This document shows, piece after piece, positions 1 to 64,000 of a stretch of 64,000 nucleotides of DNA. The stretch is from Hemiscyllium ocellatum (lineage: Eukaryota): NCBI RefSeq assembly GCF_020745735.1, contig NC_083410.1, positions 45,730,117 to 45,794,116 of the forward strand, given 5' to 3'. Made by a program: the position numbers and the translations under genes. Numbering within the stretch: position 1 is the stretch's first letter; every line of letters starts with the position of its first letter. The notes under the pieces were generated by a model, which was not told the DNA's origin, did no database searches, and saw nothing but the letters and a program-made list of their open reading frames with translations.

Positions 1-179
1 CATCTCATGCATTGTGGTTGTGTGCTTTTCAAAGCCTTTTGTTTGCTAATTTTAGCTCTCAGTCATTTCTCGGCTACTGGATGTTCACATCATCCCTGTC
101 TTGCCTTGCCCTTTTGTGCTTTGCTGCTTCATTCAGAACTCAGAACTTTCAGAATAGCGACACTGTTAACTATTGTAAA

Positions 180-345
180 AATTGATCTGGTCCACTCAGA
201 AGGAAATCTGCCAGCCTTTCCTGGCCTTGGCTATATTGGACTCCAGACCCACAGAAATACAGTTGATTCTAAAACATGTTTTGAAATGGCCTAGCAAGCC
301 ATGCAGCTCAAGGGCAATATTAGAAAAAGCAATAACTGCTGGCTA
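180..345 (+). mobile_element. Degenerate SINE 3' half (MetaSINE-like central domain plus LINE-derived tail)
   Basis: gaaggaaatctgcc...gactccagacccacag...aaatggcctagcaagcc...caagggcaat...gcaataactgctggct. The tail resembles the LINE 3' ends at 10225-10332 and 18065-18340. Confidence 0.5.
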
Positions 346-569
346 AAGAAAGTCTGTCAACAGTCAGGGGCATTCCCAGAGTTAATTAACAGCAGTAGTG
401 AGAGCAGATTGGACTTGACCAGTTAGCATATTCACTGTCAGAGATTTATATCACTGTGCTCCAAGGAAAACTTAACTGTTGGTCCAACAGATCCTGTCCA
501 ATCAGTCTAGAGCTAGCATTAAAGCAAAAGTGGCCAGGCGCCAACTCAAAGACACTCCTCCTAACACTC

Positions 570-845
570 CCTTGACCATGGCCTCACCTCCACCTCCCCA
601 CCCCCATCACCAAACCATCATCCCCCAGGCCATACACAACTTCATCACCTCAGGGGATCTCCCATCCACAGCTTCCAACTTCATAATTCAGGAACACTGC
701 ACCACCCAATTCTACCTCCTACCTAAGATCCATAAGCCTGACTACCTCGGCCGACTCATTGTCTCAGCCTGCTCCTGCCCCACCGAATTCATCTCCACCT
801 ACCTCGATACTGTCCTATCCCCCCTGGTCCAGGAACTCCCCATGT
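570..845 (+). mobile_element. Penelope-like element, reverse transcriptase fragment
   Basis: FYLLPKIHKPDYLGRLIVSACSCPTEFISTYLDTVLSPLVQELP, the typical PLE RT motif (LPKIHK..PGRPIVS). Confidence 0.85.
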
Positions 846-3030
846 GTTCCAAGAGCTGCCTGCTTTACATGGATTGGGCCTGGAAGACAACTCCTTGGAG
901 ACTCCTGACCTTCTTATAAACCACTGACTGAAGCTGTGTGTAGATATAATGTAGCTCATTTTTCTACCGGAGCCACAGCACAGCAGATCATAGATGTATA
1001 TATTATAGATGGGTCCCCAAGGGCTGCAAAGTTAGAGTCTTGGTTTGGAGGGTTGCAATTGAGATAAGTATAGGATCAGTTTAATTATTACACAGGAGTT
1101 ATACTATGTATTTAAAAGTCTAAATTTTCCTGCGTAATTATTTTACTTAATTTCACCATAACCATCCAAAGTCTTTGATTTTAATGGAAACTTTTGAAGG
1201 GTTACAAACATTGTGGAATTGTCCAGCAGTAAATTCAGTTTCCTGGGTAATTCCTTCAGAGAATACTACAGCGGGGATTGTGCAGTGTTCCCATATGTAA
1301 ATTCATCCATATCTGCATGACAACCACCTGACAAGGGGAAAATCTACCACATTTCTTAATGAATTCTTAGTATAATGAATGTGCTCTGAACATTTCAAAT
1401 CATATTATAAACTAATCATTACACTTCCTTAAAAGAGTAGAATTTTATATGTCTTAATACATTTTTTTGTTGGCATTTAAGTTGTTTATACATGAGACTG
1501 GCGGAGGAAATCAAGTTTACTGAAAAAATAGCTTGGTTCTGATTAATTTTGTTCATATTTGCAACAGTGAAGGTGCTAAAATGTTTTAACACCAAATAAT
1601 AAACTGCAAATGCAGTGTAGCAAACTCGTTTTAGAAGTGTTAATTTATATAACAGATTGTTTTGAGATTGTAGAGTGATGGACCAATGCAGCATCAGCTT
1701 TGTCATCTTTTACAGCAATCATTAATTGCGTAATGGGTGGAAAGACTACAAAAGCTTAAGTAGCACTTATCGACCATGCATGAACAGTCTGATCACACAC
1801 AGCAAGCTTTTGGGGAGATCTGGGGTCCAACATGCGTACGTTTAAAAGAGACTCATTGTCTTTGGGTAGATATCTTTACCTCCTACTCCACCAAGCAGAT
1901 AAACATTTCATGAAGTCAGATCCTGGCAACTCCAGCACCTAGTGACCTAGGCATTTTCCACTGTCCACCGGTTCAGTTCCCACTACATTGACAATGTTAA
2001 CATTTCCCTGCATAAATGAAGTCAGTGAGGATGAGCCAACACTTTCTACAGTCGTTATGATATCAACAATATTCAAATACACTAATCAAGTGACTTTATC
2101 CTCTGCCCAATTTCTTAAGTATGAGATAATAGGAATTATTTCCTCAGCCAAGTGAACCGAGACAATCTACTGAACATATAATCTATATGAGTTCATTCAT
2201 TTCCTAAAGCACTCCAAAGTAAATTGCATTGAGGTGGCTGTTACGTTAAATATATCAGTCTGAACTAAATGGTTTTTTGCAGTTGAATCTAATGAAATGG
2301 ATTTAGAGACACACTTGTAATACTGGACCTATGCATTATTTTAGAAGAAAAATGACTTAAACTAGTTAGCTTTATTAACTGTTTTTTCAATAAGTTGCCT
2401 TCACAACATAATCCAGGATTTTTCTGTGATAGACTTCAAATATCTTCCATAATTATTCAAGTTATCCACTCCTCTTTCTTCTAGTATTTCAGGTTTGCGA
2501 GAACTGGCTTTAGTCCTCATTAACGGCATAAACAATAAAAAATGTATATATTGTAAATATATATATTTAAATTATCATATTTTATGAACACGAGTACTTG
2601 ATAATTAAAACTTTACCTTAATATAAGCACATTTTCTTAGGACAATGCAAGACTTCCTTATTCATCAATAGTTACTTTTAAATTATCAAATTTTCTTCAA
2701 TATTACAAATATTATTTTCTAAAACCTTCTTGAAATTGATTTTAAAAATCTTAAAATTATGTTTTATCAGGGAATTATCAATTATCTTAAATCATCTTGA
2801 CAACTGATATTATGACACCTGGACCTACCTGGTGCAGAATTCAGACATCATTTGCAGGTCTCTACCAAACACTGAATATAATAAATTCTTGTCCTTGATA
2901 GTCTCCTGAAAATGTTAAATAAGGAAGCAATCACTAGCAACATCTATAAATAACTCAATTTTACCTTCTTATGTACTTAACAGCCTTTATCGGACCAACT
3001 AATGAAAACACTGTAAATATTCCCCAACAT

Positions 3031-3816
3031 AATATTGGTCCAGAAATTCTGATGGCCAGATAGTCAGTTCTTCAAGGTGGATTGGAGTTGCCCAGCAGCA
3101 CCGTGCAGAAATTGTCTCAGGCAATTGCATGGCATCTGGAACTCTCAAAAACAATGTCTTTGAGTCAGGGAGATTACAAATTGGTTCCTGACCTACTTAA
3201 GTTCAATAGTATTCAGGAGAAGTTAATAGGAATAAAAAACTACTGGAAAACAATAAGCTGAAACCTCAGATTGTTACTGATCCCTCAACAACTACAACAT
3301 CTGACCCTGACACCCCTGAACCCAAGAAACTCAATTCCCTGACCTAACCATTCCTTCCTGACCAAGCCCCACCAGACTTGACACTCACCTCTCAATCTAT
3401 CTTAAGCTCTCACCCCCTATCTGACACCCTGCATGCTCAGTGACCAGGCACCCTAGCCCCTGTCACCTACCTGACAACGATAACCATCTAATCCATTTAC
3501 AAACTTAACCCCTCACCCACACAACTCTTTATCCCACACCTCATCCAACAGTAACCTAATCCCACCCCTACCTTACCTTCTCCGAGCTGCTGTCAGTTAA
3601 ACTACACAATGTAGCACCTTTACTGCTGAAAGGGAGGGAGAAAGGGGAATGGTTTCCACACTGATCCACTCAGTGTCTGGGTATAATGTTTCCTAGTTTG
3701 CTGTCCCTGCTCTTTCATAACAGGATGCTCTTGTTCAAAAAATTCCAAGGCAGAACTGATTGAAAGAGAGGTGTGTAGGATTTTTGGTAATGATTTTGAA
3801 TTTCTGGGCTAATATT
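3031..3816. mobile_element. Putative MITE / non-autonomous DNA transposon
   Basis: Terminal inverted repeat: aatattggtccagaaattc (3031-3049) versus gaatttctgggctaatatt (3798-3816), 17/19 complementary. Non-coding, C-rich interior. Confidence 0.45.
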
Positions 3817-4003
3817 GGCCAGTTCTATCTTGCCTGGGCCAATCTACTATGGGGGCTGCAATAGATGTCGAGGATGATGATTGAACAAAGCCTTTCCTAT
3901 AAATTTGCTCAAAATATTCCAACGAATAAAAAAATAATTAAATGGGGACAGATTACTATGTCTGGAAGTATCTCAGTACCTTGAGCACATTTCCTTGTTT
4001 TAG

Positions 4004-4395
4004 CATAGAACATAGAACTTTACAGCACAGTACAGGTCCTTCGTCCCTCGATGTTGCACTGACCTGCAAAATTAATCTGGTGCCCATCTAACCTACACTA
4101 TTCCATTATTGTCCACATGCCTATCCAATGGCCATTGAAATACCCTTAACGTCAGCAAGTCTACTACTCTTACAGACAGGCCGTTCTATGCCCCTACAAC
4201 TCTCTGAGTAAAGAAACTAACCCTAATATCTGTCCTAAATCTATAACCCCTCAAGTTAAAGCTATGTCCCTTCGTGGTAACCTTCACCATCCGAGGAAAA
4301 AGGCTCACACTGTCTACCCTATCTAACCCTCTGATTATCTTAAATGCCTCGATTAAGTCACCTCTCAACCTTCTTTTTTCCAATGAAACAGTCTT
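4004..4395 (-). mobile_element. CR1 LINE 3' end (5'-truncated)
   Basis: SLEKRRLRGDLIEAFKIIRGLDRVD...TKGHSFNLRGYRFRTDIRVSFFTQRVV, with a (TTCTATG)n tail at ~4004-4018. Confidence 0.9.
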
Positions 4396-6427
4396 CATTC
4401 CAGTTTTCATCCAAGTCCTATTCTAATTAACTGCACCAGAATGTCAATTGGTTAATTCCCAGCTATGATGGACAAGTCGGTGGTGCACACTCATTTTCCA
4501 AGTTCATATATTTGGGGAGGTGCTACCACAATGAAACCATCCCCCCAGTGTGATCAGAATCTTCCAAAGAGATGAGAAGTAGACGTGGGGAAAATATACT
4601 TTAAAAATGTTTAGGTTATTTTGCATCTACACTGAATGTTCTGAAAACAGTTCAGAAGTGATGATGGCAATTTACTTTGACATTTATAATCACCACGAAT
4701 GTGAGTTCCAAGCTATCACACTAATGTATGCACAAAACAATGCTGACCAGTGAGGTAACTCACAAGATATTTCAAATCAGCAAGAGCTGCGTAGACTTAT
4801 GGAGAAATTATAACACAGAAAGTGTATTCGGCATATCAAGTTTACGTTGAGGTATCCTTTGTACTCTTCCCATGTGCCTGCTGGGTTTCCACATCCCCTA
4901 ACTCCCCTTCCCACCAATGGTCTAACTAATCTATCCTAAAATGTTGTTAAGGGCCACGACTGTGTCATCATTCTAGGAATGGAGTGTTAACTGTGTCAGC
5001 TCCATAGAGTAGGCCCGACAAAATCAAGTTCTTATCCGGCCCTTATAAGCGGCCACCTTTGTACCTTCCCCATAATTACACCACCAGTGACTGACGGTCC
5101 ACCCTCTGAGAACTACCAAACAATTAGTCGTTCCACAAGGTCCCACACCAGTGACCTGCCAAAGGGATAGGAAACACATACGCCCTGATTTAATCCATGA
5201 GCTGTGACTAAATTGTGGTGGGCTTATGGAAAACTGGTATAATTGGGCCATTAATGAGCCTAACTGACACCACACCATTGGAGACTAGGTATCCACTGTC
5301 AGCTCCTTCTGCACTCTAACTTAATCAGGAGTAGCTGTATCACTGACATAGGGCCTCTCCCATGATTAATTGACCACGCCGCCAATTATCCCCCACAATA
5401 AGCTGCATCAAATCCAGAGCTTAACCTTCACCTGAATTATTAGAGTTGACAAGGGATAACAGATCTTGAATGATTCATAACAATCCTCAAATGAATATAA
5501 TTGACTACTGCTTTGTACTGCAATAATAGGACATTTGGTGGTGGCAGAAAAGAAGAAGTGATAGAGGCGCCGCCTGTTACATATTTTTCAGAATATTCCT
5601 TTCCATTTGAAGTTGACCGAGCAAGATGTTTGATAGGCAGCCCATCCAGAACCACTTGTTTTCCACTATTGCCAATAATTAAATTAACGCTAATGTTTCT
5701 TCAGAGATCTTTTCTGATATATTAATGAAAATCAATTCTATGTGTTTGAAGCAAAATTGGGAGGAATGTGGAACTCATTTTTTAGTCACTGCGACAAAGA
5801 AATAAAGAGTAACTTGTTTGCCTCTCACACTCCATTCACAGCAAGGCAAGATTTGCATGTAACATTATTTGGAAATATAAGGTTACATATTTTCATCTGA
5901 TGGTGAGCATTATTGGTGAAATTCTGGATTGGATTTTACAGTCAGCTACTGGTAGATTCAATTGATTGGAAGGAGCCAAATTACAAAATGCTCAGTGCTG
6001 CCTGCACATTCCTTCTTGCCCTGTCTCTCGCTCTCAATCTATTTTCTAATTTCCTTCCAACAGGGGGCAGTGGAGGCGTCAGGCTCTCCTGGGTTTGTCG
6101 ACACCCTTCCACATGACCAATGAAGTGAGTCATCATATTACTGCCACTGTGTGACTCACAGCAATGTAGACCCGCACTAAATGGGGAGCCTAGCAGCTTT
6201 CACTGGAAAGGCTGATGACAGACAAGGGAGGAATATTCTTTGGGGATTTCTTGTGCCCGCCAGAGGCCCCTCCATCCACAGTCATACCTGCAACCTACTG
6301 AACCCTCCACCCTTGTTTGTCTCTCAAACTCAATCCCCATCCTGACACACCCCCTCAATGGGATCTGTCAGCCAGGTCCTGCCAAAATCCTGGACATCCC
6401 TTAGGCCCACCTTCCATGATTTCCTCT

Positions 6428-6616
6428 TAGAGTCATAGAGTCATAGAGACATATAGCATGGAAACAGACCCTCCGGTCCAACTTGTCCACACTGACTAGA
6501 TATCCTAATCCATATAGTCCCACTTGCCAGCACTGGCCCATCTCCCTTCAAACTCTTCCTGTTCATATAACCATCCAGATGCCTTTAAAAATGTTCCAAT
6601 TGTACTAGCCACCACC
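6428..6616 (-). mobile_element. CR1 3' UTR/tail, part of the rearranged CR1 at 6428-9390
   Basis: (TCTATGAC)n tail on the - strand and CR1 3' UTR sequence. Confidence 0.8.
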
Positions 6617-7790
6617 AAAAGGATAGACCAGATCTAAAAATTGAAGTTCTAAATTGGAGAAAGGACAATTTTGACGGTGTTAGGCAAGAACTTTCAAAAG
6701 CTGATTGGAAGCAGACGTTCGCAGGTAAAGGGACGGCTCGAAAATGGGAAGCCTTCAGAAATGAGATAATGAGAATCCGGAGAAAGTATATTCCTGTTAG
6801 GGTGAAAGGAAAGGCTGGTAGGTATAGGGAATGCTGGATGACTAAAGAAACTGAGGGTTTGTTTAAGAAAAAGAAGGAAGCATATGTCAGGGATGGACAG
6901 GAGAAATCAAGTGAAGCCTTAGAAGAGTATAAAGGCAGCATGAGTATACTTAAGAGAGAAATCAGGACGGCAAAAAGGGGGCATGAGATAGCTTTGGTAA
7001 AGAGAATTAAGGAGAATCCATTAAGAACAAAAAGGTAACTTGGGAGAGAATAGGGCCCCTCAAAGATCAGTAAGGCAGCCTTCTTGTGGAGCCGCAGAAA
7101 ATGGGGGAGTAAATACTAAAAGAGTATTTTGCATCAGTACTTACTGTGGAAAAGGACATGGAAGATCTAGAATGTAGGGAAATAGATGGTGACCCCTTGA
7201 AAAATGTCCATATTACAGAGGAGGAAGTACTGGATGTCTTGAATGCATAAAGGTGGATAAATTCCCCAGGACATGATCAGGTGTACCCTAGAACTCTGTG
7301 GGAAGCTAGGGAAGTGATTGCTGGGCCTCTTGCTGAGATATTTATATCATTAATAATCACAGGTGAGGTGCCAGATAACTGGAGGTTGGCTAACGTGGTG
7401 TCTCTGTTTATGAAGGGTGGTAAGGACAAGCCAGGGAACTATAGACCAGTGAGCCTGACATCGGTGGCAGGCAATTTGTTGGAGGGAATCCTGAGGGACA
7501 GGATGTACATGTACTTGGAAAGGCAAGGACTAATTAGGGATAGTCAACATGGCTTTGTGCATGGGAAATCATGTCTCACAAACTTGAATGAGTTTTTTAC
7601 AGAAGTAACAAAGAGGATTGATGAGGGCAGAGCAGTAGATGTGATCTATGTGGACTTCAGTAAGGCGTTCGACAAGGTTTCCCATGGGAGATTGGTTAGC
7701 GAGGTTAGATCTCATGGAATACAGGGAGAACTAGCCAGAACTGGATAGAGAACTGGCTCATTGGTAGAAGACAGAAGGTGGTGGAGAAGG
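6617..7790 (+). mobile_element. CR1 ORF2 middle segment (tether plus RT N-terminus), inverted relative to its flanking pieces
   Basis: YPRTLWEAREVIAGPLAEIF...VPDNWRLANVVSLFMKGGKDKPGNYRPVSLTSV...SQHGFVHGKSCLTNL...DVIYVDFSKAFDKVSH, with frameshifts and stops. Confidence 0.92.
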
Positions 7791-7828
7791 ATATCTACCT
7801 GTGACTGGATTCTCGTTATCTCAGAGTA

Positions 7829-7945
7829 GGCCCAACAAGTCCACACCGACCCTCTGAAGAGCAACCCACCCAGACCCATTCCCTACATCTAGCCCTTCAC
7901 CTAACACTATGGGCAAGTTAGCATGGCCAATTCACCTAACTTGTA
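7829..7945 (-). mobile_element. HE1/V-SINE internal fragment
   Basis: ggcccaacaagtccacaccgaccctctgaagagcaacccacccagacccattccc...gcatggccaattcacctaac, the reverse complement of part of the 56713-57018 element. Confidence 0.8.
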
Positions 7946-8262
7946 CAGCCAACAGTGGCCTAACCAATGTCCTGTGCAGCTGCAACATGATCTCCTTACT
8001 CCTGTGCTCAACACTCTGACCAATAAAGGAAAGCATACCAAATTCATTCTTCACTATCCTATCTACCTGTGACTCCACTTTCAAGGAGCTATGAACCTGC
8101 ACTTCAAGGTCTTTTTGTTCAACAACACTCCCCAGAACCTTAACATTAAGTGTACAAGTCCTGCTAAGATTTGCTTTCCCAAAATGCAGCACCTTGCATT
8201 TATCTGAATTAAACACCATCTGAAACCTCTCAGCCCATCTGATCAAGATCGTATTATAACCT
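7946..8262 (-). mobile_element. CR1 ORF2 C-terminal segment
   Basis: WAERFQMVFNSDKCKVLHFGKAN...EQKDLEVQVHSSLKVESQVDRIVK...IMLQLHRTLVRPLL. Confidence 0.88.
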
Positions 8263-9390
8263 AAGGTAACCCCTCCTCTCTTGCCTCCCATTCTATTCTT
8301 CCTGATAGCATTTGTATCCTGGAATATTAAGCTGCCAGTCCTGCCCATCCCTGAGCCATGTTTCCATAATTGCTATGATATCCCAGTCCCATGTGCGTAA
8401 CCATGCCCTGAGTTCATCTGCCTTCCCTGTTAGGTCCCTTGCATTGAAATAAATGTAGTTTAATTTATCACACCTATCTTGTTCTCTGCTTTATCCCTGC
8501 CTGCCCCGACTGTTTGGCTTGCTTCTATTCTCAACTGTACCAGTCTCAGGTTGATCTCTTTCCTCACTATCTCCCTAAGTCCCACCCTTCCCCCCACCTT
8601 ACTAGTTTAAATCATCCTGAGAAGCTCTAGCAAATCTCCCTGCCGGTATATTAGTCCCCTTCCAATTTAGGTGCAATCCGTCCTTCTTGTATAGGTCACT
8701 TCTACCCCAAAAGAGATCCCAGTGATCCAAAAATGTGAATCCTTCTCCCACACACCAGCTCCTCAGCCATGCACTCATCTGCTCTATCCTCCTATTCCTG
8801 CCCTCTCTAGCTTGTAGTACCCGGAGTAATACAGATATTACTACTCTCAAGGACCTCCTTTTTAAATTCCTGCCTAACTCTCTGTAATCCCCCTTCAGAA
8901 TCTCAACCTTTTCCCTTCCTATGTTATTGATTCCAATGTGGACAATGACCTCTTGCTGGCCCCCCTCCCTCTTGAGAACATTCTGCACCATCTCTGAAAC
9001 ATCCTTGATCCTGGCACCAGGGAGGCAACACATCATTCTGATTTTTCGCTGCTGTCCACAGAAACGTCTGTCTGTACCTTGGGCTAGAGAAGCCCCTAGC
9101 ACAATCAATCTCTTGGAACCCAATGTACCTCTCATTGCATCAGAGCCAGTCTCAGTACCAGAAGCTTGGCTGTTCGTGTTACGTTCCCCTTACATTTTCT
9201 AAAACAGCATACTTGTTTGAAATAGGGATAGCCACAGAAGACTTCTGCATTAACTGTCTATCTTTATGACCTTTCCCGGAGTTAACCCATCTATGTGACT
9301 GTATCTGTGATGTTTCCCCCTTCCTATAACTGCTATCAATCACATCCCCTTGCTCTTGTAAATTCTTCATTGCTTCTAACTGTCTCTTGT
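8263..9390 (-). mobile_element. CR1 ORF1 (SGNH/esterase-like) and start of the ORF2 endonuclease
   Basis: RMMCCLPGARIKDVSE...VIVHIGINNIG...WLRSWCVGEGFTFLDHWDLFWGRSDLYKKDGLHLNWKGTN, and GGKRGGV of the APE domain. Confidence 0.88.
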
Positions 9391-10224
9391 TCAGTGACTG
9401 ATTGAAGTTCCAGTAGCAACCACCACTCAAAGCTAGTACTGCTGAGGCTCCAGAATGGATGGACAGATAAATAAGGTCAGCTCAGAAACAACCAAGTTAA
9501 AATAGCTGAGGGGTACCAGAGGCTCTCAGTTTAAAACATTGTAGACATGGTAGCCATGGAAGCTGTGTGATTATTCTGTCAAATGCATTAAGTATCAACT
9601 TCGAAATCCTTCTATCATATGCCAGTGACAGGCAATAATGGAAGCAGAGATTCCTGATCAGTCTTGTATTGGAAAGAAATTGAAGCTCTTACTGTCACTA
9701 TCCATAGCTGTAGGCCACAATATTCATGTAAAATTCAATGCTTCCACAGCAACTCAGCAACTGGATAGTTGGTGAGGAACAGATTGATGACAGCTGTGGG
9801 GGGAGAGGGTTGATTTTTGTTCCAGCTGGAATGGACTTGGGTTCTGCCCCTTCATCCTACCTGTAGTAGACTCTGTGGACTTGTGGGTCAGACCTATTTT
9901 CAGTGACAGAACTCAAATCTCAAACAAGCAGCATCAATAAGAAAAATGGGCTAGTGGAACGCATTCACATTTCTTATAAAGATGCATAAAATATTGCAAC
10001 ATAAGGTGTTAAGTATTTGATGAACCAATATCCAATCACTTCCTTTTGTGTTTTCTTTGAATGTTTAGACTAATCAGATTATTTTTAAATGCAGGCTGAA
10101 GTACAATCTCCCAATTAACTTGAGAGTGGTTGGAAGTAATGGTAGTGAACAGGTATTGATGTACATTAGAAGGATTCATCAGGAAATTTGTAAAATCAAA
10201 CTTAGTGCTCAAGTTTAGTGTAGA

Positions 10225-10332
10225 TGGACTGCAGCAGTTCAAGAAGGCAGCTAATCACTACCTTCTTAGGGAATTAGGGATGGGCAGTAAATACTGGCCA
10301 ACCAGCAATGCCCACTTCTCAGAAATGAATAA
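10225..10332 (+). mobile_element. 3' tail of a second CR1-group LINE family
   Basis: atggactgcagcagttcaagaaggcagc...gggaattagggatgggcagtaaatactggcc...aatgaataaaaa. The same tail recurs at 16795-17040(-), 18065-18340(+), 20310-20530(-) and 21225-22640(-). Confidence 0.7.
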
Positions 10333-10760
10333 AAATATTGACTGTTGTAAAGTAGGCATTGAGCAAGTTGCAAATAGCTTACTAAAGTAATATTCCTTAA
10401 AATATCCATATTGATGCCTGATTCACATGAATCCAATGAACGGATTTGAAAACCCAATAACTGAAAAGTGCGAACATAGTTGTAGTTTATTTGATTTAGT
10501 TGATAAATATTTGATTTAGTTGAGAAATATTTCTCTCAGAGAAATATTGTCTTATTAAGATTGACTTCACCAATTTAGGTTACTAATGTGTCTTCTCTGA
10601 CTCTGACTTGAACATTCTTTTTTTGGTTTCATACATATTTCAGTAAGATAACCAGATATGCATTGAACCATTTTTAAGTTTAAATGCTCACTCATATTTC
10701 ATTAACTAACTGGTTTTGGTGACAGCTGGAATTTAGACTGTTTTTCCTCTTCATTTATAG

Positions 10761-10963
10761 AGCCTGAAGGCATGCTACCTCCGGAGGTCAATGTGATCAA
10801 TAGTACAGCTGTTCATGTCATCTGGACATCACCGTCAAAACCAAATAGTCTTGTCACCGAATATTCTATTCATGTGAATAAAAAGCAGCATAATACTGAT
10901 ATGCATTTACCCAGGCCTTTTATATTGACAGACCTTTATCCATTTACTGTATATATGATAAAG
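10761..10963 (+). pseudogene. USH2A: USH2A (usherin) exon, FN3 repeat; homolog of human exon 46. Frame open and splice sites intact, but part of a decayed locus
   Basis: tttatag|AGCCTGAAGG...ATAAAG|gtagga, 203 bp. Translates (E)PEGMLPPEVNVINSTAVHVIWTSPSKPNSLVTEYSIHVNKKQHNTDMHLPRPFILTDLYPFTVYMIK, versus recalled human usherin EPQGMLPPEVVIINSTAVRVIWTSPSNPNGVVTEYSIYVNNKLYKTGMNVPGSFILRDLSPFTIYDIQ. Confidence 0.93.
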
Positions 10964-11606
10964 GTAGGAGTGATTCTTTTAATATATCAAACAATATTAC
11001 AGATCAGGTATTTCATGCTTTCCAGGTCTTCTCCATGTGCATTTTAATATTTTACCTTTTTTCTATTTCAGGATTTTAGACTTGTCATACCATGCATTTT
11101 GCATTGATATAAAGCACTTTGAATTTTGACTTAGTTTTCACAGTGTAGTACAACTCTGATATGCAGTCACCAATATCTAATGCAGGCAGGCAAAGTTAGA
11201 CTACCACATGGCAGTGCACTCACACCAACTTGATTCTACATCAGATACAATATTAGTCCAACTGATGTGATGCAAAATTTTAAAAGCTGTACAATAGTCT
11301 AATAGATTGCCCCAAAAATTTAAAAGTTCATTTTAACCTGTTTGTCTGAAGGCTAGCGATCTTATTTGTGTGAAGAATTACAGTTTCCTTAAATGGATAA
11401 CAAACAGCATCCAGCAGGATAAGTCAAACCTTCCCTTCCAGTCATAACCAGCTTCAACTACATCATTCTAAACATCAATTCTATGTGTATTTTAATCAGA
11501 TTTTCATTTCTCAGTACTTATTTTTGCCTTCTGGTTTGTTATATTACTTTTGGATCTTTTTAAATATCTCTTTACAGAAGTATGACTCATCAAAATAAAT
11601 ATTTTA

Positions 11607-11752
11607 CCGTGGATGTAGGTTTGCTTGCTGAACTGGAAGATTGATTTTCAGATGTTTCCTCACCATACTAGGGAACATCTTCAGTGAACCTCTGGACAGT
11701 GAGCAAACCTACATCCAGAACCTCAACCCGAGCTACAAATCTTCTTAAAACT
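11607..11752. mobile_element. Penelope-derived fold-back fragment with a degenerate hammerhead on the - strand
   Basis: Inverted repeat ggatgtaggtttgct ... agcaaacctacatcc. The - strand at 11647-11688 reads ttca CTGAAGA ... GAAA c ATC tgaa. Confidence 0.65.
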
Positions 11753-11899
11753 TATGAATAGTTTACCGTGTTTACTGAACTTACTGTGTTCAGTCCAAAC
11801 AGCCATTAATTCTGCCCAGTAATTAAAAATAAGTATTCCTGGCACAAGTTGTTGTTTCCTACATCTCTGATACAAAATCCAATACATTGTTGCCTTTAG

Positions 11900-12055
11900 C
11901 GACTGGCTCAGTTGGTACACATTTCTGAATGAAAAAAACTTTATCAGAATTTGAGCATAGAATTCTGAGGACTTCTTCAGTGTACCAGTGACATACTGTT
12001 GTATGGTCAGAATTATGGCCTATTTAAATGGATATAAAATGAGACCCTGTTCAGA
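11900..12055 (+). mobile_element. Degenerate tRNA-headed DeuSINE-like element
   Basis: tggctcagttggta (A box) ... ttgagcata...ttcagtgtacc...ggatataaaatgagaccctg resembles the Deu domain as recalled. A similar relic lies at ~28490-28610. Confidence 0.4.
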
Positions 12056-12149
12056 GAACAGAAGAATACCAGACAGCATACACATCTGTGCAAACATACT
12101 ACTGAGTGTATGTTTGATTCTCCAAAAGACAGGAAGTATTTTGTTCAGT

Positions 12150-12273
12150 TAATCAAATTCTGGATAATCGAATGCTGGATAACATAGTTTAGCTGAGCAT
12201 TGGGACTTTGCAATCTTGCCAGATAATCCAATATTCCGATAATCAAATGCTGGATACTTGAGGTTCCTCTGTA
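12150..12273. mobile_element. Tigger/pogo-like (Tc1-mariner) MITE end
   Basis: Repeated GGATAATC motifs ending in gaggttcctctg-ta, whose reverse complement ta-cagaggaacctc is a Tigger-type TIR with a TA target. Confidence 0.55.
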
Positions 12274-12274
12274 G

Positions 12275-12790
12275 TTAGAAGCAGGCGTACACTATTTGCC
12301 CCTCAAGCACACTTCACCATTAATAACATCTTAGTGATTAATAGTAATAGTGATCAGATTGTGACCTCAACTCCATTTTACTATCGCCTTTGACTCCCTT
12401 GATGGTCAAGAGTCCATCTACTCTTGGCAATGGCTCTGCCTCCACCATACTCTGGGGAAAATAATTCTTCAGACTCATGGTTCACTGAAAGAAAAGAGAC
12501 ACTCCTCATCTCCAACTTAATTCCCTTATGTCTCCGAGCTCTAGTCTCCCCACAATGGGAAACATCCTTTCAACATCAACCCTGTCAAATCCCCTCAGAT
12601 CTTAAATCTTATCTGTTTCAGTAAGATCATCTCTCAACCTCCTAACTCCATATGATATGCACTCAAGCTGTCTAACCTTTCCTCAAAGGATAATCCCCTC
12701 ATCGCAAGAATCTGTTGAGTGAATCTTTTCTGAACAGCTTTGAATAAAATTATATCCTTTCTGAAACAAGGAGACCAAATCTGTAGTACT
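12275..12790 (-). mobile_element. Old CR1 3' fragment
   Basis: QIWSPCFRKDIILFKAVQKRFTQQILAMRGLSFEERLDSL, followed by a degenerate 3' UTR. Confidence 0.8.
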
Positions 12791-13429
12791 CTGGGTGTGC
12801 TATCCTTGCTAAATTTTAAACTAAATGTTTGCACATATTTATACTCAATGTTTTGGCATATTGTTTTTTGCAACTTGCAGTCCTTTGTTTATGTATCAGT
12901 ACAAAAGAAAAGACTGAATCTATCCTGTTCTACAAAATTCCACATCCCGTTAGGCAAATAGGCAATAGTACTTGTTTCATCAATAGATCTGCCTGCAGAC
13001 AGTGGCACCTGCTTTCTGCTTGAAGTTGTACACGTTGAACCAGGACACAGTGGGCAATCCCACAATGAATAATTGCAAAGAAATCTACAAATCACTAAAG
13101 GATATAAAACTGGTGATTATTATGAATGACTGCTATCTGTTATGTACTATTTTATATTTTCCAGTCATTCATTTTTTGAAAAGGCAGTTTTTCATGTTTA
13201 ATCATGAATCCTCCATGACTCAAAGAAAGTAGAAAGAATAAGACATTATGAATTTCCTTGGTTGTATATCACTGACTGGAATGTATAATTTGCATGCTTT
13301 CCATTTGTTTCTGAAAGTAAGAATAAGATGCATGCTTGTTGGGTTTGATTTAACGCAAAAAAATTCAAATTTTATTCAGGAATTTTTGAAAAGGTAATGC
13401 ATTTTTTGTGATCTTTTATACATAATTAG

Positions 13430-13542
13430 ATTGAGGTATGCATACTATATGGCTACACTAAAAGCAACAATACCCAAGTCACCACCCTTGAACATAAACC
13501 ATCTAATATAGCTGCACCTCATATACATGTCATGAAGTCAAG
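13430..13542 (+). pseudogene. USH2A: USH2A exon, homolog of human exon 47
   Basis: aattag|ATTGAGGTATGC...AAGTCAAG|gtaaat, 113 bp, phase-compatible with the previous exon. IEVCILYGYTKSNNTQVTTLEHKPSNIAAPHIHVMKS(R), versus human VEVCTIYACVKSNGTQITTVEDTPSDIPTPTIRGITSR; the second Cys is replaced by Tyr. Confidence 0.9.
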
Positions 13543-14254
13543 GTAAATAAAACTTACTATATTAAAAAAAAAATGCCATAACAATGATTTGGATTTAAAC
13601 TGCAGTTTACCTTTTACGGAATGTAGGTGTTGTCCCCTTCGCTGTATTTGTTGCCATTACCAAATTTGAGGGCCCAAATCCTCAAACAACAGATTGTGTA
13701 AAAACCTTCTCAAGAGTAACTGAAGAAAAGCACCAAATGCTGGCCTTTCCAGCAATACTCACATTCCATGAGAGAATAAATTAACCTTCCAGATAGGCAG
13801 TTATTGTAACTTGTAGACATGATTTCAGAGATGTGTTGCACTTTAGTGGCTGGGCAGAATGACAGAGACGCATCAAGTTCCCCTCCAAATGGAAAAACCT
13901 GCTCTGTGATTTATGTGTGGGTCATAGTCTGAAGGGAAAACCTACATTTTCTTACAACTGCTTCCGTTGGCCCTGCAGAAATAGCTATGACATTTCTTTG
14001 TAAGAGATTATCCTTATTACCACTGCATTTAACTGATCAGAGCATTCAGAGTATCCATGCAAGTGATGTGTCTTTCATGCTGCCACAAACTGCACCCAAA
14101 GGCACTTACAGCAATGATTATAGCAAGCTAGCTAGAATAGTTCATACAATTACATTTTTCCAAACAGTCACTTGTCATAAAACAACAAAAAATGTACTTG
14201 CTATTATTTACAGTTACAAATAATGCAGCGTACCCAGCACCTAATCCTAAAATA

Positions 14255-14790
14255 TTGGAGCAGAACTAGACAATTCAGCTCATCAGGTCCTCTCTGCCTT
14301 TCAATGAAATTATGGCTGATCTAATACTCTTCAACTCCACTTTCCTGTCTTACACCTAAAATACTTGATTCCCTCACTAATTACAAAACAGTCTACTTCA
14401 GCCTTGAATAATAACTTAGTGACATTGCCTCGACAGCCCTTTACAGTAAAGAATTTCACAGATTGACTACTGTCTGAGAGAAAAAAAATCCCTCCTCATC
14501 TTAAGTAGGCAAACCGTTACTGTGAGATTATGCCATTTTGTCTCAAACCTCCCCAAAAGGGGAATAAGACATGTCTGCATCTACCTTGTCAAGCCCTCTA
14601 AGAATCTGATATGTTTCAACAAGATTTCCTCTCATACTTCTCAACTTCAGTGAATAGAACCTAAATCTGCTCAACCTATTGTCTTAAGAAAAATCTTCCA
14701 TTCATGGGATCAACCTAGTGAAACTTTTCTGAACTACCTCTAAGACCTGTATATCTTTCCTTAGATAAGGGAACCAAAATTGTTCACAAG
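14255..14790 (-). mobile_element. Old CR1 3' fragment
   Basis: Same degenerate CR1 C-terminus and 3' UTR pattern as 12275-12790. Confidence 0.7.
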
Positions 14791-15229
14791 TACTCTAGAT
14801 CATGGTCAGGAGCACACATTTAATTAAGAAAAAGCTACCAATTAATTAGTTACATTGACACTTTTCTTTCACTTTATATTCTATTTAATTACACCTAAGG
14901 TGAGTTATTCCCATTTAATGTGTCATTTTCTTGTCTCTAAGTGGGCCACCCAATTAGTTTCCACACTGTCTGATTCAGGAGCTCAGGAGGAACCTTGCTG
15001 TACAGTTTCTAAACTAAAATTGTGATATCCTTAAAACAGAAATTAAGTATTACCACTTCAGTGACCTGCCAAGTTATGTGTCTAAGCCTCAATACCCCTA
15101 TTGCTGCCTCCAATGTCTCTTGACATGTTTGACTAGGGCAGGAGCCAGCTGTACAGGAGAAAGAGAAGGAAAGTAGCAGCACTTTCACTTCTTGTCAGGC
15201 TTTACCCCATCCTATTTATTACAGCAATC

Positions 15230-16050
15230 TTGGATATGGTGACCAAAACATTTACAGTGGAACTAGAAAATTTGGGTATGTTTTCTTGACAAAGGGTTCT
15301 TATATGGCCCAAATATCTGACAAGGCAAGGGCTCTCACCAGTCTTTCCTGAACACTTGTAAAGGCAATTAGGGATGTGTCCCAGGTTGTAATAACACAAT
15401 GCATCAATTCATCACAGTCCATTGTTATATTGTTGTAAACTCTCAATGCGCTATGGACTAATAAAGCGTTCCCATAAGCTGTACAGCTTTACGTGTGCAG
15501 CTATTCCAATGTTCCAGCAGCCAATCTGCATGTCAACACGGATTGCATCATTGACTTTCAGTTCCAGAAGTAGCTGCCACACCAGAGGTCCATGTGGAAG
15601 AAAAACAATTAGAGGAAACACTACACTGATATCTGGACCCCTTTCAGAAAGTAGTTCTTGAAATGTGGAGAGTCACAGTATTCAACTCAATCCGGATCTT
15701 CTCTCTATATTGGCCAGGTCTTCCAACAACAGCCATGAAGCCTCTCTGCAAATACTTGGGGAATTATTTGGTACTGACTAAGCCCTGGTGGAAATCGATT
15801 GTTCCTTCTCTAGTTCATTCTCCAGAGCAGAACTTTGGTATGGTGTTCCAGTTCACTTCCAGTTCTCCTAAAAGGATCTGTTTAAAATCATCTCTCTCCA
15901 AATCTGGATGTGAGGTTCTGAGCATTTCCCATTTTGGCATGAGGAGGAGGATGTTGCAACTTATATCTAATGTAATATCCAGTTCTTCCCTCAAGGTCCT
16001 AAGACATAGGTAGCAAGGGTTTATTTGTGCTTGAGGACTCTTTTCCCTGC
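15230..16050 (-). mobile_element. Highly degenerate LTR-retroelement pol (RT) relic
   Basis: Fragmentary motifs across frames, in the expected order: SCNILLLMPK, TIDFHQGL, STFQELL, AFTSVQERLVRALAL. Confidence 0.35.
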
Positions 16051-16794
16051 TCACTACTAAACATAATTCGCTTGCACTGCCTAGTTGACCAGTGCCATTC
16101 TACTCAAAAGAATAGAATGGACATGAAGCATATAACAAGGACCACAAATGTTATGCCCAGAATGACATTTGATGCAGGAAAGCTAAAGAGCTGATGATTA
16201 GCATGAAAAGATAATGATTCTTTGGAGGGAAAGAAAGGGCTTAGTTCTACAGACAGCAATAACCTGGACTTTTCTTACAGGGCTGAGGCTGCAAAGCATT
16301 CATCACCAACCTGATCTTGGTGGCAAGAGCTTTAATTCTCTTGACATTTAATTGATGGTAGCTTTATTTATTCCGAAAGTCAAATTGAAGTAATTGTTAT
16401 CAAGCTGCCCAGTAGTCAATCATATGAGAGAATTTCCATGCACAGCCAACCAGGAAACAAAGAAGCTCCGTTGACTTTTTATAAAGTTTTACTGACACCA
16501 TCATAAATAATGCATTGGACAGATGGGGTTAAAATAGAAGCTGAAATATTAAGAACAAACTTAGAAGAGAATTGTTTAGAAATCCAGTTTAAAATACACA
16601 AATTGGAGACATTAAAAAACATCCCACCATATAACATGATATTTCAGTGACAAATCAGCTGATTATATACAGATTACCATTAAAATACCAGTTTCTTAGA
16701 ATAGGACACTTTTTGTAGGTCTTCTTACAGTGATATTAAAGCAGAAAAGGGGCTGTTCTTACTAAACCTATTGATTTTATTGAAAGGTGCTTTT

Positions 16795-17040
16795 TAAATT
16801 TGTTCATGTGATGTGGGCATTGCTGGCTAGGCCAGTATACATTTTCGATACCTAATTCCTCTTGAGGAGGTAGTACAGTCCACACACGATGCTGTTAGGA
16901 GGGGAGCCCAGGATTTTGATACCATGTTATTGAATGAATGGCAACATAGTTCCAAGCCAGGATAGTTTGTACTTGAATGGAAACTTTGAGGTGGTCATGC
17001 TCCGATGGATCTGCTGCCTTTGCCCTTCAAGAGGATCAAA
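16795..17040 (-). mobile_element. CR1-group LINE (second family) 3' fragment
   Basis: Reverse complement of the family 3' end seen at 10225 and 18065. Confidence 0.65.
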
Positions 17041-17099
17041 TTTGTGGGAAGTGTTCCTGCCAATTTTTGTTTTGCTTGTGAACTTCTGAGTTTTATGCA

Positions 17100-17905
17100 C
17101 AGCAGCAATTTCCAGAACTATCAATGCCGTGTTCAACATTGACATGCTGAAAGTCATGCATGGAATGTTGGAGTGACTGTCTATGTATGCAGTTGCACAG
17201 CTTAACGGGAACATTGGTTTGGGTCCACATAGTGTACCCTGTGGTGGCAAGGTAAACTTCAGAGTTTCTATGTTGATCTACACTGGGGCTAAGTTGTAAG
17301 ATTGAGGTTAGATTCAGTGGGTAGTTGAGAAGCAGCTTGATGTAATTGAGAAACAGACTGAGACCACAGACAGGGTGAATAGAACGGTCACCATTATAAA
17401 ACTCAAAAAGACTAACATATGAATCTGATCCCCAAGACTTAAATAAAACAATCAAGAGAGAATACTACCCTTTACGCACATTGAAGATGTGATAGAGGAG
17501 ATGTCTCATGAAAAATCTTGGTATTGGATGAAAACCCAAGATTTTGGCAAATTCAACTTTATGATGAAAGCTGCAAACCTTTGAACCATGAGAACACTAT
17601 TTGGAAGATTTAGATCCAAAAGACTACCAAGGGAGCTGTGTCCAACAACTCCAGAAGTGTTCCAGAAGTGTATCACTTAAAGGCTGGAAGGTCAGGAAGC
17701 AGTTGTAAACATTATAGGTGAGATGCTCATTTGGGGAGAAAACACAGAGCACGATAACAAGAGACTGAAGAACTTCTCAACAGAATCAGGAAATGTGATT
17801 TGAAATTGAACAGGACAAATGCAAGATTGGGATGAAAGAGATCAGTTACATCGGATACATGTCAACTGCAGAAGGCCTGAAACCAGGCAAAGACAAAGAA
17901 AAGTA
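17100..17905 (+). mobile_element. Ty3/Gypsy pol (RT) relic
   Basis: Across frameshifts: DPQDLNKTIKREYYPL..IEDV...FWQIQLYDESC...TLFGRFRSKRLP...PEVFQK...MLIWGEN...LKLNRDKC..GMKEISYIGYMSTAEGLKP. Confidence 0.8.
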
Positions 17906-18064
17906 CTGGGAAAGGAAACCATTCTCCTCACTTGGCCTGGCCAATATATGACTCCAGACCCCCAGCAACTGCCCTGACTTGCACACAATGTCCCAGATCA
18001 ACACCATTACATCCAACACAACTTGCAACCTCATGATCTGGGAAATTCCCTTTTACGTTTAAAG

Positions 18065-18340
18065 AAGCATCAGGAACGACAAAGGCAGCAGATACAGGGG
18101 AACACCACCATCTGCAAATTCCCATCCAAAGCCACTGGCCATCCTCACTTGGAAATTCATCACCTTCACTGTTCAAAATCATGGAAATCCCCCCCCAAAG
18201 GGCATTATGGGGCAACCTACAACACGAGAATTGCAGTGGCTCAAGAAAGCATCTCACCACCGTGTTCTCAGGGGCAACTAACAACAGGCAATAAATGCTG
18301 GACAGCCAGCAACGCCCACATCATAGAATTGAATAAAAAG
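18065..18340 (+). mobile_element. CR1-group LINE (second family) 3' end
   Basis: ggcagcagatacaggggaacaccaccatctgcaaattccc...ggcaataaatgctggacagccagcaacgcccacatc...gaataaaaa. Confidence 0.7.
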
Positions 18341-20309
18341 AATCACAGCAAACCTCAAGCATCATCATTTAAAAACACTCACAGTCAGGGATCTTATTTC
18401 ATAGTTGGGAGACATTTTGTTCTTTTTTCTTTTCTTTATGCTTTTCTTAATTGTCATATTATTATCTTTTCCTGCAATTTCCTAATAGATCACTAAAGAT
18501 TGATCAATTGCCCCAACATTTCTGGCCATGGCCTACATGTGCCCTGAGTAGTTCATTTATTTGCCATGGTAGATTTGTTAGAGTGGAATTTAATCAATAG
18601 ATAATTCATTATTTTAAGCACAGAGACCCAGTTCAAAACTCTTATCATGGTTACAGTTTTGACTGAAATATGCCTTAGCTGATCAGTTTAGCTAGGCTTG
18701 CAGTGAATATGAAATTATCTAATTTTTATGAATGATTCAGTGGAAAATTGATTCAACATAAAATAATGTAATTAAGCAACAGTTTAATAGTTGAACTGTT
18801 ACTGCTGGCGAAAATTGATTCAGTAAAAATATCCAAATTAAAAACGATGAGATGATTCATCTTTGTATAATCAAAGCAAAATCTTGTTTTATGGAGATTT
18901 TGAGTATTTGCTGGATTTATATCACAGTCATAGGTTCTTTGGCAGAATGGTGATCTTCAGTGAATCTAGACTCTATATATACACAAGGCATGACTTCTTT
19001 CTCACTGGTATTGATGAGAAGTGCAAATAATTGGGAAAATTGGTCATGGAGAGATGCTCATCCCCTTCTCACCACCTCAGTAATTTATCCTGTCACTCTA
19101 GATCTTCATCAGTGGGACTTCTTTCTTTCCACTCAGTTTGTCCCATTGATTAGTCTCTTTTGGCTCTGCCAGAATGAACAGAATCTGTGGGTGGCAATGG
19201 GATGTATCTTTCAGCTGGAGATAGTTTCCCTATTGCGTTCAACTATGGAGGTTTGCCAAACAAAGCAGCTTCTTTTCTATGCTGACCATATGGAATTGTT
19301 AACTGACTGCAATATTTCTTGATCTGTAGGCCAGCCTGTAACCTTATCTGAAAATGGGTCCCACTCCACTCTTCTTCATGGCAATGTGAAATGTATTAAC
19401 CTTGCATCCTGGTAGAAATGATTTGTGATTCTTGACCCCAAATTGTAGCATATAATAAAATAGACAGTTAACAACAAACCCAATGTTTCTCAATACCTTT
19501 CTGTGACTTTGAGAGACTCTGGGCTGAATTTTACAGAACTTAATGCTCATCACACCTATCAGAAGAAACATGGATTGCAAACTGACCAAGTTTAGGAAAG
19601 GTTTCCCTATCACAGTAATAGTCAGGGAAAAATTATGATGAGGAGATGATAGGGCTTCCATGGCTCAGAAAAAGGATGTCCTGCCCATGAATGCAGTTGA
19701 GCAACCTGATCGGCCAGTAGCTGAGTAGTCCTAGCATGTCCCTGGGAATATGAACTGTCCCAAAGAGAAGGACAGTGGATGTCCAATTGAAAGGTGGGAT
19801 CTTGGAGTTTTTGAATGGTGGTGGATGGGAGCAATGGTAAAGTCAGGCATTGGAGGCCAACAGGAGGACTCAACAAAGGGGAGAGGTGTTTGTTGGTGGT
19901 GATGGACATAGGTCATATCTTCAAAAGCAAGTGTCAGGTCCTTCCTGTCTTTTCTCCTGATTCTCTCATGCTACCAACTGAAGTTCCACATATGCTGTTG
20001 CAGAACAGATCATTATAGGCTTTCAACTAGCTACTAATTGGCAATTAAAAGCCTCAGTAGGAGACAGAGTGGTTGGACAGAGTGAAGCCTTACCTACCTC
20101 ATGTGTTTTGAGCAACAGCTTATGCGAATATGCAGAAATGCTGTGTCTAGCCACCATGCTGTATTCTGTATTGTTTTAACTAGATTCCACCTACTCACTT
20201 TATAATGTACATTCAAGTTTAGCTCTCACAATTTTATTACTTAAAGCAGAATAGTGGTAAGCAAATAAAACTCTGGATTGTGATATTAACTTTAAATATT
20301 TTTTTAAAA

Positions 20310-20530
20310 TTATACTTTAGTGGGATGTGCAGGCTAGGCCACCATTTGTTGCCCATTCCTTCTTAGCCTTGAGATGATTTTGGTAGAGAGCCATTTCCTT
20401 GAATCACTGCAGTCCATGTGATGCAGGTGTACCCACAGTGCTGTTAGAAAGGAAATTCCAGGATTTTTATTCAGCAATAGTGAAGACATTGTGAAACATT
20501 TCCAAGCTGGGATAGTATGTGCTTTGCAGG
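20310..20530 (-). mobile_element. CR1-group LINE (second family) 3' end
   Basis: Reverse complement of the same family tail. Confidence 0.65.
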
Positions 20531-21224
20531 CGAAGAAATCCATAAGACACAGAACAAAATAAATATTTTCAAGATTCTAAAGTTAGCATTTAAAGATTAT
20601 TATCCTTTCCGAAAACATAGACAGTCAGTCACTAGCTGAAATACAATGAGTAAAAGCAAGAGAAAGAAACAATTGTAGAAGGGGCCAAAAGGCAAACACG
20701 ATGAGTACGAAATGCTCAGTGAGTCATAAAAGACATTTAGATCATGTCTACAGAATTAGCAAGGCCTGAGCATCTATATAAGCAGATAACAAGTAAATTT
20801 AAGGAAATCTAATGAAAGAGTCTAGCAGAAGAAGAAAAGTCAGAAAAAGTTGAAGATTTAAAAGAACTGGGAATCAGTAATTGAGTACAATTTTGCTGGG
20901 CAGATTTAGCAGCCAGAGAACATTATTTGACGAGTTGTGTCGAAAAGTGCACTGGGAAAAGTGAAAAATGTACATAATATCTGAGAAGAAGTGGGAAAAC
21001 TCAATTTTCACAGGGGACGGGGGTCAACAGCTAAAGAAGCTGGTAGTCACAATTTTGATAATTAGAAATTGCAGGAAATATTTTAAAAAGGTGGGAAAAC
21101 TCAGTATAGAGTACAGAGATACAACATTACAAATAAATTATAAGAGCTTTATATGCATTAATTTACCAGAGAACAGTCAGTAACATAATTTAAAGGTCTA
21201 TTGATGAATTCAATACTATTTTTT

Positions 21225-22640
21225 AAAATGTATTCATGGGAAATGAGTGTCGCTGACTGGGCCAGCATTTATTGCCCATTCCCAGTTGCCCTCGAGAAGG
21301 CAGAGCTAGCTGACAGGGAGGCAGTTCCTGGACTTTGATCACACTGAAAGAATGATGATATATTTCCATGTCACGATTGGGAGTGGCTTGCAGGGGAAAG
21401 TGTTCTAATGCTGCTCTTTTGCTTCAGAATGCATGTGGTTGTGAGTTTAGAAGGTGTCTTCTAAAGAGCCTCGGTGAATTTCTGCATTGCATCTTGATAT
21501 TGTATACATTACTGCTATTTACTGTCGTTGATCGAGGGAATAAATAATGGCAAATGTGCTGTCCATCAAGCAGAAAGCTTTATACTGGATACTGTCAAAC
21601 CTTTTGAGTGTTGCTGGGATTGCACTAATCCAGGTAAGTGGGAGTATTCTACCACACACATGACCTGTGCCCCTTAGATCATGTGTAGCCTTTGGGGAGT
21701 CAGGAGGCAAGTTACTCACTCCAGGATGCTTAACTTCTGACCTCCTCTCATAGTTGCAGTATTTATATGGCTCGGCCAGTCATTTTCTGGTCAATAGTAA
21801 TCCCCATCCAGACAGGATATTGATGGGGGTTTCAGTGATAGAATGTCATAGAATCATAGCATTGCTATAGCGTGAAATAGGACATTCAGCCCAATGAGTC
21901 CACACGGACCCTCTGAAGACCATTCCACTAGACTCCTCCTCCTACCCCATCCCTGTAACCCTGCATTTCCCATAGATAATCCACCTAGCCTGCACATCAC
22001 TGGACACTTAGCATGGCCAATCCATCTAATCAGCACATTGTGGACTGTGGGAGGAAACTAGAGCACCTAGAGGAAATCCATGCAGACACGGGGAGAATGT
22101 GCAAACTTCACACAGTCAGTTGTCTGAGAATGGAATCGAATCTGGGTCCCTGGCACTCTGAGACAGCAGTGCTGACCACTGAGCCATTATACCACCCTAT
22201 GATTCTATGTCGAGGGGCATTGGTTAGGTTCTCCCATATTGGATATGATCATTACTTGGTACTTGTATTGGATGAATGTTATTTGTCATGTATCAACCCA
22301 ATACTGAATATTTTCTAGGCCTTGCTGCATTGGACATGGATTGCTTCAGTATCTGAAAAGTCATGAAGGATGCTGAACATTGTATAATCAATGAGTGAAC
22401 ATCTCCAATTTTGATTTTATGATGGAGGAAGGACGTTCATAAAGCAGCTAAAGCTGTTTGGAGGACATTACCCTGAGGAACTTCTACAGAAATGTCATGG
22501 TGCTGAGCTGATAAATCACAAACAAACAAAACCATCCTCCTTTTTGAAAGCTGTTACTTCAAAGATTGTCCCATTAACTCCTGCTTCGCTAGATCTCCTT
22601 GATGTCATACATGTTTGCATGCTTCCTTCATGTCAAGGGC
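21225..22640 (-). mobile_element. CR1-group LINE (second family) 3' portion, interrupted by an HE1 SINE
   Basis: PLTWISAIPATLKRFDSIQYKAFCLMD...IYSLDQRQ (RT C-terminal region), with the family tail at 21225-21300. Sequence resumes after 22200. Confidence 0.7.
21846..22197 (-). mobile_element. HE1/V-SINE, near full length
   Basis: - strand tRNA-like head (tggctcagtggtcagcactgctgtctcagagtgccagggacccagattcgattcc), V-domain (gtgtctgcatggatttcct) and a CR1-like tail. Confidence 0.85.
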
Positions 22641-23689
22641 TGCCACTCTTAGCCCCAGTATTACAGGGTTCCAGTTTATGTTTGAAATCACTGTAATTGC
22701 AGGTCATTTCAGGTTCACCCATGGTTTCTGTGATAGTCAGACAACTAAGCATGTCAGCCACTTTGTTGAGTGTCCCTGCAATATAATCAACCTTGAAGTT
22801 GAACTGATGGTGACAGTAAAACCATTTGTACATGCAACAGAATCAATGATGCTGATATGGCTAACAATGCAGTCAGTGCTTGGTGATCAGTCCAGAAAGC
22901 AGACTTTCTGCCATAAAGGCAAATCGGCTAATATTCATTCGCATGGATAAAATCTAGTTCTTCATACTCAGTTTCCTACAATGGTTTGTCAGTGATTTGT
23001 TGTCTGTTTCCTTCAATATACTGAGAGAGTATTGTTTTTAGTCACATTTCCTAATGTATCAGTTGTGACATGCATTTCCACATGAGAGTTGAAAATATAC
23101 TGGAGATGCTATCTTTGCCTTTGATTTGCCAAATGCTGTTTGCTGTGTGATTGCCCATTTCCAACTTGCACTGCAGCTTCTGAAAAGTTCCACAATATCT
23201 ACATTTTAGGAATAGGTTTGTAACAAAATTTAATAACAGCAAGGGACATTGCCAATTCCTACCCATTACATGGATTCAGAAGCAAATGAATGACTTTGAT
23301 GTAGTTATGTGTAAGCTTCAATTCTGCCAATTCTATGCCCCAGAAAGGCAATCATTATTGCCATGAATGTGAATTTTCCTTGTTGAGTTTAAAAATTGTG
23401 TTATTCAAGTCACATGAGCATTGCTGATAACTATTGATCATACTCAGCTTTCTTCTTTTCAAGGGAAACAACCTTGTCAAGTAGGTTAAATGTCTCCTGA
23501 AAATCTGACAAGACTAAAGAAATTATCTTGTAAAATGTGTTAGCTGCTGAACTTGGTCCATAGGGCATTCTGTAATACTGACACACACCTTGATGACTAA
23601 TAAAGGCTATGCTCCATTAATGGTTTTGAAAGTATTTCTGTCACGTGTACATCTTATGACGACTGTAGATTCTTAGGCAGAGTCAGAAG

Positions 23690-23915
23690 TCAGAAGTCAC
23701 ATGACACTGGATTCTAGCCCAACAGGTTTATTTAAAATCACAAGCTTTCAGAGCACTGCTCCTTCATCAGGGGAAGTGGAGGGAGGCACATAGGCAAAGA
23801 ATATATAGGTGGAGAGATAATGGCAAGGTAGCTCCAGGGTAATTAAGAGCATCAACAGATAAGTACTAGTAGTGTGCGTAGCATGTCAACAGATTGAATA
23901 ACAAGTCTTTGTGAG
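23690..23915 (-). mobile_element. Penelope 3'/pLTR fragment with a hammerhead-like core
   Basis: - strand 23738-23774: tccc CTGATGA a ggagc agt gctct GAAA gctt gtga. A related, deleted copy lies at 30362-30438. Confidence 0.6.
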
Positions 23916-25924
23916 TGGTTTCACATTAAGGATGAGTCAAACCTTTTCCCTTGAGCTAAACAAGGCTCAAGGTATTATGAGTCATATTATAGACAGTGGT
24001 GAATTCTGGAATAATGTTCCCCTTTTTTCAACTTTCAAATGACCATAACAGCATGTATTTTAGACATTGAGTATTTTATCCTTTGAGCACTGAGACTTTC
24101 CAGAATAGGCATACATCAGGCATTCTCATAAGTCTAAATACTTGCCCAGAAGTTGTGCAGAACCTAAGTATTTTAAAAAAGGATATGAATTCAAAGCTTT
24201 TCATCTTGTACTCATTGGGATTAGGATGCAAGATACTGGATTTGGAAAACAGAACACCAATTTATATGACATAAGAAGAGGGTGCTGATTGGTTGGGCTA
24301 TCATTGGCATGGATAAACAGCAGAAATGATTGACTGATAATCTTGAGTGTCAGCGCAGCCAGATAGACTCTGATTAGTCAAGGAGTTGCTATGTAGATTA
24401 CAGCAGAGTTTGGCTGTATGGAGCACCCTTATCCCAATGAAAGAAAGTCTAATATATGTTTGAAGTACTTTTATCAACATAAACAGGATTCTTTGTGTTC
24501 ACATATGTAAAATTTAGCATCAAAAATGTATCACACTGCAAACCTAATCTTAAATTGACTTCTGGTGTAATTTTTAGCACAGTCTTGTTTATTTAGTAAG
24601 TGTTGTCCAACAGTAGAATTACATTTAATTTTGGACTTGCTGACTTGCAAAAGACTTGCAAGCATGATCTAGCTGAGCATGATTGGTGCACTGCCGAATG
24701 CAAATTATGAAACAAATGTATTGTTTGATACAATCTGTCAATCATTGGGATATGTATCTTATATACCTGGTATCACACATGCACAAAAATTCATATGTGT
24801 GGTGCATAGAACCTCTCCTTGGCTTGGTGGCAGAATCCTATTAGGAAAGAAAAGCATTTCTGCATTGCCTGCAATGAGCAGCATGAGACAGTTGGCTTCA
24901 CCTGTTCTTCAAATTTTATGGCATCTTCCCCTTCCAGGGTAACATGACACTGACTAAGCAACATTAAAGCCAAAAGTAGTCTTTGTAGGCCTTTCACCTG
25001 TTTTTGTGATACACAATGTTCTAGTCCTCGTCAGTTCAGATGAGAAAACAAAATAAATGTTTATATTCTCTACACCCAAAATGCCAATGCAAAAACACTC
25101 ATATTTACCCATAGGTCTTATACAAATGGAAAATTATGACACTTAAATATTTTTCATGTACTTCAATTTTATAAAGAATTGGAAAAGTCACTTCTATTGT
25201 CAGTCCTCACGATCATAGTTGAAAATGTTTTTAGCCTGAGTTTCTCTCTTTGTTTGTTGAAAATCTGGGTGGTTGAAAGTTTCTGGTCATAAACTCACAG
25301 TGATGTACACAAAGCAGTTACCAGCTTCTGCTTATGTCCCCAGTCAAAATTATGATTCAGTCCCTTTAGTGAAAGTAGGTGAAACAAATTCAATCCACTT
25401 CTCTGCCTGTGACAGAGTTTCTCGGGCAGTTTGTTTCTTTTTGCTAGAAGAGACAGTTTCTATGCATGGCCTTTACTTCCCAGAGGTATATTATGAACTA
25501 AAAAAGATGCCTTGGCTCCCCTGGAGTCTATCATGTCAAGAACATTTGTCCATATTCCATGTTACTTTTAAAAGTAAAATATCCTGTTCATGGGTTCACA
25601 GGCTTAGTCATCAATGAGCACTTTCATATTTGGGCACATGGATGAGAGTATCTGACCATGTTGATGAGATTGCTGAGGTCTACTTGTCCATTATCTTTGC
25701 ACATCGGCTGTTGAACAAACCATGTCTGCAAATCTGTGCTGAAGGGTCCATCCCTTTATAACCTTTTGAATATAACATGACTGATTCAATGTGGATTGCC
25801 AAGGTCATGGCTTTTTCCAAAGGTGAATCATTATCCTCAATGAGGAGGCTTTCCTGAATTTATGGAATTGAAGTATATTCAATTAATTGGTAATGAATTA
25901 GTTAATTAGTTTGTCACTTACATG

Positions 25925-26102
25925 AGAAAATGAGAGTGTGGTGCTGGAAAAGCACAGCAGCACAGGCAGCACCCGAGAAGCAGGAAAATCAGGAAGGGCT
26001 TTTTCCCGAAACATCGATTTTCCTGCTGTTTGGATGCTGCCTGCCCTACTATGCATTTCCACAATCTCAACTCTAATCTCCAGCATCAACAGTACTCACT
26101 GT
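25925..26102. mobile_element. Penelope-derived fold-back element
   Basis: gcaggaaaatc ... gattttcctgc inverted arms, with gaagggcttttcccgaaacatcg as a hammerhead remnant. Same family as 49983-50193. Confidence 0.65.
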
Positions 26103-27205
26103 CGACTACTTATATGAGGAAGCCATTTGTTGCAACACTGCCACAAAACTTTTAAAGGTTTCACCATTTCCCTAACACGTCTGATGGAAAATACGTGTGT
26201 GTATAAGTTGCATTATTACATGCCTTATTATGCATGCCTATTTGACAGCTCACTGGAGGATTGTTCACACTGCTGGAAAACACCGTTGACTTTGCTGAAG
26301 TTACATGTTTATATAGTCATATTGTTATTATTTTCTGTGGTCACTTCTGTCAACATCTCAACTTCTTGCAAAAGATTAAGAGTTGTGAAGTGCTTAAAAC
26401 CTATGTACTAATAAATTGAAGGTCTGTTTAATTGATTGCTTCTGCAGGGTTTATAAGCACCTGCTTTTCTCTCAAATGATTATGAATGGATTTTCTTTTT
26501 CCTCTAACAACTTGATACATGTCAGTGTTACTATAGGGTTCACCGTATCTATATAAGGTGTAAATGAGCACAGAGGTACCAGTAATTGGCATGCAGTGTA
26601 TAAGGGGTAATTTGGTATGGGTGTGATATGAGCTGGCATTGAGTTGGTATGGGAGATTTAAGGTACAGTTAGAGTAATAGGGTGGAAGGTGTGTGATGGA
26701 CTGATTTTGGGAGTGCTAGAGGGACTTAAATGTGAGCAAAACACCAGATCAAAGTCCCCTGTGGCTACTTCCAACTGCTTCTGAAATGCACTGACGCCTC
26801 CAATCCAAGGATCCCAAGATTTGGTATAACTGTGAGGAATTACCTCCAGCATTTCCACTGATCTTTCAGAAAGATTATTGGAGGAGAATGGGAGAATATT
26901 GCAGTCATTCAAAGCCACAGATATGTTGCTACAAAAAGAATGCCTATGATGGAAATCAAATTATCCCTATAATCCATACTAACTTTGAACTAAAAGACTA
27001 ACTAAATTCTTTCTTTTTTATGTATGTTCCTTCATTGTATCAACTTTAGACTCACCTTTAAATGTGTTTATGATATATGCAAGAAATATTGTTCCAAGTG
27101 AAAGAAATTTTAAATTCAACCAAAATTTACCCTGAAAACAATAGCATATAATTAACACACTACAACATTCTTTAAAGATATCTTTGTGTGTCAATTAGAC
27201 TAAAA

Positions 27206-27700
27206 CATAGAACATAGAACAGTACAGCACAGAACAGGCCCTTCAGCCCACGATGTTGTGCCTCATGTAATTGATCCTCATGTAAGGTAAACCTAATGTA
27301 CGAACCCTCAAATTTCTGTGACCATATGCATGTCCAGCAGTCTCTTAAATATCCCGAATGACCTCACTTCCACAACTGCTGCTGGCAACACATTCCATGC
27401 TTCACAACTCTCTGTGTAAAGAACCCGCCTCTGACATCCCCTTTATACTTTCCGCCAAACCGCTTAAAACTATGGCCCCTCATGTTAACAATTTCTGCCC
27501 TGGGAAAAAGTTTCTGGCTATCAATTCTATCTATGACCCTCCTTATCTTCTTCAGCTCAATTAGGTCCCCTCTTTTCCTTCTTTATTCCAATGAAAAAAG
27601 TCCGAGCTCAGTCAACCTCTCTTCATAAGATAAGCCCTCCATTCCAGGAAGCATCCTGGTAAACCTCCTCTGAACCCTCTCCAAAGCATTCACATCTTTC
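27206..27700 (-). mobile_element. CR1 3' end
   Basis: (TTCTATG)n tail at 27206-27220, and CR1 C-terminal coding sequence ([22 protein letters not shown]). Confidence 0.88.
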
Positions 27701-28624
27701 CCATTAGTTAGTTTACAATAGATAACAGCCAATCTATTTAAAGCATCAGTGTTAGGCATGCCCTAAAAATAGTTTTTTTTAATATCAAGTAATAATTATC
27801 ATAGATGTTCAGCCATCAGTTGGTTGAGCAAAGCCCATCTGTGCAGCTTCAACCATATTGGGAATCAATTGTCACTTGAGAACATAACCCATTCTGGCAT
27901 AAGCAGAGTCTATAAAGTAGTGGTTTATTTCTCCCAAAAGCCACTGTTGGAATTATTTACTCGTTCTACTAAAAAAGTGAAGTAGAAATAGGATAAATGA
28001 CTTGTCAGCAGTGGTTTACTAAAAAATAAGTCATGTGGCATTGTGATTATATTACACTCTTGCCCTTTAATCTTTTGGATCGTGGTGTTTGGTATTGATG
28101 GCTACTTTCTATTAACAGCATGTTTGAGAGTATTATGATTTCTAATTAAACAACCAATAATATTTTTATTGTCGTGGCACAATTCTCCTGCTAATTGTTT
28201 ACATATGCAGTCAGAAGTTTGCAATAATTCAATACACTTGCAGCTTGAATCTCATAACTGCAATATTTAAACAACATATCACCTATCCCCCTGTATGCGA
28301 TCTCTTTGTTTCAGGCACAATTTGAGCATAAGGATTTCTAGAAGGCTTGAAAATCCATCGGGGTTGATTAGCTTCCCTGTTATTTTTTCTTATAGTGTTT
28401 TATGCTGGAGATGCCCCATTGTTGCTAACATGTTGCAATAGGACATTTTAGTTTCTTTTGCCATCGCCATTATCTCAGTCTTGGCTCTGTCACTACTGAC
28501 ATAAATGTTGCGGATTAGTGACCCACTTTAGGTCTTCCGTGCAGACTCTGGTGCAGCTGTGTCAGAGTTACCATCTTTTGTTTGAGGCATTCAAGCAATG
28601 CTCTATCCTCAAATCATTTCTATA

Positions 28625-28868
28625 AAAACAAGAACAGAAATTGCAGGAAAAGCTCAGCAGATCTTGAAGTATTCATGGAAAGGCAGCAGAGTCAACACTT
28701 TGGGTCAGTGATCTTTCTACAGAAGGGTTCTGCAGTTCAGAGAAAGGGTTACTGGAACTGAAACATTAACTCTGCTTTCTATCCATAGATGTGGTCAGAC
28801 CGCTGAGTTTCTGCAGCAATGCCATTTTTATTTTTGATTTCCAGCATCTGTGGTTCCTTGTTTTGCTT
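28625..28868. mobile_element. Penelope-derived fold-back element (old)
   Basis: Imperfect inverted arms (agcagagtcaaca / attaactctgct) around a degenerate hammerhead gttcagagaaagggttactggaactgaaacattaac. Confidence 0.55.
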
Positions 28869-29548
28869 CCATAAAATAAACAGGTTATTTGGTTATTTAT
28901 CTTATTGCTGTTTCTAGGACATTGCTGTATTAGAACAATGACTACACTAAAAAAGGACAATTGAAGTGCTCTCAAATGTTTTGGGACATGCTAAAATTAT
29001 GAAAGGTATATATATAAATGTGAGTAATTTCTCTGTGCATATGGACACTAAGAACTGATACAGATATTGTACTAATGATAAGGTTGTAAAGCAGCTATTA
29101 TCTGTGTTGGTTCTCTATTGTGCCTTATAATCATACCAATTAAAACTGTAAAAGCACTAAAATATCTTTAAAGCAGTTTATTAAGTCTAATAAAAACCCA
29201 GTTATGTATGGTATCATTGTATAGATTATTTAATAATAGATGCTTGTGTCAAAATAAATAATCTCATGATATAAAACATTGGAGTAAATATCCCATACAA
29301 TTGGATAGTATTAGATATAAAATTATCACTTTGTTTATTATCTATAGTTTATGATATTTACTACAATTAATGTGGTTCATTTGCTTATATATCAGAAATT
29401 TTACAGACTGAGAAATTCTGTACTTTAGATTCGGTGCATCTCTGAATAATTTACATCCATTAAGACATTAGATGCTCCATTCTTGAAAGATGTAATGAGA
29501 TTACTATATAACATCTCTCTCTATTTTATATTTTTGTATTTTAGCAAG

Positions 29549-29743
29549 AACTCTTAGAATTGATTGGCTATCCCTAGACGACCAAATGATATCATCTAAG
29601 GATATGAAATTAGGAGAAGAACATTGCATCAATGTGTCATGTCATGAATTCAAAAGACAGATCAAAACAGTCAATAGTGTGTTTATATTCAATAAAAAAT
29701 AAATGAAAGTAACTGTGGTCAGGGATATCCTCTTATCTGCCAG
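29549..29743 (+). pseudogene. USH2A: USH2A exon, homolog of human exon 48; disrupted
   Basis: TLRIDWLS[1-bp deletion ~29574]RRPNDII*GYEIRRRTLHQCVMS*IQKTDQNSQ*CVYIQ*KINESNCGQGY..., versus human SLQIDWVSPRKPNGIILGYDLLWKTWYPC...CKAVRCQKPESICGHICY. Stops at 29597 (TAA), 29645 (TGA), 29675 (TAG) and 29693 (TAA). The putative donor reads cag|ggagtc, with no GT. Confidence 0.85.
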
Positions 29744-30878
29744 GGAGTCAAGTACTGAAATATATTAATTGTTTTGCAAATGCCATAAATTATTCTATAA
29801 ATAGAAGACTGAAGGGAGTTGTTTTGATACTTGAGGCAGAATCTTGAGATTACAATCCCTCGTGGAAAAGCAGGACCATTTTTGGATCAGGATACCAATT
29901 TACTGGTCTAAGCAATACCAATGCTCTTTCCCAGACTAAGACAAGCATCATCTGGTTTCTGGGTTTGCCAAACTCACCATATTGGATGTTGAATGGATTT
30001 TTTTCCTGTTCTCTGAGAACAGCAGGAGGCGGCCTGACAACACCACCAACATTTTTGTGCACAACTCTCCTCTGACCATCAAATCTTGGTGTCCTTTCCA
30101 ATTTGCTTCTTAAATATCCATTTCATCAGATAACACTCATGCACATCTCTTGCTCTTTTGACCTTTTGCACCCTTTTGCTCACAGTTACTTCCTACAAAT
30201 ATTAACCCTTTATCTTTAGCAATAATTTGAACTCTCACTAACTGTTTAAATTTTCTGATTGTAGGAGATCGTCCACCCCCTCCAAGGGAGAAATTGAGTA
30301 CTGTTGGTGGACCCATGGAAACCATGATGTGGAGGTTCCATTGTTGGATGGGGATGGATAAGGTCAGAAGTTGCACGAGACCAAGTTATAGTCCAACAGG
30401 TTTATTTTCGGAACACTGTTCCTTTGTCAGGTGAAGTGTGGCCACCATTGAGAAGGAAACCCTGGAGATAACATCGTATAGCAGCTCAGGCTGTTGTTGA
30501 TGGGGAGAGGAGTGATCCAGAGGCCTGATGACAGCATTCAATATCACATTAGCACTTGGCTCTTAAATTGTGCCTTTGTTAAATCAGTGTCACTGTATAT
30601 TAGTTGTCGTGATCTGCATTATACTAATTTGGAATCTAATTTCACCTGCCTCATGACTGACTTGTGCCTCACAGAATTCCAGTGCTGGTGGTGACAGAGA
30701 AGACAGGAGGAGTCTAGGAGGTCCCCTGACGAGTCCCAGCACTGTGATTCCTGTACAACTTCCATTAGCACAGATACATATACCTTGTGAGTCTAACCTC
30801 AACAAAAGACAAAGTGGCATACAGTAAAAAGCACTTTATACATGAGCAAGTGTGAGCAATGGGCACAGAGGCAGCAGT

Positions 30879-31138
30879 AGCGCCAGGGACGCAGGTTCGA
30901 TTCCAGCCTTGGTCGACTGTCTGTGTGGAGTTTGCACATTCTCCCTGTGTCTGCATGGGTTTCCTCCTCCAGTCCAAAGATGCGCAGATCAGGTGAATTG
31001 GCCATATTAAATTGCCCATTGTATTAGGTGTGTTAGTCAGAAGAAAATGGGTCTGGTTGGGTTACTCTTTAGAGAGCCAGTGTGAATTGTTGGGCCGAAG
31101 GGCCTGTTTCTACACTATAGGGAATTTAATCTAATCTA
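30879..31138 (+). mobile_element. HE1/V-SINE (5' end clipped)
   Basis: agcgccagggacgcaggttcgattcc (B box), V-domain and a tail ending aatctaatctaa. Confidence 0.88.
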
Positions 31139-31559
31139 AAACCCTAATGACAGAGTCAGACCTGTACAGATGTAAATGGGGTGGTCTTTGACAGGGCTCT
31201 CATAGACTTCAGAGCTCAGATGTTCTTTGCCACTGCCATTTTGTGGCTCAACAAAGGATTAAAAACTCTCCAGTTAGTGTATTTCATGTAGCACCATTTG
31301 CCAATCAGAAGAGTCATTGAACCCAATAACTCCACTTTCTCTCCACAGGTCTTGCCAGACCTGCTGACTTTCTCCAGCACCTGCTGTATTTTTAGCCCGA
31401 ATTTGATTGTTAGCAATCAAACTACCAGGAATATTGCGAGGCTTGCTTTAGAGCAAATCATATGAACCCCCCTTTTTTTCTTTAATTTAAAGATGCCTCA
31501 AAAAATAATAATCTTGTAAATCATATAATTTTAAAATCACCATCATCTGACCAGACCAT

Positions 31560-31755
31560 AGGAAAGTTCCCTGATTAGAGAGGGACAACTGGTTGTGGTT
31601 CAACCTGGGGGTCACCACAATTCAGGCGGGTGAAGTGGTAAAGGAGGAGAATCCATCATGATAACCTCAGCCAGTGCAGGAATTAAACCCACACTGTTGG
31701 CATCATTCTGGATCTCAAACCAGTCTTCCAGCCAAGTGAGCTAAACCAACCCCCA
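31560..31755 (-). mobile_element. tRNA-derived SINE (distinct family)
   Basis: - strand ggggttggtttagctcacttggctgg (A box) ... gtgggtttaattcctgc (B box-like). Confidence 0.5.
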
Positions 31756-31949
31756 CATAATTGTAACAGTGCATCATAGAAATAGAAATCTCTAACAGCG
31801 AATTCTATCCCTGAAGGCACATCATGATACTCCCCTTTTTCCTGATCTTCTTCCAATGATGTAGCATGATCTCCACTTTCTTCTTGCCTCTTATGACAGA
31901 TCTAGTCCTCTATAATCCTGGACGTTCTTGTTGGATCATATTGAAGGGC

Positions 31950-32630
31950 ATCACCAGATCTGACCATGCAGCAGAACCTTTTCTTAAGTAATCCAATTAT
32001 TTGGCATTTGGGCTTCAAGGAATATCTTTTGGCCCTAAGAAGCTAAGTATGGAAGTGATCTGGAGGAAGGAAAACCTGCTGTATATGGATTGGCCAAAAG
32101 ATAAACAACTATGGAAGCTCTCTGGATATCCAAGGGCAGACTTGCATTATGGTCCTCTGATGAAACCACAAGCCAGTTGCAATTAAAGGGAGTGGAAGTC
32201 ATTCCCATGAACCAAAGCACCTGGCTGATACAATGTTGCCTTAATTACCATGTGGGTTCAGTTTCTGACCCGCTGGAGATGTGGATAGCTGGCAACTGAA
32301 GCAACCCCAAAAGCTCTCTGGATTTGACTGGAAGCAGCTATAATTGAGTCCTCTAATGCAAAGCAATCCTGTCATGAGATGGAGATTGTGAGATCCAACA
32401 GATGTCACCCACCAATGACACAAAACACACAGATGAGAGGATTTGAGAGTTACGCTTATCTTGACAGCCATGTGCAACACATGATAGCCACTGATTTTGT
32501 TGGAAGCTTGCTTTCACAAGGTTGTAAATGCCTGCAATGGCCTGTTGCAAGAACTTCAGCCTTCTGAAACCCTACTTGTGAATGAAAAGAACACAATGGC
32601 CATTTCAAGCATCGCTTTCAATGCCCATAC
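31950..32630 (+). mobile_element. Very degenerate PIF/Harbinger transposase relic
   Basis: Scattered motif remnants in the expected order (GS...AGDV; KG..CLQW; RT.GHFKHRF), with heavy frameshifting. Confidence 0.3.
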
Positions 32631-35264
32631 ATGAGTATTTACCAACACAATGAGAAGCTTACATTGAATACAGAATGTCCACACACACAAACCCTAGAAA
32701 GTCCAGTGTGTAGCCACAAATTTCAAATCATTTCCATGAGGTAACATCTTCTAAATATTACCAACATATCTTTTTGAACAGGTTGTTCAGCCACCTTAAA
32801 CTTCACTGTGCACATTCACGGCAAGTTGGGGTCACATTTCCCCCCTTTTCAATTTCAGCCCACTGCCCAATCTTTCAGCAGGGGAGGATAGGGGTTGGAG
32901 AAACAGGATGGGGTTACAGGGTTAAAATTCCACCTTGCTTGGATGATATCTTCCCTGAAGATGTTTAATGTTAAAAGATTTGACTTCTGTTCAGCTTTTC
33001 GACAAAGAAGACTTATTTTACTGAAAAATAAATCAGTTTCAAAGTAAAATGCAAGACTGAATCCGCAATGAAAGTGTATTGTGTTTTTTTGAATTATTGA
33101 GCAGTATACTAAAATGACTTTACTTAAACTAAGATGCTGGAGAAACTGAGGGAGGACTCAGTTTGAGAAGCAGCTACAGCTCACCGACTAAGTCCCAAAA
33201 TACTGATTTATAATCAATTCTGTGTGCAGCTTAAATATTTTATTTATTTCACGGGAATGCCAATAGTAAATATCTTTTTGTTTCAACAAAGTCTTTCCAA
33301 ATATATGCTTTTTTCTGATGGCTGCAAGAAAGTAATAGATTGTTTAAATTTATGTTAAAAGGATTTCTCCTTTAAATCTTTTCATCAACACAAGACTGAG
33401 CATTCATTAAAAATAGCTTCAGAGACAAATCTATGGTTATACTTGTAAGATTCTTGGTAGTGAGTGTAGTGCTACGAAACATGAGTATGAGGGCTGTATT
33501 GCAGATATTCTGATAGCAGCAGCAGCAGCAGAGTCAACTAAGAAACTTGAGATGGAATTTAAATCGGACCACACATTAACATTCAGACTTCCTGTGGAGG
33601 ATGAGTTATGCCAAGGAGAGTAGAAAAGTGATTGCGCAAAAACCAAAGAGTTGATGAATTATGCCTTAACAAGCGAATAATACAACTGATATTTTCTTTG
33701 GAGACAAAGCAAGTTAGATTACTTAAACTAAGGAAGATAATGTTTCTATTGAAGGTTGGGGGATAATAGACATAAACAAATGGAAGACACTAAAATTGTA
33801 ACAAAGCTTATTCTATTGTATTAATCATCAGAATTAATGGGAAAATGATGGATATACTAAATTTATGTTTTTAATGCTTCTTAACTGAATTTAAGTCTTA
33901 TTTTTTCTTTTGTACAGAACCAAGCAATACCCTTTCACAGATCCCAGCCACCATTTTGCTTATGTGGATATTCTTTATGTATGAGACTAGGCTGTGAATG
34001 TCAGTGGTGTTACTGTGACAAGAGGAATGTGCTGATAATCATTCCCCACGACTCACACCATTAGTGCAAATATTTTAACTTAATCACCAAAATGGCCAAT
34101 TGATTCCCTTTTGCTATCCAGATTTTTAAACAAAATTCACAAATTCCTTTAATAAACTCAAGGTTAATCCTTTTATCATATGACAACACTCCTAAAAGCA
34201 AGAGGCAAAACGGGTTAACATCGAAACTGTAACTTGGAATGAGACCTAATCCTCTTTTGATCCCAAAACAAATATGAACACTTAAGATAAAGGACAGCAA
34301 AGACTCTACGGGGATGATATTCTGAAAGAATAGAAAAAAATAAAACACCCTTATTAGCTAATGACTGTGTAACAACCATTAGAATATGATGAATTTTGTC
34401 AGTTCACTGGATTTCTTCTGGACAAAATGGAATGGCTGACAGCCGTAAACTGATGAAAGATCTTCCAAGCATGCCCAATAGATGGAAATCAGGCTGATTC
34501 CAACTCTTTGGGAAGCAATCACAGTTCAGTTTCTCAGGGTTGACAGGGTGTCAAAATATTGAGATGTGGAAACTTTATCAGGTTCCCAATAACTTTATTT
34601 TCCTTCCATTTCCATTGCTCCCTCTGTCTCCTTGATTGAACCCCTCTTTGCTGATCAGTCACAGTTCCCTCTCTTCCATCATTCCTCTATCTATCGAACT
34701 GTCTCTGTCTGTCCCTCTCTTGCAGAACTGGAACAGAAGTACAACTCAACATGTACATCCACTTCACTGGTGAGCAACTTGGAGACAGTGTGTCTCCAAC
34801 TCACCAACCAAATTTAATCAAGTCCAAGTTTTAAACAGGTCTTGGCATTTTGTTCACATCCTGTCGGGCAGCAATATCCAAATTCATTCCTATTGACTTT
34901 AATTTGATCACTGTCCATGATATGTACGTTTTTCTTTATAGCCTCATCACGTACCATTAATGTTTTCTGTGAACTGCATACAGTTCAACAGGGTTTTTGA
35001 TGTGGCAAAATTAAAAAGCTATTGTAGTGGTCTGCTTTTGTTGAAAAACATACATGTGTAAGTGTAGATGGAGTCATTTATCATAATTAACAATGCAAAG
35101 GTTAGTTTGTTGAGCAGCTTTGAACCATTTCAAACTCTTTCTTGATTCACTGAGTCCCAACTTTATAGTTGAGCAGCTTCATTACCACTGAAGTTTTACT
35201 CAGTTGTTACAGTGGGAAACTGATTATGTGTTTTGCATGAAATGCTCCATAATATTCTTAATCG

Positions 35265-35433
35265 GTTTGCTGTGATGGAGTGCTGTACAGCAGTCAGCCA
35301 GGCTATGCTTGCTGTGAAGACAGATACATTGTGTCAAGTTTGAATTCCTTCGTAGTTTGTTGTGGTGGGTTTCTCCACACTTTACAACCTGGATTTCACT
35401 GTTCTGGGACTTACTACATCAGAGTTCTGCCAG
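35265..35433 (+). pseudogene. USH2A: USH2A exon, homolog of human exon 49 (Cys-rich region); acceptor mutated
   Basis: 169 bp, VCCDGVLYSSQPGYACCEDRYIVSSLNSFVVCCGGFLHTLQPGFHCSGTYYIRVLP, versus human VCCNGVLYNPKPGHRCCEEKYIPFVLNSTGVCCGGRIQEAQPNHQCCSGYYARILP. Donor cag|gtaggc is intact; the acceptor reads aatcg| (CG instead of AG). Confidence 0.92.
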
Positions 35434-35745
35434 GTAGGCAAGACTAATTTTTTGTGAGTTCTGTTGTTTGATTATGCACTGACATTCAGTATTTGACATT
35501 TTTAGTATGATTAAATGCCTAGTGCTCATTTACTCCTCAAATGAACCTCACAATCTTAAGTATATCATGCACTAGAGACATACGTACTGGGAGGAAAAGA
35601 AAACTGACCTCTGTATAGTGATAGTATTCTACAAAACTAAACTCTGTCAATATATGTCATCAAAAATCATATCCATGTTAAAATCTAGTTTGCAAAATTG
35701 CCCATGTGTTTCCAGTCTTCCAGTGCTATTAAAGATCTTTGAATA

Positions 35746-36135
35746 GAAAAGAATAGAATATCCTTTATTGTCATGTATTCTCCAGTACAAAAGTACAGGA
35801 ATACAGTGAAAAGTATTTATAGAGGCTGTCTTTGATCACACCATCTTAGCTACAAATACCTAGGTATAAATTTAGATACACAAGAGGATTAAAAGGAAAA
35901 CTAGTAGCATTATTTATAGTGTGTAGAAATTAAGTTAAAGATATGATAGTTGTAACAGAGTTAAAGGATTTACATTACAGTCCAGTAAACAATTTCAGAT
36001 CGCAGCAGCTCAGCATATGATCTGACCACAAGCACCAGGCACAAGTCCAACAACTGCCCCGCTGTTTACCAGCCTCCAGAGCCCTCCTCACTAGCACTCA
36101 GCTGCAACTAGGTAAGGCACATGGTACCAGGTCTC
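35746..36135 (-). mobile_element. 3' part of a Rex1-related non-autonomous element
   Basis: (TATTC)n tail on the - strand; tttattgtca...tacagtgaaaagtattt resembles the 3' ends of the Rex1 copies at ~50572 and ~56120. Confidence 0.55.
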
Positions 36136-37391
36136 ACTTCACTTCGCATTGCACCAGATCTCGGGTTTCCCCCTCACATCGCACCAATACTCGGATACTC
36201 CCCCCAACACTGCTCCAAAACTCAGTATTCCCCCTCACATCGCTCCAATACTCGGGTATTCCCCCCAACACCGCTCCAAAACTCAGTATTCCCCCTCACA
36301 TCGCTCCAATACTCGGGTACTCCCCCTCACACCGCTCCAAAACTCGGTATTCCCCCTCACATTGCTCCAATACTCTGGTATTCCCCCTCACATTGCTCCA
36401 ATACTCGGTATTCCCCCTCACAACACTCCAATACTCAGCTATTCCCCCTCACACCACTCCAATACTTGGTATTCCCACTCACATCGCTCCAATACTCCGG
36501 TATTCCCCCTCACATCGCTCTAATACTTGGTATTCCCTCTCACACTGCTCCAGTACTCGGGTATTCCCCCTCACATTGCTCCAATACTCCGGTATTCCCC
36601 CTCACATCGCTTCAATACTCTGGTATTCCCTCTCACACTGCTCCAATACTCAGGTATACCCCCTCACACCGCTCCAATACTCGGGTATTCTCCCTCACAT
36701 CCTTCCAATACTCGGGTATTCCCCCTCAGCCCACTTCAATACTCAGATTACCCCCTCAAATTGCTCCAATACTCGGGTATTCCCCCTCAGCCCGCTCCAA
36801 TACTCGGGTATTCTCCCTCACATCCTTCCAATACTCGGGTATTCCCCCTCAGCCTGCTTCAATACTCGGGTTACTCCCTCAAATCGCTCCAATACTTGGG
36901 TATTCCCCCTCAGCCTGCTCCAATACTTGGGTATTCCCCCTCAGCCCGCTTCAATACTCGGTATTCCCCCTCACATCGCTCCAATACTCGGGTATTCCCC
37001 CTCACATCGCTCCAATACTCAGGTATTCTCCCTCACACTGCTCCAATACTTGGGTATTAACATTCGCATCGCTCCAATACTCGGGTATTCTCCCTCACAT
37101 CGTTACAATACACGGGTTTCCCCCTCACACCAATCCAAAACTCGGATTTCGCCCTCACACCTCTCCAATACTCCAGTATTCCCCCTCACACCGCTCCAGT
37201 ACTCGGGTGTTCCCCCTCACACCTCTCCAATAATCGGATTTCACCCTCACACCGCTCCGATACTCAGTTATTTCCCTCACAATGCTCCAATACATGGGTT
37301 TCCCCCTCAGAACACACCAATACTTGGGTTACCCCTTACACCACTCCAAGACTTGGTTATTTCCCTCACAATGCTCCAATACTCAGGTTTC

Positions 37392-37582
37392 CTCAGCGAG
37401 TCGTGAGTTCATGGAATGCCCTGCCAGTGGCAGTGGTGGACTCTCCCTCTTTATGGGCATTTAAACGGGCATTGGATAGGCATATGGAGGATAGTGGGCT
37501 AGTGTAGGTTAGATGGGCTTGGATCGGCGCAACATTGAGGGCCAAAGGGCCTGTACTGCGCTGTTTATTTCTATGTTCTATG
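37392..37582 (+). mobile_element. CR1 3' fragment inside the minisatellite, copy 1 (5'-deleted)
   Basis: ctcagcgagtcgtgagttcatggaatgccctgcc...ttctatgttctatg, near-identical to copies 2 and 3. Confidence 0.9.
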
Positions 37583-40500
37583 ATACTCAGGTTTGGCCCT
37601 CACACCATTCCGATACTCGGTTATTCCCATCACACCTCAGCAATACTCAGGTTTCCCCCTCACAATGCTCCAGTACTCGGGTTTCCCCCTTAACCAGCTT
37701 CAATACTCGGGTATTCCCCATCACACCACTCCAACACTCGGGTATTCACCCTCACATTGCACCAATTCTCGGGCATTCACCCTCACAATGCTTCAATACT
37801 CGGGTTCCCCCCCCCCCACCCTATTCCAATACTCACGTCTCCCACTCACACCACTGAAATACTCGGGTTTCCCCCTCACATCGCTTCAATACTCAGGTTT
37901 CCCCCTCCCACTGCTCCAATACTCGGTATTCTCCCTCACATCACTCCAGTACTCAGGTTTACCCCTCTCATCGCACCAATACTCGGGTATTCCCCCTCAG
38001 CCTGCTCCAATACTCGGGTACTCCCCCTCACATCGCTTCAATCCTCGGGTTTCCCCCTCACCCCGCTCCTGTACTCGGGTCTCCCTCTCACACCGTTCCA
38101 ATACTCAGGTTTCCCACGCACATCGCTCCAATATTCAGGTTTCCCCCTCACACCGCTTCAATACTTAGGTATTCCCCCTCACATTGCTCCAATACTCGGG
38201 TTTCCCCCTCACACTGCCCCAATACTCGGGTATTCTCACTCGCATCACACCAATACTCGGGTATTGCCCCTTAGCCCGCTTCAATAATCGAGTATTCCCC
38301 TTCAGCCCGCTCCAATACTTGGGTTAGCCCCTCACATCGCACCAATACTCAGGTATTCACCCTCAGCCCGCTCCAACACTCAGGTATTCTCCCTCACATC
38401 GCTTCAATACTCGGGTATTCCCTCTCACACCACTCCAGTACTCGGTATTCCCCCTCACATCGCTCCAATACTCGGGTATTCCCCCTCATACTACTCCAAT
38501 ACTCAGGCATTCCCCCTCACACCACTCCAATACTCCAGTATTCCACCTCACATCGTTTCAATACTCGGGTATTCCCTCTCACACCGCTCCAATACTCGGG
38601 TATTCCCCCTCACTCAGCTCCAATATTCGGATTTTCCCCACACACCGCTTCTATACTTGGTTATTCACCTCACAACGCTCCAATATGCGTGTTTCCCCGC
38701 CTTGCACCACTCCAGTATGCGGGTTTCCCCCTCACACTGCTCCAATACTCGGGTTACCCCCTCACATCGCTCCAATACTCGGGTACTCGCCCTCAGACTG
38801 CTCCAATACTCGGGTTTCACCCTCACATCGCACCAATACTCAGGTATTCCCCAACAGCCCGCTCTAATACTCGGGTACTCCCCCTCACATTGCACCAATA
38901 CTCGGGTATTCCACCTCACACCGCTCGAATACTCGGGTTTCCCCCTCACATTGCTCCAATACTTGGGTTTCCCACTCATACTCCTCCAATACTCGGGTTT
39001 CACCCTCACATCACACCAATACTCGGGTATTCCCCCTCAGCCTGCTCCAATACTCAGATATTCCACCTCAGCCCGCTTCAATACTCAGGTTTCACCCTCA
39101 CATCGCTCCAACACTCGGGTATTCCCCAACAGCCCGCTCCAATACTCGGGTTTCCCCCTCACTCCGCTCCAGTACTCGGTTATTCCCATCACACTGCTCC
39201 AATACTCAGTATTCCCCATCACATCGCAGCAATACTCAGGTTTCCCTCTCACACCGTTCCAGTACTCCGGATTCCCCCTCACACTGCTCCAATACTCGGG
39301 TTTCCCCCTTACCCTGCTCCAATACTCAGGTATTCTCCCTCACACCGCTTCAATACTCTGTTATTCCCCTCACAATGATCCAATACTCGGGTATCCCCCT
39401 CACATTGCACTAATACTCAGATATTCCCCCTCACATCGCTCCAATACTCAATTTCCCACTCACACCGCTCCAATACTCGGGTTTCCTCCTCATACCCCTC
39501 CAATACTCAGGTTTCTCCCTCAAATCACCCCAATAATCGGGTTTCCCCCCCACACTGCACCAATACTCGGGTATTCTCCCTCACATCGCTCCAATACTCG
39601 GGTTTCCCCCTCACACTGCTCCAGTACTCGGGTATTCTCACTCGCATCGCACCAATACTCGGGTATTCTCCCTCACATTGCTCACAGCACGGCATTCCCC
39701 CTCACACGGCTCCAGTACTCGGGTATTCCCCCTCACACCGCTCCAGTACTCGGGTATTCCCCCTCACACCGCTCCAGTACTCGGGTATTCCCCCTCACAC
39801 CGCTCCAATACTCGGGTTTCGCCCTCACACCACTCCAATACTCAGGTATTCCCTCTCACATTGCACCAATACTTGGGTATTCCACCTCATACCGCTCGAA
39901 TACTCGGGTTTCCCCCAACACTGCTTCAATACTCTGGTTTCCCACTCATACCTCTCCAATACTCGGGTTTCACCCTCACATCACACCAATACTCGGGTAT
40001 GCCCCCTCAGCCCGCTCCAATACTCGGGTTTCCCCATCACACCGCTCCAATACTTGGGTTACCCCCTCACACCACACTAATACATAGGTTACCCCCTCAC
40101 ATCGCTCCAATACTCGGGTATTCCCTCTCACATAGCTTCAATACTCGGGTTTTCCCATCACCCCGCTCCAGTACTTGGGATTCCCCCCTCACATCACATC
40201 AATACTCGGGTTTCCCCCTCACACCGCTGCAATACTCGGGTTTCCCCTCACACCGCTCCAATACTCGGTTATTCCCCCTCACACCACTCCAATACTTGGG
40301 TTTCCCCCTCACATCGCACCGATACTCAGGTTTGCCCCTCCCACTGCTCCAATATTCAGTATTTTCCCTCACATTACTTCAATTCTCGGTATTACCCCTC
40401 ACACTGCTCCAACACTCAGGAATTCCCCCTCACACTGCTCCAGTACTCGGATTTCCCCCTCACATCGATCCAACACTCGGGTATTCCCCTTCACATCGCT

Positions 40501-41326
40501 TCAATACTCGGGTATTCCCCTTCAGCCCGCTTCAATACTCAGGTTTCACCCTCACATCTCACCAATACTTGGGTATTCCCCCTCACCCCACTCCAATACT
40601 CGGGTATTCCCCCCCTCATCGCTCCAATACTCAGGAGTTCCCCCTCACACCGCTCCAATACTCGGGTATTCTCCTTCACACTGCCCCAATACTCGGGTAT
40701 TAACACTCGTATCGTTCCAATACTCATGTTCCCCCCTCACACCTCTCCAATACTCCGGTATTCCCCTTCACACCGCTCCAATACTCGGGTTTCCCCCTTA
40801 CCCTGCTCCAGTACTCCGGTTTCCCCCTTACCCTGCTCCAATACTCGGGTTTCCCCCTTACCCTGCTCCAATTCTCAGGTATTCTCCCTCACACCGCTTC
40901 AATACTCTGTTATTCCGCTCACAATGATCCAATACTCGGGTATCCCCCTCACATTGCACCAATACTCAGATATTCCCCCTCACATCGCTCCAATACTCTT
41001 GTATTCCCCTTCACAACGCTCCAGTACTCGGGTATTCCCCCTCACACCGCTCCAATACTCGGGTATTCCCCCTCACTCTGCTCCAATATTTGGGTTTCCC
41101 CCTCACTCTGCTCCAATATTTGGGTTTCCCCCTCACACCGCTCCAATACTCGGGTTTCACCCTCACACCGCTCCGATACTCAGTTATTTCCCTCACAATG
41201 CTCCAATACATGGGTTTCCCCCTCAGACCACTCCAATACATGGGTTACCCCCTTACACCACTCCAAGACTTGGTTATTTCCCTCACAATGCTCCAATACT
41301 CAGGTTTCCCCCCTCACACCACCCCA

Positions 41327-41647
41327 ACTTGATAGAGGTGTACAAGATGATTAGGGGTCTAGATAGGGTTGACCATGAGAACCTTTTTCCACGTGTGCAG
41401 TCAGCTATTAATTAAGGGTTGGTAGGTATAGGACAGATGTTAGGGGTAGATTCTTTACTCAGCGAGTCGTGAGTTCATGGAATACCCTGCCAGTGGCAGT
41501 GGTGGACTCTCCCTCTTTATGGGCATTTAAACGGGCATTGGGTAAGCATATGGAGGATAGTGGGCGAGTGTAGGCTCGGTGGGCTTGGATCGGCGCAACA
41601 TTAAGGGTCAAAGAGATGTACTGCGCTGTATTTGTCTATGTTTTATG
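41327..41647 (+). mobile_element. CR1 3' fragment inside the minisatellite, copy 2
   Basis: LIEVYKMIRGLDRVDHENLFPRV plus 3' UTR and tail; 321 bp. Confidence 0.92.
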
Positions 41648-44282
41648 ATACTCAGGTTTGGCCCTCACACCGTTCTGATACTCAGTTATTCCCATCACAC
41701 CTCAGCAATACTCGGGTTCCCCCCTCCCACTGCTCCAATACTCGGTATTCCCCCTCATACTCCTCCAATACTGGGGTTTCCCCGTCGCATGGCCCCAATC
41801 CTCAGGTTTCCCCCTCACACTGCCCCAATACTCAGGTATTCACACTCGCATCACACCAATACTCGGGTATTCCCCCTCAGCCCGCTCCAATACTCGGGTT
41901 TCCCCCTCAGAACGCTCCAATACTCGAGTATTCCCCCTCACACTGCTCCAGTACTCAGGTTTCCCCCTCACATCGCACCAATACTCAGGTATTCATCCTC
42001 AGCCCGCTCCAACACTCGGGTATTCCCCTTCACATCGCTTCAATACTCGGGTTTCCCCCTCACTCTGCTCCAGTACTCGGTTATTCCCATCACACTGCTC
42101 CAATACTCAGTATTCCCCATCACACCGTAGCAATACTCAGGTTTCCCTCTCACACCGTTCTAGTACTCCAGATTCCCCCTCACACTGCTCCAATACTCGG
42201 GTTTCCCCCTTACCCCGCTCCAATACTCAGGTATTCTCCCTCACACTGCTTCAATACTCTGTTATTCCCCTCACAATGATCCAATACTCGGGTATCCCCC
42301 TCACATTGCACCAATACTCAGATATTCCCCCTCACATCGCTCCAATACTCAATTTCCCACTCACACCACTCCAATACTCGGGTTTCCTCCTCATACCCCT
42401 CCAATACTCAGGTTTCTCCCTCACATCACCCCAATACTCGGGTTTCCCCCCAAACTGCACCAATACTCGGGTATTCTCCCTCACATCGCTCCAATACTTG
42501 GGTATTCTCCCTCACAACGCTCCAATACTCGGGTTTCCCCCTCACACAGCTCCAGTACTCGGGTATTCCCCCTCACACCGCTCCAGTACATGGGTATTCC
42601 CCCTCACAACGCTCCAATACTCGGGTTTCCCCCTCACACGGCTCCAGTACTCGGGTATGCTCACTCGCATCGCACCAATACTCGGGCATTCTCCCTCACA
42701 TTGCTCAAAGCACGGCATTCCCCCTCACACGGCTCCAGTACTCGGGTATTCCCCCTCACACCGCTCCAGTACATGGGTATTCCCCCTCACAACGCTCCAA
42801 TACTCGGGTTTCGCCCTCACACCACTCCAATACTCGGGTATTCCCCCTCACTCCGCTCCAATATTCGGTATTCCCCCTCACACCGCTTCTATTATTGGTT
42901 ATTCACCTCACAATGCTCCAATACGCGTGTTTCCTCTCCTTCACCCCACTCCAATATGCATATTTCCCCCTCACTCCGCTCCAATAATCGGGTTTCGCCC
43001 TCACACCACTCCGATACTCAGTTATTTCCCTCACAATGCTCCAATACATGGTTTTCCCCCTCAGACAACTCCAATACTTGGGTTACCCCCTTACACTGCT
43101 CCAAGACTTGGTTATTCCCCTCACAATGCTCTAATACTCAGGTTTCCCCCTCATCCCACCCCGATACACAGGTTTCGCCCTCACACCACTCTGATACTCG
43201 GTTATTCCCATCACACCGCTCCAATACTCAGTATTCCCCCTCATACCACAGCAATACTCAGGTTTCCCTTTCACACCGCTCCAGTACTCCGGATTCCCCC
43301 TCACACTGCTCCAATACTCGGCTTTCCCCCTTACCCCGCTCCAATACTCAGGTATTCTCCCTCACACCACTTCAATACTCTGTTATTCCCCTCACAATGC
43401 TCCAACACTTGGGTTTCCCCCTCACATCGCACCAATACTCGGGTATTCCCCCTCACATCGCTCCAATACTCAAGTTCCCACTCACACCGCTCCAATACTC
43501 GGGTTTCTCACTCACATCACCCCAATACTCGGGTTTCCCCCCACACTGTACCAATACTCAGGTATTTTCCCTCACATCGCTCCAATACTTGGGTATTCCC
43601 CCTCACATCGCTCCAATACTTGGGTTTCTCCCTCACACCACTCCAGTACTTGGGTTTCACCTCACATCGCACCAATACTCAGGTTTCCTCCTCCCACTGC
43701 TCCAATACTCGGTATTCTCCTTCACATTACTCCAATATTCGGGTTTCCCCCTCATACCACTCCAATACTCGGGTATTCCCCCTCACATCGCTCCAATACT
43801 TGGGTTTCCTCCTCACATCACTCCAATACTCAGGAATTCCCCCTCACACCGCTCCAGTACTCGGGTATTCTCCCTCACACTGACCCAATACTCGGGTATT
43901 AACACTCGCATCGCTCCAATACTCATGTTTCCCCCTCACACTGCCCCAATACTCGGGTATTAACACTCGTATCGCTCCAATACACATGTTTCCCCCTCAC
44001 ATCGCCCCAATACTCGGGTATCCCCCTCACACCTCTCCAATACTCTGGTATTCCCCTTCACAACGCTCCAGTACTCGGGTATTCCCCCTCACTCTGCTCC
44101 AATATTTGGGTTTCCCCCTCACACCGCTCCAATACGCGGGTTTCCCCCTCACTCCGCTCCAATAATCGGGTGTCACCCTCACACTGCTCCGATACTCAGT
44201 TATTTCCCTCACAATGCTCTAATACATGGGTTTCCCCCTCAGACCACTCCAATACTTAGGTTTCCCCCCTCACACCACCCCA

Positions 44283-44603
44283 ACTTGATAGAGGTGTACA
44301 AGATGATTAGGGGTCTAGATAGGGTTGACCACGAGAATCTTTTTCCACATGTGCAGTCAGCTATTAATTAAGGGTTGGTAGGTATAGGACAGATATTAGG
44401 GGTAGATTCTTTACTCGGCGAGTCATGAGTTCATGGAATGCCCTGCCAGTGGCAGTGGTGGACTCTCCCTCTTTATGGGCATTTAAACGGGCATTGGATA
44501 GGCATATGGAGGATAGTGGGCTAGTGTAGGTTAGATGGGCTTGGATCGGCGCAACATTGAGGGTCAAAGACATGTACTGCGCTGTATTTTTCTATGTTCT
44601 ATG
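44283..44603 (+). mobile_element. CR1 3' fragment inside the minisatellite, copy 3
   Basis: 321 bp, with the same junctions and the same internal deletion as copy 2. Confidence 0.92.
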
Positions 44604-47600
44604 ATACTCAGGTTTGGCCCTCACACCGTTCCGATACTCAGTTATTCCCATCACACCTCAGCAATACTCGGGTATTAACACTCACATCGCTCCAATACTC
44701 ATGTTTCCCCCTCACATCGCTTCAATACTCGGGTTTCCCCCTCACATCGCACCAATACTCAGGTATTCATCCTCAGCCCGCTCCAACACTCGGGTATTCC
44801 CCTTCACATCGCTTCAATACTCGGGTTTCCCCCTCACTCCTTCCAGTACTCAGTTATTCCCATCACACTGCTCCAATACTCAGTATTCCCCATCACACAG
44901 CAGCAATACTCAGGTTCCCCTCTCACACCGTTCCAGTACTCCGGATTCCACCTCACACTGATCCAATACTCAGGTTTCCCCCTTACCCTGCTCCAATACT
45001 CAGGTATTCTCCCTCACACCGCTTCAATACTCTGTTATTCCGCTCACAATGATCCAATACTCGGGTATCCCCCTCACATTGCACCAATACTCAGATATTC
45101 CCACTCACATCGCTCCAATACTCAATTTCCCACTCACACCACTCCAATACTCGGGTTTCCTCCTCATACCCCTCCAATACTCAGGTTTCTCCCTCAAATC
45201 ACCCCAATACTCGGGTTTCCCCCCACACTGCACCAATACTCGGGTATTCTCCCTCACATCGCTCCAATACTTGGGTATACTCCCTCACATCGCTCCAATA
45301 CTCGGGTTTCCCCCTCACACTGCTCCAGTACTCGGGTATTCTCACTCGCATCGCACCAATACTCAGGTATTCTCCCTCACATTGCTCACAGCATGGCATT
45401 CCCCCTCACACGGCTCCAGTACTCGGGTATTCCCCCTCACACCGCTCCAGTACATGGGTATTCCCCCTCAGACCGCTCCAGTACTCCGGTGTTCCCCCTC
45501 ACACCGCTCCAATACTCGGGTTTCTCTCTCACACCACTCTAGTACTTGGGTTTCGCCTCACATCGCACCAATACTCAGGTTTCCTCCTCCCATTGCTCCA
45601 ATACTCGGTATTCTCCTTCACATTACTCCAATATTCGGGTTTCCCCCTCATACCACTTCAATACTCGGGCTTCCCCCCCACATCGCGCCGATACTCGGGT
45701 ATTCCCCCTCACATCACTCCCATACTCAATTTCCCACTCACACCGCTCCAATACTCAGGTTTCCTCCTCATACCCCTCCAATACTCGGGTTTCCCCCTCA
45801 CATCGCCCCAATACTTGGGTTTCCACCTACACTGCCCCAATACTCGGGTTTCCCCCTCACATCGCCCCAATACTCGGGTTTCCACCTACACTGCCCCAAT
45901 ACTCGGGCTTCCCCCTCACACTGCACCAATACTCGGTATTCTCCCTCACACCACTCCAATACTCGGGTTTCCCCCTCACATCGCTACAATACTCGGGTTT
46001 CCCCCTCACATCACACCAATACTCGGGTTATCACTTCACACCACTCCAATACTCGGTATTCCCCCTCACATCGCTCCAATACTCCGGTATTCCCCCTCAT
46101 TTCACACCAATACTCGGGTTTCCCCCTCACACCGCTCCAATACTTGGGTATTCCCTGTCACACAGTCCCAATACTCAGTTATTCCCCCCCACACCGCTCC
46201 AATACTCTGGTTTCTCTATCATTCCGCTCCAATACTCCATTATTCCCCTCACAATGCTCCAATAATCGGGTTTCCCTCTCACACCACTCCAATACTCGGG
46301 TTTCCCCCACATCACTCCAATACTCCGGTTTCCCTATCATACCACTCTAATACTCTGTTATTCCCCTCACAACACTCCAATACTCAGGTTTCCCCCTCAC
46401 CCCACTCCAATACTTGGGTTTCTCCCTCACATCTAACCAATACTCGTGTTTCCTACTCGTACCCCTCCAATACTCGGATTTCCCCCTCACACCACTCCAA
46501 TACTCGGGTATTCCCCCCTCACACTGCTCCAATACTCAGGTTTCCCACTCATACCACCCCAATACTCGGGTTTCCCCCTCACATTGCTCCAACACTCGGG
46601 AAGTCCCCCTTAAGCCGCTCCAGTACTCGGGCTTCCCCCTCACATCGATCCAATACTCGGGTATTCCTCCTCATACCCCTCCAATACTCGGGTTTCCCCA
46701 TCACACCACTCCAATACTTGGGTTACCCCCTCACACCACACTAATACTTAGGTTACCCCCTCACATCGCTCCAATACTCGGGTATTCCCTCTCATATCGC
46801 TTCAATACTCGGACTTTCCCCTCACCCCGCTCCAGTACTTGGGTTTCCCCCTCACATCACACCAATACTCGGGTTTCCCCCTCACACCGCTGCAATACTC
46901 AGGTTTCCCCTCACACCGCTCCAATACTCGGTTATTCCCCCTCACACCACTCCAATACTCGGGTTTCCCCTCACATCGCACCGATACTCAGGTTTGCCCC
47001 TCCCACTGCTCCAATATTCGGTATTTTCCCTCACATTACTTCAATACTCGGTATTACCCCTCATACTGCTCCAACACTCAGGAATTCCCCCTTAAGCTGC
47101 TCCAGTACTCGGGTTTCCCCCTCACGTCGATCCAATACTCGGGTTTCCCACTCACATCGATCCAATACTCGGGTTTCCCCTCACATCACTCCAATACTCC
47201 GGTTTCCCTATCATACCACTCTAATACTCTGTTATTCCCCTCACAATGCTCCAATACTCAGGGTTTCCCCCTCACCCCACTCCAATACTCAGGTTTCCCC
47301 CTCACATCGATCCAATACTCGGGTTTCCCTCTCATCCCACTCCAATACTCGGGTTTCCCCCTCACATCACTCCAGTACTCGAATTTCCCTACCACACTGC
47401 TCCAATATCCGGAGATCCCCCTCACACCACTTCAGTACTCGGTTATTTCCCTCACACCGCTCCAATACTGCGGTTTCCCTATCATACGTTCCAATGTTTG
47501 GGTTTTCCCCTCACACCGCCCCAATACTCGGGTTACCCCCTCATATCGCCCCAATACTCATTTATTCCCCTCACAATGCTCCAATATGTGGGTTTCCCCC

Positions 47601-49982
47601 TCACATCGCTCCAATACTCATTTATTCCCCTCACAATGCTCCAATACATGGTTTTCCCCCTCAGACCACTCCAATACTCGGGCTACCCCCTTACACCGCT
47701 CCAAGACTTGGTTATTCCCCTCACAATGCTCCAATACTCAGGTTTACCCCTCACATCACCTCGATACTCAGGTTTCGCGCTCACATCGCTCCGATACTCG
47801 GTTATTCCCATCACACCGCAGCAAATCTCAGATTTCCCCTCACACTGTTCCAATACTCAGTATTCCCCCTCACACTGTTCCAATACTCAGAATTCCCCCT
47901 CACACTGCTCCAATACTCAGGTATTCTCCCTCACATCACTCCAATACTCGGGTTTCCCCCTCACATCGCTCCGATGCTGGGGTTTCCCCCCCACACCGCT
48001 CCAATACTCGTTATCCACCTCGCACCAGTCCGATACTTAGATTTTGCTCTCACACCACTCCAATACTCAGATTTCCCTCCCACACTACTTCATACTTGAG
48101 TTTCCCCCTCACACCACTCCAATACTGGGTACTGCCCCTCACACCGCTGCAATACTCAGTATTCCCTCTCATACCACTCCAGTACTCGGGTATTCCCCCT
48201 CACTCCGCTCCAATAATCGGGTTTCGCCCTTACACCGCTCTGATACTCAGTTATTTCCCTCACAATGCTCCAATACTCGTGTTCCCCCCCCCACACCACT
48301 CCACTATGCGGGTTTCCCCCTCACTCCGCTCCACTATGCGGGTTTCCCCCTCACATCGCTCCAATACTCATCTATTCCCCTCACAATGCTCCAATATGTG
48401 GGTTTCCCCCTCAGACCACTCCAATACTCGGGCTACCCCCTCACAACGCTCCAAAACTTGGTTATTCCCCTCACAATGCTCCAATACTCAGGTTTACCCC
48501 TCACACCACCCCAATACTCAGGTTTCGCCCTCACATCGCTCTGATACTCGGTTATTCCCATCACACCACTCCAATACTCAGTATACACCTCACACCGCTC
48601 CAATACTCAGCATCCCGCTCACACTGCTCCAATACTCAGTATTCCCCCTCACACCGCTCCAATACTCGGGTTTCCCCCTCACACCGCTCCAATACTTGGG
48701 TTTCCCCCTCACACCGCTCCAATACTCGGTATTCCCCCTCACACCACTCCAATACTCAGGTATCCCCCTCACACCACCCTAATACTCAGTATTCCCCCTC
48801 ACACCACTCCAGTAATCGATACTCCCCCTCACACCACTCCAATACTCAGTATTCCCCCTCACACCGCTCCAATACTCAGTATTGCCCCTCACACCACTCC
48901 AATACTCAGGTTTCCTCCTCACACCGCTCCAATACTCGGTATTCCCCCTGACATCGCTCCGATACTGGGGTTTCCCCCTCACACCGCTCCGATACTTAGA
49001 TTTCGCGCTCACACCGCTCTAATACTCAGGTTTCCCTCCCACACTGCTCCATACTTGAGTTTCCCCCTCGCACCATTGCAATACTTAGGGTTGCCTCTCA
49101 CACTGCTCCGATACTTGGGATCCCCTTCACACTGCTCCAATACTCATTTGTCCTCTTCACATTGCTCCAGTACTCAGGTTTCTGCCTCATGGTGCGCCAA
49201 TACTCAGCTTTCCCCCTCACATTGCTCCAATGCTCAGGTTTTACCCTCATGGCGCTCCATTACTTGGATTTACCCTCACACTTTTCTGGTATTCTAGTTT
49301 CCTCTCACACAGCTCCATCACTCACTTTTCCCCTCACACCATTCTGGTATTCGTGTTTCCCTCTCACACCATTCAGGTATTCGGGTTTCCCCATCACTGC
49401 GCTCCAATCTTTGGGTTTCCTTTCAGGTAGTTCCAGAGCACTCGGGTTTCCCTCTCACACTGCTCCGGTATTCGGGTTTTCTCTCATGCCGCCCCAGGAT
49501 CGTTGAGAGAAAAATTAGAAGAGGTTGAAAAAGAACAGGTGGAGCAGAGGAGCGCCAGCTGAAGCATCCTACACTGCTGCTGTCTTTGGCCACGTGAATA
49601 ATCCTCTCTGACAAAACAACTGGCACAATGAGGCAGCTGAATTAGTTTTACGTTTTTATATTACACTGTTGTGCTTATTTGATGTTTGGAAGGGTGAGAC
49701 ATTAATAGCATGAAAATGTTTTATGTTTTTTCTCAAGGGGCTAATAACCTTAAATTTCAGCCAATGGAAGTTTAATATTCAGTGACTGTTCTTCATATTA
49801 ACTCAGCATTTTGAATTTGAGATTGTAAAATTAGATTCAACTTTCCCCTTTCAAAACCTCCACATAAAATAGTGTGATCAGAAACTGTTTTTCTTAATTT
49901 CTGATCTTATGCTTCTTTTTTCTTCTACTAAGCTCATTCTAAATGTAAGATTATCAATAACATTTGCCATTTGAAGTTGATG

Positions 49983-50193
49983 GAGAAAGTGAGGTCTGCA
50001 GATACTGGAGATCAGAGCTGAAAATGTGTTGCTGGAAAAGCGCAGCAGGTCAGGCAGCATCCAAGGAGCAGGAGATTCGACGTTTTGGACATAAGCCCTT
50101 CATTCCTGAAGAAGGGCTTATGCCCGAAACGTCGAATCTCCTGTTCCTTGGATGCTGCCTGACCTGCTGCGCTTTTCCAACAACACATTTTTA
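49983..50193. mobile_element. Young Penelope-derived fold-back element
   Basis: Long near-perfect inverted repeat (aaaatgtgttgctggaaaagcgcagcaggtcaggcagcatccaagg / ccttggatgctgcctgacctgctgcgcttttccaacaacacatttt). It produces the mirror ORFs on both strands. Confidence 0.85.
50102..50137 (+). ncRNA. Minimal type I hammerhead ribozyme (Penelope type)
   Basis: ATTC-CTGAAGA-A-GGGC-TTAT-GCCC-GAAA-C-GTC-GAAT: stem I AUUC/GAAU, core CUGAnGA and GAAA, stem II GGGC/GCCC, palindromic ACGU stem III and a GUC cleavage triplet. Confidence 0.8.
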
Positions 50194-50340
50194 GCATTTG
50201 AATTTGATGTCAGGTAAAATTGCTTGAGAAATATATCATGTGATACGATAGCTCTAAGAATATTTGCAAGATTTTATAACACTCTTCCATGTCGTAGGGT
50301 TACTTTGATCTCTTAAAATGTGTTCGATATTTACTTCCAG

Positions 50341-50549
50341 GTGAGGGTTACTGCATGAATATGCAACAAAATCAAACTTCTATTTGAATTGGAGATTTGT
50401 GTTACAGGAGACAATCACACTTTAAAGGAGGTGACCAGATCTGTCGTGGAAATTCCCTTCATGATGACTTTAATCAACAGTGCTTTGGCAAGCAGCTAGT
50501 TCACACAGATCTTTTGTGCTGCAGCATCGAAGAGTAAGGGAACATGTAC
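50341..50549 (+). pseudogene. USH2A: USH2A exon, homolog of human exon 50; two stops, 3' end cut by a Rex1 insertion
   Basis: ttccag|GT GAG...: GEGYCMNMQQNQTSI*IGDLCYRRQSHFKGGDQICRGNSLHDDFNQQCFGKQLVHTDLLCCSIEE*GNMY, versus human GEVCCPDEQHNRVSVGIGDSCCGRMPYSTSGNQICCAGRLHDGHGQKCCGRQIVSNDLECCGGEEGVVY. TGA at 50385 and TAA at 50535, then a (GT)n tail. Confidence 0.88.
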
Positions 50550-52860
50550 GTGTGTGTGTGTGTGTGTGTGTCTTTTATTTGTCATTTCTACCATATACAA
50601 CTGACACAGTAAATACGAGACAGCATTCCTCCAGTACTGAGGGTGCTGTATGGACAGCACAATCATACACGACGTAAAGTGCATAAGAAGTGCAAAACAC
50701 ACAAATTACTGTGAAATAGCAAAATGGGAAATAATAGTCATTTTTCTAGCAGCAATACAGAAGAATTTCAGATGGGATAGAGTTCAAATATGCTGTGTTA
50801 AGGAGCCTGATAGCTTGGGGAAGAAACTGTTGCACAGTTTAGCCGTGAGAGACTAAATGCGCCGGTATCTTCTGCCAGATGGCAGGAGTGAGAAGAGTTC
50901 AAGTGAGGGGTGTATGGGGTCTTCCACAATGCTCTTAGCCTTTCGGATGCAGCGTGTGGTGTAAATGTCTGTAATGGAGGGGAGAGAGACCCCGATGATC
51001 TTCGAGGCTGTCCTCACTATCTGTTGTAGGGTCCTATGTTCAGAGATGGTGCAATTCCTGAACCAGGCAGTGATGCAGCTGCTCAGGGTACTCTCAATGA
51101 CCCCACTGTAGAATCTGGTGAGGATGTGGAGTGGGAGGTGGGCTTTCCTCAGCATGTGCAGAAAGTAGAGACACTGCTGGGCTTTCTTGGCAATGGAGCT
51201 GCTGTTGAGGGACCAGGTGAGATTCTTTGCCCAGTGGACACCAAGAAATTTGGTGCTCTTCAATATCTCCATGGGGGAGCCATTGATGTCCAGCGGAGAA
51301 TGGTTGCTCCGTGCCCTCTTGAAGTCACCAACTATCTCTTTTGTCATGTCCATGTTCAGAGACAGGTTTTTGATTAGATTAGACTAGACTTACAGTGTGG
51401 AAACAGGCCCTTCGGCCCAACAAGTCCACACCGACCCGCCGAAGCGAAACCCACCCATACCCCTACATTACCCCTTACCTAACACTACGGGCAATTTAGC
51501 ATGGCCAATTCACCTGACCCGCACATCTTTGGACTGTGGGAGGAAACCGGAGCACCCGGAGGAAACCCACGAGGTTGTTGGCTCTGCATCAGTCTGTTAA
51601 CTGCTGCAACTCCTGGACGCTGACTCGTTGTTCATGCTGATGAGACCTACCATAGCCGTGTCATCAGTGAACTTGATGATGAGATTCAACTTATGAATCG
51701 CTACACAGTCATGTGTCAGCAGGGTGAACAGCAGTGGATTGAGCACAGAGCCCGGCCCCCACACCCCCCTTACTATGGTGCAGCTCAGGGAGATGTTGAA
51801 GATGTCTGTGAGAACATCCACCAGTACGTCAGAGCATTCTCTCAGCACCCTGCCAGGGATGTTATCTGCTCCAGCAGCCTTACATGGGTTGATTCGGCAT
51901 AGAGTTCTCCTCATGTCAGCTGTGGTAAGACACAGCACCTGGTCATTGGGAGGGGGTGTGGCCTTCCTCGCTGCCACATCGTTTCGTGCCACAAACTGTG
52001 CATAAAAGTTGTTCAACTCATCCGGGAGGGAGACAACACCAGCAGAAGCAGGCGATACTGTCCTATGGTTGGTGCTGGCCTGGATGCTCTTCCACATGCT
52101 CTGCGTATCGCCGCTGACCTGAAAGGGGCTGTGTTTTCTCTGTGCGTGAGCACGCTTTGCCTCTGATGGCTTGGGTCAGGTTGGCCTTTGCTGTTGTTAG
52201 AGCCGCCTTGTCATCTGCTGTGAAGGTGGAATCCTGGATCCTCAGTAACGCACACTTTTGCAGGCATCCACAGCTTCTGAGTGGGGCGAGAAGCGATGGT
52301 CTTGGACACAGTGATGTCGTCGATGCACTAGCTCACGTAGCAAATCACTGACACCGTGTATTCCTCTAAGTTGCTGGAATTGCCATCCAGCCTCCCTGAA
52401 CATGTGCCAGTCAGTGCACTCAAAATAGGCTTGTAGAGCAGAAATGGCTCCTGCCGGCTAGGGTTTTCACCTACTTCAGAACTGGTTTGACACATCTGAC
52501 GAGCAGTCCAAATGCTGGAATTAGCATAACAGAGATGTGATCTGAGGAATCGAGGTGGTGCTGGGGCTGTTGGGATGTTTGTATAAACCAGATCCAGCAT
52601 GTTCTCCCCTCTTGTCGCAAAAGGGAGCACAGTCTTGAGATTTGCATGGTTGAAATCTCCAGCAACAATAAGCAGACCATCAGGATGTGCATTCTGCAGT
52701 TCACTAATAGCCACATACAATTCACAGAATACTTCCTTAGCATTAGCACTAGGAGGAATATACATCCCGACTATAAGGACAGCAGTGAATTCCCGTGGCA
52801 AATAAAATGGTCTGCATCTAACAGTCACACACTCCACCAGTGACTGGAGACTAGCACAGC
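50550..52860 (-). mobile_element. Rex1/Babar LINE, 5'-truncated and internally deleted
   Basis: VRCRPFYLPREFTAVLIVGMYIPPSANA...AGDFNHANLK (APE); [16 protein letters not shown]; [11 protein letters not shown]...[12 protein letters not shown]; KFLGVH...KKAQQCLYFL...LLPSGRRYR. (CA)n tail at 50550-50571. Confidence 0.92.
51372..51571 (-). mobile_element. HE1/V-SINE 3' part nested in Rex1
   Basis: (AATCT)n-like tail and CpG-rich V-domain. Candidate TSD AGGTT at 51364-51368 and 51572-51576. Confidence 0.9.
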
Positions 52861-54111
52861 TAAGATACAAAAGGAAGCTGACTCAGGATTTGACAAAGGA
52901 TAAAAATTGAGTCATTTCTGGTGAATTCAGAGATTCCTGTGTTGCTAATTATAGTGGAAATTTGAATGCAAGTAACAATATTTGATCAACATTCAAGTCA
53001 ACTATTTAGTAAAATTCACTGAAAACAGGAGTTTCACTACATAGCAAAAAAAACTTCAAAATAGACTTGTTACAAAAATTAGGCTGTTCACTTAGCCTAA
53101 AAATGTCATGACAATTCTTTTTTGCCAAATGCAAAACATTGTTGAAAGGAACATTTAATTATCTACAATTTAATTTTAAAGATACTTCTGTAAGTTCAAA
53201 TGACAAATTTGGGGATTCCAACTTCAAAGCATGGGAATCTTGGTTAACAAAATTGTTTTATCAAAGTTTGTTAAGTCGGGAAATAATTAAATCAAAACAA
53301 GGCTTTTTTTGAAAAAACATGGTTCTCAGTTACTAAAAACAACTTGTGGTATTTTTGCATTTGTCCTGTAATTGCTGTCATTACTCTGCAGGTTCACCTG
53401 TTCTGGTTTGTTTGACTTTTTGTTTATGCTTCTGCAAAGCATATAATTAATTGGTACTGAGAGGTTCGGACTACTTTGTCTCTTTAATTGGTCAGACGTT
53501 TGATCATCTTTCTCTGTCTGACAGGACCAGAAAAAAACATGCATGTGCTCTGTATAAATGTATTTACAATTTTCTTCTGTATAGAATTGAGGAGAAAATT
53601 TTCACCTTTTCAACTTAATTGGTCCAGATATCCTGAAGGTCAGATAGTTGTTGGAGCACTATAGTTCCACACCGGGACTGTGCAGAATCCTGAGTCCCAT
53701 TGCCTGGGAAATTGAACTTTCCAATGGGCAATTCTCCTGCATTTGAAACCCATGGAAAAAAAAAATCCTTTGAAGTTGGCAAATTCAGACCATTGTGACT
53801 CAATTAAATATAGTAGTTACCTCGGAAAGATTGGAGGGTTAGCTTCTCAATCTGAGCACTGATGTCAGTATCAGCCTCAGCAGCAATTACTTTCCTATTT
53901 GCATATTGGAATCTTGGACAAATGAGAGAAGTTCACATTTCCAAATTTCTAGCAGTTTTGATTCCAATCCTAGGAATGATATAGAATGTGTTAACCTGCA
54001 TCATCAATGCAGATGTTACAGACATCAAAGCCCAATGCTACGTACCACAGAATTAATCTGATCAGGAATTTTTTCAAAGACATATCCATTTTGAAACCTC
54101 ATTAGAGACCA

Positions 54112-54282
54112 AAAAACTACAGAGGCTGGAGTCCAATGTAGACAAGCAATAAGCCAAAAGAACACAGCAAGCTAGGCAGCATCAGGAGGTGGAGAAGTCA
54201 CCATTTCAAGTGTAGATCTCGACTTCTCCACCTCCTGATGTTGCTTGGCTTGCTGTGTTTTTCCAGACTCCTGCCTGTCCGT
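54112..54282. mobile_element. Penelope-derived fold-back element
   Basis: catcaggaggtggagaagtc ... gacttctccacctcctgatg inverted arms; the centre (hammerhead) is deleted. Confidence 0.6.
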
Positions 54283-54756
54283 TTTGTAAACTCAGCAATG
54301 TCAAACAAAAGACCAATAGAAGCAGTGACCTTCTTTCCATTTCTCAACTTCATGTTTCCTTCACCCCATTTTTCACAAATTCACTTTCTCCCAAATCTCG
54401 TACATGGACAATAAAAATCTTTAGTTCCATGATGCCATGATGAAAACCAATTAGAACATGTCAAAGTAAAAGACTCTTTTGTGGATGAGATGGGTGAAAA
54501 TCCACAGAAAGATCTTCCCCTCTGTCCTTTAGATATCTTCCTGAGTCATTCAAAGTCAGAGATTGGGACACTTACAATCATATCACATTTTGTAACCCAA
54601 TATCTATAAGGCGGTTGGAGTCAATTTTATCGCAATTACATTTATCAACAATTCATGATAAGAATGCATTTCTTTCTATATGTGTATGAGACAAAAATTG
54701 TGATATTGTTCTTTACAGTACCATTGCACAATTCATGAATCAAGACATTTGATAAG

Positions 54757-55861
54757 ATTTGATAAGGTTCCCCATGGTAGGCTCATTCAGCAGGTCAGGA
54801 GGAATGGGATACAGGGAACTTAGCTGTCTGGATACAGAATTGGCTGGTCAACAGAAGACAGCGAGTGTTAGTAGAAGGAAAATATTCTGCCTGGAAATCT
54901 GTGGTGAGTGGTGTTCCACAGGGCTCTGTCCTTGGGCCTCTACTGTTTGTAATTTTTATTCATGACGTGGATGAGGGGATTGAAGGGTGGGTCAGCAAGT
55001 TTGCAAATTTCACAAAGATTGGAGGTGTCGTTGACAGTATAGAGGGCTGTTGTAGGCTGCAGTGGGACATTGACAGGATGCAGAGATGGGCTGAGAGGTG
55101 GCAGATGGAGTTCAACCTGGATAAATGCGAGGTGATGCATTTTGGAAGGTTGAATTTGAAAGCTGAGTACAGGATTAAGGATAGGATTCTTGGCAGTGTG
55201 AAGGAACAGAGTGATCTTGGTGTGTAGGTACATAGATCCCTTAAAATGGCCATCCAAGTGGACAGGGTTGTTAAGAAAGCATATGGTGTTTTGGCTTTCA
55301 TGAACAGGGGGATTGAGTTTAAGAGTCATGAGATCTTGTTGCAGCTCTATAAAACTTTGGTTAAACTGCACTTGGAATAGGAAAGATGTGGATGCTTCGG
55401 AGAGGGTTCAGAGAAGGTTTACCAGAATGCTGCCTGGACTGGAGGGCTTATCTTATGAAGAGAGGTTGACTGAGCTCAGACTTTTTTCATTGGAGAAAAG
55501 GAGGAGGAGAGGGGACCTAATTGAGGTATACAAGATAATGAGAGGCATAGATAGCATCGATAGCCAGAGACTATTTCCCAGGGCAAAAATGACTAACACT
55601 AGGGGTCATAGTTTTAAGCTGGTTGGAGGACAGTATAGAGGGGATGTCAGAGGTGGGTTCTTTACACAGAGAGTTAAGAGAGCATGGAATGTGTTGCCAC
55701 AGCAGTTGTGGAAGCAAGGTCATTGGGGACATTTAAGAGACTGCCGGACATGCATATGGACACAGAAATTTGAGGGTGCATACATGAGGATCAGTGGTCG
55801 GCACAACATCATGGGCTGAAGGGCCTGTTCTTTGCTGTACTGTTCGATGTTCTGTGTTCTA
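54757..55861 (+). mobile_element. CR1 LINE 3' 1.1 kb (RT C-half plus 3' UTR)
   Basis: WKSVVSGVPQGSVLGPLLFVIFIHDVDEGIEGWVSKFAN...[23 protein letters not shown]...RRRGDLIEVYKIMRG, with tail tgttcgatgttctgtgttct. Confidence 0.93.
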
Positions 55862-55987
55862 AGGGTTACAATCTTTTCAGACAAATCAGCTCAATAGTTA
55901 TCTTCTCATTCTTTATTTGGATATGAAAACTGCTGTGCAAACCAAGATAACATTTGAGCTTGAATTTGAGTCTGATTTTTTGTTGGA

Positions 55988-56118
55988 GGAGAAAGTGAGG
56001 ACTGCAGACGCTGGAGATCAGAGCTGAAAATGTGTTGCTGGAAAAGCGCAGCAGGTCAGGCAGCATCCAAAGAGCAGGAGAATCGACGTATCGGGCATGA
56101 GCCCTTCTTCAGGAATGA
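55988..56118 (-). mobile_element. Penelope terminal fragment with a mutated hammerhead
   Basis: Near-identical to 49983-50100. The - strand reads attc CTGAAGA agggc tcat gccc GATA c gtc (GAAA>GATA). Confidence 0.8.
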
Positions 56119-57830
56119 TTTTCTGTTGTCAAATATACCAAGATACATTTATAAGTGTTGTTTTGTGAGATTGTACTATACATGTAGCAGACTAGGGTGC
56201 AAAATACCATGTTACAGCTACAGAGAATGTGCAGAGAGAGACATCAACCTTAACATTTGAGAGGTCCGTTCAAAGTCTGATAACAACTGGGAAGAAGCTG
56301 TTTTTGAATTTGTTTGTATGTGTATGCAAACTTTTATATGTTCTCCCTGACCTAATTGAGTGTAAGAGCGTATAACTAGGACAAAAAGGGGTCTTTGATT
56401 ATGCTGTTTGCTTTCCCAAGGCAGCAGAAAGTATAGACGGAATCAATGGATGGAAGGCTGGTTTGTGTGATGGACTGGGCTGTTTTCACAACTCTCTGTA
56501 ATTTCTTGCGGGCTTGGGAAGAGCAGTTGCCATACCACGTTGTGATGCATCCAGAGAGGCTGCTTTCTATGACACATCTATGAAAATTGTTAAGAGTCTT
56601 TGTGGATATGTCAAATTTCCTTAGCCTCCTGAGGAAGTAGAGGCATTGGTGTGCTTCCTTCACCGTTGCATCGACGTGGGTAGACCAGGACAATTGTTGG
56701 TGATCAATTGTTGGGGCGGCACGGTGGCTCAGTGGTTAGCACTGCTGCCTCACAGCGCCCGGGACCTGTGTTCAATTCCCACCTCAGGCAATTGTCTGTT
56801 TGGTGTTTGCACATTCTCCCCATATCTGTGTGGGTTTCCTCCAGGTGCTCCAGTTTCCTCCCACAATCCAAAGATGTGTAGGTCAGGTGAATTGGCTATG
56901 CTAAATTGCCCATAGTGTTAGGGGAATGGGTCTGGGTGGGTTGCTCTTCGGAGGGTCGGCGTGAACTTGTTGGGCCGAAGGGCTTGTTCCCACACTGTAG
57001 GGAATCTAACCTAATCTAAAAAAAATCACTCAAAAGGCCCCCTCAACCATCTCTACGTCAGCACCATTGATGCAGACAGGAGTCTGCCCTCTACTCCACT
57101 TCCTGAATTCAATGACTAGCTTCTTCATTTTGGTGACATTGATGGGGAGATTGTTGGCTTTACTCCATGCCACTAACTATTCAATCTTTTTTCCTCTATT
57201 CTGTCTTGTTACTGTTTGAGATCCAACCTACTATGGCGTTATCAGCATACTTGTAAGTGGAATTGGGGTGGAATTTGGCTACACCTTCATGAGTGTATAA
57301 TGAATATAGTAGGTTCTGAGTACACAGCGTTATGGGGCATCAGTTTTGAGGATTATGGTGGAGGATGTGTTGCCACCTATTCTTATTCTGATCATGGCCT
57401 ATGAGTCAGAAAGTTGAAGATCCAATTACAGAGACAGGAGCCAAAACCTAGTCTTGGAGCTTAGAGATGACTTTGGAACTATGGCATTGAAGGCGAAGCT
57501 GTAGTCAATAAGTAGGAGCCTGATGTAGGCTAACTAGGGCCAGGGAGCTGGCATTTGCTGAAAACGTGTTGTACCAGTAGGTGAGTTGCAAAGGATCAAG
57601 GCAATTCGGAAGGCTGGAGTTTTTGAGAGTCAAGACTAATCCACCCAAAACTCTTCATAAATTTTGAAGTGAGAGCCACTGTGTTGTAGTTATTGAGGCA
57701 TGCTGCATGACTTTTCTGTGGCACCAGGATGATGGTGGTGGTCTTGAAGCAGGTGAGGATTTCAGATCATAGTAAGGGGAGGTTAAAAATACTTTTGCCC
57801 GGTCTGTGCAGTTTTATCCTAATGCAGATG
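56119..57830 (-). mobile_element. Rex1/Babar-type LINE 3' portion (older, second family), interrupted by a SINE
   Basis: WSTHVDATVKEAHQCLYFLRRLRKFDISTKTLNNFHRCVIESSLSGCITTWYGNCS...KKLQRVVKTAQSIT, with degenerate RT sequence continuing to ~57830. Confidence 0.8.
56713..57018 (+). mobile_element. HE1/V-SINE, full length
   Basis: ggggcggcacggtggctcagtggttagcactgctgcctcacagcgcc (A box) ... tgttcaattcc (B box), V-domain, then tail aatctaacctaatctaa. Confidence 0.92.
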
Positions 57831-58979
57831 GATCCCTCCAAGGCATCTTGTATTGTTTTGAGTTGGTTAACAATACAGTAGAAAACTAAGTACAGATTGT
57901 GAAATATCTTCTTAGACAGGGTGCTAGGCAAATTAGTTGCTGACAAAAGTCTGGGGAAATCTCTTTAGATATGATTAATGAGAATGGAGGAAATAATTTA
58001 GGTTTATTTAGTGTAATTGCAAGTCCCCATGGATGAATGCAGCCCAGTGATCTTACTTCATCTTCGTAATGACTTTCTTAACCTGTTATAATATCATAAT
58101 TTTCCTTTACTTAGACTTTTGATTACTCCAAAGAGACTACTTTGAAGGTTCTAAATTTTTGTCTAAATTCTCGCCTTCCCTTTGCACATCATTTGGACCT
58201 CACTGTGCTGATGAGCATTTCTAGCTTCCGATTGTTTCTGACATTGGCCATGGACACAAGGAACCTTTTGGTCACATTATCAATCAATAACCAGTACATC
58301 CGTTGATTGTAAAGAGCTTTATTGCTGAAAGGAGAGATATTTTGCCAAAGCTTTTCATCTGCACTGTTCAGGACTAAATAAGCCATTCTGAATTCATCCT
58401 GATGATTGAAAGATAAAATAAGCTTCAGCAACATGCCTCACTTTTCATCAATGAACACACATAAACAATCCTATTTTCTCTGCAGCTGATTTCTAGGTTA
58501 AGTTGTTTTTGAAACAATTGTTTGTCTTCCAGGCAGCTAGGTTGCTGGAAGTAAGTTGTCTTTGACAATAAATCATCTTCCAGAGAAGCTTAAAGCCGAA
58601 TCTTATCAAAAATCAGGAAAGTTTCAATTTCAGAAAAGTTCATTGAGGGTTTCCGTCCATGTGCTCTGTCAACTTACCTCACGCAATTCTCTACTGCTTA
58701 CCTCAATACATGTGCAACACACCACTCCCAAGTTATCTTGTGGTCACTAGCGGCAAAAGTCCTCACCAGTGCTAGGACTTTCTGAAAAGCTTTCAAATGG
58801 GTAAAAACATTAACATTTTACTGAAAACAGGAACAGAAAAAAAACAAAGAAATAAACTGTATTTGCTTCTGGGAATAAACAGCTCTGTTTGACTCTCAAG
58901 CAACAAAAAACTTAGACTCAACAAATGAACACCACCCAAATCTGTTGGAAGCTCTGTAAATTAAATCTAGTTTGGCTGT

Positions 58980-59480
58980 TGCCTCTGACAATGCCTCATC
59001 CTCCTCCTGTAAAGACTCCTGCAACTCTCCCAGTTCATCAACATCCTCCACATTCCCATTTTGCCTGTTCTAGTTTTCACCAGGGCTAACCACCGACTCT
59101 ATGATGACTTTGGTGGAAGAACAGTCTGCATTGAATCTACACTTGGTTGTAGTCAGGTACTGTGTAATGGAGTGATCAGTCATGGTTGCAGTGAATATCT
59201 CGCAGTAATAAGTTTGTGAGGCATAGTGCTCTTGAAATGAAGCAGATACATGAAAGTTCTCAAGGATATTAGCATCATTACAGCTCCCAGGGTATCTGTC
59301 ACAGACTTCCAAGATGGAGTTCCAATGATCACAGATGGCTGGTACATGGATGGAATGGAACATTTTTCTATTGGTAAAGTTACTGTGTAACATTACGGCA
59401 CTCTCAACACCAATGTGAGTGCAGGTTGTAGCATTCTGAGAGAAGCCAGCCATGTTGGCAAGTTCTATTGCCCAGGCTGC
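58980..59480 (-). mobile_element. PIF/Harbinger (HARBI1-like DDE) transposase relic
   Basis: AGFS...CTHIGV...FTNRKMFHSIHVPAICDHWNSILEVCDRYPGSCNDANIL...RFNADCSSTKVIIES, matching the Harbinger motifs DCTHI, NRKGFHS, PGSxHD and TRxxIE. Confidence 0.8.
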
Positions 59481-59849
59481 AGCACTGACCTGAAATTTAT
59501 GAATTGCTCATGAACGTAAATATCTGCATACCAAAATATTTGGTCAGGGTCACTGATTTCTCCTGGGAAAACATTTAATTTATATTGCTCCATTCATGGG
59601 CATTTTCTGTCAGGTTTGAAATGTTTTCTGTGTTATTCGTTGAAGTATATTTTCTGTGTTCAATGTTACTGTGAGGTTTGTGGATTTTGCCGTCATCGCC
59701 AATCAGCAATATCTGCTTGTCATGAAGTCTTCTCGATCACCGGTATGATTATTTCCGATTTCTTCTTGAAGGCCTGAAGCTTAATTTCTCTTAGTTGGTA
59801 CCATTTAGAAACTGAGCTGGTAACCAATGCTCACTAAGTTGGGGCAGTG

Positions 59850-60122
59850 GCCCACTGTTGTCACTAGACTGCTGCTCACCAAACCACTGTTCATGACAGC
59901 ACTGATCGCCTCCATTGCTCCACACTACGTCACTGCTCACCAAATGGATGCTCAACACAGCACTGTTCACCAGCCTATTGCTCACTGCATCACTGTTTAC
60001 TATATTGTTACTCACTACAGCACTGCTCACCACATCGCTGCACACTCCATCACTGCTCACCACATGGGTGCTTGCCACACTGCTGCTCCCCCTATCACTT
60101 CTCACAGGATTGCTGCTCACCT
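59850..60122. repeat. Degenerate 15-bp tandem repeat (~CACTGCTCACCACAT)
   Basis: Recurrent cactgctcac / ctgctcac at about 15-bp spacing. Confidence 0.75.
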
Positions 60123-62220
60123 ACTCAAAAAAATTTAGTTAACATTAGAGTTTGCATATAGCAAGTTGGAAACCAGCAAATTAAACACATGGCATTTTAA
60201 TGGCCCAATCTTCTTCAAGCCAACAGGTTAGATTGCTGCACTGAAATATCTCTCCACACAACCCCTCACCAAGTTTCCCTGACCACAGTTCTCACACATT
60301 TCTATCCCATTGATGATTCCACCCTCTGAAATACATTTCCACCCCAGCAAAGTCAAATTCTAACTCCTCCACTGCCACCTTCAATCATTGAGCTATTTCT
60401 GCTGCTCTTTCCTTTCTGCTCCTTTTCATCATCCTTAAACCCCACTCAGACGCATTCACCTCTCATTTCCTCCCCCTCTCCACTTATCACCTGTCTATCT
60501 TATATTTTTCATAGATATTGCCCATTTCAACTCTCCTTTTTTTACTTCCTTATCCTCACTTGCCTAACATCTCTCCAATCACGGCCTTTCTCCTCCCTTG
60601 TTTTATTTAGTTTACGTTATTCCCTCCCACCCCTCAGGGCAGTAGTTAGTCTTGCCCACACACATGCAATGCAAGGATATTTAACCAGCGAGATTTAAAA
60701 AGCTCCATAAATGCAATTTTCACTCTTCTGATCTACGCATTTCAAGTTTTTACAGCTACTGGTGGAAAGTTTATTTTCAAGTTACCATTTATCTTGCTCT
60801 GTTTCACTTTCACAAGACAATAATGAACATTAAATCCATAGGATTTCAAAGACCCAATTAACAATCTCAACAGTAGTCAGAGAACCACTAAGAAACATAC
60901 CACTGGGCAAAATCTATTAATGAGAGAGGACAGACTCACTCCCAATCAATTTGCTTAAATCCCCCTGATTTTGGATATTTTCTAACAAACTTGTTCAGAG
61001 ATATTATTGCATGCCTTGAGAGCAGGTGGACCTTAAACCTAGACCTCCTGGCACAAAAACAGGGACACTACCATTGTGGCTTAAGAGTCTTAATTCTGCT
61101 GCTTTGCAGAAAGGTCCTCATATTGAAACATCTGTTTCCCTCTTTATTGGTGCTAACAGCTTTGTTGAGTCTTTGCGTCATTTGTAAATTTCATTTTCAG
61201 CAAATAGTTTTGGCAACCTTTTCATTTCCCATTTTTCTGTTTAGTTCCCAGTCTATGAACTCAAAATAAGGTTTCTAACATAGTACATATTTTACAAGTT
61301 AGCTCAGAGAGAATCTGTAGCTTTCTTTAGCTCTTGTGCTTTATGCCATTCAGAGTGAACATTAAAGAAAAGAATGCTTGTTTGCATAAAGATTTACATC
61401 TGCAGCTGCAGAGGAGAAAGGAAATTAATTATTTACTGTTCACAAATTAAAAATTACTTGCTGTATATATCTGAGCAGAAGTCTTCGAAATGGCTTTTCG
61501 GTGTTGTTAATTGGACAAGTGCAGCATTTCCACAGTTTTACAGCCAACACTATAACAGCATAATCTTTGGTTCACTTAAAAAATGGTATAGGAATCAATA
61601 ATTGTAAACTCAAATTTTTCAATTTTATTTCTTTTTTAGAACATATACAATATACTGTATCTTTGATGAAGAATCTATTTACTTTAATATTTGCAACTTC
61701 ACATTTATCCTTTTTTTCTAGTTTACTTCTTCAGTTGCTTCACTGAATGGAAAAGCTCAGCAGAGGTCAGGACTTCACATGTTGCTGAAGAGAGAGGGTG
61801 TATAAGTCACTATGAGCATTTTAAATAAAAAGATAATCTAGGTCTCCACTCAGATGACATTCTCATGTGCAGTTGTTAAACCTCCTAATTTTCTTGGAAC
61901 TTTCCAGTTTAATGATTAATCTTCTGGACACTGCTGGTAGTGACCTGGAAAATGAAAGCCTCAGATCACCCAAACTTAACCTTGTCTAAATTCGATTAAA
62001 TGTTCCTGTGATGGTACTTTCAACGGGTAATGTATAGCAAATCTTCAAGCTGTATTTGGGATTGATGCCCAATGGTCAAAGTGCTATAATGCACCTTGCT
62101 ATGTTAGTAGTGTCTTAATTACTTTCTAATTTAGTACATTTTAAAATGTCGGGAGTGTCATATGTGGAGGAAAGCTGCACTGTCATAATCATGAAACACT
62201 TTGTAACGCACTGTGGTGAT

Positions 62221-62445
62221 TGTGATGAGGTTCACCAAGTATCTCATAGAATATGAGTTCCCTGACAGGGGCTGTTAATCTTGTCCAATCAGGGAGCCCT
62301 GACTGACAGATATAAACAGGAATGTCAGAGGTTCTGTTCACTCTGAGAACTGGTTCTGAGAAGGTTGGACCAGTGTCAAGGTCATTCTACATGTAAATAA
62401 AGGGTGACTTGGTGACAGAATACCAGCCTATGTGAGGTTGTTTCA
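62221..62445 (+). mobile_element. Short solo LTR
   Basis: TGT...CA termini with CCAAT (~62285), TATAAA (~62311) and AATAAA (~62396) in LTR order. No TSD seen. Confidence 0.6.
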
Positions 62446-64000
62446 AACACCAAATTCTCTTTGAAGCTTTCACCATTGATATTGAAGTGAGTTTATGGAT
62501 TTTCTTAGCTGAGAAATTTGGGTTGGAGAAGCTTTCAATTCAACAGCAATGGAACTGATAATCTTCCTGTTTTGCAGAGAAATAGGCTTGAAAAATCCAA
62601 TCTTAGAGAAAAGTCTGCAGTGGAAGGGAAAGTAAGAAAAAAAACTTACTGGAGGTTCTGTTCTGTCTTGGCTTGCTAAAATCTTTGTCTTTGCTCTCTC
62701 CTTCAAAATTCTCTTTGCATTTGAAGCAATGCCACAAGGACTCCAACCACAAAAATGTCAATGTCTGATCCAAGTGAGGATTTGGGAAATGCCTGAAAGA
62801 GACCCCCTTTAACTAACAACACTCCTGAACCTTCACATTAGTCACAGTGAGACATCATACATGTCATGATGCAATATGTCAAATACAAATACTTCAAAGG
62901 AAGCCAATGTCATACTTTGATGAGGAGATCCTGAGTATGACTTCATCTGAATATATGTTGCAAAGTCTAAGTGTGTGTGTGCTACTCTGGGAAAATTGAA
63001 TTCAGGCATTAAACCACTGCAATATCCCAATAAGGCACTTTTGAACATCACAAACCACGTGCTTGCATTTTTAAGTTTCACTGCGCAAATATGGCGGGTC
63101 CAAAGCATTCTATTCCAGAATTAGGTACAGAATGGGTTTTACAAATTCCAAATCTCGGTAACATTTGTGCAATTGCTTAGAACTGGATCTCAAATTTAAG
63201 CAAATTTACCCTGAAGAGAAAAAAAACGATGACTCTGCCCACTCTGCAGCAGGTGACAGCCATTTTGTATTGTTATTGTGCCATTGATGTTAGACCAAGC
63301 ATGATGAATTTTCAACATTGTACCCTAATGAGTGACTTACAAGCACTGCTTGAGACACAAGATGCACCATCTATCCTTCATATTCTCTTCTGTGTAACTA
63401 CTCCTGGATCGCCAGTGATCTTTTCAGTTTCCATTCAACCCCTTTATACAATTGTTAATATCCCCAGTTTACCTCCTGATTCCCATGTATTTGTGGATTA
63501 CCAAGCACTAGCTGGCCATATACTCTCCTGATATAGAAGCCAAAGTTGCAGCAAGTGCTGGAAAACCCAAAGCTTCTGTTCTCTCTTATATTGTCTGAGA
63601 TCCAACCCTTTTATCTTGAATTGCCCCCTTTCACTGTAATCATACTCTCTGCAAACTATTCCAGATTTGAATTTTCTCTTACCCCAGGACTATCATGGAT
63701 TGCCCCTAATGAGCCTCTTGACCTTTAATGCCCAAAACAACAGCACTGACTATGGCTTACCCACCAGATTGCCCTGGCTGAACACAACCCAAACCCCAGA
63801 TTGGTGAATCCACAGAACCATGACTGATTTATTGTAATTCCGAGACTGGCTGCACTTGACCTGCAGGAGTTACTATGGCATAACCTCCAACTGCAAAGAC
63901 ATCTCCAGATAGGCTCTGGTAGAGCATATCTCTTGACTGACCATGGCTAACCTCCTGGACAAGAATAGATTAACCCTTGAGTGAATATGGGTACACCATT

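What the first reader, a model, noticed from the sequence alone, without database searches (positions are those of the whole stretch)
10761..50549. A dead usherin (USH2A) gene with intron-exon structure intact in a shark
Seen in sequence: five collinear, phase-compatible exons; three (203, 113 and 169 bp) have the sizes I recall for human exons 46, 47 and 49. They carry many independent lesions: one frameshift, six stops, a CG acceptor, a lost donor, a LINE insertion, and erosion of paired cysteines (CC to CS, YC, CY, CR, CF). Established knowledge: long-isoform usherin forms the USH2 complex with ADGRV1, WHRN and PDZD7 at hair-cell ankle links and the photoreceptor periciliary region. Inference: with this many lesions and normal multi-kb introns, this is an old, non-processed pseudogene. 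It may be a unitary loss of a deafness/blindness gene in this lineage, or a decayed duplicate. I cannot tell which from this window, nor whether it has been reported.
Basis: partly seen in the sequence, partly recalled or inferred. Interest (0 to 1): 0.85.

Follow-up and report, generated by a model that had tools for sequence, protein, structure and literature searches.

The report
Decayed usherin (USH2A) exons in shark
This shark DNA holds five exons of the Usher-syndrome gene USH2A, still in their original order and separated by normal introns but broken by stop codons, a frameshift and lost splice sites that two related species share; it is an old dead stretch of the gene, though whether an intact copy survives elsewhere in the genome could not be tested.

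Summary
Observation confirmed. Five collinear + strand exons match residues about 3038-3335 of shark usherin, which correspond to human USH2A exons 46-50. They lie at 10761-10963, 13430-13542, 29549-29743, 35265-35433 and 50341-50549.

Exons 1, 2 and 4 keep open frames. Exon 3 has a 1-bp deletion, four stops and a GG donor. Exon 4 has a CG acceptor. Exon 5 has two stops. Seven of 24 cysteines conserved across vertebrates are lost. Fifteen of 75 gnathostome-invariant positions are changed, against 0-6 in functional orthologues.

The sequence sits inside the shark clade on a branch 3-20 times longer than the others. Independent runs of the same species reproduce exon 3 exactly. Two related species, about 3% diverged, share three of its four stops and show no indel in it. 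The decay is therefore real, fixed and old, by a rough estimate 4-8 times older than that species split.

It is a non-processed pseudogene. I could not test whether it is a unitary loss or a dead duplicate, and I favour unitary at about 0.6. Only long-isoform exons were seen. The LINE pieces are intronic and are not exon lesions. No report of USH2A loss in sharks turned up in the papers searched.

The parts
10761..10963 (+). Pseudo-exon homologous to human USH2A exon 46 (203 bp; FN3 domain). AG acceptor, GT donor, open frame.
   Evidence: Pfam fn3, E = 8.7e-8; 76% identity to Cetorhinus usherin 3038-3108. Three gnathostome-invariant residues are changed (Y>H, G>R, Q>K).
13430..13542 (+). Pseudo-exon homologous to exon 47 (113 bp). 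AG/GT sites and an open frame. Two of the three cysteines present here in lamniform sharks are replaced, one of them (C>Y) at a gnathostome-invariant position.
   Evidence: 54-70% identity to sharks, against 76-89% among sharks.
29549..29743 (+). Pseudo-exon homologous to exon 48 (195 bp; 199 in human). It has a 1-bp deletion at about 29568-29572, four in-frame stops (29597, 29645, 29675, 29693), one codon missing, and GG at 29744-5 in place of the donor.
   Evidence: identical in two independent runs of the species. The stops at 29645, 29675 and 29693 are shared by two related species. The stop at 29597 is CAA in those relatives.
35265..35433 (+). Pseudo-exon homologous to exon 49 (169 bp; Cys-Cys repeat region). 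The frame is open, but the acceptor dinucleotide at 35263-4 is CG and one CC has become CS.
   Evidence: weak Galaxin_repeat hit; 79% identity.
50341..50549 (+). Pseudo-exon homologous to exon 50 (209 bp). Stops at TGA 50385 and TAA 50535. CC changed to YC, CY, CR and CF. The GT donor runs into a (GT)n microsatellite.
36160..49264 (.). 13-kb minisatellite with a 30-31 bp unit, inside the intron between pseudo-exons 4 and 5. C-rich on the + strand.
   Evidence: TRF: period 30, 431 copies, 72% matches; composition, autocorrelation peak at 30.
50856..51353 (-). LINE fragment (C-terminal domain ORF) about 300 bp downstream of pseudo-exon 5. It is intronic and does not disrupt an exon.
   Evidence: PF09004, E = 1.2e-14. 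Other LINE RT pieces lie at 7251-7745 and 54781-55224 on the + strand (RVT_1, E about 1e-10).

Best explanation
The window holds a 40-kb stretch of a non-processed usherin (USH2A) pseudogene covering the equivalents of human exons 46-50. These exons encode one whole FN3 domain, the first part of the next, and the conserved Cys-Cys repeat region that follows, all part of the long isoform. The exons keep their ancestral order, phases and multi-kb introns but can no longer yield a protein. Exon 3 carries a frameshift, four stops and a dead donor. Exon 4 has no AG acceptor. Exon 5 carries two stops. All five exons, including the ORF-intact ones, have drifted at positions that are invariant in functional usherins. 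Constraint was lost long before this species split from two related species that share the lesions. I think it most likely that this is the orthologous USH2A locus itself, meaning a unitary loss of at least long-isoform usherin in this shark lineage (reportedly bamboo and epaulette sharks). That last step is inference, not shown.
For: Identity as usherin:
- Exon 1 retrieves usherins first among 1.84 billion representatives.
- There are five collinear tblastn matches to residues 3038-3335 of shark usherins.
- Exon sizes and phases match the human gene.
- The ML tree places the sequence inside the shark clade (support 94/99) on an end branch of 0.37, against 0.02-0.11 for the other sharks.

Decay:
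- Six stops, a 1-bp deletion, a GG donor and a CG acceptor.
- 15 of 75 gnathostome-invariant positions are changed, against 0-6 in leave-one-out tests of 12 functional orthologues. 7 of 24 conserved cysteines are lost, with none lost in the five orthologues printed.
- Every exon is less like shark usherins than those are like each other.

Not an artefact:
- Contigs of runs from two studies match exon 3 with 0 differences.
- At least five further samples hold the locus.

Old:
- Two relatives about 3% diverged share three of the four exon-3 stops and have no indel there.
- All 5 in-frame differences between the species are non-synonymous, and the exon diverges at least as fast as its flanks.
- In simulation, the six stops and an excess amino-acid distance of about 0.15-0.22 fit a neutral divergence of about 0.08-0.13.

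Leaning unitary:
- USH2A appears as one gene per species in nearly all vertebrates listed.
- The ancestral intron-exon layout is kept over 40 kb.
- No usherin of 2871 aa or more from any carpet shark appears in the protein database, while seven other chondrichthyans have one.
Against: No tool could search the rest of this genome, so an intact USH2A elsewhere is not excluded. Synteny (ESRRG, KCTD3) lies outside the window, and neighbouring exons 45 and 51 are not in it. The database argument is weak, because batoid usherins are missing too, which points to incomplete coverage, and the length filter hides short-isoform models. The estimated age, 4-8 times the split from the relatives, is at the upper edge of what a loss confined to one shark order allows. 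The species identity rests on another agent's note.
Confidence: 0.6

Rival explanations
1. It is a decayed partial segmental duplicate. An old copy of part of USH2A, at least 40 kb with exons 46-50, was duplicated within the shark lineage and decayed, while the intact functional USH2A sits at its syntenic locus elsewhere in this genome.
For: Duplicated pseudogenes are in general commoner than unitary ones. The high estimated age (neutral d about 0.08-0.13 against about 0.02 per lineage since the split from the relatives) is easier to fit if the copy could start decaying at any time. An earlier, unchecked note reports another 'fossil' of a giant FN3 + laminin-EGF gene on a different piece of the same genome, which could mean more than one usherin-like relic. 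A few teleosts do carry two usherin genes (Labeo rohita).
Against: No second copy was seen by any search. Usherin appears as one gene per species in every chondrichthyan and nearly every other vertebrate listed. No long usherin model from carpet sharks is in the database. The tree puts the sequence inside crown sharks, so it is not an ancient paralogue.
Confidence: 0.27
2. The gene is still functional but has dropped these exons. Splicing from exon 46 straight to exon 51 would remove 690 nt (113+199+169+209) in frame. Usherin could then persist without the start of the second FN3 domain and the Cys-Cys region, or only as the short isoform from exons 1-21.
For: Exon 1 keeps perfect splice sites and an open frame. 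The four following exons, at ancestral lengths, sum to a multiple of three. The short isoform lies outside the window and was not examined.
Against: Exon 1 itself shows relaxed constraint: 75-81% identity to sharks against 84-91% among sharks, and three changes at gnathostome-invariant residues. The region that would be skipped is conserved from lamprey to mouse, with 24 conserved cysteine columns. Two RNA runs of the species hold none of the exon-1 region, although their tissue is unknown.
Confidence: 0.08
3. It is an assembly or sequencing artefact: the stops and the frameshift are errors in this assembly.
For: None found. One of the matching runs may be the sample the assembly was built from.
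Against: Contigs from two different studies match exon 3 with 0 differences, and two other species carry three of the same stops.
Confidence: 0.01

Closest known systems
Usherin (USH2A) of other sharks, e.g. Cetorhinus maximus XP_078412490, Carcharodon carcharias XP_041063177, and the Scyliorhinus canicula, Mustelus asterias, Heterodontus francisci and Pristiophorus japonicus models
   Same: Same protein region (residues about 3038-3335), same domain order (FN3, then the Cys-Cys repeats), collinear exons. The sequence falls inside the shark clade.
   Different: Those are full-length open models that are 81-88% identical between shark orders here (95% within Lamniformes). The window is only 68-71% identical, with 6 stops, a frameshift, two dead splice sites and 7 lost conserved cysteines.
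Human USH2A exons 46-50 (NM_206933), the long-isoform part mutated in Usher syndrome type 2A and recessive retinitis pigmentosa
   Same: Exon sizes of 203, 113 and 169 nt and the same phases. The human exon ends at c.9258, c.9371 and c.9570 fit exons of 113 and 199 nt.
   Different: The window's third exon is 195 rather than 199 nt (a 1-bp deletion plus one codon). Its fifth exon is 209 nt. The human gene is functional.
Relaxed or decayed USH2A in blind subterranean mammals (Forward Genomics screen, PMC4948712)
   Same: USH2A is among the vision genes showing raised divergence where constraint on sight is relaxed.
   Different: There it is raised divergence in animals with degenerate eyes. Here it is outright disablement in a shark lineage that, from general knowledge, has working eyes, ears and lateral line.
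EYS, another large extracellular photoreceptor protein known to be missing in mouse (PMC5155541 abstract)
   Same: A large retinal-disease gene that some vertebrate lineages do without. An unchecked first-reader note (s1-178319) says EYS is also a pseudogene in this same genome.
   Different: It is a different gene family (EGF/LamG). The EYS claim for this genome was not tested here.

Membership tests
USH2A / usherin gene (orthologue-derived sequence) | Best similarity is to usherin rather than to other FN3 proteins | tested here: met
   Exon 1 against 1.84 billion representatives gives top hits of 5121-5376 aa, named usherin in shark, lamprey, Ciona and a crinoid. tblastn identities to shark usherins are 48-81%.
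USH2A / usherin gene (orthologue-derived sequence) | Collinear exons with the gene's own sizes and phases | tested here: met
   Five exons in order, of 203/113/195/169/209 nt, with compatible phases. The human 113- and 199-nt exons are confirmed from published splice variants.
USH2A / usherin gene (orthologue-derived sequence) | FN3 domain followed by the conserved Cys-Cys repeat region | tested here: met
   Pfam fn3 on exon 1. The alignment shows 24 conserved Cys columns, of which the window keeps 17.
USH2A / usherin gene (orthologue-derived sequence) | Syntenic position between ESRRG and KCTD3 | not testable with these tools
   The window lies wholly inside the gene. Exons 45 and 51 are not even within it.
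Non-processed (intron-bearing) pseudogene | Disabling lesions in sequence homologous to coding exons | tested here: met
   Six stops, a 1-bp deletion, a GG donor and a CG acceptor, confirmed in independent runs for exon 3.
Non-processed (intron-bearing) pseudogene | Introns retained (not a retrocopy) | tested here: met
   Introns of 2.5, 16, 5.5 and 14.9 kb separate the exons.
Non-processed (intron-bearing) pseudogene | Neutral evolution of the former coding sequence | tested here: met
   15 of 75 invariant positions are changed, against 0-6 in orthologues. Between the species and its relatives, 5 of 5 in-frame differences are non-synonymous, and exon divergence is at least that of the flanks. 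The sample is small.
Unitary pseudogene (true gene loss) | No intact copy elsewhere in the genome | not testable with these tools
   No whole-genome search is available. The only indirect hint is that no long carpet-shark usherin is in the protein database.
Unitary pseudogene (true gene loss) | Functional orthologue in related lineages | tested here: met
   Open models of 4760-6054 aa exist in six other chondrichthyans, plus a 3417-aa Pristiophorus model.
Unitary pseudogene (true gene loss) | Lesions shared by related species (fixed, not a private allele) | tested here: met
   Two relatives about 3% diverged share the stops at 29645, 29675 and 29693 and show no indel in exon 3. The stop at 29597 is private to this species. 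Only exon 3 was tested.

The most novel reading that the evidence does not exclude
Long-isoform usherin was lost outright early in the carpet-shark lineage (bamboo and epaulette sharks, perhaps more), possibly together with EYS. These sighted, hearing sharks would then be natural knock-outs of a major human deaf-blindness gene. Their hair-cell ankle links and photoreceptor periciliary complex would have to work without usherin or with a substitute.
Probability: 0.5. Interest if true: 0.7.

Novelty: new member of a known kind. Interest (0 to 1): 0.55.

Why it matters
USH2A is the commonest cause of Usher syndrome type 2 and a leading cause of recessive retinitis pigmentosa. Full-length models turned up here in other chondrichthyans, bony fishes and tetrapods, as well as lamprey and a tunicate. 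A lineage of sharks with working eyes, inner ears and lateral line that has lived for perhaps 100 million years or more without long-isoform usherin would be a natural experiment. It could show what compensates at the periciliary membrane and at the ankle links, and whether the partners ADGRV1, WHRN and PDZD7, or EYS, decayed with it. If an intact copy exists elsewhere, this is just an old dead duplicate of modest interest. I found no report of USH2A loss in cartilaginous fishes in the papers searched.

Tried and rejected
Only exon 3 could then be laid, so exon 5 and the CG acceptor of exon 4 are unverified in reads and in the relatives.
- A search for the window's own exon-1 ORF and its shark relatives in the 5.8-billion-protein set found a single unrelated Logan ORF.
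- The short Logan ORFs from the representative search are closest to bird or mouse usherin (one, P0062, marginally to Callorhinchus) and none is closest to a shark, so they say nothing about a second copy.
- A sensitive tblastn for neighbouring exons 45 and 51 found nothing in the window.
- Pfam scans of other long ORFs found only LINE reverse-transcriptase pieces.
- The apparent stop at the end of exon 2 was rejected as a lesion. It is the intronic GTAA after the donor.
- The acceptor at 29543-4 was rejected in favour of the AG at 29547-8, which restores the frame of the first six codons.
- Dating against the carpet-shark timescale was left rough, because the species are coded and the split date of the relatives is unknown to me.
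- An RNA search found no RNA run holding exon 1, but only two small RNA runs of unknown tissue were available.
Full report
WHAT IS THERE

Exon 1 (10761-10963) is a clean 203-bp exon with a polypyrimidine tract and AG acceptor, a GT donor and an open frame. Its translation is an FN3 domain (Pfam fn3, E = 8.7e-8). I searched it against 1.84 billion representative proteins. The best hits are proteins of 5121-5376 aa, which the sources name usherin: Cetorhinus maximus XP_078412490, Petromyzon, Ciona and a crinoid.

tblastn of the basking-shark usherin on the window gives five collinear + strand matches to residues 3038-3335. I set the boundaries by reading the splice sites:
- Exon 1, 10761-10963, 203 bp.
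- Exon 2, 13430-13542, 113 bp.
- Exon 3, 29549-29743, 195 bp.
- Exon 4, 35265-35433, 169 bp.
- Exon 5, 50341-50549, 209 bp.

Phases follow on correctly from exon to exon. Published human splice variants c.9258+1G>A and c.9371+1G>C (PMC8232728) and c.9570+1G show that human USH2A has consecutive exons of 113 and 199 nt at this position. Residue numbering through mouse fits human exon 46 starting at c.9056, though that part rests on my memory. The five pieces are therefore the counterparts of human exons 46-50.

THE LESIONS

- Exons 1 and 2 have open frames and good splice sites. The stop that tblastn shows after exon 2 is the intronic GTAA.
- Exon 3 is wrecked. After six in-frame codons (TLRIDW), five bases stand where two codons should be, so one base is deleted at about 29568-29572. 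Four stops follow: TAA 29597, TGA 29645, TAG 29675 and TAA 29693. One codon is missing near the end, and the donor position reads GG (29744-5).
- Exon 4 is open, but its acceptor dinucleotide is CG (35263-4) and no AG lies in the stretch just upstream.
- Exon 5 has stops at TGA 50385 and TAA 50535.

The LINE pieces are RVT_1 at 7251-7745 and 54781-55224 and a LINE C-terminal domain at 50856-51353 on the minus strand.

IS IT MORE THAN A FEW UNLUCKY MUTATIONS?

I aligned the window with 16 usherins.
- Of 75 positions invariant in all 15 other gnathostomes, the window has changed 15. The same leave-one-out test gives 0-6 for the 12 functional orthologues tested.
- Of 24 conserved cysteine columns, the window has lost 7. 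None is lost in the five orthologues printed.
- Every exon, including the three with open frames, is less similar to shark usherins than those are to each other. For exon 1 the figures are 75-81% against 84-91%, with Y>H, G>R and Q>K at invariant sites.

The whole stretch has therefore been drifting, not just the two exons with stops.

WHERE IT COMES FROM

An ML tree puts the window inside the shark clade (support 94/99), separate from Callorhinchus and the bony vertebrates. Its end branch is 0.37, against 0.02-0.11 for the six sharks. It is therefore not an ancient paralogue. It derives from the shark usherin gene and then sped up. Its place among shark orders is unresolved, and no carpet-shark or batoid usherin was available for comparison.

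REAL, FIXED AND OLD

Public runs of the same (coded) species from at least two studies and several samples hold the locus. Contigs from two studies match 29420-29880 with no difference.

Two related species hold the same stretch at about 3% divergence.
- Both carry the stops at 29645, 29675 and 29693, and neither has an indel within exon 3.
- Only the stop at 29597 is private to this species. The relatives read CAA there.
- All five in-frame differences between the species are non-synonymous, and the exon differs at least as much as its flanks: 6/195 and 7/195 in the exon, against 4/263 and 7/263 in the flanks.

A simple neutral simulation on these codons shows what fits the data. Six stops, and an excess amino-acid distance of roughly 0.15-0.22, fit a neutral divergence of about 0.08-0.13 per site. 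The divergence accrued per lineage since the split from the two relatives is about 0.015-0.025. Constraint was therefore lost several times further back than that split, on the order of 100 million years. That figure is rough, because the species are coded and I have no date for their split. Carpet sharks as an order are put at about 204 Myr (PMC8529718), which would be the ceiling for a loss confined to that order.

UNITARY LOSS OR DEAD DUPLICATE?

I could not settle this. No tool searches the rest of the genome. The syntenic neighbours lie far outside a window that sits wholly inside this very large gene, and exons 45 and 51 are not in it.

Points for a unitary loss:
- Usherin appears as one gene per species in nearly all vertebrates listed.
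- The ancestral layout is kept over 40 kb.
- Searches of the 5.8-billion-protein set with two regions of shark usherin return long models for Cetorhinus, Carcharodon, Heterodontus, Mustelus, Scyliorhinus, Pristiophorus and Callorhinchus, but none for any carpet shark.
- Another agent's note (s1-236396) calls this genome 'a bamboo-shark relative'.

That evidence is weak, because batoid usherins are missing from the database too and the length filter hides short models.

Points for a duplicate:
- The age estimate is rather high.
- An unchecked note reports another 'fossil of a giant FN3 + laminin-EGF gene' on a different piece of this genome (s1-172511). This could be the 5' part of the same gene, or a second relic.

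I put unitary loss of at least the long isoform at about 0.6, a dead duplicate at about 0.27, and a still-working gene that skips these exons or makes only the short isoform at about 0.08. Skipping exons 47-50 would remove 690 nt in frame, but the drift seen in exon 46 argues against that reading.

EXPRESSION

Two small RNA runs of the species hold none of the exon-1 region. Their tissue is unknown, so this says little.

WHAT IS KNOWN

Full-text searches found no paper linking USH2A or usherin to loss in sharks or rays. The catshark sensory-genome paper does not mention it. USH2A shows raised divergence in blind subterranean mammals (PMC4948712). An unchecked first-reader note says EYS, another large photoreceptor matrix gene, is also a pseudogene in this genome (s1-178319). 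If both hold, co-loss would be worth a proper study.

VERDICT

The reading as an old, non-processed USH2A pseudogene is supported and now extends to three species. Whether the animal truly lacks usherin remains to be shown.

Noticed in passing
window 36160-49264: A 13-kb minisatellite with a 30-31 bp unit (about 430 copies, 72% matches). It is strongly C-rich on the + strand (C 39%, G 13%) and fills most of the intron between pseudo-exons 4 and 5. It gives long spurious ORFs in several frames.
   Followed up: partly
window 30880-31030 (+), 56754-56922 (+), 22070-22157 (-), 51477-51548 (-), 7898-7937 (-): An interspersed short repeat (SINE-like; 72-88% identity between copies) recurs on both strands. 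Its translation gives the recurring '...LAWPIHL...' motif seen in the ORF lists.
   Followed up: partly
window 50550-50572: A (GT)n microsatellite begins exactly at the donor GT of pseudo-exon 5.
   Followed up: no
window 35265-35433 and aligned usherins: The usherin region after this FN3 domain is a run of Cys-Cys dipeptide repeats conserved across the gnathostomes aligned. It gives a weak Pfam 'Galaxin-like repeats' hit (PF24748, E = 0.002, below the cut-off), and the same family is precomputed for a few full-length usherins in the database lists.
   Followed up: partly
protein database lists: No batoid (skate or ray) usherin of 2871 aa or more appears either, although several sharks and a chimaera do. 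This is either a gap in database coverage or a hint worth checking separately.
   Followed up: no
window 29597: The first stop of pseudo-exon 3 (TAA) is private to this species. Both related species read CAA, so new stops are still accumulating after the split.
   Followed up: yes
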